This document shows, piece after piece, positions 1-64,000 of a stretch of 64,000 nucleotides of DNA. The notes below the pieces were generated by a model. The model saw nothing but the letters and a program-made list of their open reading frames with translations. It had not been told where the DNA came from and made no database searches. The stretch lies in NCBI GenBank assembly GCA_963665075.1, contig OY762063.1, positions 145,040 through 209,039 of the forward strand, written 5' to 3'. The position numbers were made by a program, and so were the translations under genes. Each line of letters starts with the position of its first letter. The stretch's first letter is position 1. Source of the stretch: Dehalococcoidia bacterium (lineage in GTDB: Bacteria; Chloroflexota; Dehalococcoidia; Lucifugimonadales; GCA-2712585).

Positions 1-1333
1 CACTCAAGACCCGGACGTGCTTGACACCTGGTTCAGTTCCGGCCTCTGGACTCATTCGACCCTGGGCTGGCCCGGCGAGACTGACGACCTTGACTACTTC
101 TATCCCTCCCACGTGATGGTGACGGGCTACGACATCCTCTTCTTCTGGGTCGCCCGCATGATTATGATGGGCATCGAAAATATGGGAGAGCCACCCTTCG
201 AAACGGTGTTCCTGCACGGCCTGGTGAGGGACGCCGAGGGGCGGAAGATGAGCAAGACCACGGGCAACGTCCTCGACCCCCTCGAGCTTACGGACACCTA
301 CGGCACCGACGCCCTACGCTTCGCCCTCACGACCGGCGCCGCGCCCGGAAACGATCTCCGCATCAGCACGGACAAGTTGGAGTCCAGCCGCAACTTCGCA
401 AATAAGCTGTGGAACGCCTCCCGCTTCGTCATTGGTTCGTTGGAGTACGCCGACGCTGCCCAGGGCTGGCGCGAACTCGCCGACGTTTCCCACCGGGAGG
501 ACCGGTGGATTCTGAGCCGGTTGAATCGAGTCATAGGGCGCACTCAGGAGTATCTGGAGCGGTTCGAAATAGGCGAGGCCCAGCGGGAGGTCTACGATTT
601 CCTCTGGAACGAGTTTTGCGACTGGTACATCGAGTTCGCGAAAATTCGGATGAGGGATGACGCTGAACCGTCGCCCTTGCCTACGCTGGCTCACGTGCTG
701 GAGAAGACGCTGCGTCTGCTTCACCCCTTCATGCCCTTCGTCACTGAAGAGGTCTGGCAACGTCTGACGAAGCAGTTGCCCAATGAGGACGCGCTCACGG
801 AATCGATAATGATTGCGCCGTACCCGGAGGAGGATGCGTCGAGAATCGACGAAACGTCGGAAGCGGAAGTGGCGCAAATAATCACGCTGGTGCGCTCCAT
901 CCGCAACGTCAGGGCCCAGCTTCGCATCAACCCGCGGCAGGAGTTGCAAGCTTCCCTGGATCTCCAGGGGCACGACTATCTGGTGGGCGATGAGGTTGAA
1001 GCGGTGAAGGGGCTAGCCCGGCTTCGGAAACTAAGCGGGGCGGACGCTTCCCAAGTTCCGCAGGATGGGGGCGTGGTGACCGTCGTGGCCGGCGAGGTGG
1101 TGGTCGCCCTTCCCCTTGGCGAGGTCATAGACCTGGCCCAGGAGAGGCGGCGTCTGGAAGGAGAGCGGGACGAGGCTTCGAAGCACCTGAAGCGGGTGGA
1201 CTCGCTGCTTGCCAGGCCGCAGTTTCGCGCCAAGGCGCCGGAGCACGTGGTGGAGCGGGAACGGGAGCGGGCGCAGGGGCTTCGGGAGCGACTGAAGCGG
1301 TTGGAGGAGGTACTGGCGCAGCTGCCGTCTTAG
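1..1333 (+). CDS. valS: valyl-tRNA synthetase, C-terminal ~440 aa (5' end outside window; reading frame of nt 2)
   Basis: ORF stays open to the window edge (TQDPDVLDTWFSSGLW...). It has a KMSKS-type loop RKMSKTTGNV, an anticodon-binding region and a C-terminal coiled coil (ERRRLEGERDEASKHLKRV) typical of ValS. Confidence 0.93.
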   Translation, partial: TQDPDVLDTWFSSGLWTHSTLGWPGETDDLDYFYPSHVMVTGYDILFFWVARMIMMGIENMGEPPFETVFLHGLVRDAEGRKMSKTTGNVLDPLELTDTYGTDALRFALTTGAAPGNDLRISTDKLESSRNFANKLWNASRFVIGSLEYADAAQGWRELADVSHREDRWILSRLNRVIGRTQEYLERFEIGEAQREVYDFLWNEFCDWYIEFAKIRMRDDAEPSPLPTLAHVLEKTLRLLHPFMPFVTEEVWQRLTKQLPNEDALTESIMIAPYPEEDASRIDETSEAEVAQIITLVRSIRNVRAQLRINPRQELQASLDLQGHDYLVGDEVEAVKGLARLRKLSGADASQVPQDGGVVTVVAGEVVVALPLGEVIDLAQERRRLEGERDEASKHLKRVDSLLARPQFRAKAPEHVVERERERAQGLRERLKRLEEVLAQLPS

Positions 1334-1344
1334 GGGATATTGGT

Positions 1345-1423
1345 TAGGGGGCGCTCGCCCTTCGACAAGCTCAGGGTGATCGGGGAAAGGGGCTAGATGG
1401 GGGAGGGTGAGCGGGAAAGGGGG
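1345..1423 (+). repeat. C module plus a duplicated GGGAAAGGGGCTAGATGGG between valS and the convergent 226-aa ORF
   Basis: GGCGCTCGCCCTTCGACAAGCTCAGGGTGATCGG at ~1350-1383. Confidence 0.8.
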
Positions 1424-2104
1424 CTAGATGGGCGAGGAGGAACCGCGAACCCGCTCCAGCCAGTTCAACCCCTTGCGGGTGTCGCTGGCGACCCGGGCCG
1501 GGTCCCAATAGTAGAGGCGGAGCTTGAACAGCCAGTAGGTGAATTCCTTGGACTGGGTGAGGCTGAACCCGTCCTGGTCGGGATAGCCCATCTTCTCCCT
1601 GAACTTTCCGATAAGACTGTCTAACCCGTCGTCGTAGATGCGACGGCATGCGGCATCGCTAACGTCTTCGACGTCCACCCTGCCGCCCCGGCGCATATCT
1701 TTGCGGACTTCTTCCTCCACGGCCAGGTGCAGGGCCTGCTCCACCACCACGCCGTACCAGAAGTTCAGGTATCCGCGGTACTTGTTGTAGCCAAGGAGGT
1801 TCTTCAGGCTTTCCTCGTTAACGTAGGCGGGGAAGCGGCCTTTGAAAAGGAGGTCTTCGATTTCCTGATTCTGGGCGGAATCGCCCAGTGCGGCGCACAT
1901 CCTCTCAGCCAGCAGCAAGCAGTCGAAGGCCTCGCCCTGGATGACGTAGCGATATAGACGCCCGTCGACGCGCTCTTCCGGCAACGTCCACATACTCATG
2001 GCTTCCAGGAGCGCCTCGGCCCAGGGCCGTCCGGCCTGGATGGCTTGCGAGAGCCGATCAAGGGCCTCCGCCTCCACGGACGCGGGAGGGCCTGCCGGTT
2101 CCAC
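1424..2104 (-). CDS. hypothetical protein (226 aa), family not recognised
   Basis: Longest ORF in its interval, 35 nt downstream of the HhH gene on the same strand. Its composition is balanced (YNKYRGYLNFWYGVVVEQALH, FTYWLFKLRLYYWDP), unlike the Arg/Pro/Gly-rich shadow ORFs overlapping it. Confidence 0.6.
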   Translation of the reverse strand: MEPAGPPASVEAEALDRLSQAIQAGRPWAEALLEAMSMWTLPEERVDGRLYRYVIQGEAFDCLLLAERMCAALGDSAQNQEIEDLLFKGRFPAYVNEESLKNLLGYNKYRGYLNFWYGVVVEQALHLAVEEEVRKDMRRGGRVDVEDVSDAACRRIYDDGLDSLIGKFREKMGYPDQDGFSLTQSKEFTYWLFKLRLYYWDPARVASDTRKGLNWLERVRGSSSPI

Positions 2105-2138
2105 GATTATTTCAACGGGAGCTTCGAAGGGCTTGACG

Positions 2139-2468
2139 TTAATTTGACTGCCCTCCTTTTGGAGGGATGACGTTCCTGGTTGGAACGCCCGCGTGGTCGG
2201 GAAACTCAGCCTTCAGACGCTCGTAAGCGGATACCTGGCCGGTGGTGACGTATTCGCGAATCTTGCCGCTGATGGCCTTGCCTATGCCCGGAACTTTCTT
2301 CAAGTCCGCGCCTTGCTGAGATGGGGAGTCAAGGGGATGGGGAAAGTCAGTGATAATTTCGACGGCGCGGCGATAAGCGCGGATTTTGAAGATGAGGTCG
2401 CCCTTCTTCTCAAGAAGGTGGGCCATATCCTCGAAGATGGCGGCTAATTCCTCGTTGACGTCGGACAT
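2139..2468 (-). CDS. small helix-hairpin-helix protein resembling the N-terminal 8-kDa/HhH region of family X DNA polymerases
   Basis: EELAAIFEDMAHLLEKKGDLIFKIRAYRRAVEII followed by LKKVPGIGKAISGKIREYVTTG. From memory this matches the PolX N-terminal pattern (..ELKGEN.FRVRAYRRAA.. LPGIGK.IA.KI.E). The gene starts 11 nt after the secA stop. Confidence 0.6.
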   Translation of the reverse strand: MSDVNEELAAIFEDMAHLLEKKGDLIFKIRAYRRAVEIITDFPHPLDSPSQQGADLKKVPGIGKAISGKIREYVTTGQVSAYERLKAEFPDHAGVPTRNVIPPKGGQSN

Positions 2469-2478
2469 TGCGCCGGCC

Positions 2479-5093
<2,615 letters not shown>

Positions 5094-5097
<4 letters not shown>

Positions 5098-6053
5098 GAT
5101 TCCCCGTTGAAGAGTTCTCCGACTGAAAGGCCGTTGTGAATTCGCCTGATTGCCTCGCCGAGCAGGGACGCTACGGAAAGGATGGTAACCTTGCCGTTTA
5201 CGTGATTCTCGGACAGCGGCACCGTATCCGTGGCCACCAGTTCCTTGAGCGGGCTGTTTACCACCCTGTCGGAAGCATCCCCCGAAAACAGGGCGTGGGT
5301 TACGCAGGAATAGACGTCTCCGGCGCCGGCGTTCTGGAGAGCCTCGGCGGCGGCGATAATTGACCCGCCGGTGTTGATTTCGTCGTCGAAGGTCAGGACG
5401 GTCTTTCCTTTAACGTCGCCGATTATGTTAAGGGTCTGGATGGAGGAGGTGTTTCCTTCACGCCGCTTCTCGACGATGGCGAGGGGAACGCCCAGACGCT
5501 CCGCCACGTCGCGGGCGCGCTTGCTTATGCCCACGTCCACGGCAACGACGACGAGGTCGTCCAGATTCTTGTCCCGGAAGTATCTTACGAGAAGGGGCAG
5601 CGCCGTAAGTTCGTCCACGGGGATGTTGAAGAATCCCTGAATCTGGCCAGCGTGGAGGTCAATGGTGAGGAGACGGTCGGCGCCGGCGGCTGTGAGCAGG
5701 TCCGCCACCAAGCGGGCCGTGATGGGCACGCGGGGCTGGTCTTTCTTGTCCGTGCGGGAGTAGCCGTAGTACGGCACCACCGCCGTGACGCGGCCCGCCG
5801 ACGCGCGCTTGGCCGCGTCTATCATTATCAGCAGTTCCATGAGGGCGTCGTTCACGGGGGCGCAGACGGGCTGCACTATGAACACGTCCCGCTCGCGGAC
5901 GTTCTCCAGGATGCGGACGAAGGTATTGTCGTTGGAGAACTTGAAGACTTCCGCCCTGCCCAGGGAGATGTTCAGATACTTGCAAACGTCCTGGGCCAAC
6001 TCCGGGTGAGAGTTCCCCGTGAATACGCGGAGCTCGTCGGTCAAGGCTGGCAT
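5094..6053 (-). CDS. prs: ribose-phosphate pyrophosphokinase
   Basis: RVFTGNSHPELAQDVCKYLNISLGRAEVFKFSNDN, with PRPP loop TFDDEINTGGS. I moved the start from the track ORF to ATG at 6053, which is preceded by GGGGGAAGA. The stop overlaps the secA ATG (ATGA at 5094-5097). Confidence 0.93.
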
Positions 6054-6255
6054 TCTTCCCCCTGAAGGTAAGGTTTTGCCCTGATTCACGCCTTCGCGGG
6101 TGGGAATTGCGGGCCGGCAGGCGAAGGCTTGGCTGTCCGGACTCATTATAGCATAGCCCTTGGAGGGTACAAGATTAGCCAATGACGCCCGCTTTTTGCT
6201 ATACTGCGGTTGGCCTCACCGGAGGCCGCTTAATTTGTTATGTAGAGGAATGGCA

Positions 6256-7542
6256 ATGGGGGCATACGCCTTGATTGGCGCGCAATGGGGCGACGAAGGC
6301 AAGGGGAAGGTGGTGGACTACCTTGCTTCCAAGGCCCAGTGGGTGGCTCGATACGCCGGCGGGAACAACGCCGGCCATACGGTAATGAACCACGGCGGGA
6401 CGTTTTCCCTTCATCTGGTGCCGTCCGGAATCTTCCAGCCCGACGTTTCCTGCGTAATCGGGAACGGGGTGGTGGTGAACCCGGAGGTGCTGCTGGAGGA
6501 GATCAAGGGCTTGTCCGAACGGGGCGTGGACGTGAGCCGCATATACCTGAGCGAGCGCGCCCACCTGATTATGCCCTATCACATTCAGATTGACGCCCTG
6601 GAGGAGAAGGCCCGAGGGAAGGCCAGCCTGGGAACCACGGGCACGGGCGTCGGCCCCGCCTACGTGGACAAGGCCTCCCGGACGGGCATTCGCGCGGGAG
6701 ACCTGCTCTACCTGGAGGATGAACTGCTGCCCCGGTTAGAGCGGGTGGTGGAGGACAAGAGCCGGATTCTCACCAAGCTGTACGACCAGCCGCCGCTTTC
6801 GCTGGAGGAGATTTTTGAACAGTGCGCCCGATGGCGGGAAGGACTGAAGGAACTCATCCGACCTACCAGTTTCCTGATGCAGCAGGCCATCGAGCGGGAG
6901 GAAACCATTATCATGGAGGGAGCGCAGGGGACGCTTCTGGACCTGGACCACGGCACCTACCCCTACGTCACGTCATCGTCGTCGTCGGTGGGCGGCGCGG
7001 CGGCGGGTCTGGGCATCCACCCCCGGAGCATCAGCGGCGTCATCGGCGTGTTCAAGGCCTACTGCACCAGGGTGGGGAGCGGCCCGTTCCCGACGGAGAT
7101 GCTTGACGCGCGGGCGGACGAACTTCGGGAGAGGGCATGGGAGTACGGGACGACCACGGGAAGGGCGCGGCGCATAGGCTGGTTCGACGCGGTGGCGGGA
7201 AGGTACAGCCAGCACATCAACGGGTTCTCGTCGCTGGTGCTGACGCGGTTGGACGTGCTGGACGGCTTTCCCTCGGTGAAGATTTGCGTTGGATATGAGG
7301 TGGACGGGGAGTTGTTGGGCCACTTCCCATCGGGCGCGACGCTGTTGCAACGGTGCAAGCCCGTCTACGAAGAGATGCCGGGCTGGACGGATCCCACGGA
7401 GGGCGCGACCAGCATTGACCAGCTGCCTAAGGAAGCTGCGGCATACGTGCGGAGGCTGGAGGAGTTGATTGGGTGCGAGTTCCACCTCATCTCAACCGGG
7501 CCGCATCGGGATGAGACGATAATGCTGCGGGATATGATTTAG
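6256..7542 (+). CDS. purA: adenylosuccinate synthetase
   Basis: GAQWGDEGKGKVVD P-loop, GGNNAGHTV and TTGRARRIGWFD motifs. I chose the start at ATG 6256 (GAGGA 7 nt upstream); ATG 6250 is an alternative. Confidence 0.95.
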   Translation: MGAYALIGAQWGDEGKGKVVDYLASKAQWVARYAGGNNAGHTVMNHGGTFSLHLVPSGIFQPDVSCVIGNGVVVNPEVLLEEIKGLSERGVDVSRIYLSERAHLIMPYHIQIDALEEKARGKASLGTTGTGVGPAYVDKASRTGIRAGDLLYLEDELLPRLERVVEDKSRILTKLYDQPPLSLEEIFEQCARWREGLKELIRPTSFLMQQAIEREETIIMEGAQGTLLDLDHGTYPYVTSSSSSVGGAAAGLGIHPRSISGVIGVFKAYCTRVGSGPFPTEMLDARADELRERAWEYGTTTGRARRIGWFDAVAGRYSQHINGFSSLVLTRLDVLDGFPSVKICVGYEVDGELLGHFPSGATLLQRCKPVYEEMPGWTDPTEGATSIDQLPKEAAAYVRRLEELIGCEFHLISTGPHRDETIMLRDMI

Positions 7543-7544
7543 GG

Positions 7545-7620
7545 GGAGTTCACCCCCATCCCCGTATCATGTACGGGGCGGGCTCTAACCTTCCCCCATC
7601 GATGGGGGAAGGGATAAGAA
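7545..7620 (+). repeat. B module with a nested extra hairpin
   Basis: CACCCCCATC, then CCCCGTA(7560-7566)-TCATG-TACGGGG(7572-7578), then CTAACCTTCCCCCATCGATGGGGGAAGGGATAAGAAG. Confidence 0.85.
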
Positions 7621-7628
7621 GTAGGAAG

Positions 7629-7982
7629 ATGACCACCGGAACGAGGTATCGGAGCGCGGCGGCGCATCTGTTGGAGCAGGCGCGTCGAGAACTAGACATC
7701 GGCGACAATCGGCAGGCGTCGGAGAAAGGCTGGGGCGCGGCGGCGCAGGCGGTGAAGGCAGTGGCGGAAGGTCGCGGCTGGCAGTATAAGTCTCATGCCG
7801 CCTTGTTCGACGTCGTGAGCAGATTGGCGAGAGAAACGGGCAACGACAGCCTTAAATCGCTCTTCCACACCGCCAATAGTCTGCACAGCAACTTCTACGA
7901 GGATACCCAAGACGATGAGATGGTAGCGGCAGGGCTGGTAGACGTTGCCAGGTTTGTGGCGCTGCTTGAGAAGGTGGAGTAG
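7629..7982 (+). CDS. PaREP1-like (HEPN-superfamily) small helical protein
   Basis: QASEKGWGAAAQAVKAVAEGRGW..SH..LFDVVSRLARETGND...FHTANSLHSNFYED...VAAGLVDVARFV follows the PaREP1 signature as I recall it (ASEK.WGAAA.A.KA.A... AN.LH.NFYE). I moved the start to ATG 7629 (AGGAAG upstream) because the first 20 track codons translate a B repeat. Confidence 0.6.
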   Translation: MTTGTRYRSAAAHLLEQARRELDIGDNRQASEKGWGAAAQAVKAVAEGRGWQYKSHAALFDVVSRLARETGNDSLKSLFHTANSLHSNFYEDTQDDEMVAAGLVDVARFVALLEKVE

Positions 7983-7985
7983 GGG

Positions 7986-8879
7986 TTAGATGGGCAGGTC
8001 TACGGGGTAGTTTTCCAGGAGGGCGTCCACCTGGGCGGCCATTTGGGGGTCGGCGGGGATGAGGGGAAGGCGGGGCTTGCCGATGTCGAAGCCAACCTTG
8101 GCGTAGGCGTATTTGAGGGGGATGGGATTGGAGGCGATGCCCGTCATGCCGTTGCACATCGGCAGCAGGCGCAGGTGCTCCTCGGCAGCTTCCTTGAGAT
8201 TTCCTTCGACGGTCAGGTCAATCATGCGTCGCATCTGCTTCCCGAAAAGGTTGGAGACGACGCAGATGACGCCGTACCCGCCAAGGCAGAGAAGGGGGAA
8301 GGTGTCGCCGTCGTTGCCGCTCCAGATGCGGAAGCCGTCGGACGCGCCGTCGATGGTCTGCGCCATAAGCTCGAAGTCGGCGGTGGCGTCCTTCACGCCG
8401 ACGATGTTGTCGACGTGGCTGCATCGGATGGTGGTGTCCAGGGACATCTTCGTGCCGGTGCGGCCGGGGATGTTGTAGAGGATGCAGGGCAGATGGGTGG
8501 ACTCGGCGATGGCCTTGAAGTGCCGGTAGATGCCTTCCTGGGGGGGCTTGTTGTAGTAGGGGACCGTTAGAAGCAGCGCGTCCACGCCCATCTCCTCGGC
8601 CTCGCGACTGAGGTTGATGCTGTCCCATGTGGAGTAGTTGCCGGTGTTGGCGATGACGGCGCCGCGGTCGCCGACGGCGGCCTTCGTTTCGCCCCAGAGC
8701 TTGAGTTTTTCCTCGTGGCTGAGGGTGGGGCCTTCGCCGGTGGTGGCGCCGACGACCAAGCCGTCGCTGCCGGAATCCAGCAGGCGATTGGCCAGGTCGC
8801 GGGTCTTGGGCCAGTCCACCTCGCCCCGTTCGTCCATAGGCGTGACCATTGCTGTCAACAGTCGTCCAAGCTCTACCAC
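7986..8879 (-). CDS. dapA: 4-hydroxy-tetrahydrodipicolinate synthase
   Basis: LLTAMVTPMDERGEVDW N-terminus, GTTGEGPTLSHEEK, and a DapA/NAL-family fold pattern. GTG start at 8879. Confidence 0.93.
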   Translation of the reverse strand: MVELGRLLTAMVTPMDERGEVDWPKTRDLANRLLDSGSDGLVVGATTGEGPTLSHEEKLKLWGETKAAVGDRGAVIANTGNYSTWDSINLSREAEEMGVDALLLTVPYYNKPPQEGIYRHFKAIAESTHLPCILYNIPGRTGTKMSLDTTIRCSHVDNIVGVKDATADFELMAQTIDGASDGFRIWSGNDGDTFPLLCLGGYGVICVVSNLFGKQMRRMIDLTVEGNLKEAAEEHLRLLPMCNGMTGIASNPIPLKYAYAKVGFDIGKPRLPLIPADPQMAAQVDALLENYPVDLPI

Positions 8880-8915
8880 GGCAGTCCTCCAGCTATGAGA
8901 GTAGAAGCCATCAGG

Positions 8916-9953
8916 CTAGGTTCCGGTGGAAGCGACGAGAGATTTTGGCTTCAGGCAGTCCCTTCTCACCACTTCTTCGGCAATTTGAAGGGCGTTGAGG
9001 GCCGCGCCCTTCCTGAGATTATCGGCCACGACCCAGAGGGCGAGGCCGTTGTCGATGGACGAGTCGCGGCGGACGCGTCCCACGTATACGTCGTCGGTCC
9101 CGGCCAGGTCAAAGGGCATGGGGTAGGAGTCGCGGAAGACGGTCACACCCGGCATTTCGTCCAACAGCCGGGTCGCTTCGTCGGGAGTTATGGGACGTTC
9201 GAACTCCAGGTGCACCGCCTCGCTGTGGCAGGTGTAGACGGGCACGCGGACGCAGGTGGCGGAGATTCCCATGTACGGGTCGTGGAGAATCTTCCGCGTC
9301 TCGTTAATCATCTTCTCCTCTTCCTTGGTATAGCCGTCATCCAGGAAATCGTCGATGTGGGGGAAGAGGTTGAAGGCGAGGTTGTGCGGCATGGCGTGAA
9401 CGCCGGCGGTTGCGCCCGTCAGGACGGCTTGGGTCTGGTCGGTAAGCTCTTGCACGGCACTTGCGCCTGCCCCAGAAGCGGCCTGGTAAGTGTCCACGAT
9501 GACGCGGCGGATGGGGTTGACGCGGTGCAAGGGGTAGAGGGCCATGACCATCTGGATGGTGGAGCAGTTTGGGGTGGCGATGATGCCCTGATGGTCTTCC
9601 ATGTCCGCGCCGTTGATTTCCGGCACCACCAGGGGGACGGATGGGTCCATGCGGTAGGCGGAACTCTTATCGACGGCCACGGCGCCGCTGCTGACGGCGG
9701 CGGGGACGAAGCGGCGGCTGACGGACGCGCCGGCGGATATGAAGGCGAAGTCGATGTTTCGGAAAGAGCCATCCGTAGCTTCCCGCACCTCGTATTCCTG
9801 ACCGCCGACGGAAATTCGGGTTCCGGCGGAGCGTCGGGAGGCCAACAGCTTGAGATGGTTGACGGGGAAGGCGCGCTGTTCCAGGATTCTCAGGAACTCG
9901 CGGCCCACGGCGCCCGTTGCGCCAACCACTGCTATGTTGAAGTATCTGCTCAA
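8916..9953 (-). CDS. asd: aspartate-semialdehyde dehydrogenase
   Basis: FNIAVVGATGAVGREFLRILEQR Rossmann N-terminus, active-site context IIATPNCSTIQMV, 345 aa. Confidence 0.95.
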   Translation of the reverse strand: MSRYFNIAVVGATGAVGREFLRILEQRAFPVNHLKLLASRRSAGTRISVGGQEYEVREATDGSFRNIDFAFISAGASVSRRFVPAAVSSGAVAVDKSSAYRMDPSVPLVVPEINGADMEDHQGIIATPNCSTIQMVMALYPLHRVNPIRRVIVDTYQAASGAGASAVQELTDQTQAVLTGATAGVHAMPHNLAFNLFPHIDDFLDDGYTKEEEKMINETRKILHDPYMGISATCVRVPVYTCHSEAVHLEFERPITPDEATRLLDEMPGVTVFRDSYPMPFDLAGTDDVYVGRVRRDSSIDNGLALWVVADNLRKGAALNALQIAEEVVRRDCLKPKSLVASTGT

Positions 9954-9963
9954 CTTTTGCTTG

Positions 9964-10755
9964 CTATATTCCTAAAATTTTGTCCAAGCCTAGCACAAGG
10001 CCCTTTATGTTAACAACCTCCCGGACGGCGCGGAGGACGCCTGGCATGTAGCATCCGCGGTCGAGGGTGTCGTGGCGCAGGGTGAGGGTCTGGCCCTGGG
10101 CGCCGAAGACGACTTCGTGGTGGGCGCTGCGACCGGGCTGGCGGAGGCTGTGGATGCCGACGTTGGAGATCTGCGCGCCCATCGATCCTTCCAGATTCTC
10201 GCGTTCGGGTTCGTTGCGGACGAATTCCTGGCCCTCGGCGGCGGCGCGGGCGATGGCTATGGCGGTGCCGGAGGGCGCGTCTATCTTCGCTTCGTGGTGA
10301 GCCTCGATTATATCTACGTAGTCGAAGAAGGGGGCCGCTTTCGCGACGAGACTTTGGAGGACGACGGCGCCGAGGGCAAAGTTGGGGGCTACGACCACGC
10401 CAACGCCTTTGGCTCGCGCCCGTTCGTCCATTTGACGCACGGCATCGTCGCTGATGCCGGAGGCGCCGGTGACGAAGCAGACGCCAGCGTCGATAGTTGT
10501 GAGGGCGGCGTTAGTGGCGGCGTCGGCGTTGGAGAAATCGACCACAACGCGCGGCGCGGTCTGGAGAATGAGAGTGGACAGGTCTGAGGAAAGGGGGATT
10601 GAACCGGAGCGGTCGGGCAACGGCATCCTGTTGTCGGGGGCGACGATATCGACGCCGCCGACGGGGAGGGTGTCGTCGGCTTCCGTTACGGCTTGGAGGG
10701 TTTCCTGGCCCATCCTGCCGGCGACGCCGTGGACGAGGACTCTGATTTGCGGCAT
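9964..10755 (-). CDS. dapB: 4-hydroxy-tetrahydrodipicolinate reductase
   Basis: IRVLVHGVAGRMGQE N-terminus and EAHHEAKIDAPSGTA signature. First gene of a dapB-asd-dapA run. Confidence 0.93.
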   Translation of the reverse strand: MPQIRVLVHGVAGRMGQETLQAVTEADDTLPVGGVDIVAPDNRMPLPDRSGSIPLSSDLSTLILQTAPRVVVDFSNADAATNAALTTIDAGVCFVTGASGISDDAVRQMDERARAKGVGVVVAPNFALGAVVLQSLVAKAAPFFDYVDIIEAHHEAKIDAPSGTAIAIARAAAEGQEFVRNEPERENLEGSMGAQISNVGIHSLRQPGRSAHHEVVFGAQGQTLTLRHDTLDRGCYMPGVLRAVREVVNIKGLVLGLDKILGI

Positions 10756-10782
10756 TGGACGCTCCGTGGGGGATTGGGGAAT

Positions 10783-10811
10783 AGTGTATTGGGAGATGGG
10801 AGTTTTGGCAA
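10783..10811 (-). promoter_or_regulatory. candidate sigma70-type promoter of dapB-asd-dapA
   Basis: On the minus strand: TTGCCA (10811-10806), a 17-nt spacer, then TACACT (10788-10783). About 25 nt further on is GGAG, then ATG at 10755. Confidence 0.35.
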
Positions 10812-10814
10812 TGG

Positions 10815-10862
10815 GAAGGGGGGCGCTCGACCCTTCGACAAGCTCAGGGTGAGCGGAGGGCG
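10815..10862 (+). repeat. C module
   Basis: GGGCGCTCGACCCTTCGACAAGCTCAGGGTGAGCGG. Confidence 0.85.
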
Positions 10863-11134
10863 GGTGAGGGCGGCCTTGTTGTAGTAGAGGTGATTCGTTT
10901 CGTTTGGCTTCCTTTTTTTCTGTGGTGGGATACGAAGGGGGTTTTTATAGCTGATTGGGGGGGAATTCGGCATTCGTTATATGTTGTGGTGAGAACGAAT
11001 GGGGGGCTTTTACCGGAAGGGGGATGGGTTGGGTGGAACCTCCTGTGAAGTTGTGGAATTGGTATGTATGTTTCATAATAGAGAGGATAGCATGGGAGGG
11101 TGGTTGTGGCAAGGGGGAGGTGGGAGTTTTTTGG

Positions 11135-11790
11135 GGGGAGACGCCCCCATCTCAATCTTCCCCCGTGAAGGGGGAAGAGGTAAGAGGGAACTGGATTCCG
11201 GCTTTTGCCGGAATGACGGTTATGCAAAGGTCTCCGCTATGGGGGAGATGGGGGTAAGGGGCGGTGGATTCCCGCCTGCGCGGGAATGACGGGGAGGTAG
11301 GCGGGAATGACGGAGAGGTAGGCGGGAATGACGGAGAGGGGGTTGGGGGAGGGGGTAAGAGGGGAGGGGTTGATGACCCTTCGGCCCGCTCGACCCTTCG
11401 TCCTTCGACAAGCTCAGGATGAGATCAGGGTGAGCGGGGGAGGGTGGTCAGGGTGAGCGGAGGGATGGGGTTGTAGCGCGACGTGGTAGGGGCGACCGGC
11501 CGGTCGCCCCTACATTGAAGTGAGTGTGGGTTGCGGTGGATTCCCGCCTGCGCGGGAATGACGGGGAGGTAGGCGGGAATGACGGAGTTGTCGGAGGGGG
11601 AAGAGGTAAGAGGGGACTGGATTCCCGCCTGCGCGGGAATGACGGAGAGGGGGGTGGGAATGAGGGGGTGGGTTGATGGGGGAAGGGGTAAGAGGGGAGG
11701 CTTGCTCCCGCTCGACCCTTCGACAGGCCCTTCGACAAGCTCAGGACAGGCTCAGGGTGAGCGGGAGATGAGATCAGGGTGAGGGGGTGG
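11135..11790 (+). repeat. large intergenic repeat cluster downstream of pnp (B-A'-D, A plus 3x21-bp units, C, E palindrome, A, A, C)
   Basis: B at 11143, A' at 11192, D at 11218, A at 11266 with GCGGGAATGACGG(G/A)GAGGTAG x3, C at 11388, E at 11486-11513, A at 11538 and 11620, C at 11708-11765. Confidence 0.9.
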
Positions 11791-11794
11791 GGGG

Positions 11795-14140
11795 TTAGCG
11801 GTTGGGGCGGCGGTATCCGCCGTAGCCGCCGCCACCTCCGCCACCTCCGCCGCCACGGCGGGGGCCGGAGCCGGGGCGGTCTCTGCGGGGGCCGCTGTTG
11901 CGTCCGGGACCGCCACGACGTGGGGGGCGTCCGCCGCCGCCGCCGCCGTAACCGCGTCCACCGCCACCACCGCCTCCGTAACCACGTCCGCCGCCACCGC
12001 CGCCGCCGTAACCACGACCGCCGCGGGGCGGGCCTCCGCGACGCCCTCCGTCGCGGGGGCCGAAAGATCGGGGCGCGGGGCTTTCTTCGCCAAAGAGGGC
12101 GCGGCGGGACAGGTTGATGCGGCCCAGGTGGTCTATCTCCTGAATCATCACCGTTATCTCCTGGTCCATCGCCACGCCGTTGTCCATAGAGGCCATCTCC
12201 TCCGTGCGAAGGAGACCGTCCTTGCCCGGCACCAGTTCGATGAAGGCGCCGAAGTTGGTCATTCTGACGACCTTGCCGGTGAAGATGTCGCCGACTTCGA
12301 GCTCGCGTGTCATGTTCTCGATGCGGGTGCGGGCCTTGCGGATGGCTTCCGAGTCGCTGGCTCCAATCATCACCGAGCCATCGTCTTCGATGTCCACAGT
12401 GGCGCCGGATTCCTCGATGATGGCGCGGATGTTGCGTCCGCCGGGGCCGATGACGGCGCCGATCTTCTCTACGGGGATGGTGATGCGCTCCATCTTGGGC
12501 GCGTACTCGCTGAGGGAAGTCCTGGGCGTCTGAATGGCCTCGGCCATCTTGTCGAGGATGTGCAACCGGCCGACCCTGGCCTGCTCCAGGGCGATTTGCA
12601 GGATTTCCTGGGTGAGGCCATGAATCTTGATGTCCATCTGAAGGGCGTTAATGCCCTTGGCGGTGCCCGCGACTTTGAAGTCCATGTCGCCGAGGAAGTC
12701 CTCGACGCCCTGAATGTCCGACAGGACGGCGTAGTTGCCGTCGTCGCCCATGATGAGACCCATAGCCACGCCGGCGACGGGACTTTTCATGGGCACGCCC
12801 GCGTCCATGAGGGCGAGGGAGCTGCCGCAGACGCTGGCCATCGAGGTGCTGCCGTTGGAACTGAGAACCTCCGAAACTACGCGGAGGGCGTAGGGGAAAT
12901 CCTCCTCGGAGGGGAGGGCCGGTTCGATGGCGCGCTCGGCGAGGGCGCCGTGGCCGATTTCGCGCCGTCCGGTGAACATGCGGCCCGTCTCGCCGACGGA
13001 ATAGGGCGGGAAGTTGTAGTGGTGCATGAACCGCTTGCTGTCCTGGGGGCTGAGGGTGTCGAGGGTCTGCTTCATGCCGATGGTGGCGAGGGTGGCGATG
13101 CTCAACACCTGGGTCTGGCCGCGGGTGAAGAGGCCCGTGCCGTGGGTGCGTGGCAAGACGCCAACCTCGGAGGAGATGGGGCGGATTTCGTGGGCGGCGC
13201 GTCCGTCGGGCCGGATGCCCTGCTCCAGAATTCGGGAGCGGACAACGTCCTTCATCATCGACTTGAAGATGCCGGAGATCTGCTTGGGGTCTTCGTCGTC
13301 GAGGGCGGCGAACAACTCGTCCTTCAACTGCTGCTCCGCGTCCTGCCTGCCGGCCTTGTCGGGGCTGGGAGCCAACGCCGCTTCCAGCCGCCCGTTGAGG
13401 ACGCCTTCCACGCGCCGCTTGAGGTCTGATTCGTCGGGGACAATCGGCGCGGGCATCTTGGGCTTGCCGACGGCCTGCACCATCTCGTCAATGAGGTCGA
13501 TTATCTCGTCGTTGGCATCCTGGGCGCGGCCTATGGCTTCGAGGGCCACCTCTTCCGACACCTCGTTGGCGCCCGCTTCCACCATGCCGATGGCGCCGCG
13601 AACGCCGGCGACGGCCACGTTCAGCGTGCTCTCTTCAATCTGCTCGAAGGTGGGGTTGACGATGTATTCGCCGTCCTTGTAGGCCACACGGCAGGCGCCG
13701 ACGGGGCCTTCGAAGGGGATGTCCGAAATGGACACGGCGGCGGAAGCACCGACGATGCCCAGCACGTCCGGGGGGTTCTCCTGGTCCGTGGACATGACGG
13801 TGAGGACGATTTGGAGGTCGTTGTGGAGACCCTTGGGGAACTGGGGGCGCATGGGCCTGTCCACCAGTCGGGCGGAAAGGACGGCCTCGGTGCCGGGCCG
13901 GCCTTCTCTGCGGAAGAAGCTGCCGGGGATCTTTCCGACGGCGTAGAGCTTCTCCTCGAACTCCACGGTCAGGGGAAGGAAGTCGATGTCCGGGCGGGAT
14001 CTGGAGGACATGACCGCCGTGGCGAGGACGACGGTGTCGCCGCAGGTCACCTTGACGGCGCCGTTGGCCTGGGAAGCGAGCTTGCCCGTTTGGAGGGTAA
14101 GCAGCTTGCCGCCTATGTTTCTCTGAAAAGTATGTTCCAT
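11795..14140 (-). CDS. pnp: polynucleotide phosphorylase with ~99-aa C-terminal Arg/Gly-rich extension
   Basis: Two RNase PH-like domains, then KH and S1 (GDIFTGKVVRMTNFGAFIEL). After the S1 domain the ORF continues as ...GRGYGGGGGGGRGYGGGGGGGRGYGGGGGG...GGGGGGGGGGYGGYRRPNR. Confidence 0.96.
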   Translation of the reverse strand: MEHTFQRNIGGKLLTLQTGKLASQANGAVKVTCGDTVVLATAVMSSRSRPDIDFLPLTVEFEEKLYAVGKIPGSFFRREGRPGTEAVLSARLVDRPMRPQFPKGLHNDLQIVLTVMSTDQENPPDVLGIVGASAAVSISDIPFEGPVGACRVAYKDGEYIVNPTFEQIEESTLNVAVAGVRGAIGMVEAGANEVSEEVALEAIGRAQDANDEIIDLIDEMVQAVGKPKMPAPIVPDESDLKRRVEGVLNGRLEAALAPSPDKAGRQDAEQQLKDELFAALDDEDPKQISGIFKSMMKDVVRSRILEQGIRPDGRAAHEIRPISSEVGVLPRTHGTGLFTRGQTQVLSIATLATIGMKQTLDTLSPQDSKRFMHHYNFPPYSVGETGRMFTGRREIGHGALAERAIEPALPSEEDFPYALRVVSEVLSSNGSTSMASVCGSSLALMDAGVPMKSPVAGVAMGLIMGDDGNYAVLSDIQGVEDFLGDMDFKVAGTAKGINALQMDIKIHGLTQEILQIALEQARVGRLHILDKMAEAIQTPRTSLSEYAPKMERITIPVEKIGAVIGPGGRNIRAIIEESGATVDIEDDGSVMIGASDSEAIRKARTRIENMTRELEVGDIFTGKVVRMTNFGAFIELVPGKDGLLRTEEMASMDNGVAMDQEITVMIQEIDHLGRINLSRRALFGEESPAPRSFGPRDGGRRGGPPRGGRGYGGGGGGGRGYGGGGGGGRGYGGGGGGRPPRRGGPGRNSGPRRDRPGSGPRRGGGGGGGGGGYGGYRRPNR

Positions 14141-14177
14141 TGCGATAAGTATCTAGTCCTTCTGAGGATAAAGAGGG

Positions 14178-14212
14178 GGGAATAAAAGGAAAAGCGCCCC
14201 GTTGGGACGCTT
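14178..14212 (-). terminator. hairpin plus T-tract between rpsO and pnp (attenuator/terminator or processing hairpin)
   Basis: The minus strand reads AAGCGTCCC-AAC-GGGGCGCTT, a 9-bp stem with one G-U pair, followed by TTCCTTTTATT. It begins within the rpsO stop codon. Confidence 0.55.
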
Positions 14213-14474
14213 ATCTGCGAAGGCCGAGCCTGGCGATGAGAGACCTGTATCGTGCCACGTTCTTGCGGGTGAGGTAGTTGAGCAGCTTTCTGCGCCGCCC
14301 AACGAGGCGCAACAGGCCCACCCGCGTGTGGGTGTCCTTCCGGTGAATCTTCAGGTGTTCGGTGAGTTCCTTGATTCTCCCCGTGAGGACGGCTACCTGA
14401 ACTTCAACTGAGCCGGTGTCCCCCGGGGACTGGGCGTATTCCGCCATGATGGCCGATTTGCTGTCTTTGTTCAC
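14211..14474 (-). CDS. rpsO: 30S ribosomal protein S15
   Basis: 87 aa: [51 protein letters not shown]. Classical position upstream of pnp. Confidence 0.97.
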
Positions 14475-14557
14475 GTACTCTTTCTATTCCCTCTTTCTCT
14501 TTTCAAGTGCGAATTATAACATAGACGGGGCAGGTTTCAAATACCGCAAATCAACCG

Positions 14558-15400
14558 TTGGTGGAGATTGAATTGACGCTGTACGTGGTGGCGACGCCGA
14601 TTGGGAACCTGGAGGACGTGACGCTGCGGGCGCTGCGCGCGCTGCGGGAGGCGAAGCTCATCGCCGCGGAGGATACGCGGACGACGCGGAAGCTGCTGGC
14701 GCGGTACGAAATCAGGACGCCGCTGTTGAGCTTTCACGAGCATAACCGGGTCCGGCAGACGCCGAGAATTCTTGATGCGTTGGCGGAGGGGGACGTGGCG
14801 TTGGTGAGCGACGCGGGGGTTCCGACGGTATCGGACCCCGGCGCGGAGTTGGTGCGGAAGGCGTTGGAGATGGGCGTCGAAGTCGCGCCTGTGCCGGGGC
14901 CGTCGGCGGTTACGGCGGCGCTTTCGGCGTCGGGGATGACGGCGGATCGGTTCACGTTCGTTGGGTTCTTGCCGCGTCGTCGGGGGGAAAGGCTGCGTTT
15001 GTTGGAGGATTTGGCAAGCGTCGAAATGACGTTGGTCGTCTTCGAAGCTCCCCATCGGCTCCGGAAGACGTTGGAGGATATGCTGGCGACTTGGGGCGAT
15101 AGGCGGATTACGGTTTGCAGGGAGTTGACGAAAAAGTTTGAGGAGGTTGTCGCGTGTCGCGTGTCGGAGGCGATTGCGCGATTCGACGAACCGAGGGGGG
15201 AGTTTACGTTGGTGGTGGAGGGGGCTGATGCGTCGGAGGAGGCGGGCTGGGAGCCGGAGCGGGTGCGGGAGGCGTTGGGGGAGTTGAAGCGTGAGGGCGT
15301 GAGGGCGAAGGAGGCGGTGAGGCGGGTGGTGGAGGCGTCGGGAGTGCGGCGGAGTTTGGTGTATCGGGAGTGGTTGAACCTGGATAGGGAGGCGTTGTAG
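14558..15400 (+). CDS. rsmI: 16S rRNA (cytidine1402-2'-O)-methyltransferase
   Basis: LYVVATPIGNLEDVTLRALRALREAKLIAAEDTRTTRKLL, a tetrapyrrole-methylase fold of RsmI type. TTG start at 14558; the exact start is uncertain. Confidence 0.9.
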   Translation: MVEIELTLYVVATPIGNLEDVTLRALRALREAKLIAAEDTRTTRKLLARYEIRTPLLSFHEHNRVRQTPRILDALAEGDVALVSDAGVPTVSDPGAELVRKALEMGVEVAPVPGPSAVTAALSASGMTADRFTFVGFLPRRRGERLRLLEDLASVEMTLVVFEAPHRLRKTLEDMLATWGDRRITVCRELTKKFEEVVACRVSEAIARFDEPRGEFTLVVEGADASEEAGWEPERVREALGELKREGVRAKEAVRRVVEASGVRRSLVYREWLNLDREAL

Positions 15401-15421
15401 CTGCCTCGCACCACAGCATTT

Positions 15422-15543
15422 GAGACCTTTGCATAACTCCCTATTCATCCGAACATTCTATCAAAGAAACAACGCATCTATACTAAAACAGGCCCACCCC
15501 TGGATTCCCGTTTTCACGGGAATGACGGTTATGCAAAGGTAGG
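15422..15543 (+). mobile_element. MITE-like element bounded by inverted D modules, with one A hairpin inside
   Basis: Left end ACCTTTGCATAAC (15425-15437) and right end GTTATGCAAAGGT (15528-15540) form a perfect 13-bp inverted repeat. The interior carries GGATTCCCGT-TTTC-ACGGGAATGACGG (15502-15527). Confidence 0.6.
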
Positions 15544-15657
15544 CGTACCGAAAGCGGGCGGAAATGTGCTAAACTTGTTGCCGAAATGCGGCGGCGCTTA
15601 GGTGCGTTGGCGCGGTTTGTTTTGAAAATGCATCGTAGGAGGAACGGCTGAGGGCCT

Positions 15658-17331
15658 ATGCCGGAGCGGATTTTCATAGCGGTGGCCTGGCCCTACGCCA
15701 ACGGTTCCCTGCACCTTGGGCAGATTGCGGGTTGCTACCTGCCGGCGGACATCTTCGCCCGGTATCATCGCATGAAGGGCAACCGGATCATCATGGTTTC
15801 GGGCAGCGACCAGCACGGGACGCCCATAACCATTCGCGCCGACAGGGAGGGCGTCTCGCCGAGGGAGATTGTTGACCGGTTTCACGCCGAGTTTCTGGAA
15901 AGTTGGCGTCGGTTGGGCATCAGCTTCGACCTGTTCACCACCACGGGCACGGAGAATCACGCCCAGGTGGTGCAGCGGCTTTTCCTGACGCTTCTGGAGA
16001 AGGGGTATATATATAAGGATACGATGCTGCTTCCTTATTCCGCCGAGCAGGACAGGTTTCTGCCGGACAGGTACGTGGAGGGGACGTGTCCGTTCTGCGG
16101 CGACCCAGGGGCGCGGGGGGACCAGTGCGACGCCTGCGGTCGGACGCTGAATCCGACGGATCTTATCGAACCTCGAAGCGCCATCGGGGGATCAATTCTG
16201 GAGTTTCGGGAGTCGGAGCACTTCTTCCTGAAGCTGACGGCCTTCCAGGAGCCGCTGCTGGAGTGGGTGAAGCGGCAGAGCCATTGGCGTCCCAACGTGT
16301 TGAACTTCACCCGGCGATACCTGGAGGATGGGTTGAAGGACCGGGCCATCACCCGCGACATAGGTTGGGGCATCAAGATTCCGCTGGAAGGCTACGAAAG
16401 CAAGCGCATCTACGTGTGGTTCGAGGCGGTGACGGGGTATTTATCGGCGTCCATAGAGTGGGCGCAGCGACAGGGGGAACCGTCGGCATGGGAGCCTTTC
16501 TTCCGCGATTCTGAAACTCGCGGCTACTATTTCATAGGCAAGGACAACATCCCCTTCCACACGATAATCTGGCCCGCGATGCTGATGGGCGACGGCAGCC
16601 TGATGCGCCCCTACGACGTGCCCGCCAACGAGTTTCTGAACATGGAGGACGCGAAGATTTCCACCAGCCGCAACTGGGCCGTCTGGCTGCCGGACTATCT
16701 GGACAGGTTCGAGCCGGACCCGCTGCGGTACGTGCTTTCGGCGATTATGCCGGAGAGCAGCGATTCGAACTTTTCGTGGCACGACTTCGTGAGGCGGAAC
16801 AATCAGGAGCTTGTGGCGACTTATGGGAATCTGGTGCATCGGGTGTTGACGATGACCCATCGAAACTTCAAGGGAATCTTCCCGGAACCGGGGGAGTTGT
16901 ACGCCGAGGATACGGAGATGATGGACAGGATTCCGGCGGCTTTGGATGAGGCGTCCAAGCATCTGGAAGCCTGCCGGTTCCGGCAGGCGCTGTCGGTGGC
17001 AATGGGTTTGGCGCAGGCGGCGAACCGATACCTGGACGTGAAGGAGCCGTGGCGCACCCGTAAGACGGATTTGGAGAGAACGGCGACCACGCTATGGGCG
17101 TGTCTGAACGTGCTTTCGTGTCTGCGGACTATTACGTATCCTTTCCTGCCCTTCAGCGCCCAACGGCTGCACGAAATGCTTGGCTACGAGGGGAACGTGC
17201 AGGACTCAGGTTGGAAGCTGGGCGAAATTCCGGTGGGCAAGTCGTTCGACAAGCCGAAGCATCTCTTCAGCAAGCTGGACGAATCGGTGGCTGAGGAGGA
17301 GCAGGAACGATTACGGGCGGCGGCGGGTTAG
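15658..17331 (+). CDS. metG: methionyl-tRNA synthetase
   Basis: WPYANGSLHLGQIAG (HIGH-type), zinc knuckle CPFCGDPGARGDQCDACG, and KISTSRN (KMSKS-type). Confidence 0.95.
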   Translation: MPERIFIAVAWPYANGSLHLGQIAGCYLPADIFARYHRMKGNRIIMVSGSDQHGTPITIRADREGVSPREIVDRFHAEFLESWRRLGISFDLFTTTGTENHAQVVQRLFLTLLEKGYIYKDTMLLPYSAEQDRFLPDRYVEGTCPFCGDPGARGDQCDACGRTLNPTDLIEPRSAIGGSILEFRESEHFFLKLTAFQEPLLEWVKRQSHWRPNVLNFTRRYLEDGLKDRAITRDIGWGIKIPLEGYESKRIYVWFEAVTGYLSASIEWAQRQGEPSAWEPFFRDSETRGYYFIGKDNIPFHTIIWPAMLMGDGSLMRPYDVPANEFLNMEDAKISTSRNWAVWLPDYLDRFEPDPLRYVLSAIMPESSDSNFSWHDFVRRNNQELVATYGNLVHRVLTMTHRNFKGIFPEPGELYAEDTEMMDRIPAALDEASKHLEACRFRQALSVAMGLAQAANRYLDVKEPWRTRKTDLERTATTLWACLNVLSCLRTITYPFLPFSAQRLHEMLGYEGNVQDSGWKLGEIPVGKSFDKPKHLFSKLDESVAEEEQERLRAAAG

Positions 17332-17339
17332 GAGAATTC

Positions 17340-18323
17340 GTGCTCAAGAGCTTGGACATGAAGGCGGCGCAGATTTATCTGCCCATCAGGGGCGAACTGC
17401 TTCAGGTTAAGGAGAATCTGAAGGGCATGAGGCGAGGGCAGGACGAGCACATGACGCCGCTGCTTTCGCACCTCTTCAATCGAGGGGGCAAGGGAATGCG
17501 GCCCGCCGTGACGCTGCTGGCGTCGGGATTGTACGGGAAGGAAGCGCCGGCGGCGGTTACGATGGCGACCGCCGTCGAATTGCTGCACATCGCCACGCTG
17601 ATTCACGACGACACCATCGACAACTCGTTGACCCGCCGGGGAATGGACACCATCAGCAGCCGGTGGGACGAAAACGTGGCGATTCTGCTGGGCGACTACG
17701 TCTTCGCCGCCTCCGCGACTTTCGTTTGCGACACGAACAACATCCGGGTGATTCGTCGCTTTTCGGAGACGATTATGGACCTTTCCAGCGGGGAGTTGAT
17801 GGAGTATTTCAACGGGCACAACGCGGAGCAGTCGCGTCAGCTTTATGAGGACAGGATATATAGGAAGACGGCGTCGCTGTTTCGCACCGCCGCCGAGTCC
17901 GGGGCTATTCTGGGCGGCGCGCCCGAGGAGGGGATCAAGGCGCTTTCCGACTACGGCTACAACATCGGGATGGCGTTTCAGATTGTGGACGACATTCTGG
18001 ACGTGAGCGGCGACGCGGAGGAGATTGGCAAGCCGGTGGGGAACGATTTGCTGCAGGGGGTGTTGACGCTTCCCAGCATCAAGCTGCTGGAGCGGCATCC
18101 GACGGACAACCCCGTTCGCGCCTTCTTCGCCGATCGGTCGGATAAGTCTCACCTTCAGAAGAGTCTGAAGATGATGCAGGAATCGGACATTCTGGAGGAG
18201 TGCCACGCCGAGGCGGAGGAATACTGCGGGAAGGCGCTTCGGATACTTGAGGGTTTGCCTGAGTCACCGTCCAGGGAATCGTTGAGCATATTGGCTGCCT
18301 ACGTTACGAAGCGGCAACGCTGA
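17340..18323 (+). CDS. trans-polyprenyl diphosphate synthase (long-chain, IspB/HepT-like) with canonical motifs
   Basis: First Asp-rich motif LIHDDTIDNSLTRRG and second motif FQIVDDILDVSGD are both intact. ATG at 17358 is an alternative start. Confidence 0.88.
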   Translation: MLKSLDMKAAQIYLPIRGELLQVKENLKGMRRGQDEHMTPLLSHLFNRGGKGMRPAVTLLASGLYGKEAPAAVTMATAVELLHIATLIHDDTIDNSLTRRGMDTISSRWDENVAILLGDYVFAASATFVCDTNNIRVIRRFSETIMDLSSGELMEYFNGHNAEQSRQLYEDRIYRKTASLFRTAAESGAILGGAPEEGIKALSDYGYNIGMAFQIVDDILDVSGDAEEIGKPVGNDLLQGVLTLPSIKLLERHPTDNPVRAFFADRSDKSHLQKSLKMMQESDILEECHAEAEEYCGKALRILEGLPESPSRESLSILAAYVTKRQR

Positions 18324-18332
18324 ATCGGCGGT

Positions 18333-19874
18333 TTACGCCTCCCAGACAACCTGCCCGTCGATCATAGTCATCGCAACCTTAATGTTGCCTATCTGCTCCG
18401 GCGGCGTTTGCATTGGGTCGCCATCCAATAAAACAAGGTCGGCGCGCTTTCCCGGACTGATTGAGCCGAGCATTTCTTCCTGAAAGGTTGAGCGGGCGGC
18501 TTCTATGGTCCATGCCTTGAGGGCTTGGACGAGGGAAACGGCCTGATTGGGGCCGATGGCGCGTCCGTCGGACGTTTGGCGGGTGACGGCGGCCTGGACG
18601 TGGAGCAGGGGGTCTGGGGGAGTAACGGGGGCGTCGGAACCGGCGGCCCAGGGGATTCCGTGGGAAGTCAGGCCCGCCAGAGGGTAGAGGTGGGGGAGAA
18701 GGCCGGGGTCTACCGCGGATAGGTATTTTGCGCCGTGGTGGTGGACGAAGCCGGGTTGGGTGACTACAGTTGCGCCGCTATCCTTCATCAGCCGGAGGAT
18801 TTCGGGGGGCGCTTCGGCGCAGTGCTCGATGCGGTGGCGGGGGTCTTGACGGGGGTGGGCGCTTCGGGCGTGGGCGATGGCTTGGGCGGCGGCTATGACG
18901 GCTTCCGCTTCTATGGCGTGGAAGGCGAGTTGGCGGCCTTGGCGGTTGTGGTGCATGGCGATTTCCGCCAGTTCATTGGAGGTTGGGTGGAGGGCGCCGG
19001 TGGTGGAGGTGACCATTACCTTGACCGCGCCTATGCGAGGTTGGGCGGGTTGATTATGTAAAGTTTGCGTGTTAACGGCGTCGGCGTGGTTCAGGCCCGT
19101 CATCATGGTGATTCGGGGGGTTAGGGCACCGTCGTTTTTCAGACGACGGAAGGTGCGCCATTGTTCCAAGCCGTTGCCCGCCCCGGCGTCCTGGATGGAT
19201 GTTATGCCTTTGGAGAGCAGAAGGTTGTTGGCTTTGCGGACGTCCTTCTCAAATTCGGCTTCCCTTCGGAAGGGGCGCATCATCCGTCCAATCTCCGACG
19301 TCATCTCAAGGAAGACGCCGGAGGGCGAACCTGCTTCGTCACGCAACGCAACGCCATGAGGAGGGGGTTGGAAGTTTGGGTGGATGTCCAGAAGCTTCAT
19401 GGCGGCGGTATTCAGGACGGTGGCGTGGCCTGTGCGGTGGTCGAGGCGGACGGGATGGTTCGGCGCGGCGCGGTCCAGGTCGGCGGCGGTGGGGTGGCGG
19501 AGTTCTGTTAGTAGAGATTCGTCGTAGCCGTAGGCGCGTATCCACTCGCCTGGGGAAGTGCGGCGGGCTTGTTGGGAGATTCGGGAGACGAGGGCGGGGA
19601 TGTCGGGGGCTTTGTCCGGGTTGCAATCCGGTTGGGCGAGGCGGGAAGCGAGGGAGAGGATGTGGCAGTGGGCGTCGTGGAAGCCTGGGATCAGCGTCAT
19701 GCCGTGGCAGTTTCGTCGGCGTGTTGTCGGGCTTGAGAGGGGGGCTAAATCTTCCGTGGAGCCGACGGCGATGATGCGACCATTCTTGACGGCGACGGCG
19801 GACGCGCGGGGTTGGGCGGGTTCGAGGGGCAGGACGCGGGCGTTGAGGAGGAGGAGGTCGGCTTTGGGGGACAT
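18333..19874 (-). CDS. metal-dependent amidohydrolase (YtcJ-like, amidohydrolase_3)
   Basis: LIPGFHDAHCHIL metal-binding HxH motif, C-terminal GSISPGKRADLVLLD and 513-aa length fit this family. The substrate is unknown. Confidence 0.8.
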   Translation of the reverse strand: MSPKADLLLLNARVLPLEPAQPRASAVAVKNGRIIAVGSTEDLAPLSSPTTRRRNCHGMTLIPGFHDAHCHILSLASRLAQPDCNPDKAPDIPALVSRISQQARRTSPGEWIRAYGYDESLLTELRHPTAADLDRAAPNHPVRLDHRTGHATVLNTAAMKLLDIHPNFQPPPHGVALRDEAGSPSGVFLEMTSEIGRMMRPFRREAEFEKDVRKANNLLLSKGITSIQDAGAGNGLEQWRTFRRLKNDGALTPRITMMTGLNHADAVNTQTLHNQPAQPRIGAVKVMVTSTTGALHPTSNELAEIAMHHNRQGRQLAFHAIEAEAVIAAAQAIAHARSAHPRQDPRHRIEHCAEAPPEILRLMKDSGATVVTQPGFVHHHGAKYLSAVDPGLLPHLYPLAGLTSHGIPWAAGSDAPVTPPDPLLHVQAAVTRQTSDGRAIGPNQAVSLVQALKAWTIEAARSTFQEEMLGSISPGKRADLVLLDGDPMQTPPEQIGNIKVAMTMIDGQVVWEA

Positions 19875-20256
19875 GGTTTGTGGGGTGGCCTCGTAGATGA
19901 AGGAAAGATTGGGATTCAGGGGAGATTATATTGGAAACAGCCTTGGTGCGTCTGCGGGGAGTCACCCCCCACCCCCACTTTCCCGAGGGCAGGCTTTAAG
20001 CTTCCCCGTCAAAAGGGGAAGGGAGAAGATGGATTCCCGCCTTCGCGGGAATGACGAGGAGGGGTTGCGGGGGTGACGGTTATGCAAAGGTCTCCGTGAT
20101 GGGGGAAGGGAAAAGAGGGGGCATGGTTTGTGGGGTGGTCTCGTAGATGAAGGAAAGATTGGGGTCCAGGGGAGATTATATTGGAAACAGCCTTGGTGCG
20201 TCTGCGGGGAGTCACCCCCATCCCCCACTTTCCCGAGGGCAGGCTTAAAGCTTCCC
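19872..20256 (+). repeat. 135-bp direct repeat (19872-20006 and 20122-20256, period 250 bp) containing the amidohydrolase start codon and upstream region
   Basis: By-eye alignment: CATGGTTTGTGGGGTGG(C/T)CTCGTAGATGAAGGAAAGATTGG...GGAGATTATATTGGAAACAGCCTTGGTGCGTCTGCGGGGAGTCACCCCC...AGCTTCCC, with about 6 differences in 135. Confidence 0.85.
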
Positions 20257-20515
20257 TCATGTATGGAGAGCTATGCGTAACTGCCAAATGCGTCATCCAC
20301 CCCACCCGAATCACCCCCATCTCAATCTTCCCCCGTCAAGGGGGAAGAGGTAAGATGGATTCCCGCCTGCGCGGGAATGACGGAGGGGTGGCGGGAATGA
20401 CGAGGAGGGGTTGCGGGGGTGACGGTTATGCAAAGGTCTCCGTCAAGGGGGGAGGGAAAAGAGGGGCGCTGGCCCTTCGACAAGCTCAGGACAGGCTCAG
20501 GGTGAGCGCAAGGGG
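19960..20515 (+). repeat. intergenic repeat cluster (B-variant, A, D; B-variant; then a full D-inv/B/A/D composite; C)
   Basis: A hairpins at ~20030 and ~20357, D at 20077-20097 and 20424-20441, B at 20311-20355, C at 20466-20510. Confidence 0.85.
20265..20441 (+). mobile_element. 177-bp MITE-like composite (inverted D ends enclosing B and A modules)
   Basis: Left end GGAGAGCTATGCGTAAC (20265-20281) against the reverse complement of the right end GTTATGCAAAGGTCTCC (20425-20441) matches at 14/17. The internal left arm TGCCAAATGCGTCATCC...GAATCACCCCC is homologous to 63736-63762. Confidence 0.55.
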
Positions 20516-20518
20516 GGG

Positions 20519-20845
20519 TTAGGGGTCGGGGGCGGTTTCGATGAAGATTTTGACGGCGTGCCAGACGAACATTTCCGGGGTGAGGCTGAGTTCCTTCGAC
20601 AGGTCCTTCACCTGCTGGGCGAGGGGGCCGGTGAGGGAGAAGGTGACGCTCTTTTCGTCTTCGGCCCAGAGGAGAAGGGTGCGGAGGGACTCCAAGCCGA
20701 GTTGCGCCACAACCTCAGCGTTTTCGTCGGATTCCAGGGGGCGACGATGGAGGGTTACGGTTGTGCCGTCGCTTTCGGCCCAGTAGGAAAAATGGTCGTC
20801 GACGCCGATGGCGAAGGAAGGTTTGGGGGCTGGACAGGCTGTCAA
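20519..20845 (-). CDS. hypothetical small protein (108 aa), possible C-terminal ribbon-helix-helix-like segment
   Basis: Isolated ORF between two repeat clusters. The C-terminus SVTFSLTGPLAQQVKDLSKELSLTPEMFVWHAVKIFIE has a strand-helix-turn-helix pattern. No family recognised. Confidence 0.45.
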   Translation of the reverse strand: MTACPAPKPSFAIGVDDHFSYWAESDGTTVTLHRRPLESDENAEVVAQLGLESLRTLLLWAEDEKSVTFSLTGPLAQQVKDLSKELSLTPEMFVWHAVKIFIETAPDP

Positions 20846-20884
20846 TGTAGGCGGCGCCTTTCTGGTGATTCAGGTGGAAGGTAG

Positions 20885-21050
20885 TGGATATGGATTCCCG
20901 CCTGCGCGGGAATGACGGGGTGGGCAAGGGAATGACGGGGTGGGTAAGGGAATGACGGGGTGGGTAAGGGTCTGGCGGGGTGAGTAAGGGAATGACGGGG
21001 TGGGCAAGGGTCTGGCGGGGTGGGTAAGGGTCTGACGGATTGGGGAAGGG
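20885..21050 (+). repeat. A hairpin followed by ~7 tandem 20-bp units (GGGAATGACGGGGTGGGCAA and GGGTCTGGCGGGGTGGGTAA variants)
   Basis: Unit starts at 20908, 20928, 20948, 20968, 20988, 21008 and 21028. The array ends exactly at the lipA stop codon (21051). Confidence 0.85.
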
Positions 21051-21926
21051 CTAGGCAATGTCTGCGGCGTCGTGTTGTTCGTCGGCGTGGTAGGAACTGC
21101 GGACAAGGGGGCCTGAGGCCACGTGCTTGAAGCCGAGGCTCTTGCCGACGGCGGCTAATTCGTCGAATTCCGACGGGGTGTAGAATCTGTCGATGGGCAG
21201 GTGGTCTTTTGAAGGACGGAGATACTGTCCGATGGTGAGCAGGTCGCAGCCAACGGCGCGCAAGTCCTTCATTGTTTCAACGACGTCGCTGGCAGCCTCG
21301 CCCATGCCGACGATGATGCCGGACTTGGTGGGGATGTCCGGCGCTATTTCCTTGGAGCGGCGCAGGAGGCGGAGGGATTGTTCGTAATCGCCGCGGGGCC
21401 GTACCTTCGGGAAGATTTGCCGCACGGACTCGATGTTGTGGTTGAGCACCGCCGGGCCGGCTTCCAACACTCGTCGCAGGGCCAAGTCCGACCCCTCGAA
21501 GTCGGGAATGAGCACTTCGACCCGGCAGGTTGGCAGCACTTTCCGAATCTCGCGGATGCACATGGCGAAGATGAGGGCGCCGCCGTCGGCCAGGTCGTCT
21601 CGGTTGACGGAGGTTATGACGCAGTAGTTTAGTCCCATGCGCTTGACCGTCTTGGCGAGACGCTGCGGTTCGCCGACGTCCAGCCCCGACGGGCGGCCCG
21701 TGGTGACGGCGCAGTAGCGGCAGGCGCGGGTGCAGATGTCGCCCAGAATCATAAAGGTGGCGCTGCGGCGTTCCCAGCAGTCGCCGATGTTCGGACATCG
21801 TGCCTCCTCGCAGACGGTGTGCAGTTCCGAACTCCGCATGAGGCGCTTCAGCTGACGGTAGTTGGACCCGCCCGGCATTGGCACCTTGAACCATTCGGGC
21901 AGGCGGGGCCTCGCCTGGGTGGTCAT
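21051..21926 (-). CDS. lipA: lipoyl synthase
   Basis: Two Cys clusters, CEEARCPNIGDCW and CTRACRYCAV (radical SAM). I set the start at ATG 21926, which overlaps the gmk stop (ATGA). Confidence 0.94.
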   Translation of the reverse strand: MTTQARPRLPEWFKVPMPGGSNYRQLKRLMRSSELHTVCEEARCPNIGDCWERRSATFMILGDICTRACRYCAVTTGRPSGLDVGEPQRLAKTVKRMGLNYCVITSVNRDDLADGGALIFAMCIREIRKVLPTCRVEVLIPDFEGSDLALRRVLEAGPAVLNHNIESVRQIFPKVRPRGDYEQSLRLLRRSKEIAPDIPTKSGIIVGMGEAASDVVETMKDLRAVGCDLLTIGQYLRPSKDHLPIDRFYTPSEFDELAAVGKSLGFKHVASGPLVRSSYHADEQHDAADIA

Positions 21927-22552
21927 GGAATCTCCACCCGCCGCGGCGGGATGCGGCACTTCTCCGCCGTGACGATGGCGTCGATGCAGAAGGCGGCCAG
22001 GTCCAGCCGCCGGTTGTGATTGACTACCCTGTATTGGAAGTCGTCCATAGCTTTCATCTCGCCGCGAGCGGCTTCGGTGCGGAGACGGAGGCTTTCCAAA
22101 GACTCGCTCTTGCGAAACCGCAGCCTCCGCTCAAGCTCTTCTATGGAAGGCGGGGCGAGGAAAATCATCAGGGCGTTCTTGACCTCTGCCCGGACGGTGG
22201 CGGCGCCCTGGATGTCCAGCTTCACGAAAACGTCCTTGCCCTTGGCGAGGGCGTCCTTCACCTGCTGCTTGGGGACGCCGTACCAGTTGCCGTAAACCTC
22301 GGCGCACTCCAGGAACTGCTCGCCCTGGCGCATGTGCTCGAACTCATCCCTGTCGAGGAACAGATAGTCGATGCCGTTGCGCTCGGAGCGACGGCGGGGG
22401 CGGGTGGTGGCCGTCACGACGAAATGCCAAGGCCGGTCAAGTTCCCTCATGTACTGGAAGACGGCGTCTTTACCGACGCCGGAAGGCCCCGAAACCACCA
22501 CCAGCAGGGGGTTGCCGAACCTGTCGGGATAGTCGGGGTTAATCCAGTCCAA
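21923..22552 (-). CDS. gmk: guanylate kinase
   Basis: P-loop VVSGPSGVGKDAV, then TTRPRRRSERNGIDYLF. Confidence 0.93.
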   Translation of the reverse strand: MDWINPDYPDRFGNPLLVVVSGPSGVGKDAVFQYMRELDRPWHFVVTATTRPRRRSERNGIDYLFLDRDEFEHMRQGEQFLECAEVYGNWYGVPKQQVKDALAKGKDVFVKLDIQGAATVRAEVKNALMIFLAPPSIEELERRLRFRKSESLESLRLRTEAARGEMKAMDDFQYRVVNHNRRLDLAAFCIDAIVTAEKCRIPPRRVEIP

Positions 22553-22582
22553 GGCTAGCTCTCAAAGGGTGTTCTAACTCGC

Positions 22583-23593
22583 TTATCGGCGCTTCTTCTT
22601 GTCGTCTTCGTCTTCGCCCATAAGCCCGGTTGTGGCCCTGCTGCCGAACATCAACGTGGCCGCCGTTCGTCCGAAAGACAACGGCTTGGGGCGTTCGTAA
22701 TCGGCTCTGGCCCAGGGGGTGATGACGCCGTCGAGCCACTTTTCCCGCTCTTCGAAGGCCGTCTCGAACAGGTCGTAGAGGGGCTGCGACGGTTCGTCCT
22801 GTCTGATGATTCCCTTGATGCGCTCAAGCTCCAATATGAATTCGTTGATCCAGTGGATGATTCCTTCCTTGTTGGTGAGACACACGTCCCGGTGCATGGC
22901 GGAATCGCCGGAGGCGAGGCGCGAAACGTCTCGAAAGCCGGAGGAGGCCAGATGGCTGATGTCTCCCCACTGGGGACTCCTGGAGGTGGCGCCGATCAGG
23001 GCGGCGGAGAGAACGAAGGGCAGGTGGCTCACCGCGCCGACGAAGCTGTCGTGCTCCTGGGCGTCGATGAAGAAGGGCTTGGCGCCCATAGCGGAGGTGA
23101 GGTCAACGATGGTGGTGACGCCCTTCTGGCTGGCGCCGGGGCTGGGGACGATGCAGTAGGGCCTGTCGTTGAACATGTCGGCGTCGGCGTTGTCCGGGCC
23201 GGGGGTTTCACGGCCCGCCATCGGGTGGCCGCCGACGAAGTCCACGTGGTCGGGGAGGTGCTCCTTCGCCCACTCCAGGACTTCCGCCTTGGTGCCGCCG
23301 GTGTCGGAAACGATGGTGCGGTCTTCGTTGCGACGAAGGTGGGGGCCGATGTGCTCCATCACGTCCTTGATGGCCATGACGGGGGTGGCGATGAAGACCA
23401 TGCTGGCGTCTCTGACGGCGGCGGTCATGTTGTTTTCCACCCGGTCGACGGCCTTCATGCTCTTGGCCTTGTTGGCGCGATACCGCTCCAGGTCCGTGCC
23501 GACAATCCGGATGTTCTTGATGCCCACCTTCTTGATGGCGAGGCCGAGGGAGGTGCCGATGAGGCCGGTGCCGATTATGGTTATGGTGTCCAT
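22583..23593 (-). CDS. tyrA: prephenate/arogenate dehydrogenase
   Basis: ITIIGTGLIGTSLGLAIKK Rossmann motif and GGHPMAGRE catalytic region. Confidence 0.9.
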   Translation of the reverse strand: MDTITIIGTGLIGTSLGLAIKKVGIKNIRIVGTDLERYRANKAKSMKAVDRVENNMTAAVRDASMVFIATPVMAIKDVMEHIGPHLRRNEDRTIVSDTGGTKAEVLEWAKEHLPDHVDFVGGHPMAGRETPGPDNADADMFNDRPYCIVPSPGASQKGVTTIVDLTSAMGAKPFFIDAQEHDSFVGAVSHLPFVLSAALIGATSRSPQWGDISHLASSGFRDVSRLASGDSAMHRDVCLTNKEGIIHWINEFILELERIKGIIRQDEPSQPLYDLFETAFEEREKWLDGVITPWARADYERPKPLSFGRTAATLMFGSRATTGLMGEDEDDKKKRR

Positions 23594-23629
23594 GCAATTC
23601 CCTTTTTCGAGTTTGGCTTCGTTGCTTTC

Positions 23630-24397
23630 CTAATCGTCGTCGTGGTCGTGGTCGTCTTGATGGGCGCGGTCGCTGAGTCCGGCGGGTATGAGGGCGTTGG
23701 CCCTTTCCGAGCGGGGCTTGCGCTGGCGAGGCAGTTCGACGAGCCGCTGCTTCATTGCCTTCAATTTGGCCTGCGTCGAGTTCTCCGGGTTGACCACTAT
23801 GGCGTCCACGCCCACGTCGCGGAGGGCTTCCAGTTCTTTGGAGGAGACGGCTACGGGGACTTCCACGAGCAGGTATTTGTCGAACATGGCGCGAAGGGAG
23901 CCGATTTGGATGAGATGCCGGAGGGTGAGGGGGCCATCGGCGTCCAGAGAGACGAAGGCGGCGCTGATGGGCAGGTCTTCCAGGGCGCGGAGGAATGCGT
24001 CGCTGGCGTCTGTGGGTAGGGACAAGAGAAAGGCGGCCCGGTCGTCCTTGGTCGCCTCCACGGTTGCGCCGTCGGGATTGACTAGGAAGAAGTCGCAGCC
24101 CTTCTTGACGAGGGCATTCGCGGCTTTGTCGTCCAAGTCGTCAGTCTGGACGCCCCAGGGCACGCTGCCCAGCGCGTCAGTTATAGAAGCGAGTTTCTTG
24201 TCTGTGCCCACGCTGCCCAGAATGGCGCCGTCCGCGTCCAAAACGGCCAATCGCCTGGCGCCTCTGAGGTTGTTCCTCGGCAGGATGCCGACGATGGCCA
24301 TCGTGGGGGTGCGGGCGGCGCGGGCGGAAGCGCCGAAGCCCATAGGCGCGGGCGACCCGCGGCTGATTTTCTCAATCCTGGATATAAGTTTGCTCAT
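23630..24397 (-). CDS. hypothetical protein (255 aa) with acidic His/Asp C-terminal tail
   Basis: Longest ORF in its interval, 36 nt upstream of tyrA on the same strand. It ends in AHQDDHDHDDD. No family recognised. Confidence 0.6.
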   Translation of the reverse strand: MSKLISRIEKISRGSPAPMGFGASARAARTPTMAIVGILPRNNLRGARRLAVLDADGAILGSVGTDKKLASITDALGSVPWGVQTDDLDDKAANALVKKGCDFFLVNPDGATVEATKDDRAAFLLSLPTDASDAFLRALEDLPISAAFVSLDADGPLTLRHLIQIGSLRAMFDKYLLVEVPVAVSSKELEALRDVGVDAIVVNPENSTQAKLKAMKQRLVELPRQRKPRSERANALIPAGLSDRAHQDDHDHDDD

Positions 24398-24556
24398 CTA
24401 ATCTCCCCAAAACCGGGTACGTGTATTGTGCCGTTGAAGGGCGCGCCCTGTCAATCGGCATCAGGCAACTCTTTCACGTCTGAGCATGGGAATTTCGCGG
24501 GGCAGAAGACGGATTAGGAAATTCATATCCATTCCATACGGAGTCGCTGGGTTTGC

Positions 24557-24585
24557 TTGACAATATATGGCGTTTAATGTCTACT
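24557..24585 (+). promoter_or_regulatory. candidate promoter for the solute-binding protein gene
   Basis: Perfect TTGACA (24557-24562), a 17-nt spacer, then a weak -10 TCTACT (24580-24585). This would give a ~110-nt leader before AGGAGG-ATG at 24697. Confidence 0.3.
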
Positions 24586-24696
24586 AGCCCCGTAGAGAAT
24601 TGCCTTGGGGGTGAAGCATTCTCCGAACCTCGCGATTGCTTCCTTGGGGATTCCGACTACGAACTCAACCCACACGAAATTCAGGAGGTGGTTAGA

Positions 24697-26886
24697 ATGA
24701 TGAAGATTTTCAAGCCAGGGTTGCGCTTAACGGCCCTGCTGCTCGCATTGGCGGTGGCGATGACGCTTGTGATTGCCGCTTGCGGCGGCGATGATGAACC
24801 GGATCCCACGCCTGCCGCGCCGGCAATAGACATGTCTGCCATCGGCGCTATGATAGGCGAGTCGACATCCGGCCTGTCAGCGGAGATCAGGCAAGCGATG
24901 GCCGAGGAAATAGCAAAGATACAACCGCCCCTTTCGGAAGACGAGATACGCTCGCTCATCGAGAGCGCGGTCAGCGAGAGCGCGCCGGAAGGCATCTCGA
25001 GCGCGGATATTCAGGCAATGGTGGACAGCGCAGTTGCCGCCGCAGCCGCGGAGGGAGTCACGCAGGAAGACGTGAGCGCGGCTATCGGCGCCGCGTTGGC
25101 CGCAGCGGCCGCCGGACAGGCGGAGCCGTTGAGCCAGGCCGACATCGAGCGGATAGTTCGCGCGGCGGTAGCGACGCCTGTCCCGACGCCCACGGCTGCA
25201 CCGACGGCAGTTCCCACGCCCGCCCCGACGCCTACGGCTATGGCGCCTAGGGTGCCGGTTTCGGCGAGGCTGGTACTGGCGGTGCCACCGCCTTCCCAGG
25301 AGGTGGGGGTCATGCACCTGGCGAACAACCTTACCAACTCCTTCCTGGTGCATTACGACCATCTGATAGCATCCGACCCGCAGACGGCTGCTTACAGCGC
25401 ACAGATAGCAACGGAGTGGGACACCTCGCCCAACGGCAGGGTATGGACGTTCAAGCTTCGCGACGACGTGCCATTCTATTCGAGAGATGGGTTGCCTTCC
25501 GGGTTTAATCTGACTTCGGAAGACGTGGTCTTCAGCTTCGATCTCCTCACGGGAGTCGGCACGGAAAGGGCCATTAACCCGGCAAACTGGGAAGGCTACG
25601 CAGGCAGAGCGGACAACCACAAGACCAATGGCGACTACGAAGTCATTTTTGACATGGACATCGTTCAATTGGACTTGCTGACTTTCATGTCCGACGAGGT
25701 GGAAAGCGGCATCTCGAGCAAGGCCTATTGGGAGGCCATCGGAGGCGAAGACGCCTATAACGAAAGGCCCATCGGCACGGGACCGTTCGCGCTTCTGGAA
25801 CTCAATCAGGGAGTCAATTACCTCTTCGCCCGCGTGGAGGACCACTGGCGGCATACGCCGTACTTCCACGAGTTGGAGATGAAGATGATACCGGAGTCTT
25901 CAACCAGACTGGCCTCCCTGCTTACGAGGGAGTCTCACCTGGCCGTGGTGCCAAGAGGCATCCATGAACAGGCAACGGCCGCGGGCATGTCGATCTACAG
26001 GGCAAGCATCCCCGGCGGTCACTACAACATGCGCCTGCCGTGGTACAAACCCGATAACTACGTAAGGCCGGACGGCTCAAAGGCCTATTCCGCCGGACCT
26101 GAAGGTCCTACGAAGGGATACGATCCCAACGACCCGCTGCGGGACACGCGGGTGCGCCGGGCGCTGATCATGGCAATGGACCGCAATGAAATCAATGACG
26201 TGTTCTTCCAGGGTCGGGCGATTCCGAACCCGATGGACTACTTCCCGCCGTGGTCGGACATCTTCAAGGACGAATGGGCGCCGTACCCCGGGCCTGACGG
26301 ATCCACAGGCGCTGCCGGCGGCTGGGACCATCCGCATGACGTCGAAGGCGCAAAGGCGCTTCTGGCGGAAGCGGGCTGGCCCGACGGCGGCTTCACCGTC
26401 ACCATCCACGTGCCGAACAACCACTCGCTGGTGCCGGAGATGCCGGACGTGGCCGAGCAGATTGGCGTCTACTGGAGCGAGATTGGCGTAGGAACGGAGT
26501 TCGTCTCCCTGACGAACCAGCAGGTGTTCGCGACGGCGTGGACGAGGGAGAAGCCCACCGCGGTCTACATGAACGTTTCGCCGAAGTCGGCCCATCCGTG
26601 CGTGGCGATGGTGTTCAACCGGTACGAGTCGGGACGGGGCTTCTTCGACTACGACGAGGTTTCGGAGTACAAGAACCGGTGCGACCAGATGGAAGACGCG
26701 GAGGAGCGTCGTCAGCTTACGCTGGACTTCGGGGACTGGTGGTACGAGCGCACGGTGAACTTCCCGATTCTGTGGGTGTTCCAGGAAGGCGCTTACAATC
26801 CAGGCGTACTGGAGGGCTACAGCGTGAACTTGCTGCATCACGCGCCGGTGCGCTACCACGAGTTCACCATGCCCGTTTATCAGTAG
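24697..26886 (+). CDS. ABC transporter substrate-binding lipoprotein, family 5 (peptide/nickel type) with long N-terminal repeat/linker
   Basis: I moved the start to ATG 24697 (AGGAGG upstream). Lipobox LVIAAC-GG. About 100 aa of 5 helical repeats plus a Pro/Thr linker are followed by an SBP_bac_5-like body (WTFKLRDDVPFYS, GTGPFALLE). Confidence 0.85.
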   Translation: MMKIFKPGLRLTALLLALAVAMTLVIAACGGDDEPDPTPAAPAIDMSAIGAMIGESTSGLSAEIRQAMAEEIAKIQPPLSEDEIRSLIESAVSESAPEGISSADIQAMVDSAVAAAAAEGVTQEDVSAAIGAALAAAAAGQAEPLSQADIERIVRAAVATPVPTPTAAPTAVPTPAPTPTAMAPRVPVSARLVLAVPPPSQEVGVMHLANNLTNSFLVHYDHLIASDPQTAAYSAQIATEWDTSPNGRVWTFKLRDDVPFYSRDGLPSGFNLTSEDVVFSFDLLTGVGTERAINPANWEGYAGRADNHKTNGDYEVIFDMDIVQLDLLTFMSDEVESGISSKAYWEAIGGEDAYNERPIGTGPFALLELNQGVNYLFARVEDHWRHTPYFHELEMKMIPESSTRLASLLTRESHLAVVPRGIHEQATAAGMSIYRASIPGGHYNMRLPWYKPDNYVRPDGSKAYSAGPEGPTKGYDPNDPLRDTRVRRALIMAMDRNEINDVFFQGRAIPNPMDYFPPWSDIFKDEWAPYPGPDGSTGAAGGWDHPHDVEGAKALLAEAGWPDGGFTVTIHVPNNHSLVPEMPDVAEQIGVYWSEIGVGTEFVSLTNQQVFATAWTREKPTAVYMNVSPKSAHPCVAMVFNRYESGRGFFDYDEVSEYKNRCDQMEDAEERRQLTLDFGDWWYERTVNFPILWVFQEGAYNPGVLEGYSVNLLHHAPVRYHEFTMPVYQ

Positions 26887-26909
26887 TCAGGAGTTTCGAG
26901 GTTAAGTTG

Positions 26910-27135
26910 GGATGGGGGTGGATGACAGCGATTTCCACCCCCATCCAAATCACCCTCACCTTAATCCTCTCCCTCAAGGGAGAGGAGAGGGAGATGGGCT
27001 TCCGCTCGACCCTTCGACAAGCTCAGGACAGGCTCAGGTGAGCGGGGGACTGGATTCCCGCCTGCGCGGGAATGACGGAGGGGGTGTGGGAATGACGAAG
27101 GGGGGTGCGGGATGACGAAGGGGGCGGGAATGACG
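26910..27135 (+). repeat. intergenic repeat cluster (9-bp-stem hairpin, B', C, A plus GGGAATGACG half-sites)
   Basis: GGGGGTGGA(26914-26922)/TCCACCCCC(26934-26942); B' CACCCTCACCTTAATCCTCTCCCTCAAGGGAGAGG at ~26950; C at ~27003; A at ~27051. Confidence 0.85.
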
Positions 27136-27219
27136 GAACCGGTATCAAGAGGGGCGTCGGGGCTGAGGCTCCGGCGCCCCTTCTACAACATCACCAAAGG
27201 CGACCATAAGGAGGTCCAA

Positions 27220-27939
27220 ATGATTGAGATTCAAGGAAAGATGGTCTACGAATCCCTGGAGGAAGTCATCGACCCCAGGCACACGGCGTTGATGATAATC
27301 GACATGCAGAACGGGCTGGCATCTCTGGAAGGATACACGGCGCGGCATGGCAAGTTCAGCATCGCCCACCAGCGGGAGATTCTGCCTCGCGTGCAGAAGA
27401 TGCTGAAGGCGGCGCGGGAACAGGACATCTGCATCGTCCACGTGCAGGTGGTGTTCGACAAGAACGGCGGCTCAAGTTCCCCAGCGTGGCTGTACATGAG
27501 CTCGCGGCTGCGGGATCTGGGCGCTTACTGGGGACACTCGATGGGGAACGACAGGCGCACCAGCCAGGAGGTGCTTATCGACGGCACGTGGGAGGCGGAG
27601 ATCATTCCCGAACTGGAACCGCTGCCCAACGAAATCGTCGTCAAGAAGCACCGAAACACGGCCTTCGTGAACACCCGCATGGATCAGATTCTCAAGTCCA
27701 ACCGGATAGATTCGCTGGTGGTGACGGGGACGAGCACCGCCGGATGCGTGCTGGCGACGTGCCTGGACGCGCTGTGGAACGACTACTACACGGTGGTAGT
27801 GTCGGACGCCATTGCCGACGGGTTCCCGGAACGGCACGAAGCGGGGGTGGCGATACTGCGTGAGAAGTTCGACATGCCGACCTGCGACGAGGTTTTGGGC
27901 ATCTGGGCGAAGCAGCGCGTGGGCGTGGCAGCGGCCTAG
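27220..27939 (+). CDS. isochorismatase-family cysteine hydrolase
   Basis: ALMIIDMQNG, and a catalytic Cys context LVVTGTSTAGCVLATCLDA. I moved the start to ATG 27220 (AAGGAGG upstream); the upstream track codons translate repeats. Confidence 0.85.
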   Translation: MIEIQGKMVYESLEEVIDPRHTALMIIDMQNGLASLEGYTARHGKFSIAHQREILPRVQKMLKAAREQDICIVHVQVVFDKNGGSSSPAWLYMSSRLRDLGAYWGHSMGNDRRTSQEVLIDGTWEAEIIPELEPLPNEIVVKKHRNTAFVNTRMDQILKSNRIDSLVVTGTSTAGCVLATCLDALWNDYYTVVVSDAIADGFPERHEAGVAILREKFDMPTCDEVLGIWAKQRVGVAAA

Positions 27940-28484
27940 CCGCTACCGACGTCCGGTTGGTCGAACAGGGAGCAGCCGGCGGCGAAGGGCGCCGACGTTG
28001 TGTTCAAGTCAAAAAGAATGCCGTCGACGGCATCCCGAATGAGACGGTCATATCTGGCCCGTCGCAAGGTCTTCCAGCGTCTTCCTTTGAAGACGGCGAC
28101 GCCTCCTGAAACGGCGACGGTGGCGTCGTAGACAACCCGGTGGCCCAGGGGAGTAAGTCCGTCCAGCCTCTTTTGCAACAGCCTGCGGCCTCTCAAGTCG
28201 ATGGAGAGGGCGCAGGTTACGCGTCCGGGCTGCCACGGCAAACGCAGTCTGACGTCAAAGCTCCGAAGCCCGGTAATTCGGCTTTCGACGCCGGAATCTT
28301 TGGGCTTGACGGATTCCTCCAGGGGGCGGAAGGGGCGGAATCCGTGCTGGCGAAGGGCGTGGACGAGCCTGGAGACAAGGGCTTCCATTGAGACGACGCG
28401 ACCGCGCCAGGTTCGCAACGGAGCCAGTTCAATCCCCTGAAGGGCGGAATACCGGCGGAAGCCTACCCGAACGTGGCGCGGCAT
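27936..28484 (-). CDS. hypothetical Arg-rich protein (~183 aa)
   Basis: Longest ORF in the interval. The N-terminal 69 track codons translate A/C repeats, so I moved the start tentatively to ATG 28484 (MPRHVRVG). It is convergent with the isochorismatase gene, and the two stops share a palindromic CTAG (27936-27939). Confidence 0.4.
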   Translation of the reverse strand: MPRHVRVGFRRYSALQGIELAPLRTWRGRVVSMEALVSRLVHALRQHGFRPFRPLEESVKPKDSGVESRITGLRSFDVRLRLPWQPGRVTCALSIDLRGRRLLQKRLDGLTPLGHRVVYDATVAVSGGVAVFKGRRWKTLRRARYDRLIRDAVDGILFDLNTTSAPFAAGCSLFDQPDVGSG

Positions 28485-28634
28485 CAAGGGCGCCCTGGGT
28501 GCAGTCCCTTGCTTGACGCCGAAATCACGGGCGTCGCTATGGGGCGAGCCGGAGCGGGTGGACCACGGTTTTATGTCAAGCGCCTTTGCCAATGCGGGGA
28601 GTATTATAGCGCGGGAGGGCTGGGTGAGGGAAGA

Positions 28635-28835
28635 TGAGACGGAATCCCGCTTTCGCGGGAACAAGGGGGAAGACGCTCGACCCTTCGACAAGCTCAGGGT
28701 GAGCGGGGGTATTGGGGGGACTGGATTCCGGCTTTCGCCGGAATGACGGATGTGGGTAGAGGGGGAAGGGAGAAGAGGGGAGTGGGTGGCTATTGGGGTG
28801 AGGTTCTTCGTCGCGGAGCCTCCTCAGAATGACAT
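28635..28835 (+). repeat. intergenic repeat cluster (degenerate A, C, A', F-type GTTCTTCGTCGCGGAGCCTCCTCAGAATGAC)
   Basis: A-like at 28641, C at 28673, A' (TTCCGGC-TTTC-GCCGGAA) at 28722, F at 28803-28832. Confidence 0.8.
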
Positions 28836-28862
28836 GGGGGCGCGAGGGGGAAGGGGGTGGGG

Positions 28863-30737
28863 TTAGTGGCGGAAGTGCCGGGTTCCGGTGAAGACCATTG
28901 CCAGACCGCGTTCGTTGGCGGCGTCGATGGAATCCTGGTCGCGGATGGAGCCGCCCGGCTGGATGATGGCGGTCACGCCGCCTTCGGCGGCGGTAATGAC
29001 GTTGTCCGAGAAGGGGAAGAAGGCGTCGGAGGCGAGGACGCTGCCTGTCGCCTTGTCACCGGCGGCGCGTAGGGCAAGAAAGATGCTGGTGACGCGGTTG
29101 GGCTGGCCGGCGCCCATGCCGATAAGGGCTTGGCCTTTTGCCAGCACGATGGCGTTGGATTTGACGTACTTGGCGGCTTTCCAGGCGAATTCCAGGTCGT
29201 GCATCTCGGCGTCGGTAGGCGTTCGTTCAGTGACGATTTTCCAGGCGGAGGCGTCTTCTCGACCAACGTCGGGGGTTTGGACGAGGAGGCCGCCGGTTAC
29301 GGGGCGAAGGTCATAATCGGTTTCGCCGCCGATGGTTGGACTTCGTTGTATGACGCGCAGGTTCTTGCGACGCTTGAGGAGGGCCAGAGCTTCCGGGCTG
29401 TAGCCGGGGGCGATGACGACTTCGTAGAAGACTCCACGCATGGCCTGAGCCGTTGACTCTTCGACGATGCTGTTAAAGCCGACGATGCCGCCGTAGGCGG
29501 AAACGGTGTCGCCCTGAAAGGCGCGGGCGTAGGCTTCCTTCTGGTCGGGATGGCTGGCGAGGCCGCAGGGGTTGGTGTGCTTGATGACGGCGACGGTAGT
29601 TTCGTCAAAGTCGCTGACGACGCGCCAAGCGGCGTCGGCGTCGACGATGTTGTTGAAGGAGAGGGCTTTGCCGTGGAGGAGTTGGTCGGTGGAATCGTCG
29701 TCGGTGGTTGACGCTTGATAGAGGGCGGCTTGCTGGTGGGGATTCTCGCCGTAGCGGAGGTCGTGGAGTTTGTTGTAGGTGAGGTTGAGTTCGGATGGCA
29801 GTCTTGCGGGGGCGAGGGATGGATTCCCGTCTGCACGGGAATGACGGAGGGTGGACGGGGATGGATTCCCGTCTGCACGGGGATGACGGAGGGTGGACGG
29901 GGATGGATTCCCGTCTGCACGGGAATGACGGATGGTGGACGGGGATGGATTCCCGTCTGCACGGGAATGACGGATGGTGGCGGGGGATGTATTCCCGTCT
30001 GCACGGGGATGACGGATGGTGGACGGGGATGTATTCCCGTCTGCACGGGAATGACGGAGGGTGGAGGGGGATGGATTCCCGCCTGCGCGGGAATGACGGA
30101 GGGTGGAGGGGGATGGATTCCCGTCTGCACGGGAATGACGGACGGCGGCGGGGGTGTCGGCGGCGGCGAGGTAGGAGGCGACGGCGTTGTCGTAGTCAGA
30201 AACGTGGCGGAAGGCTTTGTGGGCCAGGCGGCGACGGTCTTCGGTTGAGAGGCCAGATTCTGCCAGTTTGTCGGCAATCCAGCCGTAGTCGAACGGGTCG
30301 CAGACAACGGTTACGGAGGGGAAGTTTTTGGCCGCGGCGCGAAGCATGGAAGGGCCGCCGATGTCGATGTTTTCGAGGGCGTCGGCGAGGGTTGTTTCAG
30401 GATTAGCAATTGTCTGCTGGAAGGGGTAGAGGTTGGATACCACCACGTCGATGGGGTCGATTTTATGTTGGTCCAGTTCCGATAGATGGGCCGAATCGTC
30501 TCGCCGGGCGAGGAGGCCGCCGTGGATGCGGGGGTGGAGAGTCTTGACGCGTCCTTCCAGAATCTCGGGGAAGCCGGTGAGGTCCGAGACCTTTCCAACC
30601 GGGACGCCGGCCTCGTTGACAAGAAAATCGTAGGTGCCGCCGGTGCTGACCAGAGAATAACCGGCGTTGTGGAGGGCGCGGGCGAAGGGGGCGAGGCCGG
30701 TCTTGTCGTAGACGCTGATTAGGGCCAGGCGGGGCAA
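28863..30737 (-). CDS. purH: bifunctional AICAR transformylase / IMP cyclohydrolase with 112-aa repeat insertion in the interdomain linker
   Basis: N-terminal MGS-like domain (LISVYDKTGL, KTLHPRIHGG). C-terminal AICARFT domain (LRYGENPHQQAALY ... IIQPGGSIRDQDSI). Between them lie 8 copies of RHSRADGNPSPSTL. Confidence 0.93.
   Translation of the reverse strand: MPRLALISVYDKTGLAPFARALHNAGYSLVSTGGTYDFLVNEAGVPVGKVSDLTGFPEILEGRVKTLHPRIHGGLLARRDDSAHLSELDQHKIDPIDVVVSNLYPFQQTIANPETTLADALENIDIGGPSMLRAAAKNFPSVTVVCDPFDYGWIADKLAESGLSTEDRRRLAHKAFRHVSDYDNAVASYLAAADTPAAVRHSRADGNPSPSTLRHSRAGGNPSPSTLRHSRADGNTSPSTIRHPRADGNTSPATIRHSRADGNPSPSTIRHSRADGNPSPSTLRHPRADGNPSPSTLRHSRADGNPSLAPARLPSELNLTYNKLHDLRYGENPHQQAALYQASTTDDDSTDQLLHGKALSFNNIVDADAAWRVVSDFDETTVAVIKHTNPCGLASHPDQKEAYARAFQGDTVSAYGGIVGFNSIVEESTAQAMRGVFYEVVIAPGYSPEALALLKRRKNLRVIQRSPTIGGETDYDLRPVTGGLLVQTPDVGREDASAWKIVTERTPTDAEMHDLEFAWKAAKYVKSNAIVLAKGQALIGMGAGQPNRVTSIFLALRAAGDKATGSVLASDAFFPFSDNVITAAEGGVTAIIQPGGSIRDQDSIDAANERGLAMVFTGTRHFRH
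29815..30145 (+). repeat. 8 tandem 42-bp A-module units located inside the purH coding sequence
   Basis: GGATTCCC/GTATTCCC cores start at 29821, 29863, 29905, 29947, 29989, 30031, 30073 and 30115. Each unit carries ATTCCCGT-CTGC-ACGGGAAT, except the unit at 30073, which has ATTCCCGC-CTGC-GCGGGAAT. Confidence 0.95.
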
Positions 30738-30740
30738 CGG

Positions 30741-31760
30741 CTACCTCTGCATGTGAACCTGGGTGGAGTCGGTTCGCTTGACTACCTCGCCCATGACCAC
30801 GGCGTCGGGGAAGGAGCGTTGAAGAGACGCCCAGGCGTCGTGGTCGCAGATTAGAACCATGCCAAGGCCCATGTTGAAGACCTGGTACATTTCCTGGGGG
30901 TCCACCTCTCCGACGTTCTGTATGAGGTTGAAGATGGGGTGAGGTTCCCAGGCGTCGAGGCGGACGCGGGCGGCCAATTGGTCGGGCAGCAGGCGGGGGA
31001 TGTTGTTGGGGAGGCCGCCGCCGCTGACGTGCACCACGGCCTTGAGTCGCCCGAAGTGGGGCTTGAGGACGTGATAGTAGCTGCGGTGGGGCTTGATGAG
31101 TTCCTCGCCGAGGGCGTGGCCAAGCTCCTGGTATTGCTGATACAGGACGGAGGGGTTGTCGTCGATGTCGAAGACCTTTCGGACGAGGGAGTAGCCGTTG
31201 GTGTGGAGGCCGCTGGAGGGCAATCCAAGGAGGACGTCGCCTTCGACGACGCCGCTGCCGTCGATAATGGCGGACTCTTCGACGGCGCCTACGACGGTGC
31301 CCGCGAGGTCGAATTCGCCGTCGGCGTAGAGGCCCGGCATCTGGGCGGTCTCGCCGCCGACGAGGGCGCAGTCTACTTCGCGGCAGGCCCATACCATGCC
31401 GCGCAGCATGGGTTCGACGATTTGCGGGTCGAGCCGGCCGAGGGAGATATAGTCGAGGAACATGAGGGGATGGGCGCCGCAGGTGACGATGTCGTTGACG
31501 TTCAGGTTGACCAGGTCGATGCCGAGGGACTCGTAGTGTCCGAGCAGGGAGGCGACTTTCATCTTGGTGCCGACGCCGTCGGTGCTGGCGGCGAGGACGG
31601 GGTTCTTGTAGTTGCGGAGGCGGTAGAGGCCGGCGAAGGCGCCGACGCCTTTCAACACTTCCGGGCCGTGGGTGAGGGAGGCGAAGGCGCCGATGCGTTC
31701 CTTGAGGGATTCGATTCCCTGGAGGTCTACGCCGGCGGATTGGTATGTGCTAGAGGGCAT
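30741..31760 (-). CDS. purM: phosphoribosylformylglycinamidine cyclo-ligase (AIR synthetase)
   Basis: YQSAGVDL N-terminus, DGVGTK, GGETAQMPG motifs. The stop lies 3 nt before the purH start. Confidence 0.95.
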   Translation of the reverse strand: MPSSTYQSAGVDLQGIESLKERIGAFASLTHGPEVLKGVGAFAGLYRLRNYKNPVLAASTDGVGTKMKVASLLGHYESLGIDLVNLNVNDIVTCGAHPLMFLDYISLGRLDPQIVEPMLRGMVWACREVDCALVGGETAQMPGLYADGEFDLAGTVVGAVEESAIIDGSGVVEGDVLLGLPSSGLHTNGYSLVRKVFDIDDNPSVLYQQYQELGHALGEELIKPHRSYYHVLKPHFGRLKAVVHVSGGGLPNNIPRLLPDQLAARVRLDAWEPHPIFNLIQNVGEVDPQEMYQVFNMGLGMVLICDHDAWASLQRSFPDAVVMGEVVKRTDSTQVHMQR

Positions 31761-31764
31761 TTTT

Positions 31765-32300
31765 CACCCCCATCCTAACCTTCCCCCATCGAGGGGGAAG
31801 GGAGAAGAAGGGGATGGATTCCCGCCTGCGCGGGAATGACGGAAGGGCGAGACGGGGGAAGTGATGGGACTGGATTCCGGCTTTCGCCGGAATGACGGGA
31901 TGGTGGGTGGGGGAAGGGAGAAGAAGGGAACGGGCGACAACAAGGGGCGTCCCTACGGAGGGATGGTTGGGGGAAGGGGGGAGATGGATTCCCGCCTGCG
32001 CGGGAATGACGGAAGGGCGAGACGGGGGAAGTGATGGGACTGGATTCCGGCTTTCGCCGGAATGACGGGATGGTGGGCGGGGGAAGGGAGAAGACGCTCG
32101 ACCCTTCGACAGGCTCAGGGTGAGCGGGAAGGAGGGTAGGCTCAGGGTGGGCGGGAAGGAGGGTAGGCGCAGGGTGATCGGGAAGGAGGGTAGGCTCAGG
32201 GTGAGCGGATGGGGTTTGGCTCAGGGTGAGAGGGCAACTCTTGTAGTTGCTCCTGCGGAGAGGGGGATGGGTTCCCGCTTTCGCGGGAATGACGGAAGGG
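31765..32300 (+). repeat. intergenic repeat cluster between purF and purM (B, A, A', a 112-bp near-identical duplication, C with 27-bp tandem units, A)
   Basis: 31813-31924 and 31983-32094 differ at one position (period 170). The 27-bp units GGCTCAGGGTGAGCGGGAAGGAGGGTA start at 32112, 32139, 32166 and 32193, with a degenerate fifth starting near 32218. Confidence 0.9.
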
Positions 32301-32330
32301 GATAGCGGGAACGAGAAGGGGTGAAGGGGG

Positions 32331-33785
32331 TTAGTCAATGGGTTCACCGGAGCGTTCGAGGACGAGTTTGTCCATTTCGAGCTGGATGGGGATTGGGTAG
32401 TTGCCGCTGAAGCAGGCGTGGCAGAAGCCGTTGGCCTGTCCGTCCACCACGTCCAGCAGCCCGGCTTCGCTGAGGTAGCCGAGGGTATCGACGCCGATGA
32501 ATTCGCGGATTTCCTCCACGGTCATGTTGGCGGCGATGAGTTCGCGTCGGGTGGCCATGTCTACGCCGAAGTGGCAACTCCAGCGGATGGGCGGGGCGCA
32601 GACGCGCATGTGGATTTCCTTGGCGCCCGCGCGGCGCAGCAGGCGCACGACCCTCGGCGTGGTGGTGCCGCGGACGATGCTGTCGTCCACGACGATGAGA
32701 CGCTTGCCCTGGATGACGTCGGGCATTGGGTTGAACTTAAGCTGAACGTCCAGCTCCCGGAGGCTCTGGTCGGGCTGGATGAAGGTCCGGCCCACGTAGC
32801 GATTCTTAATCAGGCCATCGCTGTAGGGGATGCCGATTTCGGCGGCGTAGCCCATCGCGGCGGCGGTGGCGGAGTCGGGGATGCCGATAACCACGTCGCC
32901 CTCGGCGGGCTGCTCCCGGGCCAGCTTCGCGCCCATTGCACGGCGGACGGAATAGACCTGGGAGCCGTCTATCTGAGTGTCCGGCCGGGCGAAGTAGATG
33001 AGTTCGAAGACGCAGAGGGCGCGGCGTTGGTCTCTGCCATCCCAGATGAAGGAGCGGATGCCGTCGCGGTCGATTATGACGGCTTCGGCGGGTTCCAGTT
33101 CGCGGACGTATTCGGCGCCGACGTGGTCGAGGGCGCAGCTTTCGGAAGCGACAATCCAGCCGCCGCTTTGCAGTCTTCCCAGGCAGAGGGGGCGCACCCC
33201 GAGGGGGTCCTTGATGCCGATGGTGACTTCGCGGGTCTGCACGACGGCGGAATAGGCGCCCTGTGCGTTTCGCATGACGTAGGTCAACCGCTCTTCCCAA
33301 CTCTCGCCGGGGGCGTTGGCGAGGAGGCAGGCCAGCACCTCGGAATCGCTGGAGGTCGCGAAAGTCAGGCCCCAGTCGGACTGGAGCTTCTTGCGGAGGG
33401 CGAGGGCGTTGACCAGGTTGCCGTTGTGACCGAGGGCCAGCTGGCCGTTGACGCCGGAAACGACGAAGGGCTGGGCGTTGTTGAGGGTGCTGGAGCCGGT
33501 GGTGGAGTAGCGGGTATGACCGATGGCCATGTCGGCGGTGAGGTGGGCCAGTTCGTCTTCCCGGAAGGCCTGGGCGACCAAGCCCATGTCGGTGTGCACT
33601 CTGAGGAAGCGACCGTCGGAGGAGGCGATGCCGGCGCTTTCCTGCCCCCGATGCTGGAGGGCGAAAAGGCCGAAGAAAGCCAGGCGTGCGGCCCTGTTCC
33701 TGGGCGAATAAACGCCGACTACCCCACATTCTTCCCTGGGCTTGTCCGGGAAGGTCCAAGGTCGGCGGCGTTCAGCCATTTCCAC
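32331..33785 (-). CDS. purF: amidophosphoribosyltransferase
   Basis: Propeptide then CGVVGVY (N-terminal nucleophile Cys), PRT motif VVDDSIVRGTT, and a C-terminal Cys cluster CHACFSGNYP. Confidence 0.95.
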   Translation of the reverse strand: MEMAERRRPWTFPDKPREECGVVGVYSPRNRAARLAFFGLFALQHRGQESAGIASSDGRFLRVHTDMGLVAQAFREDELAHLTADMAIGHTRYSTTGSSTLNNAQPFVVSGVNGQLALGHNGNLVNALALRKKLQSDWGLTFATSSDSEVLACLLANAPGESWEERLTYVMRNAQGAYSAVVQTREVTIGIKDPLGVRPLCLGRLQSGGWIVASESCALDHVGAEYVRELEPAEAVIIDRDGIRSFIWDGRDQRRALCVFELIYFARPDTQIDGSQVYSVRRAMGAKLAREQPAEGDVVIGIPDSATAAAMGYAAEIGIPYSDGLIKNRYVGRTFIQPDQSLRELDVQLKFNPMPDVIQGKRLIVVDDSIVRGTTTPRVVRLLRRAGAKEIHMRVCAPPIRWSCHFGVDMATRRELIAANMTVEEIREFIGVDTLGYLSEAGLLDVVDGQANGFCHACFSGNYPIPIQLEMDKLVLERSGEPID

Positions 33786-33859
33786 CCCCTAAAGGAGGAT
33801 TATAGACTTACGGGTTGGCGAGGGCAAGGGGGGAGGGAGTTCACCCGCGTTCCGGCCCC

Positions 33860-34230
33860 TCCCCTAGATTCCCGCTTTCGCGGGAATGACGGAGGTGGTT
33901 GAAGGGGGAAGGGATAAGATACCCTTCGACAAGCTCAGGGTGAGCGGAGGGTTGCGATGGATTCCCGCTTGCGCGGGAATGACGGGTGGGGTTGCGGGAA
34001 TGACGGGTGGGGTTGCGGGAATGACGGGTGGGGTTGCGGGAATGACGGGTGGGGTTGCGGGAATGACGGAGGGGGTTGCGGGAATGACGGAGGTGGTTGC
34101 GGATTGGCGATGGGGTTGCAGAACGACGGGTAGGGGCGACCGGCCGGTCGCCCCTACAGAGGAGAGCAAGGGGGGCGCCCTCACCCCGGCCCTCTCCCAG
34201 GATGGGAGAGGGGGGAAGAGGGGAAGGGGG
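33860..34230 (+). repeat. intergenic repeat cluster upstream of purF (A, C, A, ~6-7 tandem 21-bp units GCGGGAATGACGGGTGGGGTT, E palindrome, B')
   Basis: 21-bp unit starts at 33973, 33994, 34015, 34036, 34057 and 34078, with a degenerate one at 34099. E is GTAGGGGCGACCGGCCGGTCGCCCCTAC at 34130-34157. Confidence 0.9.
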
Positions 34231-34246
34231 AGGATGGGGGTTCATG

Positions 34247-34912
34247 TTAGCGGTTGTGGTAGTTGTCTTTGGGGGTGATGGAGACGCGGCGGCCGTTGCC
34301 CCAGCCGGAGCTTTCGGTGGTCACCGATGGGTTGTTGGCGAGGGCCATGTGGACGATGCGGCGCTCGTTGGGAGGCATGGGTTCCAGGGAGATGGAGCGT
34401 CCGGTGCCGGCCACCTTGTTGGCGACGCGCTGGGCCAACTCCTCCAGGGAGCGCTGCCTCCTCAGCCGGTACTCTTCAACGTCGAGAAGGACGCGGACGT
34501 TCTCTTCCTGGCTTCGGTTGACGATGATGTTGACGATGAATTGAAGGGAGCGGAGGGTTTCGCCGCGTCTGCCGATGAGCAGGCCGGCGTCTTCGCCTTC
34601 GATGTCCACCTGGGGGCCGCCCGACTGGGGGTCGTGGGCGCTTCTGAGGGTGCAAATGGCGGACGCTCCGGACAGTTCCAGCAGCGTGGAGACGACCTCC
34701 ATCGTCTTGAGGCCGGCGTCGTCCTGGATGGAGAGCTTGCGGACACGAATCTTGGCGTCTTCCGAACCTATGCCGAGGAAGCCGACCTTTCCGCGGCTAA
34801 TGACCTCTACTTCTACCTCGTCGCGCGCGGCGTCGAGCTCGTGCATTGCGACCTCGATTGCTTCGTCGACGGTTTTTGCCGTTATTACTCTTGTCAGTGG
34901 ATCCTCTATCAT
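34247..34912 (-). CDS. jag: Jag/KhpB-type RNA-binding protein (Jag_N, KH, R3H)
   Basis: VITAKTVDEAIEVAMHELDAARDEVEVEVISRGKVGFLG (Jag_N), LLIGRRGETLRSLQFIV (KH), and MPPNERRIVHMAL (R3H). ATG 34912 is preceded by GAGGAGG. Confidence 0.9.
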   Translation of the reverse strand: MIEDPLTRVITAKTVDEAIEVAMHELDAARDEVEVEVISRGKVGFLGIGSEDAKIRVRKLSIQDDAGLKTMEVVSTLLELSGASAICTLRSAHDPQSGGPQVDIEGEDAGLLIGRRGETLRSLQFIVNIIVNRSQEENVRVLLDVEEYRLRRQRSLEELAQRVANKVAGTGRSISLEPMPPNERRIVHMALANNPSVTTESSGWGNGRRVSITPKDNYHNR

Positions 34913-35732
34913 CTGTTGCTTCCTCCTCGGGTTGGGAGTCCTTCTCATCGTCCTTGTCGTCGTCCTCCTGGACCGCGGGCGTGGACTTGCGGAAGAGAGG
35001 CTCCCAACCGGTTATTGGATATTGGGTGAATACGCCCACCACGTTCGACACCACCCAGTAGAGGGCGAGGCCGCTGGGGAAGGTCATGCTCAGAAGACCG
35101 AGCATAATCGGCATCATCCAGAGCATCATCGACTGGGTGGACTGCTGGCGCGGGTCCGCCGAGGGCATGGACGTCATCTTCTGCTGAACCCAGGTGGAAC
35201 CGCCGACAAGCAGGGGCATGACGATGTTGGTGGGGTCCGGCTCGGCGAGGTTGAGCCACAGGAAATCGCTGCTGAGGGGTATGGCCTCGTGGACGTTCGG
35301 CACCCAGGAATAGAGCTTTTCGGAAAGGGCGACCAGCCTGTCGGGGTTGGTGGGCAGGGTTTGAATGAGGGCCTGGAAGAGGCCAATCCATATCGGGAAC
35401 TGGATGAGCAGGGGGCCGAGGCAGCCGACGGGGTTGACGCCGGCCTCCCGGTACATTTTCATAGTTTCCGAGGAGATCTTCTTGGAGTCGCCCTTGTACT
35501 TGTCCCGGATCTTCTGCATCCTGGGCTGGAGGGCGGTCATGGCCCGCATCTGCCGAATCTGCTTGAGGGTGAGGGGGGTGGTGAGGATGCGGATGATGAT
35601 GGTGAAGGCGATGATGGAGAGGCCCATGTTGCTGAACAGCACGGAGTAGAGGAACACGAGGCTGTTTATCATGGGCCGCAGGATGCCCTGATTCCAGATG
35701 TCGGTGAAAAGGTTGGCTAGGATATATTCCAT
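34797..35732 (-). CDS. yidC: membrane protein insertase YidC (short, monoderm-type) with acidic-then-basic C-terminal tail
   Basis: Conserved TTPLTLKQIRQMRAMTALQPRMQKIRDKYK and GCLGPLLIQFPIWIGLF. The ORF has no stop until 34797, so its tail (..NNGKNRRRSNRGRNARARRRARRGRSRGH) overlaps jag. Confidence 0.9.
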   Translation of the reverse strand: MEYILANLFTDIWNQGILRPMINSLVFLYSVLFSNMGLSIIAFTIIIRILTTPLTLKQIRQMRAMTALQPRMQKIRDKYKGDSKKISSETMKMYREAGVNPVGCLGPLLIQFPIWIGLFQALIQTLPTNPDRLVALSEKLYSWVPNVHEAIPLSSDFLWLNLAEPDPTNIVMPLLVGGSTWVQQKMTSMPSADPRQQSTQSMMLWMMPIMLGLLSMTFPSGLALYWVVSNVVGVFTQYPITGWEPLFRKSTPAVQEDDDKDDEKDSQPEEEATDDRGSTDKSNNGKNRRRSNRGRNARARRRARRGRSRGH

Positions 35733-35742
35733 GCTTACTCGG

Positions 35743-36969
35743 CTATTCTCTGGTTTCCACGGTCCAGGATACTCTCCATCTGTCCACGTCCAAGGACCTT
35801 ACCACACCGTCAACGTCTCCGAAATAGACGCGGGCCAGTTCGCCCGCGCCCGCGGAAGCGAGGGAGGCGCGGATGTCTTTGTCGAGAGGAAGGGGCACCT
35901 CCTCGGCGGTTCCGGTGGACACGTCCAGTATGGATACCAGGCCACTTTTCGCGGCGACGACCAACTTGTCGTCGATGAGGGCCGGCGTGGAGTTGACGAT
36001 GTATCCGATTTCGTGAGTCCACAGAGGAGGGTCGCCGTCGCGCCGGTCGATGGGTAGGGCGACGACCTCCCCGCCCATGTCCGAAACGAAGACGGTTGCG
36101 CCGTCGGAGACGGGGCCGGCCCACCACCAGCCGTCGGATGAATAGGTCCACAGGACGGCGGCGTTGGAGGCGTTCAGGGCGTAGAAGGTGCGGTCGAAGG
36201 AGCCGAAGACGACGGCGCCGCCTACAACGAGGGGGCTGGTGACGATGGCGCCGCCGGTCTTGAACTTCCAGACTTCTTCGCCGGATTCGACGGAAACGGC
36301 GTAGATATAGCCGTCCATTGCGCCGAAGTAGGCCACGCCGTTGGCGATGGCGGGGGTTGACCAGATGCGACGCTCCTTGCCCTGACTGGTGAGAAGGCCC
36401 TGGGTCTGGTAGGTCCAGCGCCGGTCGCCGTTGGCGGCGTCGAAGCAGTAGAGCCGGCCGTCTTCGGAACCCACCAGCAGGCGGCCGCCCGTGAGCACGG
36501 GGCCGCCGACGAGGGCGCCTTCGATGGTCTTCTCCCATTCGTCCTGTTGAAGCTGGCTGTTGGACTCCCTATCGCGCCGCAGGGCAATGAGGCGGCCCGT
36601 TTCTTCGTCGGTGCGGGCGCTGCTCAGGTAGACGTGGGTTTCGCCGACGGCCGGCGGGCCGAAGATGGAACCGAGCCGGTTCTCCTCCCGGGGTTTGTAT
36701 TCCCAGAGGGGAGCGGCGCGTTCGTCCTTGTCCAACTCCTGGGCGTTCAGGGCAAGGACGTTGCCGTCGCGGGTTCCGGCGTAGACGACGCCGTCGGCCA
36801 CGGTGACCGGCGTCCAACCTTCGGCGACGCCGATGACGTTCCCCGGCGCGCAGGCCGCCAGAACCAGCGCCAAGAGGGCGATGGCGGGAAGCAGCAGGAT
36901 CGGGTGCGGCTTGGGGGAGGTCTTTGGAACGCCTGAGGGCGCAGATCCGGTTATGGAAGGGATTGGCAT
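35743..36969 (-). CDS. PQQ-like beta-propeller repeat lipoprotein (BamB/YfgL-like fold)
   Basis: I moved the start to ATG 36969. Signal/lipobox LLALVLAAC-AP. Repeated motifs (DGRLYCFDAANGDRRWTY, DGYIYAVSVESGEEVWKF, DRTFYALNASNAAVLWTY) are typical of PQQ-propeller blades. Confidence 0.8.
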   Translation of the reverse strand: MPIPSITGSAPSGVPKTSPKPHPILLLPAIALLALVLAACAPGNVIGVAEGWTPVTVADGVVYAGTRDGNVLALNAQELDKDERAAPLWEYKPREENRLGSIFGPPAVGETHVYLSSARTDEETGRLIALRRDRESNSQLQQDEWEKTIEGALVGGPVLTGGRLLVGSEDGRLYCFDAANGDRRWTYQTQGLLTSQGKERRIWSTPAIANGVAYFGAMDGYIYAVSVESGEEVWKFKTGGAIVTSPLVVGGAVVFGSFDRTFYALNASNAAVLWTYSSDGWWWAGPVSDGATVFVSDMGGEVVALPIDRRDGDPPLWTHEIGYIVNSTPALIDDKLVVAAKSGLVSILDVSTGTAEEVPLPLDKDIRASLASAGAGELARVYFGDVDGVVRSLDVDRWRVSWTVETRE

Positions 36970-36971
36970 GA

Positions 36972-37184
36972 TTAAGGAACGGGGTCGTAGCCCTTTCCTC
37001 CCAGGGGACGGCAGCGACCGAGGCGCTTCATGGAAAGCCAGGCGCCTTTGAACGCGCCATGACGCTCGATGGCTTGGTGGGAGTAGTGGGAGCAGGTGGG
37101 TTGAAACCTGCAATAAGTGGGAAGATAGGGAGAGACGGCCAGGCTGTAGAACCTGATGGCGACCAATGCCAGGCGCTTCAACAT
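36972..37184 (-). CDS. yidD: membrane protein insertion efficiency factor YidD
   Basis: LVAIRFYSLAVSPYLPTYCRFQPTCSHYSHQAIERHGAFKGAWLSMKRLGRCRPLGGKGYDPVP. I set the start at ATG 37184, which overlaps the rnpA stop by 1 nt (TGATG). Confidence 0.9.
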   Translation of the reverse strand: MLKRLALVAIRFYSLAVSPYLPTYCRFQPTCSHYSHQAIERHGAFKGAWLSMKRLGRCRPLGGKGYDPVP

Positions 37185-37537
37185 CAGCGTCCGCGGCTCC
37201 GGGACGAGCTTTCCAAAAGATTGCTCCTTCTCAGCAGGTTGTAGACGGCCCATTTCATACTGTCGAAACTGGCGTCCACGCTGTTTTTTCTCACGATGAA
37301 TACCAAATCCCAGCCGGCCTTGACCGGCGCGACTCTGAGTATCTCCTTGAGTCTGCGCCTGAGCCTGTTTCTAACAACGGCGTTGCCGATTCGGCGGGTT
37401 GCGGTAAATCCAAAGCGGGTTTCTGCTTCGTTATTGGCGAGGATTCTCAGAACGAGAAGATTGTTAACCCAAACCCTGCCCTCGTCGCGCATCTGGGAAA
37501 ACCTTCGGCTGCTTCTTAACCGCTGGTCTCTCCTCAT
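37184..37537 (-). CDS. rnpA: ribonuclease P protein component
   Basis: RLRSSRRFSQMRDEGR...RFGFTATRRIGNAVVRNRLRRRLKEILR (RNR motif). Lies downstream of rpmH. Confidence 0.92.
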   Translation of the reverse strand: MRRDQRLRSSRRFSQMRDEGRVWVNNLLVLRILANNEAETRFGFTATRRIGNAVVRNRLRRRLKEILRVAPVKAGWDLVFIVRKNSVDASFDSMKWAVYNLLRRSNLLESSSRSRGR

Positions 37538-37552
37538 GAACTTCGGGCATGG

Positions 37553-37690
37553 CTAGACGGTGAGCCGGCGACGGCCCTTGAATCGGCGCCGCTTGAGGAC
37601 GTTTTGACCCCCGCGGCTCCTCATGCGGCGGATGAAACCGTGGACTCGCTTCCGGCGTCGGACTTTGGGTTGGTATGTACGCTTGGGCAT
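37553..37690 (-). CDS. rpmH: 50S ribosomal protein L34 (45 aa; below the size cut-off of the supplied ORF track)
   Basis: Hand translation of the minus strand gives [45 protein letters not shown], then a stop (TAG at 37555-37553). Confidence 0.93.
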
Positions 37691-37789
37691 GCTGTTTCAG
37701 TCTCCTAAGTCAGACGATTATAATTATTGGGAAATTCCCTGTCAATTTTCAATGGGGATTTGGGGGAGTTCAGGCCAGGATGGGTGGAG

Positions 37790-38062
37790 AGGGGGATGGA
37801 TTCCCGCCTTCGCGGGAATGACGAGGGGGGGCGGGAATGACGAAGGAGGGAATGGGGAACGCTCGACCCTTCGACAGGCTCAGGGTGAGCGGGGGGAGTC
37901 ACCCCCATCCTGACCTTCCCCCGTCAAGGGGGAAGGGATAAGAGGGGAACGCTCGACCCTTCGACAGGCCCTTCGACAAGCTCAGGATGATCTCAGGGTG
38001 AGCGGGGGGAGTCACCCCCATCCTAACCTTGCCCCGTCAAGGGGGAAGGGAGAAGAGGGGAG
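37790..38062 (+). repeat. intergenic repeat cluster upstream of rpmH (A, C, B, C, B)
   Basis: A at 37797, C at 37861, B at 37899, C at 37950, B at 38010. Confidence 0.85.
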
Positions 38063-38086
38063 AGGATTGACACGAAAGGGGTCGAG

Positions 38087-38830
38087 TTGAAGGTCAAGAG
38101 AAAGCGGCTGGACGTGCTGCTGGTGGAGCGGGAGATGGTTCCAAGCCGGGCCAAGGCGCAGGCGTTGATAATGGCGGGGGAGGTTTCTTCCGAAGGGCTG
38201 GCGCTGACCAAGGCAGGCGCGCTGGTGGCGGTTGACGCGCCTATCAGCATTCGGGAGAAGCCGCCGTTCGTTGGACGGGGCGGGTTGAAGCTGGCCCATG
38301 CGCTGGAGGAATTTGGCGTCAATCCGAAGGGGATGACGGCGCTGGACGTGGGAGCTTCTACGGGGGGATTCACGGACTGCCTGCTGCAGGGTGGGGCGCG
38401 TCGGGTGTATGCGCTGGACGTGGGCAGGGGGCAGTTGGACTATGGGCTGCGTCAAGACCCCAGGGTGGTTGTGATGGAAAGGGTGAACGCCCACTATCCC
38501 TTTGAGTTGCCGGAGAAAGTGGGAGTCGTCACGGTGGACGTTTCCTTCATATCGTTGACGCAGGTGCTTCCCAACGTACTGCCCCATCTGAAGGAAGGGG
38601 GATGCGTGGTCGCGCTGGTTAAGCCCCAGTTCGAGGCGCGGCGGCGGGAGGTTGGGAAGGGCGGGGTGGTCCGCGACCCGCTCATCCACGCGAGGGTGTT
38701 GGGACGGGTTATCCGGTGGGCGACGGATGCAGGGTTGCGTCTGCGCGGGATTACGCCGTCGCCGATTCTGGGGGCGGCGGGCAACCGGGAATTCTTCCTG
38801 CATCTGAGTTTCTACGAAGATGGGACGTAA
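38087..38830 (+). CDS. tlyA: TlyA-family rRNA 2'-O-methyltransferase (S4 plus FtsJ domains)
   Basis: RLDVLLVEREMVPSRAKAQALIMAGEV (S4), then ALDVGASTGGFTDCLLQGGARRVYALDVG (SAM motif). TTG start. Confidence 0.88.
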   Translation: MKVKRKRLDVLLVEREMVPSRAKAQALIMAGEVSSEGLALTKAGALVAVDAPISIREKPPFVGRGGLKLAHALEEFGVNPKGMTALDVGASTGGFTDCLLQGGARRVYALDVGRGQLDYGLRQDPRVVVMERVNAHYPFELPEKVGVVTVDVSFISLTQVLPNVLPHLKEGGCVVALVKPQFEARRREVGKGGVVRDPLIHARVLGRVIRWATDAGLRLRGITPSPILGAAGNREFFLHLSFYEDGT

Positions 38831-39722
38831 ACCTCGCTTCCTCGCCATCGGGCACGTGACGCGGGACCTGACGGAGGGAGGGCCGGTCGCGGGCGGGGCG
38901 GCGTTGTACGCGTCAGTGACGGCGGCGCGGTTGGGTTGGAAGTCGGGGCTGGTTACGCGGGGGGCGCCGCCGGAGGCGCGGGAGTTTCTCAGTTCGCTGG
39001 ACATGGTTGTCAACGAGCCGTCGGAGACAACCACCACCTTCGACATACGCTATTCCCGGGATGCGCGAAGGGTTGCGCTACGTGAACTTGCGCCGCCCAT
39101 TGAGGCGCAACAGTTGCCGGCGGACTGGGAGGATGCGTCCGTTGTGATGCTGGCGCCGGTGTTTCAGGAAGCGCCGACGTCGTTGGCGGGGCGGTTTCCG
39201 GGGGCGCTGATGGGCGTCTCGCCGCAGGGTTGGCTGCGACGAAGGTCGGCATCGGGTAAGGTCGAGGCCGCTGAATGGTATGACGCGGAAGTCTTGAATC
39301 GAGCCGACGTGGTTGTGCTTTCAGAGTTGGACGTGGTGGGCGGGCGGATTCCATCGCGATGGCTTGAGCACGACGGGGTATTCATCCTGACCAAAGGCAG
39401 ACGCGGCGCAATGATGCGGCATGGGGGAAGGCGGTTCGACATTCCGCCCTATCGGGCGAATGAGGTTGATGCGACGGGGGCCGGGGATGTATTCGCCGCC
39501 GCCTTTCTGATACGATATTTTGATACAAACGACGTCTGCGCCGCCGCGCTGTTCGCCAGCTGCGCCGCATCTTTGAAGGTGGAAGGAATCGGAGTCGCGG
39601 CAATTCCGACAAGGGAGCGGGTTCAACGAAGGATGAACCGCTATCCGGCCATGAGGGTGAAGGCGTCAAATTCCGATGAATCCCAGGTTTACGAGTCAGG
39701 AGTCTTCGACAACGATGTTTAG
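38820..39722 (+). CDS. PfkB-family carbohydrate/nucleoside kinase
   Basis: FLAIGHVTRD N-terminus and the ATP motif DATGAGDVFAAAFLIRY. Overlaps tlyA by 11 nt and ileS by 8 nt. Confidence 0.82.
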   Translation: MGRKPRFLAIGHVTRDLTEGGPVAGGAALYASVTAARLGWKSGLVTRGAPPEAREFLSSLDMVVNEPSETTTTFDIRYSRDARRVALRELAPPIEAQQLPADWEDASVVMLAPVFQEAPTSLAGRFPGALMGVSPQGWLRRRSASGKVEAAEWYDAEVLNRADVVVLSELDVVGGRIPSRWLEHDGVFILTKGRRGAMMRHGGRRFDIPPYRANEVDATGAGDVFAAAFLIRYFDTNDVCAAALFASCAASLKVEGIGVAAIPTRERVQRRMNRYPAMRVKASNSDESQVYESGVFDNDV

Positions 39723-42700
39723 CAAGGTGAGCAGCAGGGTCAGCTTCCCCGATATGGAGCGCGAGGTGCTCCGGTATTGGAAGGAGCATCAAATCTTCGA
39801 GAAGAGCGAGCAGGGCGAGGACAAGGCCCTGTTCATGTTTTACGAGGGGCCGCCGACGGCCAACGGCAGCCCCGGCATTCATCACGTGCTGGCCCGCGCC
39901 TTCAAGGACGTCATCTGCCGGTACAAGACGATGAAGGGGTTCCGTCCGCTTCGGAAGGGGGGTTGGGATACCCACGGGCTGCCGGTGGAGCTGGAGGTGG
40001 AGCGGGAGTTGGGGCTTACGTCGAAGCGTCAGATCGAGGAGTACGGCATCGCGGAGTTTAACGAGAAGTGCCGCGAGAGCGTGTTCAAGTACGTGAAGGA
40101 GTGGGAGGACCTGACGGACCGCATCGGCTATTGGGTGGACATGAAGGACCCCTACGTGACGCTGCACAATTCGTACATCGAGACGGGGTGGTGGATTCTG
40201 AAGGAGATGTGGGAGAAGGGGCTGATCTACAAGGGGATGAAGGGGACGCCGCACTGCCCGCGCTGCGTGAGTTCGCTGAGTTCCCACGAGGTGGCGTTGG
40301 GGTATCAGGAGAACACGCCCGACCCTTCGGTTTATGTGAAGTTTCCGGTGGAGGACGCGGTGGGGTTGGTGGGAGAAGGCGAAGGGGTTCCTTCGCCGGT
40401 GTACCTGCTGGCATGGACTACAACGCCGTGGACGCTGCCCGGAAATACGGCGCTGGCGGTAGACCCGTCGGCGGACTACAGCCTGGTGGAAGCGGAGTCG
40501 GATAGTGGGACGGAGGGGCTGATTCTGGCGGACGCGCTGGTGGATTCGGTGGTTGGGGAGTGCCGTCGGGTTCGGAGCTTCAAAGGGTCGGAGTTGGTGG
40601 GCGTCACTTATGGGAAGTTGTATGACGCGGCGGCTAACGGGGTGGAGGTCTTCCGGTTCGTGAGGCCGGAAGGGTCGACGGGGGACGCGACGGTTCTGGA
40701 GCCGGTTGACGACTTCGAGCCTGCGGTCATCGAAGGGGATTTCGTGTCGCTGGACGAAGGGACGGGCATCGTCCACATAGCGCCTGCCTTTGGCGACGAA
40801 GACCTTTCGGCGGGACGAAGCGACGCTTTGGCCTTCGTGCAGCAGGTGGACTTGCAGGGCAACATCACCGGCGACTTCCCCTTCGCCGGAAAGTTCGTGA
40901 AGGACGCCGACAAGGACATCATGGCCGACCTGAAAGAGCGCGGCTTGCTGCACAAACGGGGCATCTATCGTCACACCTACCCCTTCTGCTGGCGATGCAA
41001 GACCCCGCTGCTGTACTACGCGAAGGAGTCCTGGTACATCCGCACGACGGCCATGAAGGAGCAGTTGATCGCGAACAACCGGAGCATCAACTGGTACCCG
41101 GAGTACATCAAGGAAGGGCGGTTCGGCGAGTGGCTGCGGAACGGGGTGGACTGGGCGATTTCGCGGGAGCGGTATTGGGGCACGCCGATACCCTTCTGGC
41201 AGTGCGAAGGCTGCGGAAAGCATCACTGCGTCGGGAACGTGGCGGAACTGAAGCGGATGGCTACGGCGGAGCATCGGGATGGGATAGACTCGCTGGACCT
41301 GCATCGTCCCTACGTGGATGCGGTGACGCTGGATTGTCCCGACGGGGACTGCGACGGGGTCATGCGGCGGGTGCCGGAGGTCATGGACGCGTGGTTCGAC
41401 TCAGGGGCGATGCCGATGGCGCAGTGGAACGTCACTTCCAGGAAAGATATGGACGGCATCCGGCGGAACGGGCTGTTTCCCGCCGAGTACATATCGGAAG
41501 CCGTCGACCAGACGCGCGGGTGGTTCTACAGCCTGCTGGCAATTTCGACGCTGGTGACGGATAAGCCCAGTTACGAGAACGTCATCTGCCTGGGCCTCAT
41601 CCTGGACGAGAAGGGGCGGAAGATGAGCAAGTCTCTGGGCAACATCGTCAACCCGTGGGACGTGCTGGACGCCCAGGGCGCGGACGCCATCCGGTGGTAT
41701 CTGTTCACCGCGACGCAGCCGGGGGACTCGCGCCGATTCTCCCAAAGGCTGGTCAACGAGGTGGTGCGTCGGTTCATGCTGACGTTGTGGAACGTGTACT
41801 CCTTCTTCACCACCTACGCGGAGATAGACGGGTATGACCCGTCCGAACAGAAGGGGCCTGAGGAGCCGACGTCCGAACTTGACCGGTGGATACTTTCGGA
41901 GATGAACCTGCTGATAGCGCAGGTGGACGAGGCGCTGGAGGGGTACGAGCCGACGAATGGCGGAAGGCGGATTCAGGAGTTCGTGGACCTGCTTTCCAAC
42001 TGGTACGTGCGTCGCAGCCGGCGCCGGTTCTGGAAGAGCGAGAACGACGAGGACAAGCTGTCGGCGTATTCGACGCTGTACTTCTGCCTGGCGAATCTGT
42101 GCAGGCTGATGGCGCCGTACACGCCCTTCCTGTCGGAGTCGATGTACCAGAACCTGGTGCGGTCGGTGGATGCCGACGCGGCGGAGAGCGTGCATCTGGC
42201 GGAGTTTCCGACTTGCGACGAGGGGCGCATCGACGAGGGGCTGATGGAGGCGACGCGGCTGGCGATGAAGCTTTCCAGCCTGGGTCGGGATGCGCGGTCG
42301 CGGGCGGGGAAGAAGGTGCGTCTGCCTCTTAGAAAGGCGTTGGTGCGGACGCGGGAGGCTTCCGAGGGACGTCACGTCGGGCAGATAGAGACGCAGCTGC
42401 GGGAGGAGTTGAACATCAAGGAGATCGAGGTTCTGGAGGCGTCGAACCCGTTCTACACGGAGGCGGTGGAAGTGTCGGGAAGGAAGCGGAGGGCGGCGGT
42501 TTTGGGAGACTTCCAGGCAGTCCTGGACGGCGGCTACATGGTGGCCATCGACACGGCGGTTACGCCCGAACTGGCGCAGGAGGGAATGGCGCGGGAGCTT
42601 GTCCACCGAATCCAGAATATGCGCCGCGCGGCGGGGTTCGAGGTGACGGACAGGATTGCGTTGTTCTACCAGGGGCCGTCGGAGGTTGCGGCGGTGATGG

Positions 42701-42834
42701 AGGGATTCGGCGACTATGTGCGGACGGAGACGCTGGCGGAGTCGGTTGTCGCGGGGGAGGCGGGGGAAGGCGCGCACGTGGCGTCGCACAAGCTGGAGGG
42801 GATGGAGGTGACGTTGGGGGTGCGGCGGGTTTAG
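39715..42834 (+). CDS. ileS: isoleucyl-tRNA synthetase (type 2)
   Basis: PPTANGSPGIHHVLARAFKD (HIGH), KMSKSLGN, and a CP1 editing domain. I set the start at ATG 39715. Confidence 0.95.
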   Translation: MFSKVSSRVSFPDMEREVLRYWKEHQIFEKSEQGEDKALFMFYEGPPTANGSPGIHHVLARAFKDVICRYKTMKGFRPLRKGGWDTHGLPVELEVERELGLTSKRQIEEYGIAEFNEKCRESVFKYVKEWEDLTDRIGYWVDMKDPYVTLHNSYIETGWWILKEMWEKGLIYKGMKGTPHCPRCVSSLSSHEVALGYQENTPDPSVYVKFPVEDAVGLVGEGEGVPSPVYLLAWTTTPWTLPGNTALAVDPSADYSLVEAESDSGTEGLILADALVDSVVGECRRVRSFKGSELVGVTYGKLYDAAANGVEVFRFVRPEGSTGDATVLEPVDDFEPAVIEGDFVSLDEGTGIVHIAPAFGDEDLSAGRSDALAFVQQVDLQGNITGDFPFAGKFVKDADKDIMADLKERGLLHKRGIYRHTYPFCWRCKTPLLYYAKESWYIRTTAMKEQLIANNRSINWYPEYIKEGRFGEWLRNGVDWAISRERYWGTPIPFWQCEGCGKHHCVGNVAELKRMATAEHRDGIDSLDLHRPYVDAVTLDCPDGDCDGVMRRVPEVMDAWFDSGAMPMAQWNVTSRKDMDGIRRNGLFPAEYISEAVDQTRGWFYSLLAISTLVTDKPSYENVICLGLILDEKGRKMSKSLGNIVNPWDVLDAQGADAIRWYLFTATQPGDSRRFSQRLVNEVVRRFMLTLWNVYSFFTTYAEIDGYDPSEQKGPEEPTSELDRWILSEMNLLIAQVDEALEGYEPTNGGRRIQEFVDLLSNWYVRRSRRRFWKSENDEDKLSAYSTLYFCLANLCRLMAPYTPFLSESMYQNLVRSVDADAAESVHLAEFPTCDEGRIDEGLMEATRLAMKLSSLGRDARSRAGKKVRLPLRKALVRTREASEGRHVGQIETQLREELNIKEIEVLEASNPFYTEAVEVSGRKRRAAVLGDFQAVLDGGYMVAIDTAVTPELAQEGMARELVHRIQNMRRAAGFEVTDRIALFYQGPSEVAAVMEGFGDYVRTETLAESVVAGEAGEGAHVASHKLEGMEVTLGVRRV

Positions 42835-42839
42835 GGGAA

Positions 42840-42985
42840 CTTCACCCCCATCCCAACCTTCCCCCATCAAGGGGGAAGGGGCAAGAGGGGAGGGCGCTCG
42901 ACCCTTCGACATGCTCAGGGTGAGCGGGAAGGGGTTAGGCTCAGGGTGAGCGGGGGAGTCACCCGTGGGATTCTTCGTCGCCAGG
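42840..42985 (+). repeat. intergenic repeat cluster after ileS (B, C with a duplicated GGCTCAGGGTGAGCGG, F-like)
   Basis: B at 42843-42888, C at 42894-42953, and GGGATTCTTCGTCGCCAGGGATTC at ~42967. Confidence 0.8.
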
Positions 42986-42989
42986 GATT

Positions 42990-43199
42990 CTACGCACGGT
43001 CAAAGTCCCGTCTGTTTATCCCCAGGTCGCGTCGAATTCCATGCAGCGCGCCTGTAGCCAAGTCACGATTCGAATGTCGGGGAATCGTGGTTTCCCGGTT
43101 GTTTGCCGGGTTGATCCATATTTCGTGAGAGCCGCCCGCCTGACGGTAAAATTCGCATCCAGGCCTTCGCAGTTTCCTGGTAGGTTCCCTATAGGTCAT
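42990..43199 (-). CDS. hicA: HicA-family mRNA interferase toxin
   Basis: 69 aa: YRQAGGSHEIWINPANNRETTIPRHSNRDLATGALHGIRRDLGI matches the HicA pattern (GSH....P......T.P.H...L..GTL..I....G). Confidence 0.85.
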   Translation of the reverse strand: MTYREPTRKLRRPGCEFYRQAGGSHEIWINPANNRETTIPRHSNRDLATGALHGIRRDLGINRRDFDRA

Positions 43200-43441
43200 A
43201 CGGGCACGGAAATTCTACCGCGTCCTGTGGCCGACGGGACTATGCTCGGCGGAAGGGACTTGCCCCTTTCTCTATAGGACAGAATGAACTGTCTAGCGAC
43301 TTCGGACAGTTCGGCAAGAGATTCGCTAGCTGTTTCAGCCCACGCGCGACATCCGGGGAGGGCCGGAATCTCCGCCATGTAGAGCCAACCCTGGTCTTCG
43401 CGCGGTTCGTGCAGAACACAGTCCAGCTGATAAATCTCCAT
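43196..43441 (-). CDS. hicB: HicB-like antitoxin (N-terminal HicB fold only)
   Basis: WLYMAEIPALPGCRAWAETASESLAELSEVARQFILSYRERGKSLP is typical of the HicB/UPF0150 fold. ATG 43441 is preceded by GGGGAGGA; the longer track start at 43546 remains possible. 4-nt overlap with hicA. Confidence 0.75.
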   Translation of the reverse strand: MEIYQLDCVLHEPREDQGWLYMAEIPALPGCRAWAETASESLAELSEVARQFILSYRERGKSLPPSIVPSATGRGRISVPV

Positions 43442-43555
43442 CTTGTCCTCCCCATAGTCCTGGCTTCCAGTAACCCCTTCATTTGCCCATAGCGCTGCGT
43501 CTATCCTGGTTCCGTCTACACCCCGGCGAAACGCGCCTTCGGGCATTGGGAGAAG

Positions 43556-43583
43556 AGTATAACATCCGTGGGTTGGCGGGCAA
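43556..43583 (-). promoter_or_regulatory. candidate promoter of hicBA
   Basis: On the minus strand: TTGCCC (43583-43578), a 16-nt spacer, then TATACT (43561-43556). Confidence 0.35.
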
Positions 43584-43607
43584 CGGGCAAGCCCGCTTCA
43601 TGCGGGG

Positions 43608-45107
43608 TTAGAGGGGGGATTGGGGGCGTTCGCCGAGTTGGACCTGGAAGAGGGCGGTTTGGCCGTCTCGCCACACTTCCACTTCTACGGTTTCGTCCAC
43701 GTTGAACTTGAGGCGCAGGAGGATGACGAAGTCGCGGAAGTTGGCGGTGGGCCGGCCGTTCATGGACATGATGACGTCGTCGTCCAGGAGGCCGGCGGCC
43801 GCGGCCGGGCCGTCTTCCATGACGGTCCGGATGAGGATGCCGCCGGTGACGGGCATGTTCCTGTCCTCCGCCATTTCCGCGTCCATCTCGGAGACGATGA
43901 CGCCAAGCCAGGGCCAGCGGACGCGCCCCCATTCGATAAGCTGGTTGGAGACGTGGATGGCGGTTTCGCCGCCGACGGCGAAGCCGATGCCTTCGACTCT
44001 TTCGCCGCGAATGGCGGCGGTGTTGATGCCGACGATTTCGCCGGCCAGGTTCATTAGCGGGCCGCCGCTGTTGCCGGGGTTTATGACGGCGTCCGTCTGG
44101 ATCAGGTCGTAGAGGACTTTATCGTCATCGAGTTCGAGGCTGCGGTCGAGGGCGGAGACGATGCCGAGGGTGACGGATGGGCCGCCGGCGAGGGTGAGGG
44201 CGTTGCCGATGGCGATGACCCATTCGCCGACGCGGACGCCTTCGGGGTCGGCGAATGGGATGAAGGGAAGGTCGGTTTCGTCCACGCGCAGAAGGGCGAG
44301 ATCGGTGAGGGGGTCGGAACCTTCCAGTTCGGCGTCTAGCTTGCGTCCGTCGTCCAGGGTTACGGAGACGGTGAGGGCGTCTTCTATGACGTGGTGGTTG
44401 GTGAGGATATGGCCGTCGCCGTCGATGACCACGCCGGAGCCGCTGTGGGTTTGCTCGTCGTCAGTGTCGGTGGCTTCCGCCATGATGGCGACGACGGAAA
44501 CGACGGCGGCGCGGACTTGTTCGACCATCGAAGCGATGTCGTAGAGGCTGGCGACGGGGGGCGGGCTTTCGGGCGTGGGGTTGGGGACGAAGTGGGGGGT
44601 GGGTTCGGGCGTCGGCTCAGGCGTCGGCTCAGGCGTCGGTTCGGGTGTCGGTTCGGGCGTAGGCTCGGGTGTGGGCTCGGGCGTCGGTTCGGGCGTTGGT
44701 TCCTGAGTGGGTTCCGGCGTCGGCGGAGGCGTTGGTTCAGGGGTGGGCGTCTCAGTTGGCGTCGGCGTGGGTGTCGGCGTCGGCGTTAGGGTGGGAGACT
44801 GGGTAGGCGTGGGTACAGGCGTGAGAGGAGGATTAGGAGTTGGTCGAGGTCGGGCTGTCGGAGATGGAGGCGGCGTTGGCGTGGGGGCGGCGACTACGGG
44901 TTGCGGCGTCGCCGTTGGTGTCGGTGGGGGAGCGGGGGTTGGGGTGGCGATTGCCTGGGTGGGAGCGATGGTTGGCGAGGGGGTGGGGGGTGCGTCGTTG
45001 TTGTCGACGGGTCTGGAGGGGAAGCAGGCGACGAGGAGGAGCGCCGCGAGGAGGGGGAGGATGGCGGCGGCGGTTCGTCGGGATATGGGGGTTGGTCGGA
45101 TGGGCAT
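43608..45107 (-). CDS. HtrA/DegP-family serine protease (trypsin-like plus PDZ) with N-terminal anchor and ~160-aa Pro/Thr/Glu linker
   Basis: Catalytic triad contexts TNHHVIE, DLALLRV, GNSGGPL. One C-terminal PDZ domain. An N-terminal hydrophobic segment AAAILPLLAALLLVA is followed by (EPTP)n. Confidence 0.9.
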   Translation of the reverse strand: MPIRPTPISRRTAAAILPLLAALLLVACFPSRPVDNNDAPPTPSPTIAPTQAIATPTPAPPPTPTATPQPVVAAPTPTPPPSPTARPRPTPNPPLTPVPTPTQSPTLTPTPTPTPTPTETPTPEPTPPPTPEPTQEPTPEPTPEPTPEPTPEPTPEPTPEPTPEPTPEPTPHFVPNPTPESPPPVASLYDIASMVEQVRAAVVSVVAIMAEATDTDDEQTHSGSGVVIDGDGHILTNHHVIEDALTVSVTLDDGRKLDAELEGSDPLTDLALLRVDETDLPFIPFADPEGVRVGEWVIAIGNALTLAGGPSVTLGIVSALDRSLELDDDKVLYDLIQTDAVINPGNSGGPLMNLAGEIVGINTAAIRGERVEGIGFAVGGETAIHVSNQLIEWGRVRWPWLGVIVSEMDAEMAEDRNMPVTGGILIRTVMEDGPAAAAGLLDDDVIMSMNGRPTANFRDFVILLRLKFNVDETVEVEVWRDGQTALFQVQLGERPQSPL

Positions 45108-45129
45108 TGTTGTGGGTTTCGTGGGGGGG

Positions 45130-45345
45130 GGGAATCACCCTCACCTTAATCCTCTCCCTCAAGGGAGAGGAAAGAAGATGGGATCTCCATCAAGGGAGAG
45201 GATTAAGATGGGGTCTCCTTCAGGGTGAAGGGGGGAGATGGGATCGCTCTTTCGCGGGAGTAGGGGTTGTGCAAAGGTTGCGTCAAGGGAGAAGATGGAT
45301 TCCCGCCTTCGCGGGAATGACGAAGGGGGTGGCGGGAATGACGGT
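45130..45345 (+). repeat. intergenic repeat cluster (B', degenerate copies, D-variant, A plus half-site)
   Basis: B' at 45135-45172, GGTTGTGCAAAGGTTGCG at ~45265, A at 45296. Confidence 0.8.
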
Positions 45346-45417
45346 GATTGGGGGTGGGTTTCGTGTGGGTACGTTGGGGGGTGTGGGGTGGATTCAAGGG
45401 GGGATGGCATTTCCTTC

Positions 45418-46146
<729 letters not shown>

Positions 46147-46224
46147 GGGGCCTCCGATATGTATTTTAGCAGGGGAATTGTGAAGGGGGGTGGTAATTAT
46201 AGCGGTTGTGGGGGACGGGGTGGG

Positions 46225-46545
46225 GAATCACCCCCATCTCAATCTTCCCCCGTCAAGGGGGAAGAGGTAAGAGGAGACTGGATTCCGGCTTTCGCGGGAG
46301 CAAGAGGGGGGCGCTCGACCCTTCGACAGGCCCTTCGACAAGCTCAGGACAGACTCAGGGTGAGCGGGAGTGCGGGTTTGGTGTGGCGACGGGGGGCACC
46401 CCCATCTCAATCTTCCCCCATGAAGGGGGAAGAGGCTAATGGGCGCCCTTGGGAGGGTTGTGCAACGTTCTCCATGAAGGGGGAAGAGGTTAATTGGCGC
46501 TCTTGGGGGGTATGCAAAGGTCTGCGTCAAGGGGGAAGGGATAAG
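46225..46545 (+). repeat. intergenic repeat cluster (B, decayed A, C, B, B-fragment, D-variant)
   Basis: B at 46228 and 46397. The A copy at 46279 has a broken stem (TTCCGGC...GCGGGAG). C at 46311-46368. GTATGCAAAGGTCTGCG at 46510. Confidence 0.8.
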
Positions 46546-46555
46546 ATGGGAGGGG

Positions 46556-47662
46556 TTAGATGATGCGGGCGGGCCACTGGTCTACGAGGACGGATTGGGC
46601 TTTTTCTATCAGGGAGTCGATGTTCCAGCCGGTGGCGGCGGAGATTTCTACATTTGGGTGGGGAGACGTGATGGGGCGGGGGCGTCCGCCATTGGTGGTG
46701 ACGATGTCCATTTTGTTGAGGACGAGGAGTTGGGGCTTTTCGGAGAGGTCGAGCTGGCGGAGGGTGTCTTCGACTACCTGGGCCTGGGCGGGCGCGTTGG
46801 GATTAGAGGCGTCGACGACGTGGAGGAGGAGGTCGGCGTCGTGGAGGAATTCGAGGGTAGCGTGGAAGGCGGATATTACCGTCGGGGGGAGCTTGTTGAT
46901 GAAGCCGACGGTGTCGGTGATGAGGATTTCGTCGCCGTAGGGGAGGCGTATGCGGCGGGTGACGGGGTCGAGGGTGGCGAAGAGGCGGTCGGCGGAGGGG
47001 ACGCCGGCGTGGGAGAGGGTGTTGAAGAGGGTGCTCTTGCCGGCGTTGGTGTAGCCGACGAGGGAGGCGACGGGGAGGCCCGAACGTTGGCGTCGGCTGC
47101 GTTGGAGGAGGCGGGAGCGTTGGACGCGCTCAAGCTGGGCGTTGAGGCGCTTGATTCTGCCGCGGACGAGGCGGCGGTCGGTCTCTATCTGGGTTTCGCC
47201 GGGGCCGCGGGTGCCGATGCCGCCGCCGAGACGCTCCAGGTGGGACCACTGGCCCGCGAGACGAGGTAGAAGATATTGGTGTTGGGCGAGTTCGACTTGC
47301 AACTGGCCCTCGCGGGTGCGAGCGTGGCGGGCGAATATGTCGAGGATGAGGGCGGTGCGGTCGATGACCTTTTCGCCCAGCTTTTCTTCCAGGTTGCGCT
47401 GCTGGGTGGGGCTGAGTTCGTCGTCGAAGATAACGACGTCGGCTTCGAGTTCATGCTTGAGGTCGCGTATCTCTTCCAGCTTGCCCTCGCCGACGTAGAA
47501 GGGGGTGGGCTTGCTTCGCTGCTGAGACACGGAGGCGACCACCTCCGCGCCGGCGGTAGCGACCAGCTGTGCGAGTTCGTCCAGGTCGGCTTTCAGACCC
47601 AGAAGGCTGCCGTTGCCTCTGATATGCACGCCCACCAGCAGGGCCCGCTCCGTTCGCTCCAA
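46556..47662 (-). CDS. hflX: GTPase HflX
   Basis: HflX N-terminal domain, and G1 motif GYTNAGKSTLFN, G3 DTVGF, G4 NKMD. Confidence 0.92.
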   Translation of the reverse strand: MERTERALLVGVHIRGNGSLLGLKADLDELAQLVATAGAEVVASVSQQRSKPTPFYVGEGKLEEIRDLKHELEADVVIFDDELSPTQQRNLEEKLGEKVIDRTALILDIFARHARTREGQLQVELAQHQYLLPRLAGQWSHLERLGGGIGTRGPGETQIETDRRLVRGRIKRLNAQLERVQRSRLLQRSRRQRSGLPVASLVGYTNAGKSTLFNTLSHAGVPSADRLFATLDPVTRRIRLPYGDEILITDTVGFINKLPPTVISAFHATLEFLHDADLLLHVVDASNPNAPAQAQVVEDTLRQLDLSEKPQLLVLNKMDIVTTNGGRPRPITSPHPNVEISAATGWNIDSLIEKAQSVLVDQWPARII

Positions 47663-47689
47663 GGGCCATGATTTACGCTTTGCGATGGT

Positions 47690-48871
47690 CTAGGCCTCCG
47701 GCGGGGCGGAAATCGTCCAGGAATTGAGCCGGTCGACGCCCTTGTCGATCATTTCGTCGGGGGTTGTGAGGGAGAGGCGGATATAGCCTTCGCCGTTCTC
47801 GCCGTAGCTGGAGCCGGGGGTGACGACGAGGGCCAAATCGTCGAGCAGGCGGGCGGTGAAGGACTCGGAGGAGTAGCCCGGCGGGACCTTCGCCCAGACG
47901 TAGAGGGCGGCCTTGGGGGGAACGACGCCGAGGCCGAGGCGGACGAGGGCGTCCATGACCTTATCGCGGCGCACCTGGTAGATGGCGTTGTTGGCGTCGA
48001 TGTGGTCCTGGGGGCCGGTGAGGGCTTCGACGGCCATTTCCTGGATGGCCTGTGGGATGCCGGAATCCAGGTTGGACTTGATGGTGAAGAGGGCGTTGAT
48101 CATGTCGGCGTTGCCGACGGCGGAGCCGAAGCGCCAGCCCGTCATGTTGAAGCACTTGGAGAGGGAATGGAACTCGATGCCCACGTCCTTCGCGCCTTCG
48201 ATTTCGAGGAAGCTGAGGGCCTTGTAGCCGTCGAAGACGACCTCGCTATAGGCGGCGTCGTGGAGAATTCCGATGTCGTACTCGCGGGCGAAGGCGATGG
48301 CCTTTTCGTAGTAGTCGCGCTCGGCGACGGCGCCGGTGGGGTTGTTGGGGTAGTTGAGCCACATGACCGTGGCGTCGCGGGCGACTTCGGCGGGGATGGC
48401 CTCCAGGTCGGGGAGGAAGCCGTTCTCCTCCAGGAGGGGCATGACGTAGGACTCGGCGCCGGCGAAGAGGGTGCCCGCGGCATAGACGGGGTAGGCGGGG
48501 TCTGGGATGAGGCAGACGTCGCCGGGGTCGAGGTAGCAGAAGGCGGCGTGGCCGATGCCTTCCTTCGCGCCGATGAGGGGGAGGACTTCGGTGGCGGTGT
48601 CGAGGCCGTCGACGCCGAAGCGGGACTTGTACCAATCGGCGACGGCCTCGCGGACTTCGGGGAGGCCGTCGGTTTCGGGGTAGCGGTGGTTGGCGGGGGT
48701 GCGGGAGGCCTCGATGAGGCGGTCGATGATGGGTTCGGGGGTTGGGATGTCGGGGTCGCCGATGCCGAAGGTGACGATTTCGACGCCTTCGGCGCGCTTC
48801 TTGGCGATGATGCGGGAGATTTCGACGAAGGGGTAGGGGGCGAGTTTGTCCAGTCGGGCGGAAAATTTCAT
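47690..48871 (-). CDS. class I aminotransferase, LL-diaminopimelate aminotransferase-like
   Basis: RLDKLAPYPFVEISRIIAKKRAEGVEIVTFGIGDPDIPTP and the PLP-lysine context HSLSKCFNMTGWRFG. The N-terminal pattern resembles DapL more than AspC, and dapB/dapA/dapF are present in the window. Confidence 0.75.
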   Translation of the reverse strand: MKFSARLDKLAPYPFVEISRIIAKKRAEGVEIVTFGIGDPDIPTPEPIIDRLIEASRTPANHRYPETDGLPEVREAVADWYKSRFGVDGLDTATEVLPLIGAKEGIGHAAFCYLDPGDVCLIPDPAYPVYAAGTLFAGAESYVMPLLEENGFLPDLEAIPAEVARDATVMWLNYPNNPTGAVAERDYYEKAIAFAREYDIGILHDAAYSEVVFDGYKALSFLEIEGAKDVGIEFHSLSKCFNMTGWRFGSAVGNADMINALFTIKSNLDSGIPQAIQEMAVEALTGPQDHIDANNAIYQVRRDKVMDALVRLGLGVVPPKAALYVWAKVPPGYSSESFTARLLDDLALVVTPGSSYGENGEGYIRLSLTTPDEMIDKGVDRLNSWTISAPPEA

Positions 48872-48916
48872 GTTGTCAGCGTTACTCTACTTTGTAGTTT
48901 TGTGGTTGGGTTAACC

Positions 48917-49234
48917 TCAGATTATGGCAAGGATGAGGGAGACGACGGCGACTGCCGCGCTACCGAATGCGGCAAAGATCGCTAGGGAAACGCGGCTACG
49001 ATGAGCGAGGACTTCTGCTTCCAGTTCCCATACTCGCGCTTCCAGCTCATCAACACGGGATCTAAGCTCTGCTACGGGCCTTAGTTTCATTGAGCTTGGA
49101 CCTCCTTCTTGGTTCATCAATTCATCGACAAGTGGCTTCGCCTCTTTATAGAACGCGACTCCAGCCACAATTGCTTTCCAAGCTACTTTTGGGTTCTTCA
49201 CTATCGACAATAGCGCCCCTACTGGAAAAGCCAT
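48917..49234 (-). CDS. hypothetical tail-anchored coiled-coil protein (~105 aa) in a lower-GC patch
   Basis: ATG 49234 is preceded by GAGGA (the track uses TTG 49246). It has the coiled coil ELRSRVDELEARVWELEAEVLAH and a C-terminal hydrophobic helix VSLAIFAAFGSAAVAVVSLILAII. It lies 45 nt upstream of the aminotransferase gene. Confidence 0.5.
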   Translation of the reverse strand: MAFPVGALLSIVKNPKVAWKAIVAGVAFYKEAKPLVDELMNQEGGPSSMKLRPVAELRSRVDELEARVWELEAEVLAHRSRVSLAIFAAFGSAAVAVVSLILAII

Positions 49235-49286
49235 ATCTATCCTCAAAATCCCATCATCGGGAAGTTTCCACTACGAGAGCGGGTCA

Positions 49287-49315
49287 AATATATAGGGTTG
49301 GGGTGGAGGCCGCAA
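49287..49315 (-). promoter_or_regulatory. candidate promoter for the small ORF / aminotransferase unit
   Basis: On the minus strand: TTGCGG (49315-49310), a 17-nt spacer, then TATATT (49292-49287). Confidence 0.35.
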
Positions 49316-49574
49316 GTTGTGTTGGAGGGGTGAAATCAGAGTCGTTTGGAAAACGAGTATTGGGGTTTTGAGGGGAAATCAGGCGTACAATGGGGAAATT
49401 TGGGGCGTAGTCGTTTCAAAAAATCCGGGAAACGACTCCTCTGCGAGGGTGGATTTTTGCCATCCTTGTGGGCAGGCAGCGAGGTTTTGTTGGATGTCGG
49501 CGACGTGCATGGGTTTGCAAGGGTAGGGTAGCAGGGGAGGGGGATTTGTGGCAAGGAAATGTTGTCAGTTTGGG

Positions 49575-49832
49575 GGAACACCCCCATCCCAACCTTCCCC
49601 CATTAAGGGGGAAGGGATAAGAGGGGAAGGGCGGTTATGCAAAGGTCTCTGTCGAGGGGGAAGGGGTAAGAGGGGATGGATTCCGGCTTTCGCCGGAATG
49701 ACGGGATTGGTTGGGGGTGAGGGGGACCGCTCGACCCTTCGACAGGCTCAGGGTGAGCGGGGGGGGGGGGGGGGAACACCCCCATCCTAACCTTCCCCCG
49801 TCAAGGGGGAAGGGAGAAGAGGTAAGAGGGGA
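49575..49832 (+). repeat. intergenic repeat cluster (B, D, A', C, G16 homopolymer, B)
   Basis: B at 49579, D at 49632, A' at 49676, C at 49728, 16 consecutive G at 49759-49774, B at 49778. Confidence 0.85.
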
Positions 49833-49837
49833 GGGGG

Positions 49838-50701
49838 TTAGGTGGGCCAGCGGCCGGTGAAGACTTCGGTGGCGGGGCCTTCTAGGAAGACTTCGTCCAT
49901 TCCGTCCCAGTCGATGGTCAGGGTTCCGCCGGGGAGGGTTATGTCAACGTTGTTGCCGACGTAGCCGTGTAGGTTGGCGGCGACCATCATGGCGCAGGCG
50001 CCGCTGCCGCAGGCCATCGTCTCGCCGCTGCCGCGCTCCCAGACGCGGGCGTTGAGCTTGTCCCGGCTCAGCCGGTTGACGATTTCGAAGTTGACCCGGT
50101 TGGGGAATATGATGTGATGCTCAACCTTGGGGCCTATGGCGTGCAGGGGGAAGTCCTCGACGGGCGTGTCGATGAAGGCGACGGCGTGGGGGTTGCCCAT
50201 CGAAACGAAGGTTAGCTTGAGGTCTACGCCGTCGATGGTGAGGGGGTAGTCGGCGACGGCGTCGCCTATGGCGCGGCCCTTGGAGGGGCTGACGACAACG
50301 GGCACCTCTATGGGGTGCAGAATGGGGGCGCCCATCGCGACGCGGGCGCGGGTGACGAGGCCGTTTTCGCCGGAGGGGGTGACGGTGCGGACGCCGCCGA
50401 GGGTTTCGACGGTGAGGCCGCCGTTGGTGGGGGTGGCGATGTTGCGCTCGATGGCGAACTTGGTGAAGCAGCGGATGCCGTTGCCGCACATTTCGCCCTC
50501 GGAGCCGTCGGCGTTGAACATGCGCATCTTGAGGGCGGCCCTGTCGGAGTCCATGATGAGGATGAGTCCGTCGCTGCCGATGCCGAAATGCCGGTCGCTC
50601 ATGGCGACGGAGAGGGCGGGCCAGTTTTCGTCGAGGTTGCGGGCGTCCACGTAGACGTAGTCGTTGCCGCAGCCTTCCATTTTGGTGAATTCGATGCTCA
50701 T
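49838..50701 (-). CDS. dapF: diaminopimelate epimerase
   Basis: FTKMEGCGNDYVYVD, and catalytic Cys contexts MCGNGIRCF and MACGSGACA. Confidence 0.95.
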   Translation of the reverse strand: MSIEFTKMEGCGNDYVYVDARNLDENWPALSVAMSDRHFGIGSDGLILIMDSDRAALKMRMFNADGSEGEMCGNGIRCFTKFAIERNIATPTNGGLTVETLGGVRTVTPSGENGLVTRARVAMGAPILHPIEVPVVVSPSKGRAIGDAVADYPLTIDGVDLKLTFVSMGNPHAVAFIDTPVEDFPLHAIGPKVEHHIIFPNRVNFEIVNRLSRDKLNARVWERGSGETMACGSGACAMMVAANLHGYVGNNVDITLPGGTLTIDWDGMDEVFLEGPATEVFTGRWPT

Positions 50702-50717
50702 GTTTGGGCCTTTCTTG

Positions 50718-50775
50718 GGGTGGATTCCCGCCTACGCGGGAATGACGAGTGTGGGTGGCGGGAATGACGGGTGGG
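50718..50775 (+). repeat. A module plus GGGAATGACGG half-site
   Basis: GGATTCCCGC-CTAC-GCGGGAATGACG at 50722, half-site at ~50759. Confidence 0.85.
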
Positions 50776-50809
50776 CGGGTGAATTAGATGCGTATGTTGC
50801 CGCCTCCGT

Positions 50810-51763
50810 TCAGGGGGATATTGTAGCACAGGATTGGATATATTCTCGCGCGATTGACAAGGCTTGGTTCACGTGGTTGTCGTTGGATTGGAGCCAGTGG
50901 ATGCGGGGGTCTTCCAGCTTGAACCAGGCGTATTGGCGGCGGGCGATGGCGTGGGTGCGGTATTTGGTGCGTTGGACGGCATCTTGGAGGGGGAGTTCGT
51001 TGGAGAGGTGGGAGGCGAGTTCCTGGTATCCGACGCCGGACATGGATGGGAGGGACGGAGTGTAGCCGTTGTCCAAGAGCCGTCGGACTTCTTCCAGGAA
51101 ACCGCGCTGCATCATTTCGTCGACGCGGCGGTCGATGCGGGCGTAGAGGTCTTCGCGGGGCATGGTGAGGCCGATGACGAGGGCGTTGACTTCAGAGTTT
51201 TTACGGGTTGGGTTGGCGGTGGGGTTTCTGCCGCCGGAGAGGTGGATTTCCAGGGCGCGGAGGACGCGGCGGGGGTTTTGGGGATCGATGCGCGCGGCGG
51301 TCTGGGGGTCGATGGCCTGCAATAGCTCAAATAGGGGCCAGACGCCGCGGCGTTTCAGTTGGAATTCCAGGTCGGCGCGGACGGCGGGGTTGGGGGGAAC
51401 TTTGGGAGGCTGCCATCCTTCCAGGAAGGCCCAGACGTATTGGCCGGAGCCGCCGACGAGGATGGGGAGGCGGTTTCGGGTCTGGACGTCTTGGACGGCG
51501 GCTTGGGCGTGTTCAAGGAAGAGGGCGAGGCTGTAGGTTTCGTCGGGGTTGTGGACGTCGAGGAGGTGATGGGGGATCAGGGCGCGTTCTTCTGATGTTG
51601 GCTTGGCGGCGCCGATGTCCATTCCTTTATAGACCTGGCGGCTGTCGGCGTTGATGATTTCGCCGTTGAGGGTTCGGGCGAGTTGGAGGGCGAGGGCGGT
51701 TTTGCCGACGGCGGTGGGGCCGACGATGGTGATGAGGGGAGGTGAGGGCTGGGAGGGGGTCAT
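50810..51763 (-). CDS. miaA: tRNA dimethylallyltransferase
   Basis: P-loop IVGPTAVGKTALALQLA, and NADSRQVYKGMDIGAAKP. Confidence 0.94.
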   Translation of the reverse strand: MTPSQPSPPLITIVGPTAVGKTALALQLARTLNGEIINADSRQVYKGMDIGAAKPTSEERALIPHHLLDVHNPDETYSLALFLEHAQAAVQDVQTRNRLPILVGGSGQYVWAFLEGWQPPKVPPNPAVRADLEFQLKRRGVWPLFELLQAIDPQTAARIDPQNPRRVLRALEIHLSGGRNPTANPTRKNSEVNALVIGLTMPREDLYARIDRRVDEMMQRGFLEEVRRLLDNGYTPSLPSMSGVGYQELASHLSNELPLQDAVQRTKYRTHAIARRQYAWFKLEDPRIHWLQSNDNHVNQALSIAREYIQSCATISP

Positions 51764-51804
51764 GTTAGTAGTTGGTGTGTTTGGTTAGAGATGGGGGTGG
51801 GATG

Positions 51805-51895
51805 CGGTGGATTCCCGCCTGCGCGGGAATGACGGGAGGGTGACGGGAATGACGAAAGGGGACGGAAGGGGAGGCGGGAATGACGGAGGGAGGAG
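51805..51895 (+). repeat. A module plus three GGGAATGACG half-sites
   Basis: A at 51808; half-sites near 51845 and 51876. Confidence 0.8.
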
Positions 51896-51907
51896 GGATT
51901 GGGCATG

Positions 51908-52687
51908 TTAGGTGGTGGAATTTATCTGGGCGGTGAGATGGATGATTTGGGCGAATTGGGCGGCGTCGAGGCTGGCGCCCCCTACCAACGTGCCCTGGAT
52001 GCTGGGTTCTTGCAGGAAGGCGGCGACGTTTTCGGGGTTGACGCTGCCACCGTAGAGGACTGTGATTCGATGGGCTACTTCGTCGTTATAGAGGTTGGCT
52101 AGTTCGGCGCGGATGGCGCCGCCGGTTATGTCGGCGACGACGACGGGGGTGGCGGGGACGCCGGTGCCGATGGCCCATACAGGCTCGTAGGCGATGACGA
52201 TGCGGCGGGGGTCTTCTATCCCGTCAAGGCCCGTTTCCAGCTGGCGTCGGACGACGGATTCCGCCGCGCCCTGGCGTCGTTGGCTGAGGGTTTCGCCGAC
52301 GCAGAGGATGGGGATGAGTCCGGCGCCGACGGCGGCTTTTACCTTCTGTCCGACCACGTGGTAACCCTCCCGCATTCCGTGGCGCCGTTCGGAGTGGCCG
52401 ACGATGACGTAGCGGCAGAGGCTCTGGAGCATGGTGGGGGAGATTTCGCCGGTGAAGGCGCCGGAGGGCTGGTGGTGGAGGTTTTGCGCGCCGAGGGCGA
52501 TGTTGGAGTCTTTGAGGAGGTCGTGAAGGGGCGCGAGGGATATGAAGGGGGGGCAGAGGACGGTTTGGACGCCGGTTGGGGGGTTGTCTTCCAGCAGGCG
52601 TCGTAGGTCGGAAGCGAGGGTTATCGCCTCATGGACGGTGGTGTTCATCTTCCAGTTTCCGACGGCGTATAGTTCAGGGGGAGGCAT
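51908..52687 (-). CDS. tpiA: triosephosphate isomerase
   Basis: AVGNWKMN, VGHSERR, AYEPVWAIGTG. I prefer ATG 52687 as the start; the track's TTG at 52711 overlaps the edge of the adjacent repeat cluster. Start uncertain. Confidence 0.92.
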   Translation of the reverse strand: MPPPELYAVGNWKMNTTVHEAITLASDLRRLLEDNPPTGVQTVLCPPFISLAPLHDLLKDSNIALGAQNLHHQPSGAFTGEISPTMLQSLCRYVIVGHSERRHGMREGYHVVGQKVKAAVGAGLIPILCVGETLSQRRQGAAESVVRRQLETGLDGIEDPRRIVIAYEPVWAIGTGVPATPVVVADITGGAIRAELANLYNDEVAHRITVLYGGSVNPENVAAFLQEPSIQGTLVGGASLDAAQFAQIIHLTAQINSTT

Positions 52688-52711
52688 TAGGGGATGGTTG
52701 GTGGGAGGCAA

Positions 52712-52870
52712 GGGGATGGATTCCCGCTTTCGCGGGAATGACGGTTATACAAAGGTCTCCAAGATGGGAGAGGGGGCATGGATTCCCGCCTACGCGGGAA
52801 TGACGGTGGGGGTCTAGGGGGAAGGGGGAAGACACCCTCACCTTAATCCTCTCCCTCAAGGGAGAGGAGA
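52712..52870 (+). repeat. intergenic repeat cluster (A, D, A, B')
   Basis: A at 52716, GGTTATACAAAGGTCTCC at 52743, A at 52780, B' at 52834. Confidence 0.85.
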
Positions 52871-52910
52871 AGGAATGGGATGCTCTCGCGAAGGGGAAGA
52901 GGGGCATGGG

Positions 52911-54119
52911 CTAGGCGCCGAATTTGGAGATTTTGCCTGCGTGGGCCAGGGCGAGGGACATCAGCTCCACGGCGCGGATTGTGCCCATGACGCCGAGGGC
53001 GCAGGAGCGTTCGTTGAAGGAGGGGGGGCCTTGGGCGCGGGTCCAGGGGGACTTGAGCAGGAAGGGGACGGGGTGCCAGCTGTGGTTGGCCATTATCGAC
53101 GGGGTGGAGTGGTCGCCGACGATGAGGAATACGTCGGGGTTGAGGTTCAGGATGCGGGGAATGAAGGCGTCCAGCTTTTCGAGGACGCGCACCTTCTCGT
53201 CAAAATCGCCGTCCTCGCCGGCGGCGTCGGCGGGCTTGTAGTGGATGAAGAAGAAGTCGTGGTCGTCCCAGCGTTTTTCGAGGGTCGCGACTTCGTCGTT
53301 GAAAGTCTCGCCGGTCGCCAGGACTTGCATGCCCAGGATGGTGGCGAGGCCGCGATACATGGGGTAGGCGGCGATGGCGGCGGGGTTGAGTTGGTAGGCG
53401 TGGGCCATAGAGGGGAGATGGGGCATGCCGGAGAATCCGCGAAGCATGACCATGTTGGCGCGCTCTTCGTCGATGAGTTTGTGGCGGGCCTGGCGGACGA
53501 ATTCGTTGGCGGCGTCGGCGGTGGCGCGGGCTTCGAGGGTTAGGGCCCTCACGTTCAGGGGGGCGACGCCGGCGCGCTGGGGGTCCATCTCGGTCAGGTT
53601 GTCGGAAAGGTCGTTGCCCCTCATGCGGAGGACGAAGCGGTAGTCCTTCACGGGATAAACGCGGATGTCCAGGGAGTCGACTTCGATGCTGTCCAGTTCG
53701 TTGCAGAGGGGTTCGCTGAGGGCGGTGGGGATGCGACCGGCGCGGCGGTCGACGAGGAGGCCGTGGTCGTCGACGGTGCAGAAGTTGCCGCGGGCGACGA
53801 CGTCGCCTTCCCGGAAGTCAACGCCTTCGACGCCCATTGCTTCGAGGGCGCCGCGTCCGATGACGTATCGGAGGGGGTCGTAGCCGAAGAGGGATAGATG
53901 GCCGGGGCCGCTGCCGGGGGTGACGCCCGGCATGACGGGGATGGTGAGGCCGAGGGCGCTTTCGCCGGCGGTGGCGTCGATGTTGGGGAGACTGGCCGTT
54001 TCGAGTTCGGACCTGCCGGTTTTCGGGTGAGGCAGGCCGCCCAAGCCGTCCACCACCAGCATGACAATCCTGGAAGGCGTGCTGACGTAGATGTCGCGGA
54101 GAAGGGGAACGTCAATCAT
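52911..54119 (-). CDS. apgM: 2,3-bisphosphoglycerate-independent phosphoglycerate mutase, archaeal/ApgM type
   Basis: IVMLVVDGLGGLPH metal/phospho-Ser region, GDHSTP near the C-terminus, ~400 aa, between pgk and tpiA. Confidence 0.88.
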   Translation of the reverse strand: MIDVPLLRDIYVSTPSRIVMLVVDGLGGLPHPKTGRSELETASLPNIDATAGESALGLTIPVMPGVTPGSGPGHLSLFGYDPLRYVIGRGALEAMGVEGVDFREGDVVARGNFCTVDDHGLLVDRRAGRIPTALSEPLCNELDSIEVDSLDIRVYPVKDYRFVLRMRGNDLSDNLTEMDPQRAGVAPLNVRALTLEARATADAANEFVRQARHKLIDEERANMVMLRGFSGMPHLPSMAHAYQLNPAAIAAYPMYRGLATILGMQVLATGETFNDEVATLEKRWDDHDFFFIHYKPADAAGEDGDFDEKVRVLEKLDAFIPRILNLNPDVFLIVGDHSTPSIMANHSWHPVPFLLKSPWTRAQGPPSFNERSCALGVMGTIRAVELMSLALAHAGKISKFGA

Positions 54120-54144
54120 CAGATTTCAGTTCGAGCATATATCT

Positions 54145-55395
54145 TCATTTCAGACTAGTGAGTCTCTTGGCCGGCGAGGCGGATGAACTTACGAGGAGGC
54201 TTGTGGACGGCAAGGCGGATATGCCCGGCAGTTGCTTTCCTTCGAGGAACTCAATCATAGCGCCGCCTCCGCTGGACACGTGGTCCATGTGATGCCCCAG
54301 CCCCAGGGACTCGACGGCCTTTGCCGTAGAGCCACCCCCGATTATAGTAGTCCCGTCCAGCGAGGCCAAGTGGTTGGCGAGGGAAGTTGTGCCGGCGGCG
54401 AAGGGTTCGAGTTCGAAGACGCCGAGGGGCCCGTTCCAGATGACGGTCCGGCAACGGGTCAGGAGGCGGCAGAATTTTTCTACGGTCTTGGGGCCTACGT
54501 CGAGAATCATCGAATCCTTCGGCACTTCGTCAACGGAATGGACGCCGATGCTGGACGGGTTGGCGGTGATGTCGGACGCGGCGACGACGTCGACGGGGAG
54601 GTGGATGTCGGCGTGGCCGAATCCGGGAAGCCTGAGGGTGTAGCCGAGGAGGTTGTCTTCGACGAGGGACTTGCCGACGGAGTTGCCGCGGGCCTTGAGG
54701 AATGTGGCCGCCATGCCGCCGCCGATGAGGATGAGGTCGGCGCGGCGGACGAGATTTTCGATGAGCTTGAGCTTGTCGCTGACCTTCGCGCCGCCGAGGA
54801 CGACGGCGAGGGGGCGGCGGGGGGATTGGAGGGCGTCGCCCAGGACTTCGAGTTCGCGCCGGAGAAGCAGACCGGCGGCTGAGGGGAGAATGCGGGGGAG
54901 GCCGACGATGGAGGCGTGGGAGCGGTGGGCGGCGCCGAAGGCGTCCAGGACGAATATGTCGGCAAGTCCGGCGAGGGCGTCGACGAACTGAGGATTGTTG
55001 GCTTCTTCGCCGGGGTGGAAGCGCAGGTTTTCCAGCAGGGCGACTTCGCCGGGGCGCATATTCGCAACGTGGCGGGATACCTGCGGCCCGATGCAGTCGG
55101 GGAGGGCGTGGACGGGGCGGTACAGCAGGTTTGAGAGACTGCGGGCCACGGGCTTGAGGCGCAACGCCTCGACGACGCGGCCTTTGGGGCGGCCCAGGTG
55201 GGAGCACAGGACGACCTTGCAGTTGCGCTCCAGGAGATATTCGACGGTGGGAAGGGTGACGCGGAGGCGGTGGTTGTGCTCGGAGGTGATTTCGGGGTTG
55301 GTCGGGTCCAGGGGCACGTTGAAGTCGGCCCGAAGGAGGACGGTCTTGCCGAAAACGTCCAGGTCGTGGAGGGTTTGCTTGTCGTGACGTGTCAT
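54145..55395 (-). CDS. pgk: phosphoglycerate kinase
   Basis: KTVLLRADFNVPL, and GGGDSAAAV-like GGGSTAKAV. Confidence 0.95.
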   Translation of the reverse strand: MTRHDKQTLHDLDVFGKTVLLRADFNVPLDPTNPEITSEHNHRLRVTLPTVEYLLERNCKVVLCSHLGRPKGRVVEALRLKPVARSLSNLLYRPVHALPDCIGPQVSRHVANMRPGEVALLENLRFHPGEEANNPQFVDALAGLADIFVLDAFGAAHRSHASIVGLPRILPSAAGLLLRRELEVLGDALQSPRRPLAVVLGGAKVSDKLKLIENLVRRADLILIGGGMAATFLKARGNSVGKSLVEDNLLGYTLRLPGFGHADIHLPVDVVAASDITANPSSIGVHSVDEVPKDSMILDVGPKTVEKFCRLLTRCRTVIWNGPLGVFELEPFAAGTTSLANHLASLDGTTIIGGGSTAKAVESLGLGHHMDHVSSGGGAMIEFLEGKQLPGISALPSTSLLVSSSASPAKRLTSLK

Positions 55396-55399
55396 ATAT

Positions 55400-56443
55400 T
55401 TATGAGTTGGACCTTCCGTTGGGATTGTCGGGTTTCACGAGGTTGCGGGCGAAGTCTAGCAGGGGTTGCAGCGATTCCGCTTCCAGGTTCGCGGACTGGA
55501 GGGCGTTTTCAGCCTGGTTGAAGTAGTCGGCGACGGCGGATTCGGCGTCGGCGCGGACGTCGCTGGCTTCCAGGAGGGCGAGAAGCTGCCGGTGGTCGTC
55601 GGGTTCGAGGACGCGCTTGAAGTATATGTCGCCGAGGGCGCGTTTCGTCTTCAGGTCGGCGGATTCGAGGAGGGCCGCGACGGGGTAGAGCTTCTTCTTG
55701 TTGAGAAGCTGGGGGCTGGCGGTTCCGCCGTTTTGGTTCCCCCAGACGGCTTCTACGTCCTGGCGGATCTGGTAGGCGAGGCCGAGTTTTTCTCCGGCCT
55801 GATTGAAGGCGTCGATGGTCGATTGGTCGTCGGTGGCGGCCAGGGCGCCGAGGGTCATGGCGCAGGAGGCGACGCTGCCGGTAAGGTCGGCGGCCATCTT
55901 CAGATATGCGGAGCGGGAGATGTCCAGCCGCTCCTGGTGGGAAAGCTCGACGTACTGGCCTTCGCACATTCGGATGCAGGCTTCGTCGAGGATGCCGAGG
56001 GCTTGGAGGACGCGGTCGAGGGGAAGCCCGGCGTCGGCGAGGCGGAAGAGGGCGCTGCGTCCGAGGGCGTGGAGTCCGTCGCCGACGTTGATGGCCTGGC
56101 CCGGCCCCCAGACCCACCAGACGGAGGGGCGGGATTCCTCGCGGGGGTTGCCTTCCTGCACGTCCTTGTGGACTTCGATGAAGGTGTGGACGAGTTCCAT
56201 CGCGGCGGCGGCGGGGAGGGCGGGTTGGTGGCTGCCGCCGACGGACTGGCAGGCCAGGAGGGTGAGGAGGGCGTAGGGACGGGGGGGACGAGGCTTGGGC
56301 AGGGGTTCGCCCTGCTTGTCGGCCCAGCCCAGCTGGTAGAGCATCATGTCGTAGAGCAGGCCCTCGCGGGGGCGAAGGATGGCTTCCAGTTCCCCGTCGA
56401 GGTCGGCGTGGTAGGTTTCTATTGTTTGGGCGATGTCAGGCAT
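55400..56443 (-). CDS. polyprenyl synthase-like protein with both Asp-rich motifs degenerate
   Basis: Collinear with trans-prenyltransferases (LPAAAAMELVHTF..., AINVGDGL, KLGLAYQI...). However, the first motif reads VHKDVQEGNP where IHDDxxD is expected, and the second reads QIRQDVEAVWG where QIxDDxLD is expected. The stop lies 4 nt before the pgk ATG. Confidence 0.7.
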   Translation of the reverse strand: MPDIAQTIETYHADLDGELEAILRPREGLLYDMMLYQLGWADKQGEPLPKPRPPRPYALLTLLACQSVGGSHQPALPAAAAMELVHTFIEVHKDVQEGNPREESRPSVWWVWGPGQAINVGDGLHALGRSALFRLADAGLPLDRVLQALGILDEACIRMCEGQYVELSHQERLDISRSAYLKMAADLTGSVASCAMTLGALAATDDQSTIDAFNQAGEKLGLAYQIRQDVEAVWGNQNGGTASPQLLNKKKLYPVAALLESADLKTKRALGDIYFKRVLEPDDHRQLLALLEASDVRADAESAVADYFNQAENALQSANLEAESLQPLLDFARNLVKPDNPNGRSNS

Positions 56444-56464
56444 GGGGCCTCATGGGTGGGAGAG

Positions 56465-56520
56465 AAGATGGATTCCCGCCTTCGCGGGAATGACGGGCGC
56501 CGGTGAGGGGGAAGGGAGAA
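56465..56520 (+). repeat. A module plus B fragment
   Basis: GGATTCCCGC-CTTC-GCGGGAATGACGG at 56469, followed by GGGGGAAGGGAGAAG. Confidence 0.85.
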
Positions 56521-56555
56521 GATATCGAATAAGTCGCGGTTTTGAATCATTGGCT

Positions 56556-57179
56556 TCATGCTAATTCTACGCCGCATAGCCGGTGGATGCGTTCGGGGGG
56601 GATTGCGCCTACGCGGAGGATTTTGGGGCGTTTGCCGGTTATGTCAACCACGGTTGAGGGGAGGCCGCGGTGGGCGGGGCCGCCGTCTATGACGTAGTCT
56701 ATTGCGTCTCCCAGGGCGCGGTTGACGTCCTGCGCGGTGACGGGGTCGGGGCCGCCGCTGAGATTGGCGCTGGTGCCGACGATGGGCTTGCCCAGGGCGC
56801 GGGCCAAGGCGCGGGGGATTTCGTGGTCGGGGACGCGAACGCCGACGGCGTCGGTGGGGCCGAGGATGGGCGCGGGCAGGCCGGAAACGGGTTCCATGAC
56901 AAGGGTCAGGGGGCCGGGCCAGAAGGTTTCAGCCAGGGCGTGGAAGTGGGGGGAATCCGGTCGTGCGACGAGTTCAACGTCGTCCGCGTCGGCGAGGAGG
57001 AGGGGGAGGCCCTTGTCGGCGCTTCTGCCCTTCACGTCGAGGATTCCGGCCAGGGCATTCAGGGAGAAGGAGTCGCATCCCAAACCGTATAGGGTATCGG
57101 TGGGATAAGCTACTATCCCATCTTTGCGGAGGAACTCCGCCGCCGTTTCGATGCCTCTCTCTATGTCAAGCGAAAGCAT
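56556..57179 (-). CDS. tsaC: L-threonylcarbamoyladenylate synthase (TsaC/YrdC type)
   Basis: GIVAYPTDTLYGLGCD, and GTSANLSGGP. I moved the start to ATG 57179. Confidence 0.88.
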   Translation of the reverse strand: MLSLDIERGIETAAEFLRKDGIVAYPTDTLYGLGCDSFSLNALAGILDVKGRSADKGLPLLLADADDVELVARPDSPHFHALAETFWPGPLTLVMEPVSGLPAPILGPTDAVGVRVPDHEIPRALARALGKPIVGTSANLSGGPDPVTAQDVNRALGDAIDYVIDGGPAHRGLPSTVVDITGKRPKILRVGAIPPERIHRLCGVELA

Positions 57180-57214
57180 ACTCAAAGTTAGGGGCCGCTG
57201 CTCAGGCGTAAAAC

Positions 57215-57242
57215 TTGACTGAGAACGGCAACTGAGTATAGC
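57215..57242 (+). promoter_or_regulatory. candidate promoter of the guaA-purD-purE-HAD-purB-purC unit
   Basis: TTGACT (57215-57220), a 16-nt spacer, then TATAGC (57237-57242). AAGGAG-ATG follows at 57372. Confidence 0.3.
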
Positions 57243-57371
57243 ATAGGCGATAATCTCAGGTACAGGGTGGCCGCGCAAAAGCGTGACTCGGCAAAAGTAT
57301 CAGGCGGGGAACATTTCTGGGCATTTCAGCGTAAGGCGGGCTGTTGCCCGCTATCCGGTTTGAAGGAGCCG

Positions 57372-59039
57372 ATGACTCTACAGCAGTCATCCCCGAGCCG
57401 TCGCATCGCTACCAGCGACGACTTGGAAGTTTCCGCCTACCTTGAAATCGCCAAGGAGAAGGAAGGGCAGGGTTCCCATCGGCCTGAGGAGACGCCCAAG
57501 GTTTCCGAGGGCGTCGTCATCATCGACTTCGGCTCCCAGTACAGCCACCTCATAGCGCGACGCATCCGGGAATTGAACGTCTACAGCGAAGTCGTGCCCC
57601 ACACCGCCGATTGGGAAGACGTGCGAGGGATGAATCCGAAGGGGGTAATCCTCTCCGGCGGGCCGGCCAGCGTTTACGACGAGGGAGCGCCGCTGGCTCC
57701 GGGGTGGGTGTATGAGAAGGAGATGCCGGTTCTCGGCATCTGCTACGGAATGCAGGTGTTGGCCCATCAGTTGGGCGGCAGGGTTGCCCCAAGCGCCAAG
57801 CGGGAATACGGTCACGCCGTTCTACACCAGAACATGACGGAGTCGGCGTTGTTTCAGGGTATGGACGCGACGATGCCGGTGTGGATGAGCCACGGCGACC
57901 AGATTCAGAGTCTGCCGCCCGATTTTTCCTCCCTGGCGTACACGGACAATTCGCCCATCGCGGTGATGGCCGGCTTCAACAACGTGTTCGGGTTGCAGTT
58001 TCACCCGGAGGTGGCGCACACGCCCCAGGGGAAGGGGATTCTGGAGAATTTTCTGTACCGGATTTGCGGGTGCCAGAGTCGGTGGACGGTGGACAACTTC
58101 GTGTATGCGGCGATTCACAAGATTCGGGAGCAGGTGGGGGACGGAAAGGTTATCTGCGCGCTGTCCGGCGGGGTGGATTCGGCGGTGACGGCTACGCTGA
58201 TACATCGTGCGGTGGGCAACCAGCTGACGTGCATCTTCGTCAACAACGGGCTGCTCAGGCGGGAGGAGGCGGAGCGGGTGCAGCGGACGTTTCAGCAGAA
58301 TTTGAGCATGAACCTGCTGTACATGGACGCCTCGGAGCGGTTTCTGGACAGGCTTGTGGGGGTGGTTGATCCGGAGCAGAAGCGGAAGGTCATCGGCGAA
58401 GAGTTCATTCGCGTCTTCGAAGACGCGGCGACGGAGTTGAGCGACGCGGACTTTCTGGCCCAGGGAACGCTGTACCCGGACGTCATCGAAAGCCAGACGT
58501 CGGAGAACGAGGCGTCGGCGACAATCAAGACGCATCACAACGTGGGCGGGCTGCCCAAGGACATGAACTTGAAGCTGGTGGAGCCTCTGCGGTATCTGTT
58601 CAAGGACGAAATCAGGGGCGTGGCGTCGGCGTTGGGGCTGCCGGAGGAGATAGTCATGCGGCAGCCGTTTCCGGGGCCGGGGCTGGCGATAAGATGTCTG
58701 GGAGAAGTGACGCCGGAGAAGCTGGAGATACTTCGCGCCTGCGACTGGATAGTTATGGACGAAATCAAGGGGGCGGACCTGTATCGGCATTTGTGGCAGA
58801 CTTTCGCCGTGCTCACGGACGCCCGAAGCGTGGGGGTGATGGGGGACTTTCGAACCTACGGCTACGCGGCAGCCATCCGCGCCGTTTCCAGCGAAGACGC
58901 GATGACGGCGGATTGGGCGCGTCTGCCCTACGACGTGCTGGCCCGGATTTCCAGCCGAATCGTCAACGAAGTGCCGCAGGTGAACCGGGTGGTGTACGAC
59001 ATCACCAGCAAGCCGCCGGGGACTATCGAATGGGAGTAG
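57372..59039 (+). CDS. guaA: GMP synthase (glutamine-hydrolysing)
   Basis: GATase domain ([26 protein letters not shown]), ATP-PPase SGGVDSAV, and the C-terminal dimerisation domain ending [11 protein letters not shown] 57372 follows AAGGAG. There is a ~40-aa N-terminal extension. Confidence 0.94.
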
Positions 59040-59048
59040 GATAGGCTG

Positions 59049-60341
59049 ATGCGCGTGTTGGTTATCGGATCCGGCGCCAGGGAGCACACCCTGGCCTGGA
59101 AGTTGAGCAAAAGCCCGCAGGTGGACAGGGTGTTCGTCGCGCCGGGGAACGCCGGAACGCAGGACGTGGGCATGAACGTGAACATCCAGGCGGACGACAT
59201 TCCGAAGCTGGCGATGTTCGCCCGGAAATATGGCGTAGACCTGACGGTGGTGGGGCCGGAAGACCCGCTGGCAAACGGAATCGTGGATCGGTTCCAGATG
59301 GCGGGACTGAATATCTTCGGGCCGTCCCGGGACGGCGCGCGCATCGAGGCGAGCAAGTCTTTCGCTCGTCTGCTCATGCGGAAGTACGATATTCCGTCGC
59401 CGGAGTTCAAGATTTTCAACAGATACGCCGACGGGTACGAGTTCCTTTCCAACCACGAAGGGCAGGTAGTGGTGAAGGCGGACGGGCTGGCGGGCGGCAA
59501 GGGCGCCCTTATATGTCGAGACCAGGAGGCGGCGATAAACGCTCTCTACGATTGCATGGAGGACCGGATTTTCGGGCCGGCCGGGGCTACGGTGGTGGTG
59601 GAGGAGATGCTGGAGGGGCAGGAGATCAGCGTGTTTGGCTTCTCCGACGGGAAGAATGTTTCGTCCTTAATCGCCGCCTGCGACTACAAGCGGCTTTTGG
59701 ACGGGGATCGCGGTCTGAACACGGGGGGGATGGGCAGCTACGCGCCCGCGGACGTGTGGAACAAGGAGTTGGAGCGGAAGGTGCGAAAGGAGGTGATGGA
59801 GCCGGTGGTGAAGGGCATGGCGAACGAGGGCTATCCGTATCGCGGGGCGCTTTACGCGGGGCTGATGCTGACCCACGAAGGCATCAGGGTGTTGGAGTTC
59901 AACTGTCGGCTGGGAGATCCGGAGACGCAGGTTATACTCCCTTCGATGAAGTCGGACCTGGCGAAAGTGATGCTGGCGACGATGCGCGGCGGGTTGGGGA
60001 GGACGAAGGTGGACTGGGGGAATCAGGCCTGCGTGGGAGTCGTGGTCGCGTCGCGGGGCTATCCGGGGGAATACCGCCGCGGGCTGGAGGTCAACGGACT
60101 GGACATGGTGGACGGGGATATACTAGTCTTCCATGCCGGCACAAGAAGGCAAGCGTCCGAGGTGGTGACCACCGGCGGGCGGGTGCTCACGGTGGTCGGC
60201 GCCGGCGCGACGGTGACGGACGCGCATGAGCGGGTATATGAAAACGTGGAGCGGGTGACGTTCCAGGGGAGCCATTTCAGAAGAGACATCGGCATCATCG
60301 AGGCGGAACCGCCGCCGGGCGAGAAGCCAAGAAACGCATGA
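59049..60341 (+). CDS. purD: phosphoribosylamine--glycine ligase
   Basis: MRVLVIGSGAREHTLAWKL, and the ATP-grasp motifs VVKADGLAGGKG and EFNCRLGDPETQ. Confidence 0.95.
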   Translation: MRVLVIGSGAREHTLAWKLSKSPQVDRVFVAPGNAGTQDVGMNVNIQADDIPKLAMFARKYGVDLTVVGPEDPLANGIVDRFQMAGLNIFGPSRDGARIEASKSFARLLMRKYDIPSPEFKIFNRYADGYEFLSNHEGQVVVKADGLAGGKGALICRDQEAAINALYDCMEDRIFGPAGATVVVEEMLEGQEISVFGFSDGKNVSSLIAACDYKRLLDGDRGLNTGGMGSYAPADVWNKELERKVRKEVMEPVVKGMANEGYPYRGALYAGLMLTHEGIRVLEFNCRLGDPETQVILPSMKSDLAKVMLATMRGGLGRTKVDWGNQACVGVVVASRGYPGEYRRGLEVNGLDMVDGDILVFHAGTRRQASEVVTTGGRVLTVVGAGATVTDAHERVYENVERVTFQGSHFRRDIGIIEAEPPPGEKPRNA

Positions 60342-60353
60342 AAGGTGAAGTGA

Positions 60354-60812
60354 ATGAGTAGAGTCGGCGTGGTTATGGGAAGTTCGTCGGACGAGCCGGT
60401 GGTGCAGGCCACCATCGACGTGTTGGAGGATTTGGGCATAGATTGCGAGGTTAGGGTCATGTCGGCCCATCGCAGGCCGAAGGCGGTGATGGAGTACGCG
60501 GTTTCGGCGCGAGAGCGGGGAATCGAGGTGCTGATAGGCGCGGCGGGCGGGTCGGCGGCTCTGCCGGGAGTGCTGGCCGCGTGGTCGACGCTGCCCGTCA
60601 TCGGGATACCCCTCGCCAGCAGCGAACTTGGCGGTTCGGACGCGTTGACGGCCATAGCGCAGATGCCGCCGGGCGTGCCCGTGGCGTGCGTCGCGGTGGG
60701 TTCGTGGGGCGCGCGGAACGCCGCTTATCTGGCGGCGGAGATTCTGGCGCTGAAGCACGATGACGTCAGGGAGTCTTATGAGGCTTACAGGAAGAAGCTG
60801 CAAGAAGGGTAG
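60354..60812 (+). CDS. purE: (carboxy)aminoimidazole ribonucleotide mutase PurE
   Basis: VGVVMGSSSD, VMSAHRRP, GAAGGSAALPGV. I did not resolve class I versus class II, and no purK lies adjacent. Confidence 0.9.
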   Translation: MSRVGVVMGSSSDEPVVQATIDVLEDLGIDCEVRVMSAHRRPKAVMEYAVSARERGIEVLIGAAGGSAALPGVLAAWSTLPVIGIPLASSELGGSDALTAIAQMPPGVPVACVAVGSWGARNAAYLAAEILALKHDDVRESYEAYRKKLQEG

Positions 60813-60821
60813 TGGCCTCTT

Positions 60822-61517
60822 GTGAAGGATTCAATAATTCCTGACAAGGGGCCGGCGGTCATCTGCGACTTCGACGACACGACGGTGTTGGAGAACGTGG
60901 CGGAGATGCTGTTGAAGGAGTTCGGCGGCGAGGGGTGGAGGGAGTATCAACGGCTCAACGTCAAGCATCGGATGACGTTGAAGGAGTACCAGGAGCGGGC
61001 GTTTCAGACGGTGAAGGTCGGGCGTGAGGAGATGAAGAATCACGTCAAGGAAAACGCCACGCTTCGTCCTCACTTCAAAGCCGTGTACGAGCATTGCCGG
61101 AAGCACGGGATTCCGTTGGCTATCGCGACGATGGGGCTGGACTTCTACGTGGAGGCGCTGCTGGAGCGGGAGGGGATGGAATCCGTCGAAAGCTATGCGG
61201 CGGAAACGGAGTTCACGGACGATGGAATCCGGTACGAATACCCCTACGCCTCCAAGGACTGCTGGCAGCCGGGGAATTGCAAGTGCGCGGTGATTGAGCG
61301 GTATCGGAAGAAAGGGCATTCGACGATTCTCTTCGCGGGCGACGGGAAGACGGACATCTGCCCGGCGGACCGGTCGGACGTGGTGTTCGCGCGTCGCTAC
61401 CTGGAGGAGCACCGGCTGGAGAAGGGGCTGCCCTTCGTCAAGTTATCAGATTTCTCAAAGATGGTATGCGCCCTGAAAGAGCTTGCGCGCGGGGAAGAGG
61501 CGGCAACCCATGATTGA
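60822..61517 (+). CDS. HAD-IB phosphatase, MtnX-like
   Basis: DFDDT nucleophile motif, GDGKTD motif IV, and a Cys-containing insert (DCWQPGNCKCAV). The overall layout resembles 2-hydroxy-3-keto-5-methylthiopentenyl-1-phosphate phosphatase as I recall it. GTG start; overlaps purB by 8 nt. Confidence 0.7.
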   Translation: MKDSIIPDKGPAVICDFDDTTVLENVAEMLLKEFGGEGWREYQRLNVKHRMTLKEYQERAFQTVKVGREEMKNHVKENATLRPHFKAVYEHCRKHGIPLAIATMGLDFYVEALLEREGMESVESYAAETEFTDDGIRYEYPYASKDCWQPGNCKCAVIERYRKKGHSTILFAGDGKTDICPADRSDVVFARRYLEEHRLEKGLPFVKLSDFSKMVCALKELARGEEAATHD

Positions 61518-62802
61518 GCGGTACACGAGGCCCGCGATGGGTGGGGTGTGGTCGGAGCGGAACAAGTATGACCGGTGGATGCAGGTGGAGTTGGCGGTGT
61601 GCGAGGCGTGGACGGAGGAGGGGACGATTCCGCTTGCGGACATGGAGAAGCTGCGCGGGGCCACCTATGACTACGAACGGCTGGAGGAGATTCTGGCCGT
61701 GCATCGGCACGAGATGACGGCGTTTTTGCAGTCGATAACGGAAGGCATCGGGCCGGAGGGTCGGTGGCTGCATCTGGGGCTGACCACCAGCGACGTTTGG
61801 GACACGGCGACCAGCTTGCAGATTCTCGACGCCATCGACCTGCTGGACGAAGAGATCGACGCGCTGATGGAGGCCATTCGGGTCAGGGCGTTGGAGCACA
61901 AGGACACGCTGATGATTGGGCGGACGCATGGCATTCACGCCGAGCCGGTGACCTTCGGGTTGAAGCTGGCGGTGTGGTATGACGAGATGCGTCGCAACAA
62001 GGGGCGGCTGTCTCAGGCGCGGGCGACGATGGCCTACGGGAAGCTGTCCGGGCCGGTTGGCACCCACGGGACGGTGCCGCCGTCCATTGAGGCGGCGGTG
62101 TGCAAGCGGCTGGGGTTGAAGGCGGCTCCTGCGTCCACGCAGATACTTCAGCGAGACCGTCATGCCGAGTACGTGACGACGCTGGCTTTAATCGCGGCGT
62201 CGTTGGAGAAATTCGCGACAGAGATTCGGGGGCTGCAACGGACGGAGATACGGGAAGTTGCGGAGTCGTTTCCGAAGGGGCAGCCGGGGTCGTCGTCGAT
62301 GCCGCACAAGCGGAACCCGGAGCTTTCGGAGCGGGTATGCGGACTGGCGCGGCTGATTCGCGGTCACGCGGTGACGGCATTGGAGAACGTGGCGTTGTGG
62401 CACGAGCGGGACATCAGTCATTCGTCGGCGGAGCGGCTGATATTGCCGGACGCTTCGATTGCGCTCGACTACGCGCTAAACCTGATGTCGGGGTTGGTGC
62501 GGGATCTGCACGTTGACGCCGAGCGTATGATGTACAATATCGAATCTACTCATGGCGTGTTATTCTCCCAAAGGGTGCTGCTGGCCCTGATTGAGCAGGG
62601 CATGGCGCGGGAGTCGGCATACGCCATCGTCCACAATCGGGCGATGGAGAGCTGGGAGAGCGGCCAGGACTTCCGGGAGATGATGAGGTCCGACCCGGAC
62701 GTGAGCCGGTCGCTGGCGTCGGAGGAGTTGGAAGCCTTATTTGACTACAGGTATTACGTCCGGCACGTGGACGAAATTTTCGAGCGTGTCGGCCTGAAAT
62801 AG
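61510..62802 (+). CDS. purB: adenylosuccinate lyase
   Basis: MIERYTRPAMGGVWSE N-terminus and the signature loop GSSSMPHKRNP. Confidence 0.95.
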   Translation: MIERYTRPAMGGVWSERNKYDRWMQVELAVCEAWTEEGTIPLADMEKLRGATYDYERLEEILAVHRHEMTAFLQSITEGIGPEGRWLHLGLTTSDVWDTATSLQILDAIDLLDEEIDALMEAIRVRALEHKDTLMIGRTHGIHAEPVTFGLKLAVWYDEMRRNKGRLSQARATMAYGKLSGPVGTHGTVPPSIEAAVCKRLGLKAAPASTQILQRDRHAEYVTTLALIAASLEKFATEIRGLQRTEIREVAESFPKGQPGSSSMPHKRNPELSERVCGLARLIRGHAVTALENVALWHERDISHSSAERLILPDASIALDYALNLMSGLVRDLHVDAERMMYNIESTHGVLFSQRVLLALIEQGMARESAYAIVHNRAMESWESGQDFREMMRSDPDVSRSLASEELEALFDYRYYVRHVDEIFERVGLK

Positions 62803-62807
62803 GAGGA

Positions 62808-63716
62808 ATGAAACGAATGGAAGCATTGATGGAGACCCGTCTGCCCAATCTGATGTACCGCGGAAAGGTGCGGGACACGTACAGCCTGGACGATGAGACG
62901 CTGCTGATGGTGGCGTCGGACAGGATTTCAGCCTTCGACGTAGTGCTGCCCACGGGCATACCGCTAAAGGGGCTGGTGTTGAGTCGGATTTCGTCGTTCT
63001 GGTTCGACAAGACGGCGCACCTGATACCGAATCACCTGATAGCGATGGGAGACGCGCCGGGGGCCATTCCGTCGGACTCGCCCGTGGGTGAGGTGCCGGA
63101 GTCTATCGCTCGGCAGGCGATGGTGGTGAAGAAGGCTGATCGGGTGGACGTGGAGTGCATCGTGCGGGGATACATCGCGGGGTCGGCATGGGCGGAGTAT
63201 AGGCGCGAAAGAACGGTTTTCGGTAAGCCGATGTCCGCCGGGTTGCAGGAGGGGCAGATCTTCCCGGAGCCGATTTTCACGCCTACCACGAAGGCGGAGG
63301 AGGGGCACGATGAGAACATCAGCCTGGAGGAAGTGCGGAACATGGTGGGCGCGGACGTGGCGACGCAGCTGGAGGAGAAGAGCATCGCGGTCTACGAGTT
63401 CGCGCGGGATTACGCCTCCAGCAAGGGGATAATTCTCGCCGACACGAAGCTGGAGTTCGGTTTCGTGGACGGGGAGTTGATTCTGATTGACGAGATTTTC
63501 ACGCCGGATTCGAGCCGCTTCTGGGACATGGAGGGGTACGAGCCGGGGAAGGACCAGCCCAGCTTCGACAAGCAGTACGTGCGGGACTGGCTGGTGGCGC
63601 AGGGGTGGGACAAGGAGCCGCCCGCGCCGGAATTGCCGAGCGAGATTGTCGCGAACACGTCAGCGCGGTACCAGGAAGCATTCCGAAAGCTGACGGGGAT
63701 GGAGTTGCTTGGATAA
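62808..63716 (+). CDS. purC: phosphoribosylaminoimidazole-succinocarboxamide synthase
   Basis: YRGKVRDTY, LADTKLEFG, and DEIFTPDSSRFW (long-form SAICAR synthetase). Confidence 0.94.
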   Translation: MKRMEALMETRLPNLMYRGKVRDTYSLDDETLLMVASDRISAFDVVLPTGIPLKGLVLSRISSFWFDKTAHLIPNHLIAMGDAPGAIPSDSPVGEVPESIARQAMVVKKADRVDVECIVRGYIAGSAWAEYRRERTVFGKPMSAGLQEGQIFPEPIFTPTTKAEEGHDENISLEEVRNMVGADVATQLEEKSIAVYEFARDYASSKGIILADTKLEFGFVDGELILIDEIFTPDSSRFWDMEGYEPGKDQPSFDKQYVRDWLVAQGWDKEPPAPELPSEIVANTSARYQEAFRKLTGMELLG

Positions 63717-63718
63717 GA

Positions 63719-63869
63719 GGAGACCTTTGGGTAACTGCAAAATACGCCATCCGAATCACCCTCACCCCAGCCCTCTCCCTCAAGGGAGAGGGGGCAAGAG
63801 GGGGATGGATTCCCGCCTTCGCGGGAATGACGAAGGGGAGGCGGGAATGACGGTTACGCTGAGGTCTTC
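63719..63869 (+). mobile_element. 151-bp MITE-like composite (inverted D-like ends enclosing B' and A), starting 3 nt after the purC stop
   Basis: Left end GGAGACCTTTGGGTAAC (63719-63735) against the reverse complement of GTTACGCTGAGGTCTTC (63853-63869) matches at 13/17. Internal B' at 63756 and A at 63805. Confidence 0.5.
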
Positions 63870-64000
63870 GTAAGAGGGAGAGAAAGATTGCCTGAAAGCA
63901 GCAGAAGAAACAGGACGAAGCGGAGTCGTCACTCGCCTAACAGAAGGCGGCGCGCGGCGGCGCGCAGGCAGATAGTATCGACCGACGTCGCCAGGCCGAA

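Follow-up and report, generated by a model that had tools for sequence, protein, structure and literature searches.

The window considered here, a 64-kb stretch of DNA, raises the question of why small repeats of several kinds, spread over many separate gaps between genes, should all point the same way along the chromosome. Several families of small non-coding hairpin elements (modules A, B, B', C, D and E) have colonised the intergenic DNA of this Dehalococcoidia-like genome. The motif of module A is already known; for the strand lock under which the modules lie we found no earlier report.

Hairpin modules of the intergenic DNA

Modules occupy about 20 of the roughly 25 gaps of at least 60 nt in the window, and additionally the purH gene. 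Fuzzy counts on the + strand (forward:reverse) gave 34:0 for A (26 intergenic copies and 8 in purH), 55:0 for the 'tails' that correspond to its 3' arm, 10:1 for B, 5:0 for B', 13:0 for C and 5:1 for D, the sole reverse B match (7589-7612) being a symmetric palindrome. The claim of the preliminary description that hairpin modules fill the intergenic gaps in one orientation thus holds. The exact A pattern (ATTCCCGC-N4-GCGGGAAT) occurs 20 times in the window against 0.00 expected, and an nhmmer profile of A yields 51 matches of at least 8 bits on the + strand and zero on the - strand, decayed reverse-orientation copies included. Modules B, B', C and D represent additional hairpin families that are REP-like, and E (GTAGGGGCGACCGGCCGGTCGCCCCTAC) is a canonical GTAG 'double-foot' REP.

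The stem of A is a perfect 8-bp palindrome in 31 of the 34 copies and is set between conserved flanks (TGG...GACGG). Paired stem changes had been described before, and the listed variants are all found in the window; by formal count both sides change in 3 of the 8 pairs, with a covariation score of 0.183 against 0.080 in shuffles (0 of 500 shuffles reach 0.183). The stem classes are subfamilies standing for few events (7 of the 8 copies with a CCCGT stem are purH tandem units), and compensatory stem variation is far richer in the A copies flanking the ssnA-like genes described below (18 distinct perfect stems), in line with the earlier proposal that the hairpin structure is constrained. The loops, by contrast, do not drift freely as had been stated: in the window all read [C/T]-T-[G/T/A]-C on the + strand, which, two CTAC copies excepted, matches the loop published for the NTS motif (G-M-A-V).

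The blocks, all given in + strand reading, range from single hairpins to long mosaics. The shortest are a lone C module (10815-10870), a C module (GCTCGCCCTTCGACAAGCTCAGGGTGA) with a repeated 3' arm (1345-1423), a B hairpin with a CACCCCCATC flank at the start of a PaREP1-family ORF (7551-7612), A with one tail (50721-50775), A with three tails (51808-51897) and A with a half-B remnant (56469-56520). Combinations of several modules include B, C and an extra C arm 3' of ileS on the + strand (42835-42960); A, D, A and B' (52717-52890); B', C and A with tails between two + strand genes (26930-27135); C, A of the CCGGC subtype and half-B remnants (28665-28862); B, D, A (CCGGC subtype), C and B (49572-49837); B' with an adjoining inverted B' arm, a D-like segment and A with a tail (45125-45345); and, where rpmH and a + strand gene diverge, A with tails, C, B, C and B (37797-38065). 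The largest mosaic (11135-11794) consists of B, A (CCGGC subtype), D, A with two 21-nt tails, C, the E palindrome (11486-11513), A with a tail, A and C.

Tandem arrays of 20, 21, 27, 42 and 54-56 nt, together with a duplicated 115-nt block, indicate that local duplication is active. An A hairpin is followed by seven tandem 20-nt copies of its 3' arm (20891-21050), and A, C, A with about eight tandem 21-nt tails, the E palindrome (34130-34157) and B' form the block at 33840-34246. In the block at 31761-32330, B is followed by A and A (CCGGC subtype) duplicated as a 115-nt unit (98% identity), C, a 27-nt C-arm array and A, and at 46220-46555 B, a degenerate A, C and B precede 54-nt repeats ending in D. 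Within purH, eight tandem 42-nt A units (29816-30153) are inserted in frame, translating on the - strand as RHSRADGNPSPSTL x8 within the inter-domain linker.

Inverted D-type ends bound three composites, most blocks being without such ends. At 15431-15540, between two + strand genes, the ends (GAGACCTTTGCATAAC ... GTTATGCAAAGGT) surround an A hairpin of the CCCGT/TTTC subtype. At 19960-20518 two composite units (inverted-D-like end, B, A, tails, D) are followed by C, and the unit at 20255-20445, whose D-type ends lie at about 20259-20440, folds into one long branched palindrome. The third (63720-63870, 3' of a + strand gene) comprises an inverted D end, B', A, a tail and a D-like end, and is missing from the orthologous gap in two related MAGs (85% and 81% identical). 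Target-site duplications, a feature of MITEs of the TIR/DDE type, were not seen at the D-bounded composites, and orientation is not random.

Orientation, transcription and GC skew

The + strand of the window is strongly G-rich whatever the direction of the genes (GC skew of +0.178 in + genes and +0.180 in - genes), rich in T as well as G along most of its length, and the genes are without strand bias. Module orientation is the same throughout, in 36 cases between two - strand genes and in 5 cases between two + strand genes, and 62 of the 63 modules agree with the skew. The same relations were found in a comparison set of 87 loci from related Dehalococcoidia and Chloroflexota MAGs, covering dozens of MAG species. 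In these related loci orientation has no link with the strand of the neighbouring gene (50 of 103 match), bearing out the earlier statement that orientation goes with the chromosome strand and does not depend on transcription. Instead it agrees in sign with the local GC skew of coding DNA in 177 of 214 cases overall, in 130 of 143 where |skew| is at least 0.05 and in 92 of 97 where it is at least 0.1; families not used as search seed are concordant without exception at the last threshold (44/44). Counted per locus, concordance is 49/53 (p = 7e-11; Spearman 0.70), and those exceptions to the skew rule that were checked are tight inverted dimers or ssnA-flanking pairs. The preliminary description had predicted that orientation would flip along the chromosome, and orientation does change with the sign of the skew in the relatives, with both orientations found on single chromosomes; on OY762634.1 the sign of the skew switches more than twice over the six loci sampled.

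At control loci elsewhere A (122/250 concordant) and B (27/56) lie in both orientations; there A and B form inverted dimers, and in other phyla symmetric inverted dimers are found. We found no published report of a near-absolute strand lock of such repeats. The layout suggests an interaction of the repeats with DNA replication, and the lineage offers a natural experiment in which a motif that its nuclease reads directionally, as set out below, is almost perfectly tied in direction to replication-associated strand asymmetry.

Module A and the SsnA nuclease

Judged by its sequence, module A in its - strand reading (CGTC-ATTCCCGC-GCAG-GCGGGAAT-CCA) is a member of the family described as CGTC-1 REP, Neisseria dRS3 and NTS (Ssn-related motif, SRM). 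The published 28-nt NTS query (CGTCATTCCCGCGMAVGCGGGAATCYRG) has 18 matches in the 64 kb at up to one mismatch, the criterion used by the authors of PMC11893778; three are perfect, 0 are expected, and all lie on the - strand. Module A has the CGTC tag, 8-bp stem beginning AT, 4-nt loop and CCA tail that define CGTC-1 (PMC3733652), and the stem, loop, upstream tag and C after the palindrome are equally those of NTS/SRM. Like the dRS3 and NIME elements of Neisseria, the elements of the window form mosaic intergenic clusters interleaved with other repeat families, and the purH copies find a parallel in REPs that occasionally lie inside genes (PMC3733652). The purH array also resembles the Rickettsia palindromic elements, of which R. 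conorii RPE-6 is CGTC-1 and RPE-4 is CGTC-4 (PMC3733652), in that a CGTC-type palindrome sits in frame in the linker of an intact housekeeping gene, the purH insert differing in being amplified to eight tandem 42-nt copies.

The arrangement of the copies departs from these precedents. CGTC elements are mostly head-to-head dimers, head-to-tail pairs being 'negligible' (PMC3733652), whereas the A copies of the window are single, on one strand, entirely head-to-tail (34:0) and skew-following; a few tight inverted A dimers occur at related loci, and in Neisseria and at the control loci both orientations are often found. The 2013 survey recorded CGTC repeats in five phyla, mostly in alpha-Proteobacteria, and named Chloroflexi only among the phyla with GTAG repeats (PMC3733652, BMC Genomics 2013). 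PMC11893778 does not list Chloroflexota ('Chloroflex' is absent from its main text), does not relate orientation to replication, and describes neither tandem arrays of the 3' arm only nor an in-frame array such as that in purH. The high copy number in what is probably a symbiont lineage fits its remark that SRM-rich genomes are enriched in symbionts, and the role proposed for Neisseria, limiting transformation, does not predict a strand lock.

SsnA is a 94-aa GIY-YIG nuclease that binds NTS solely as an ssDNA hairpin and cuts just upstream of it on the NTS strand only, the reverse strand being uncut (PMC11893778, Nat Commun 2025). There is no ssnA gene in the window; judging from its relatives, the source genome would be expected to carry one. 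Genes encoding GIY-YIG proteins of 86-91 aa (Pfam E 1e-13 to 1e-16) are present in three Dehalococcoidia MAGs (L229, L170 and L197), two of them between inverted A hairpins and the third with an A on its downstream side only, so that the NTS-gene-NTS arrangement of the published system recurs in related Dehalococcoidia; in L229 the flanking A is of the CCCGT/TTTC subtype seen at 15431-15540. Over 86 aa (100% coverage, E 7e-31) the L229 protein shares 68.6% identity with the protein of an N. gonorrhoeae locus in which the gene lies among 9 NTS copies in 1.4 kb. It thereby passes the homologue criterion of PMC11893778 (tblastn against Neisseria SsnA with >75% coverage and E < 1e-10, or 60% identity in the stricter version), with the query direction reversed and a gonococcal instead of a meningococcal sequence. 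Among 80 close relatives of the gene in metagenomes, A-type hairpins lie within 170 nt in 62 and on both sides in 46, the commonest layout being CGTC-sense upstream and antisense downstream.

The preliminary description had favoured a REP/RAYT or IS200/IS605-type Y1 enzyme, while noting that no transposase is present in the window. The second point stands: tblastn with E. coli RayT as single query found no Y1 transposase either in the window or among related loci totalling about 0.65 Mb, its lone match being a Gallionella RAYT (L135) that adjoins an unrelated GTAG REP. As a partner of A, a RAYT or other Y1 enzyme is not supported, the associated protein in the published system (PMC11893778) and in related MAGs being SsnA, a hydrolytic nuclease and not a transposase. 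REP, BIME and REPIN-RAYT systems are likewise short, abundant intergenic hairpins in mosaics, the gene of their ssDNA-acting partner enzyme having repeats on its flanks, and module E carries their canonical GTAG form; the GT[AG]G tetranucleotide 5' of the hairpin foot is, however, found only at E (11486-11513 and 34130-34157) and is absent from A, B and C, which are not inverted doublets here, and the HUH-Y1 partner belongs to a different enzyme superfamily from the GIY-YIG partner of A. IS200/IS605 elements, too, have a hairpin recognised on one DNA strand only, and their orientation correlates with fork direction via ssDNA at the lagging-strand template (PMC3971601, PMC6006769). Those biases are statistical, reaching significance in about one quarter to one third of chromosomes, whereas the lock described here is nearly absolute and concerns tiny non-coding modules with no TnpA found in the window.

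Routes to a single polarity

By the general rule, and from the S10-spc ribosomal protein operon (a single operon, on the G-rich strand in L169), the G-rich strand is probably the lagging-strand template; three tRNA genes in loci with |skew| of at least 0.05 all lie on the C-rich strand. In the window each copy of A has its SsnA-cleavable reading on the C-rich strand, which on that assignment would keep this reading away from the ssDNA-exposed template. Our leading explanation, to which we give a probability of about 40%, is that the lock results from Ssn-type cutting of the exposed lagging-strand template, with A as an NTS family member. The G-rich, T-rich strand would, as lagging-strand template, spend time single-stranded; a copy showing its cleavable hairpin there would be cut at replication by the resident Ssn-type nuclease and lost, and surviving copies would bear the cleavable strand on the continuously copied template only. 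B and C may be locked by the same ssDNA logic through other, postulated enzymes. Against the explanation stands the lock of B, B' and C, which is as strict as that of A and for which the specificity of SsnA cannot account, many of these copies having no A nearby. The repeated skew sign changes on OY762634.1 count against it too, as does Neisseria, where NTS copies by the hundred, in either orientation, are tolerated alongside SsnA, so that cleavage at forks is not a general consequence of the system.

The absence of decayed reverse copies from the window is fitted at least as well by a bias set at insertion as by selection. In this alternative, which is a tentative one, ssDNA intermediates entering the chromosome at the replication fork would fix the polarity, either through a Y1/HUH enzyme (RAYT or IS200/IS605-like) yet to be discovered, or because Ssn-released ssDNA anneals to the lagging-strand template and joins the nascent lagging strand, as in recombineering. 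The annealing version predicts that the NTS-sense strand becomes part of the newly made lagging strand, which would place it on the C-rich strand, where it does lie. The polarity common to all families, also those without A nearby, the turnover between related species, and the clustering and nesting of modules in variable order, expected if shared flanks supply the homology for annealing, all agree with an insertion bias, for which the replication-linked orientation of the ssDNA-dependent IS200/IS605 elements is a precedent. That no Y1 transposase was found in the window and the 0.65 Mb of related loci, and that no target-site signature could be defined, count against it. In the IS608 paradigm the enzyme-recognised strand is on the lagging-strand template, and the polarity of A is opposite if the G-rich strand is that template. 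GIY-YIG nucleases are hydrolytic and are not known to carry out strand transfer.

That the lock would show Ssn-type nucleases and hairpin motifs acting at forks in vivo, by policing or by ssDNA re-incorporation, appears to us possible but somewhat doubtful; it yields a concrete, testable prediction of ssDNA cleavage or ssDNA incorporation at forks and bears on the role of the Ssn/NTS pair outside Neisseria. Re-incorporation, if true, would be a new transposase-free multiplication route for CGTC-type REPs and would answer a question that dates from 2013, namely how repeats 'lacking a dedicated transposase' spread. In that case B and C would point to additional pairs of ssDNA enzyme and hairpin that are so far undescribed.

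Positive selection for a host function polar to replication or chromosome handling, as with KOPS and Chi, is improbable. Such a function might require G-rich or G-quadruplex-prone tracts, or hairpins, on one template strand, and the linkers between hairpins are indeed strongly G-rich (G 0.40-0.51 and C 0.10-0.20 in module-bearing gaps), the + strand has 44 G-quadruplex motifs and the - strand 2 (28 of them inside repeat gaps), and the lock spans several unrelated hairpin families. The elements are, however, not conserved at orthologous sites between species 81-85% identical, copy number and module order vary freely, the tandem expansions and the purH insertion look selfish or slippage-like, and the same families are symmetric inverted dimers in other phyla.

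Still less probable is the absence of any strand-specific process, the repeats having multiplied by local slippage, unequal exchange and gene conversion and co-inverting with the skew on rearrangement. The tandem arrays and the duplicated 115-nt block attest to active local duplication, and co-inversion would keep concordance and could explain the several skew switches on OY762634.1. Local multiplication would nevertheless have to produce one orientation in some 20 separate gaps over 64 kb and a rule that holds in 87 loci and in the non-seed families; it cannot set the initial polarity against the skew independently in each genome, and that polarity does not differ between related genomes in the sample examined.

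Very improbably, the modules are RNA-level elements (terminators or stabilisers of mRNA 3' ends) oriented with the transcription unit, for although most copies sit 3' of a gene, as do REPs in general (PMC3733652), and the two module-free gaps (14475-14557, 83 nt; 24398-24552, 155 nt) both separate divergent promoters, + and - genes are followed by modules in one and the same orientation, which in the relatives is random with respect to gene strand, one block lies in a divergent gap (37797-38065), nothing in the window matches Rfam at gathering thresholds, and a symmetric RNA hairpin role, though possible, cannot explain the strand lock.

The earlier suggestion that translated repeats populate databases as spurious peptides finds little support, an ORF of a repeat block having just four weak, domain-less relatives. 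The repeats do explain spurious ORF calls, of which that at 31775-32347 is a probable example, they are a likely cause of broken assemblies among Dehalococcoidia MAGs, and they provide a marker of replichore orientation for genomes without gene-strand bias.

Hairpin families and their polarity

The short intergenic hairpin repeats of the window are real, and modules A, B, B' and C keep to the single polarity that the preliminary description had claimed for them. Repeat finding recovered the described families together with their flanks, and the exact palindrome ATTCCCGC-N4-GCGGGAAT occurs 20 times against 0 expected. With tolerant patterns run on both strands of the window, the ratio of forward to reverse copies was 34:0 for A (26 intergenic and 8 within purH), 55:0 for the A 3' arms, 5:0 for B', 13:0 for C, 10:1 for B and 5:1 for D, the one reverse B (7589-7612) being symmetric in loop and flank. 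A profile search with A gave 51 matches of at least 8 bits, all on the + strand, with no fossil or decayed reverse A on the - strand of the window at this threshold. Of some 25 gaps 60 nt or longer, about 20 are composed of modules, whose polarity stays constant while their order changes (B-A, A-C, C-B, B-D, D-A). Tandem Repeats Finder detected arrays made from module parts in purH (29816-30153, 42 nt x8) and at 33973-34136 (21 nt x8), 20908-21050 (20 nt x7) and 32111-32234 (27 nt x5). Rfam at gathering thresholds returned zero matches across the window.

The purH gene (28863-30737, - strand) is an intact 624-aa ORF; the eight in-frame units of A (or NTS, the published Neisseria hairpin motif) of its array are read as the peptide RHSRADGNPSPSTL x8 and lie in the linker that joins the MGS-like domain to the AICARFT domain. 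Long ORFs at 31775-32347 and 27936-28691 cross repeat blocks and have no Pfam domains; the former is not a conserved protein, since a homology search returned 4 weak relatives and nothing more, and both are probably spurious, the sort of ORF that gene callers would label a hypothetical protein. Coding DNA also holds tandem repeats unlike the hairpin families, in an HtrA-like protease gene (44599-44747, 12 nt x10) and at the 3' end of pnp (11931-12024, 30 nt x3). The ORF at 7569-7982 (+ strand), with a B hairpin at its 5' end, belongs to an "archaeal PaREP1/PaREP8" Pfam family (E 1e-18), here in a bacterial genome. The window has 44 G-quadruplex-type motifs on its + strand and 2 on its - strand; 28 of them fall within repeat-filled gaps.

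Orientation, strand skew and gene direction

The window has a GC content of 62%, and its + strand is G-rich throughout (GC skew +0.03 to +0.30) and T-rich across most of its length, with G at 0.40-0.51 and C at 0.10-0.20 in the repeat gaps. Genes were called from codon-position GC, with Pfam checks that included secA, pnp, purH, ileS, rpsO and jag. Coding skew of the + strand is the same in + genes (+0.178) and - genes (+0.180), thus the skew belongs to the strand and not to transcription. The modules flanked by co-directional genes likewise show one polarity, 36 lying between -/- and 5 between +/+ genes. The rpmH-rnpA-yidC-jag cluster (34247 to about 37740, - strand) has no adjacent dnaA, and the skew keeps its sign there; such clusters are origin-proximal as a rule.

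Species-representative genomes were scanned with the B pattern on both strands, yielding 115 loci (numbered with the prefix L), of which 87 are from Dehalococcoidia/Chloroflexota MAGs and the others from Proteobacteria, Nitrospiria, Binatia and further taxa. In these 8-kb samples, picked by their B seed, genes were called, GC skew was taken from coding DNA only, and each A, B, B' and C copy was scored. Orientation agreed with the sign of the skew for 177 of 214 copies over all Chloroflexota loci, and agreement rose with skew to 130/143 at an absolute skew of at least 0.05 and 92/97 at 0.10 or above, where the non-seed A, B' and C copies alone gave 44/44. Counted per locus, 49 of 53 were concordant (p = 7e-11), with a rank correlation of 0.70 between skew and net orientation. 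Concordance with the strand of co-directional flanking genes was random (50/103), bearing out the earlier claim that orientation is independent of transcription, and the G-rich strand holds 222 of 440 genes, showing no gene-strand preference. The orientation exceptions examined were tight inverted dimers (L157, L185, L208) or a pair flanking an ssnA-like gene (L229). Coding GC skew is very strong in this group, +0.18 in the window and up to about 0.3 in relatives (L129-L243).

A flip of orientation at the origin and terminus had been predicted, and a flip in step with the skew was seen on single chromosomes carrying both orientations, among them CBDBPI010000002.1 (L183 versus L195 and L196) and OY762634.1 (six loci on one chromosome). 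Along the 3.5 Mb of OY762634.1, a positive local skew at 24 kb gives way to a negative one at 192 and 592 kb, a positive one at 1720 kb and again a negative one at 2016 and 2392 kb, and the repeats flip with every switch (L209, L188, L230, L234, L215, L206). These sign changes among six sampled loci exceed the two-replichore expectation.

Control sets from other taxa lack this concordance, indicating that the strand lock, the single orientation of all copies relative to the G-rich strand, is specific to this lineage. For B in other phyla 27 of 56 copies were concordant with skew, typically as tight inverted dimers 55-80 nt apart, and for A in 120 mixed-taxa IMG/VR contigs 122 of 250, with both orientations present in 39 of the 60 multi-copy contigs. 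For REP, CGTC or NTS elements, the literature searched does not describe an orientation that is locked to one strand and tracks the skew; the arrangement appears to be new and merits follow-up. Outside Dehalococcoidia, B forms symmetric inverted dimers (other phyla: L144, L146, L151, L164, L174, L210, L227 and L243; also L201), laid out as B-reverse, a 15-40 nt spacer and B-forward; their inner flanks GGATGGGGGTG and CACCCCCATCC can pair into a REPIN-like structure, for which no enzyme is known.

Module A and the ssnA-like genes

Judged from its sequence, module A is a known motif (CGTC-1/NTS), for which the literature searched gave no earlier report from Dehalococcoidia. On the - strand A reads CGTC-ATTCCCGC-GCAG-GCGGGAAT-CCA and shows all features stated for the CGTC-1 REP family (Di Nocera et al., PMC3733652), which forms mostly head-to-head dimers, has been equated with Neisseria dRS3 and is described there as elements that "apparently lack a dedicated transposase". 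With the query and tolerance used for the 28-nt NTS (PMC11893778), the window holds 18 matches, 3 of them perfect, all on the - strand. The NTS is bound solely as ssDNA by SsnA, a 94-aa single-domain GIY-YIG protein that cuts a few nucleotides upstream of the motif and leaves the reverse strand uncut; the motif typically lies on either side of ssnA genes, and symbionts are enriched among motif-rich genomes (PMC11893778).

Genes of this kind are present in relatives. A GIY-YIG consensus served merely as a tblastn probe and matches were verified afterwards, giving ssnA-like genes of 86-91 aa at three Dehalococcoidia loci (L229, L197, L170) and five A-bearing IMG/VR loci; all proteins tested match Pfam GIY-YIG (E 1e-13 to 1e-16). 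The L229 gene lies between inverted A hairpins that share the CCCGT/TTTC subtype with the window copy at 15501; the L170 gene is bracketed by a GTTCCCGC variant and the L197 gene has A downstream. Over its full length the L229 protein is 68.6% identical to an N. gonorrhoeae protein whose locus carries 9 NTS copies in 1.4 kb. SsnA relatives (63-74% identical) are encoded at 80 metagenomic loci; at 62 of these the gene has a perfect A-type hairpin no more than 170 nt away, and at 46 it has one on each side (median distance upstream 37 nt, downstream 29 nt), most frequently CGTC-sense upstream and antisense downstream. A partner for B or C was sought in the same set, and neither module flanks the gene at any of the 80 loci. 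NCBIfam has no model for the GIY-YIG protein, and a PDB sequence search with it gave spurious WD40 matches only. The gonococcal locus L248 (NZ_CP119142.1) lies on a 2.17-Mb chromosome filed as a plasmid in PLSDB; its ssnA-like tblastn match spans 601-858, and the first start-to-stop ORF running through that match has just 71 aa (658-873), so this strain may carry a truncated gene, or one whose start codon lies outside the set used by the ORF lister.

The attribution to a RAYT or IS200-like transposase in the preliminary description gives way to the Ssn/NTS system. A RAYT partner for A, B and C was sought with E. coli RayT as the single tblastn query against the window and about 0.65 Mb of related loci; the one match was in Gallionella, next to a GTAG REP, and RAYT was set aside as their partner. 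The window contains no transposase, RAYT or GIY-YIG gene. The 108-aa ORF at 20519-20845 (- strand), considered as an ssnA candidate, has no GIY-YIG or other Pfam domain; its codon-position GC is gene-like, and large repeat blocks lie on either side. Module E consists of two identical 28-nt perfect palindromes GTAGGGGCGACCGGCCGGTCGCCCCTAC (11486-11513 and 34130-34157) of the GTAG "double-foot" REP kind, which is associated with RAYT subclass 2.4 (PMC6006769), a hint that the genome harbours a separate REP/RAYT system.

Stem pairing, strand lock and turnover

The compensatory stem changes described earlier are present, with few independent events in the window since the stem classes are subfamilies. 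Stems of A fall into three perfectly paired classes in the window (CCCGC/GCGGG, CCGGC/GCCGG and CCCGT/ACGGG), five with the related loci included, and those of B into four. Among 35 distinct A sequences, both sides vary in 3 of the 8 pairs, and 96.4% of cells pair, a share that falls to 31-54% with the 3' partner slid by 1-3 columns; the covariation score of 0.183 (0.080 when shuffled) was matched by 0 of 500 shuffles. The hairpins flanking ssnA relatives, with 18 distinct fully complementary stems, are stronger evidence for the importance of pairing than the window stems. Template-switch "correction" of quasi-palindromes could also maintain complementary arms without selection.

The standard account makes the G-rich strand the template for lagging-strand synthesis, exposed for a time as ssDNA. 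This assignment is weakly anchored in these genomes: the informative landmarks in the sampled loci are one ribosomal protein operon and five tRNA genes, which conflict in direction, the operon of one relative sitting on the G-rich strand as a leading-strand gene would, and all three tRNA genes in loci with an absolute skew of at least 0.05 on the C-rich strand. The sampled 8-kb related loci hold no rRNA, dnaA or dnaN. Under this assignment, each A copy would have its SsnA-cleavable strand on the template that is copied continuously and its non-cleavable complement on the exposed one. Two models predict the polarity of A. In the first, selection would act, a copy with its cleavable hairpin on the exposed template being cut and then lost; this is ranked slightly higher, because the published enzymology suffices for it. 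In the second, incorporation would be biased, CGTC-sense ssDNA entering the nascent lagging strand; the missing fossil reverse copies favor such a general, sequence-agnostic process, as does the locking of B and C as strictly as A. An IS608-like mechanism would place the recognized strand on the lagging-strand template, which under the same assignment A does not fit. Concordance goes up with skew, and long exposure of ssDNA may underlie both the unusually strong skew and the strand lock.

Finally, the elements turn over between species. At 60258-63704 the window is 85.5% identical in nucleotides to the Dehalococcoidia MAG contig L196 and 80.8% to another, L159, which points to a Dehalococcoidia-like organism as the source. 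A composite of about 150 nt lies 3' of the gene at 62808-63716 and comprises an inverted D end, B', A, a tail (a copy of the A 3' arm) and a D-like end; it is not in the orthologous gaps of these two related MAGs, which hold unrelated sequence until the common flank restarts at GGGAGA..GCCTGAAAGCAGCAG. No target-site signature could be defined from the comparison with these two gaps. The left half of the composites was considered as a decayed inverted A (CGTCATCCACCCCACCCGAATC), a likeness that proved too weak. In folding, the D ends close the composites into a single long branched palindrome (z = -4.2 and -5.0).

Follow-up and report, generated by a model that had tools for sequence, protein, structure and literature searches.

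The window (the whole 64-kb stretch of DNA that was analysed, part of a 2.7-Mb genome) retains the purF-purM-purH synteny, and its purH gene contains an array of short hairpin repeats that are also found in the neighbouring intergenic regions (Table 1). Both Pfam domains and the family-invariant residues of PurH are present in the product: Pfam searches identified MGS (2.6e-21) and AICARFT_IMPCHas (5.4e-112), the latter covering residues 312-556, and the protein matched PurH of M. tuberculosis (PDB 3zzm) with an E-value of 7.7e-138. Residues 200-311 fall between approximately residues 199 and 207 of 3zzm, i.e. between the IMPCH and AICARFT domains, with a Pfam domain on either side. The array is therefore at the interdomain linker, where a first-pass annotation made from the sequence alone had placed it.

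Table 1. Coordinates of purH, its array and the nearby REP-containing features in the window
Feature	Position	Strand	Description
purH (bifunctional IMP cyclohydrolase/AICAR transformylase)	28863..30737	-	624 aa; TTG start as listed
IMP-cyclohydrolase (MGS-like) domain	30141..30737	-	codons 1-199 plus native linker start (..ASYLAAADTPAAV); aligns to 3zzm residues 11-199
Array	29805..30140	-	eight 42-bp units arranged head to tail (14 codons per unit); aa 200-311
AICAR-transformylase domain	28863..29804	-	codons 312-624 plus stop, starts RLPSELNLTYNKLHDLRYGENPHQ; aligns to 3zzm residues 207-523
Single intergenic REP, ATTCCGG variant	28725..28744	+	just after the purH stop codon; oriented like the array
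REP-rich mosaic spacer, purF-purM	31791..32234	+	four hairpins (31818, 31874, 31988 and 32044) plus other repeat modules; TRF
REP cluster upstream of purF	33868..34136	+	hairpins at 33868 and 33961, then 7.9 copies of the 21-bp right-half unit GCGGGAATGACGGGTGGGGTT; TRF

Tandem Repeats Finder (TRF) recognized the array, which rests on one assembly, as a single one (29816-30153) with a period of 42, 8.1 copies, 92% matches and 0% indels. In the coding register on the minus strand, the units start at 30140, 30098, 30056, 30014, 29972, 29930, 29888 and 29846, and they are translated into RHSRADGNPSPSTL and close variants of it; the corresponding hairpins start at 29823, 29865, 29907, 29949, 29991, 30033, 30075 and 30117 on the plus strand. 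The TRF result, the unit translations and the ORF (28863-30737, minus strand) together confirm the eight in-frame tandem copies, the 42-bp period and the uninterrupted reading frame described in the first-pass annotation. That annotation had also drawn attention to the frame remaining open despite point differences between the units; it does remain open, but this is by itself unremarkable because the unit is stop-free in five of the six frames.

Each unit consists of a hairpin element (CGTC / ATTCCCGT GCAG ACGGGAAT / CCA) followed by a 15-nt C-rich spacer, TCCCCNTCCACCNTC, although the tail of unit 8 has diverged. On the coding strand, all eight units begin with CGTC/ATTCCC, in which the CGTC tag is unpaired. 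The tag is followed by an 8-bp stem starting with AT (ATTCCCGT/ACGGGAAT or ATTCCCGC/GCGGGAAT; predicted structure, ....((((((((....))))))))), a 4-nt loop (GCAG in the array, GAAA in the copies of two relatives, L003 and L004) and a CCA tail (GGGAAT/CCA in six units and ACA in units 3 and 4; the intergenic consensus on the plus strand is ..gaTGG/ATTCC), so that the element comprises one hairpin of 20 nt, the tag of 4 nt and the tail of 3 nt. The CGTC-1 REPs, which correspond to dRS3 of Neisseria and RPE-6 of Rickettsia conorii, are defined by a CGTC (or TGTC/CCTC) tag, an 8-bp stem starting with AT, a 4-nt loop and a CCA tail (Di Nocera, De Gregorio & Rocco 2013, BMC Genomics 14:522; PMC3733652). 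Because its tag, stem, loop and tail equal those of this definition, the purH unit is assigned by sequence to the CGTC-1 family. Of the earlier designation as a REP/MITE-type element, the REP part can thus be retained, whereas its designation as a MITE is not yet justified: beyond the single hairpin, no terminal inverted repeats were seen, and the empty sites of relatives are too diverged to delimit target-site duplications. An Rfam search of the whole window yielded no family at the gathering score.

The eight units differ from one another at 20 sites (11, 3 and 6 at the first, second and third codon positions, respectively), and most of the differences are non-synonymous. Several variants are common to adjacent units (A25 in units 3-4, A40 in units 3-5, and G33 in units 3 and 5-7), a distribution that fits stepwise local duplication. 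The stem is of the GT/AC variant in seven units and of the GC/GC variant in unit 2; as the first-pass annotation had noticed, only one other GT/AC copy, at 15504, is found in the window. The exact 24-mer of this variant occurs in at least 120 metagenome contigs and is hence not private to purH.

It must be considered whether the eight copies were created by mis-assembly from one in-frame REP or from none. Near-identical REPs are abundant in the genome and are a classic source of assembly errors, and the identical protein on record (P0001) is carried by one contig only. However, the array is only 336 bp long, its period is exact without indels or a frameshift, and its units can be told apart by the 20 nested point differences. 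Moreover, a search of the window for a donor array revealed no other occurrence of the 15-nt spacer, which therefore cannot be borrowed from another locus, and the contig carrying P0001 is 2.70 Mb in size; long reads would easily span such an array. The contig names of the sister genomes resemble those that we take to come from long-read assemblers. We regard an artefact of this kind as very improbable.

The palindrome ATTCCCG-N6-CGGGAAT was found 26 times in the window, compared with 0.00 expected from shuffles; six copies are in purH, where the remaining two units carry a T>C change in one arm. In total, 31 hairpins were identified in the 64 kb (chance expectation, 0), 25 of which are intergenic and distributed over approximately 18 spacers. 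These 25 copies share GATGG/GACGG flanks (GATGG...hairpin...GACGG) and are all oriented like the purH units, which bears out the earlier view that the purH unit and the intergenic copies are the same element. The mosaic spacer between purF and purM contains the same REP family in the same orientation and has widened the gap between the two genes to ~570 bp; in relatives, purF and purM overlap or are 36-250 bp apart. The 25-kb syntenic stretch of the window contains 18 hairpins, compared with 0-3 in each 21.5-kb locus of six relatives.

The array was found in none of the 23 nearest PurH relatives (75-87% identity, 487-524 aa), the alignment of which had been suggested in the first-pass annotation; a PurH search of genome contigs placed the lineage close to Dehalococcoidia MAGs, with a best identity of 69% among the matches listed. 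The absence from all close relatives suggests that the array entered this lineage and expanded in multiples of 3, and this absence, together with the linker position, supports the earlier proposal of entry at a permissive linker followed by such an expansion. As judged from these comparisons, the array appears to be recent and lineage-specific. Two relatives, L003 (protein P0010) and L004 (P0019), each contain one in-frame copy of the ATTCCGG variant located ~9 codons earlier in the linker. All three purH insertions are read in the RHS...NP frame, which could be a sign of some selection for the peptide that they encode.

Alternatively, a single insertion may have occurred at the root of the clade, in which case most linkers would represent the decayed right half of the element, L003 and L004 would have kept one copy and the window genome would have re-expanded it. 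The empty linker of L087 (GCAGGCGGGGAT) can be compared with the element (GCAGGCGGGAAT) in the same frame, AGGDSPST resembling AGGNPSPST; L002 contains TCCACCCTC, which is the end of a unit; and ingroup linkers are 3-6 aa longer than outgroup linkers. When the empty linkers were examined as decayed REP halves by local alignment against control windows and shuffles, however, the similarity was not significant: 2% to 35% of the control windows, which were equal in length and taken from these genes, scored equally, and shuffles did so at <1% for L087 only. The array in the window also follows a complete, native-looking linker (AAADTPAAV), ~9 codons from the site used in L003 and L004, and differs from the copies in these relatives in its stem/loop variant. 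Furthermore, with the three carriers dispersed over the tree, a single origin requires at least five precise losses, although purH is a recombination mosaic in these lineages (clearly so in L003 and L085), which blurs the inference. We therefore treat the ancient insertion as a minor and unlikely alternative. A recombination tract shared by L003 and L004 was considered as the source of their same-site copies and rejected, the identity between the two being raised over the REP only.

Outside the array, dN/dS values of 0.138-0.151 were obtained against six relatives, with ~0.14 on both sides of the array, and the protein is included in every invariant column of a 98-sequence PurH alignment; these values indicate that the rest of purH is under purifying selection. 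In the AlphaFold2 model, a check that the first-pass annotation had named, two folded domains are joined by an insert that is predicted to be disordered. The pLDDT is mostly 88-97 in the N-terminal domain (with a dip to ~66-73 over residues 51-70) and mostly 80-98 in the AICAR-transformylase domain, whereas residues 196-309 are modelled as coil with a pLDDT of 27-37 and no secondary structure, in agreement with the earlier reading of the insert as a disordered tether. A foreign 112-aa insert could in principle disable an enzyme, and purH might be a decaying pseudogene that was disrupted by repeats and whose function is supplied elsewhere. Given the intact 624-codon frame, the low dN/dS on either side of the array, the presence of all family-invariant residues, the retained synteny and the confident prediction of both domains, this is scarcely credible; the gene looks functional.

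The predicted RNA hairpins of the purH units have energies of -11.6 to -13.7 kcal/mol, except those of units 4 and 7, which have lost three stem pairs, are decayed to 5-bp stems and are weakened to -8.6 kcal/mol. In unit 2, pairing is kept by a compensatory double change relative to the other units (C..G vs T..A); this could reflect maintenance of the hairpin, or unit 2 may simply represent the common intergenic variant. The array might accordingly be functional and selected, either as a tether that alters the active sites or dimer of PurH, or as eight mRNA hairpins that slow ribosomes (aiding co-translational folding of the N-terminal domain) or control decay of the purF-purM-purH transcript. 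The six intact hairpins, the more stable fold of the array relative to shuffles (z = -3.3), the preserved pairing of unit 2 and the single hydrophilic frame used by three independent-looking purH insertions are consistent with such a role, and REPs in transcripts have been discussed as RNA elements (PMC3733652). On the other hand, the complete absence of the array from the close relatives means that PurH can do without it in this clade, two stems have decayed, and the substitutions are mostly non-synonymous with no excess at third positions. Hairpins in the same orientation are, in addition, present throughout the intergenic DNA, so that the structure belongs to the element rather than to purH. 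The regulatory mRNA-hairpin role suggested in the first-pass annotation thus finds no indication here, two of the eight stems being decayed and the unit differences showing no peptide constraint, and we think a selected function of the array distinctly unlikely. The non-synonymous differences, decayed hairpins and stop-free frames reveal no apparent sign of selection on the insert, but the argument for neutrality from absent constraint among eight young copies is statistically weak.

The explanation that we favour, and consider probable, is that a selfish CGTC-1 REP is located in the permissive PurH linker and was amplified by slippage, the array being tolerated as selfish or neutral DNA with selection acting only as a filter. 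A CGTC-1-type REP would have proliferated in the intergenic DNA of a Dehalococcoidia-like genome, and one copy would have been inserted where the flexible interdomain linker of PurH is encoded. A 42-bp segment comprising the REP and a short C-rich flank would then have been amplified head to tail to eight copies, likely by replication slippage or unequal recombination between hairpin-forming direct repeats. As the 14-codon unit contains no stop in the frame used, any change in copy number keeps PurH in frame. The product would be an otherwise normal PurH, the domains of which are joined by a 112-residue Pro/Ser/Arg-rich disordered tether, and this floppy tether is probably harmless. Selection would have restricted the array to a linker position, to multiples of 3 and to a hydrophilic frame and would have built no new function. 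The mechanism of insertion and slippage, and neutrality, are what we infer from the features described above.

The CGTC-1 REPs share with the elements in the window a high copy number, a mostly intergenic location and an identical architecture. In-frame copies inside known genes were already catalogued in 2013, with peptides such as RYSRAGGNP (Coxiella CBU_1551), CHSRESGNP, VIPAKAGI and SFPRKRES (PMC3733652 and its supplement); the same three peptide readings (RxSRxGGNP, VIPAxAGI and SFPRxRES) are common to both. Intragenic clusters reach 81-82 aa, as in the 81-aa cluster of Swit_1119, and no dedicated transposase is known for CGTC REPs (PMC3733652); none was seen in the 64-kb window either. 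The novelty implied by the first-pass annotation was therefore too high, although purH is missing from the listed targets (PMC3733652). Further differences are that the published families are mostly from Alphaproteobacteria, Chloroflexi being listed for GTAG REPs only, and that they form mainly head-to-head dimers with 'negligible' head-to-tail arrangements (PMC3733652), whereas the copies here are co-oriented and head to tail, and that none of the listed intragenic clusters is as large as the array of eight perfect-period units (112 aa). In the literature, apart from the 2013 paper and reviews of MITEs, no later studies of CGTC REPs or purH insertions were found.

Palindromes located in frame in conserved genes are also known from Rickettsia. 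Ogata et al. reportedly described Rickettsia palindromic elements (RPE-1 and others) in frame in protein-coding genes in 2000. These elements are selfish and reside in essential or metabolic genes at permissive surface or linker sites, leaving the host protein functional (PMC10969869). The purH array likewise is a palindrome in frame in a conserved gene, is absent from orthologues and leaves the host ORF intact. In contrast, RPE-1-type elements are single insertions of ~100-150 bp with a conserved peptide in an obligate intracellular alphaproteobacterium, whereas here a 27-nt REP with a 15-nt spacer was tandemly amplified in a free-living-type Dehalococcoidia lineage. The array also resembles intragenic repeats that encode disordered linkers, e.g. 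in the FtsK linker and cell-surface proteins, in having a period that is a multiple of 3 and a low-complexity Pro/Ser-rich disordered peptide between folded domains, but its unit demonstrably derives from an element dispersed in the genome, not from the duplication of native coding sequence. The exact REP variant of purH is itself present in frame in an FtsK linker (L166) and in Cmr3 (L092) of unrelated metagenomes, and in another (L148) it forms a 3 x 57-bp array adjoining a prohead protease domain.

The purH array, although large, belongs to a type of insertion already described in Rickettsia and other bacteria, and it does not represent a system of a new kind. With it, the catalogued REP-decorated proteins come to include a core enzyme of purine biosynthesis and a member of the Chloroflexota; at 112 aa, it is longer than any REP-encoded part of a conserved protein in the 2013 catalogue (81-82 aa). 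It also serves as a clean natural experiment on the amount of foreign disordered sequence that can be accommodated in the interdomain linker of PurH. This is of use to those who engineer domain linkers and to annotation pipelines, in which genes of this type may be marked as aberrant.

The elements in the window also share features with GTAG REPs, REPINs and BIMEs, which are mobilised by RAYT transposases (IS200/IS605-like Y1 enzymes): as in BIMEs, the short hairpins form mosaic intergenic arrays with other modules, and the strong strand and orientation regularity would fit a single-strand DNA mechanism. However, the tag is CGTC instead of GTAG, all copies are direct whereas REPINs are inverted doublets, and a RAYT-like ORF was not seen within the 64-kb window of the 2.7-Mb genome, where tblastn searches with two RAYTs of S. 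maltophilia as queries produced no match below E = 0.27. All 52 of the 52 REP tails, in approximately 18 spacers and in purH, lie in one orientation along the G-rich strand (GGAATGACG on the plus strand, i.e. CGTCATTCC on the minus strand) whatever the direction of the neighbouring genes; the window contains no inverted REP pairs, and the arrays are head to tail. Behind many REP copies there are tandem arrays that consist solely of the right half-site. The one-way orientation and the right-half arrays would fit a replication-coupled single-strand mechanism, and it is a tentative possibility that CGTC REPs spread here in a previously undescribed way, by such a mechanism (IS200/IS605-like or slippage-driven) with an enzyme yet to be identified, in which case the purH array would be an active copy-number-variable site and not a fossil. 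The one-way orientation in this genome offers a lead to the mobilisation of CGTC REPs, which becomes directly testable if this possibility is true. Taken by itself, the uniform orientation of the REPs is a more unusual feature than the array in purH.

The 624-codon purH ORF (28863–30737, minus strand) carries a single tandem array at 29816–30153 (Tandem Repeats Finder; period 42, 8.1 copies, 92% matches, no indels). Its reading frame is uninterrupted across all eight units, and this, together with the unit translations, confirms the in-frame 42-bp array described in the first-pass annotation. The innermost stem pair is GT/AC in seven units and GC/GC in unit 2, and the GT/AC variant does occur just once outside purH within the window (15504), as had been claimed. 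The palindrome ATTCCCG-N6-CGGGAAT was found 26 times in the window, compared with 0.00 expected from dinucleotide shuffles. The array is known from assembled sequence, and an assembly artefact is a very unlikely source of it: the units can be told apart one by one, the period is exact, the unit spacer was found only at the purH locus in the window searched, and the array is merely 336 bp long.

Pfam identified MGS (residues 14–129) and AICARFT_IMPCHas (E = 5.4e-112) domains in the product, and an identical 624-aa PurH has been recorded on one contig of 2.70 Mb. In the alignment with Mycobacterium tuberculosis PurH (3zzm; E = 7.7e-138), residues 3–193 correspond to 3zzm 11–199 and residues 311–624 to 3zzm 207–523; the 112 extra residues thus replace nothing and are placed exactly at the interdomain linker. 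The dN/dS of purH without the array was 0.138–0.151 against six relatives, and the protein is included in every invariant column of a 98-sequence PurH alignment. In an AlphaFold2 prediction using this alignment, both domains showed block pLDDT values of mostly 88–98, and residues 196–309 were modelled as coil (pLDDT 27–37). Disorder is therefore predicted for the insert, in agreement with the earlier suggestion of a disordered tether between two folded domains. The domain hits, dN/dS, invariant residues and structural model indicate that purH is intact and under purifying selection; that it is a pseudogene is barely credible, being contradicted by both the dN/dS and the conserved residues.

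On the purH coding strand, the unit consists of CGTC, ATTCCCGT, GCAG, ACGGGAAT and CCA and ends in a C-rich spacer of 15 nt; its RNA is predicted to form the hairpin ....((((((((....)))))))) at -11.6 kcal/mol (-13.7 for the GC variant). Di Nocera et al. (2013, PMC3733652) define the CGTC-1 REP, equivalent to Neisseria dRS3 and Rickettsia RPE-6, by its CGTC tag, a stem of 8 bp that starts with AT, a loop of 4 nt and a tail of CCA; the unit agrees with this definition on each point. In the window's intergenic copies the hairpins are flanked in the same way, by ..GATGG and GACGG.. (plus strand), so the 'A element' of the first-pass annotation is the CGTC-1 REP and, as proposed there, the purH units are the same element. 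These intergenic copies sit within mosaics of other short repeat modules. Several such modules recur in one fixed orientation and make the spacers BIME-like; among them are GACGGTTATGCAAAGGTCTCC, GCTCGACCCTTCGACAAGCTCAGGGTGAGCGG and another hairpin, CTTCCCCC-N-GGGGGAAG. The right half-site alone (GCGGGAATGACGG plus 7–8 nt) also occurs in tandem after full hairpins with a period of 20–21 bp and up to 7.9 copies; PMC3733652 describes no such amplification of half-elements for CGTC REPs. No Rfam family reached the gathering score across the 64 kb; known RNAs such as tRNAs and riboswitches, among them a ZTP riboswitch close to the pur genes, were thus not detected.

For several species, REPs 'entirely located within ORFs' have been reported (PMC3733652); over half of them are dimers or groups that specify 20–30 aa, and clusters specify 43–82 aa. 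The in-frame CGTC-1 peptides catalogued there (Additional file 3), namely RYSRAGGNP (Coxiella CBU_1551), CHSRESGNP and CHSRRSGNP (R. conorii) and RHSGGGRNL (S. wittichii), are essentially the same as those of the purH array; the other two frames yield VIPAKAGI and SFPRKRES, and an 81-aa group lies in S. wittichii dnaE2. In-frame RPE insertions have been regarded as an extreme case of such behaviour (2024 review, PMC10969869). The novelty first attributed to an in-frame hairpin repeat was therefore overstated, and the array is a new, unusually large intragenic CGTC-1 cluster of an already known kind. PurH itself is not among the REP-containing genes listed in PMC3733652. Metagenomes from many biomes also contain the exact 24-mer CGTCATTCCCGTGCAGACGGGAAT, on at least 120 contigs; among these, three unrelated real genes carry it in frame (Table).

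Table. Positions of REP copies, related repeats and other tandem repeats (window coordinates unless a contig is named)
Feature	Position	Strand	Remarks
Eight array units, coding register	starts 30140, 30098, 30056, 30014, 29972, 29930, 29888, 29846	-	RHSRADGNPSPSTL and close variants
REP tail, examples	11195, 15504, 20033, 27054, 28725, 31818, 37800, 45299, 52720, 63809	+	
BIME-like mosaic spacers, examples	11150-11700, 20000-20450, 27000-27140, 31770-32330, 33880-33960, 49640-49780		
Right half-site tandem arrays	11280-11339, 20371-20425, 20908-21050, 27066-27135, 33973-34136, 51824-51865		
In-frame REP 24-mer	L092 4039-4062; same in L134		inside Cas_Cmr3 domain
In-frame REP 24-mer	L166 598-621		FtsK linker between 4TM and alpha domains
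In-frame REP array, 3 x 57 bp	L148 1892-2029		N-terminal to Peptidase_S78 prohead protease domain
Sister-variant carriers	P0010 (L003, 1.8-Mb contig); P0019 (L004)		PurH homologues
Non-REP tandem repeat, periods 15/21/30	11816-12024		in ORF 11795-14140 (-)
Non-REP tandem repeat, periods 12/24/36	44599-44747		in ORF 43608-45107 (-)

The unit is stop-free in five of six frames, so that any period that is a multiple of 3 suffices to keep the frame open. The 20 inter-unit differences fall at codon positions 1, 2 and 3 in 11, 3 and 6 cases, respectively, and most alter the amino acid; variants are common to adjacent units, as expected from stepwise local duplication. Three stem pairs are lost in units 4 and 7 (-8.6 kcal/mol). 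The whole array folds better than shuffles (z = -3.3), but this excess belongs to the element wherever it occurs in the genome and is not specific to purH. These frame, difference and fold analyses gave no sign of selection for the peptide or the hairpins within purH, and the regulatory mRNA hairpin run envisaged earlier was not borne out, given the decayed stems and generic folding. A mild exception is that all three purH insertions (see below) use the hydrophilic RHS..NP frame, as might be expected if the alternatives, the more hydrophobic VIPVQTGI frame and the Cys-containing SFPCRRES frame, were filtered out. An array selected as a tether or regulatory hairpin run is improbable, having no positive support. 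Two further intragenic tandem repeats in the window are unrelated to the REP and presumably encode linkers of low complexity that are rich in Gly or in Pro/Glu/Thr.

The 23 closest PurH proteins (75–87% identity; 487–524 aa) lack the array, which accordingly has no counterpart among these orthologues. In two of them a sister variant (ATTCCGG..CCGGAAT; peptide IRHSGESRNPS) occurs once and in frame, directly after YLT/YLA, whereas the window array lies ~9 codons later, behind the complete native-looking linker AAADTPAAV. In a neighbour-joining tree with the linker left out, the three carriers do not group together but are scattered. A single ancient insertion is unlikely: some 'empty' linkers resemble REP halves (e.g. 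GCAGGCGGGGAT in locus L087), but control windows taken from those genes score equally well in 2–35% of cases, so that reading them as decayed halves stays a hint. The contig L003 (10001–11575) and its closest relative L085 (10001–11548) are 95–99% identical in the 3' half of purH and ~80% identical around the linker; by sequence comparison, this essential gene is a recombination mosaic, which blurs the insertion history. Most economically, the same permissive linker was entered on at least two separate occasions, and one of the insertions expanded in the window's genome. The linker of another homologue, P0051 (532 aa), contains SPLHPSPAGRGDGVRSSPAG, which looks like a different dispersed GC-rich repeat in translation, suggesting that other repeat families may have invaded the PurH linker in other lineages.

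The REP family has bloomed in the window's genome, with 18 hairpins in the 25-kb syntenic stretch versus 0–3 in 21.5 kb of each relative. The purF–purM spacer (31761–32330) comprises ~570 bp of repeats, whereas in relatives the genes overlap or lie 36–250 bp apart; this enlargement may matter for co-transcription of purF with purM–purH. The core of the original proposal is supported, in that a CGTC-1 REP copy in a permissive linker was amplified into a head-to-tail array whose period is 14 codons. Insertion would have followed the CGTC REP mobilisation route; no dedicated transposase is known for these elements (PMC3733652), and no RAYT-like ORF was found within the window. Amplification may have been driven by slippage during replication or by unequal exchange between direct repeats able to form hairpins, with selection probably keeping just in-frame, hydrophilic, linker-located outcomes.

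The REP tail GGAATGACG occurs 52 times in the window (1–64000), always on the plus strand and never on the minus strand. This orientation is unchanged between two plus-strand genes (27054), minus-strand genes and divergent genes (15504, 37800), and inside purH. The plus strand is G-rich throughout, with a very strong and uniform GC skew (+0.07 to +0.30) that also holds inside genes of both orientations, indicating that REP orientation tracks replication-type strand asymmetry and not transcription. Most long ORFs are on the C-rich minus strand, which by the usual convention would be the lagging one. Published CGTC REPs are mostly head-to-head (inverted) dimers, head-to-tail arrangements being 'negligible' (PMC3733652), whereas those in the window are all co-oriented. 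This one-way orientation genuinely departs from what has been published, and of all the leads in the window it is the most interesting.
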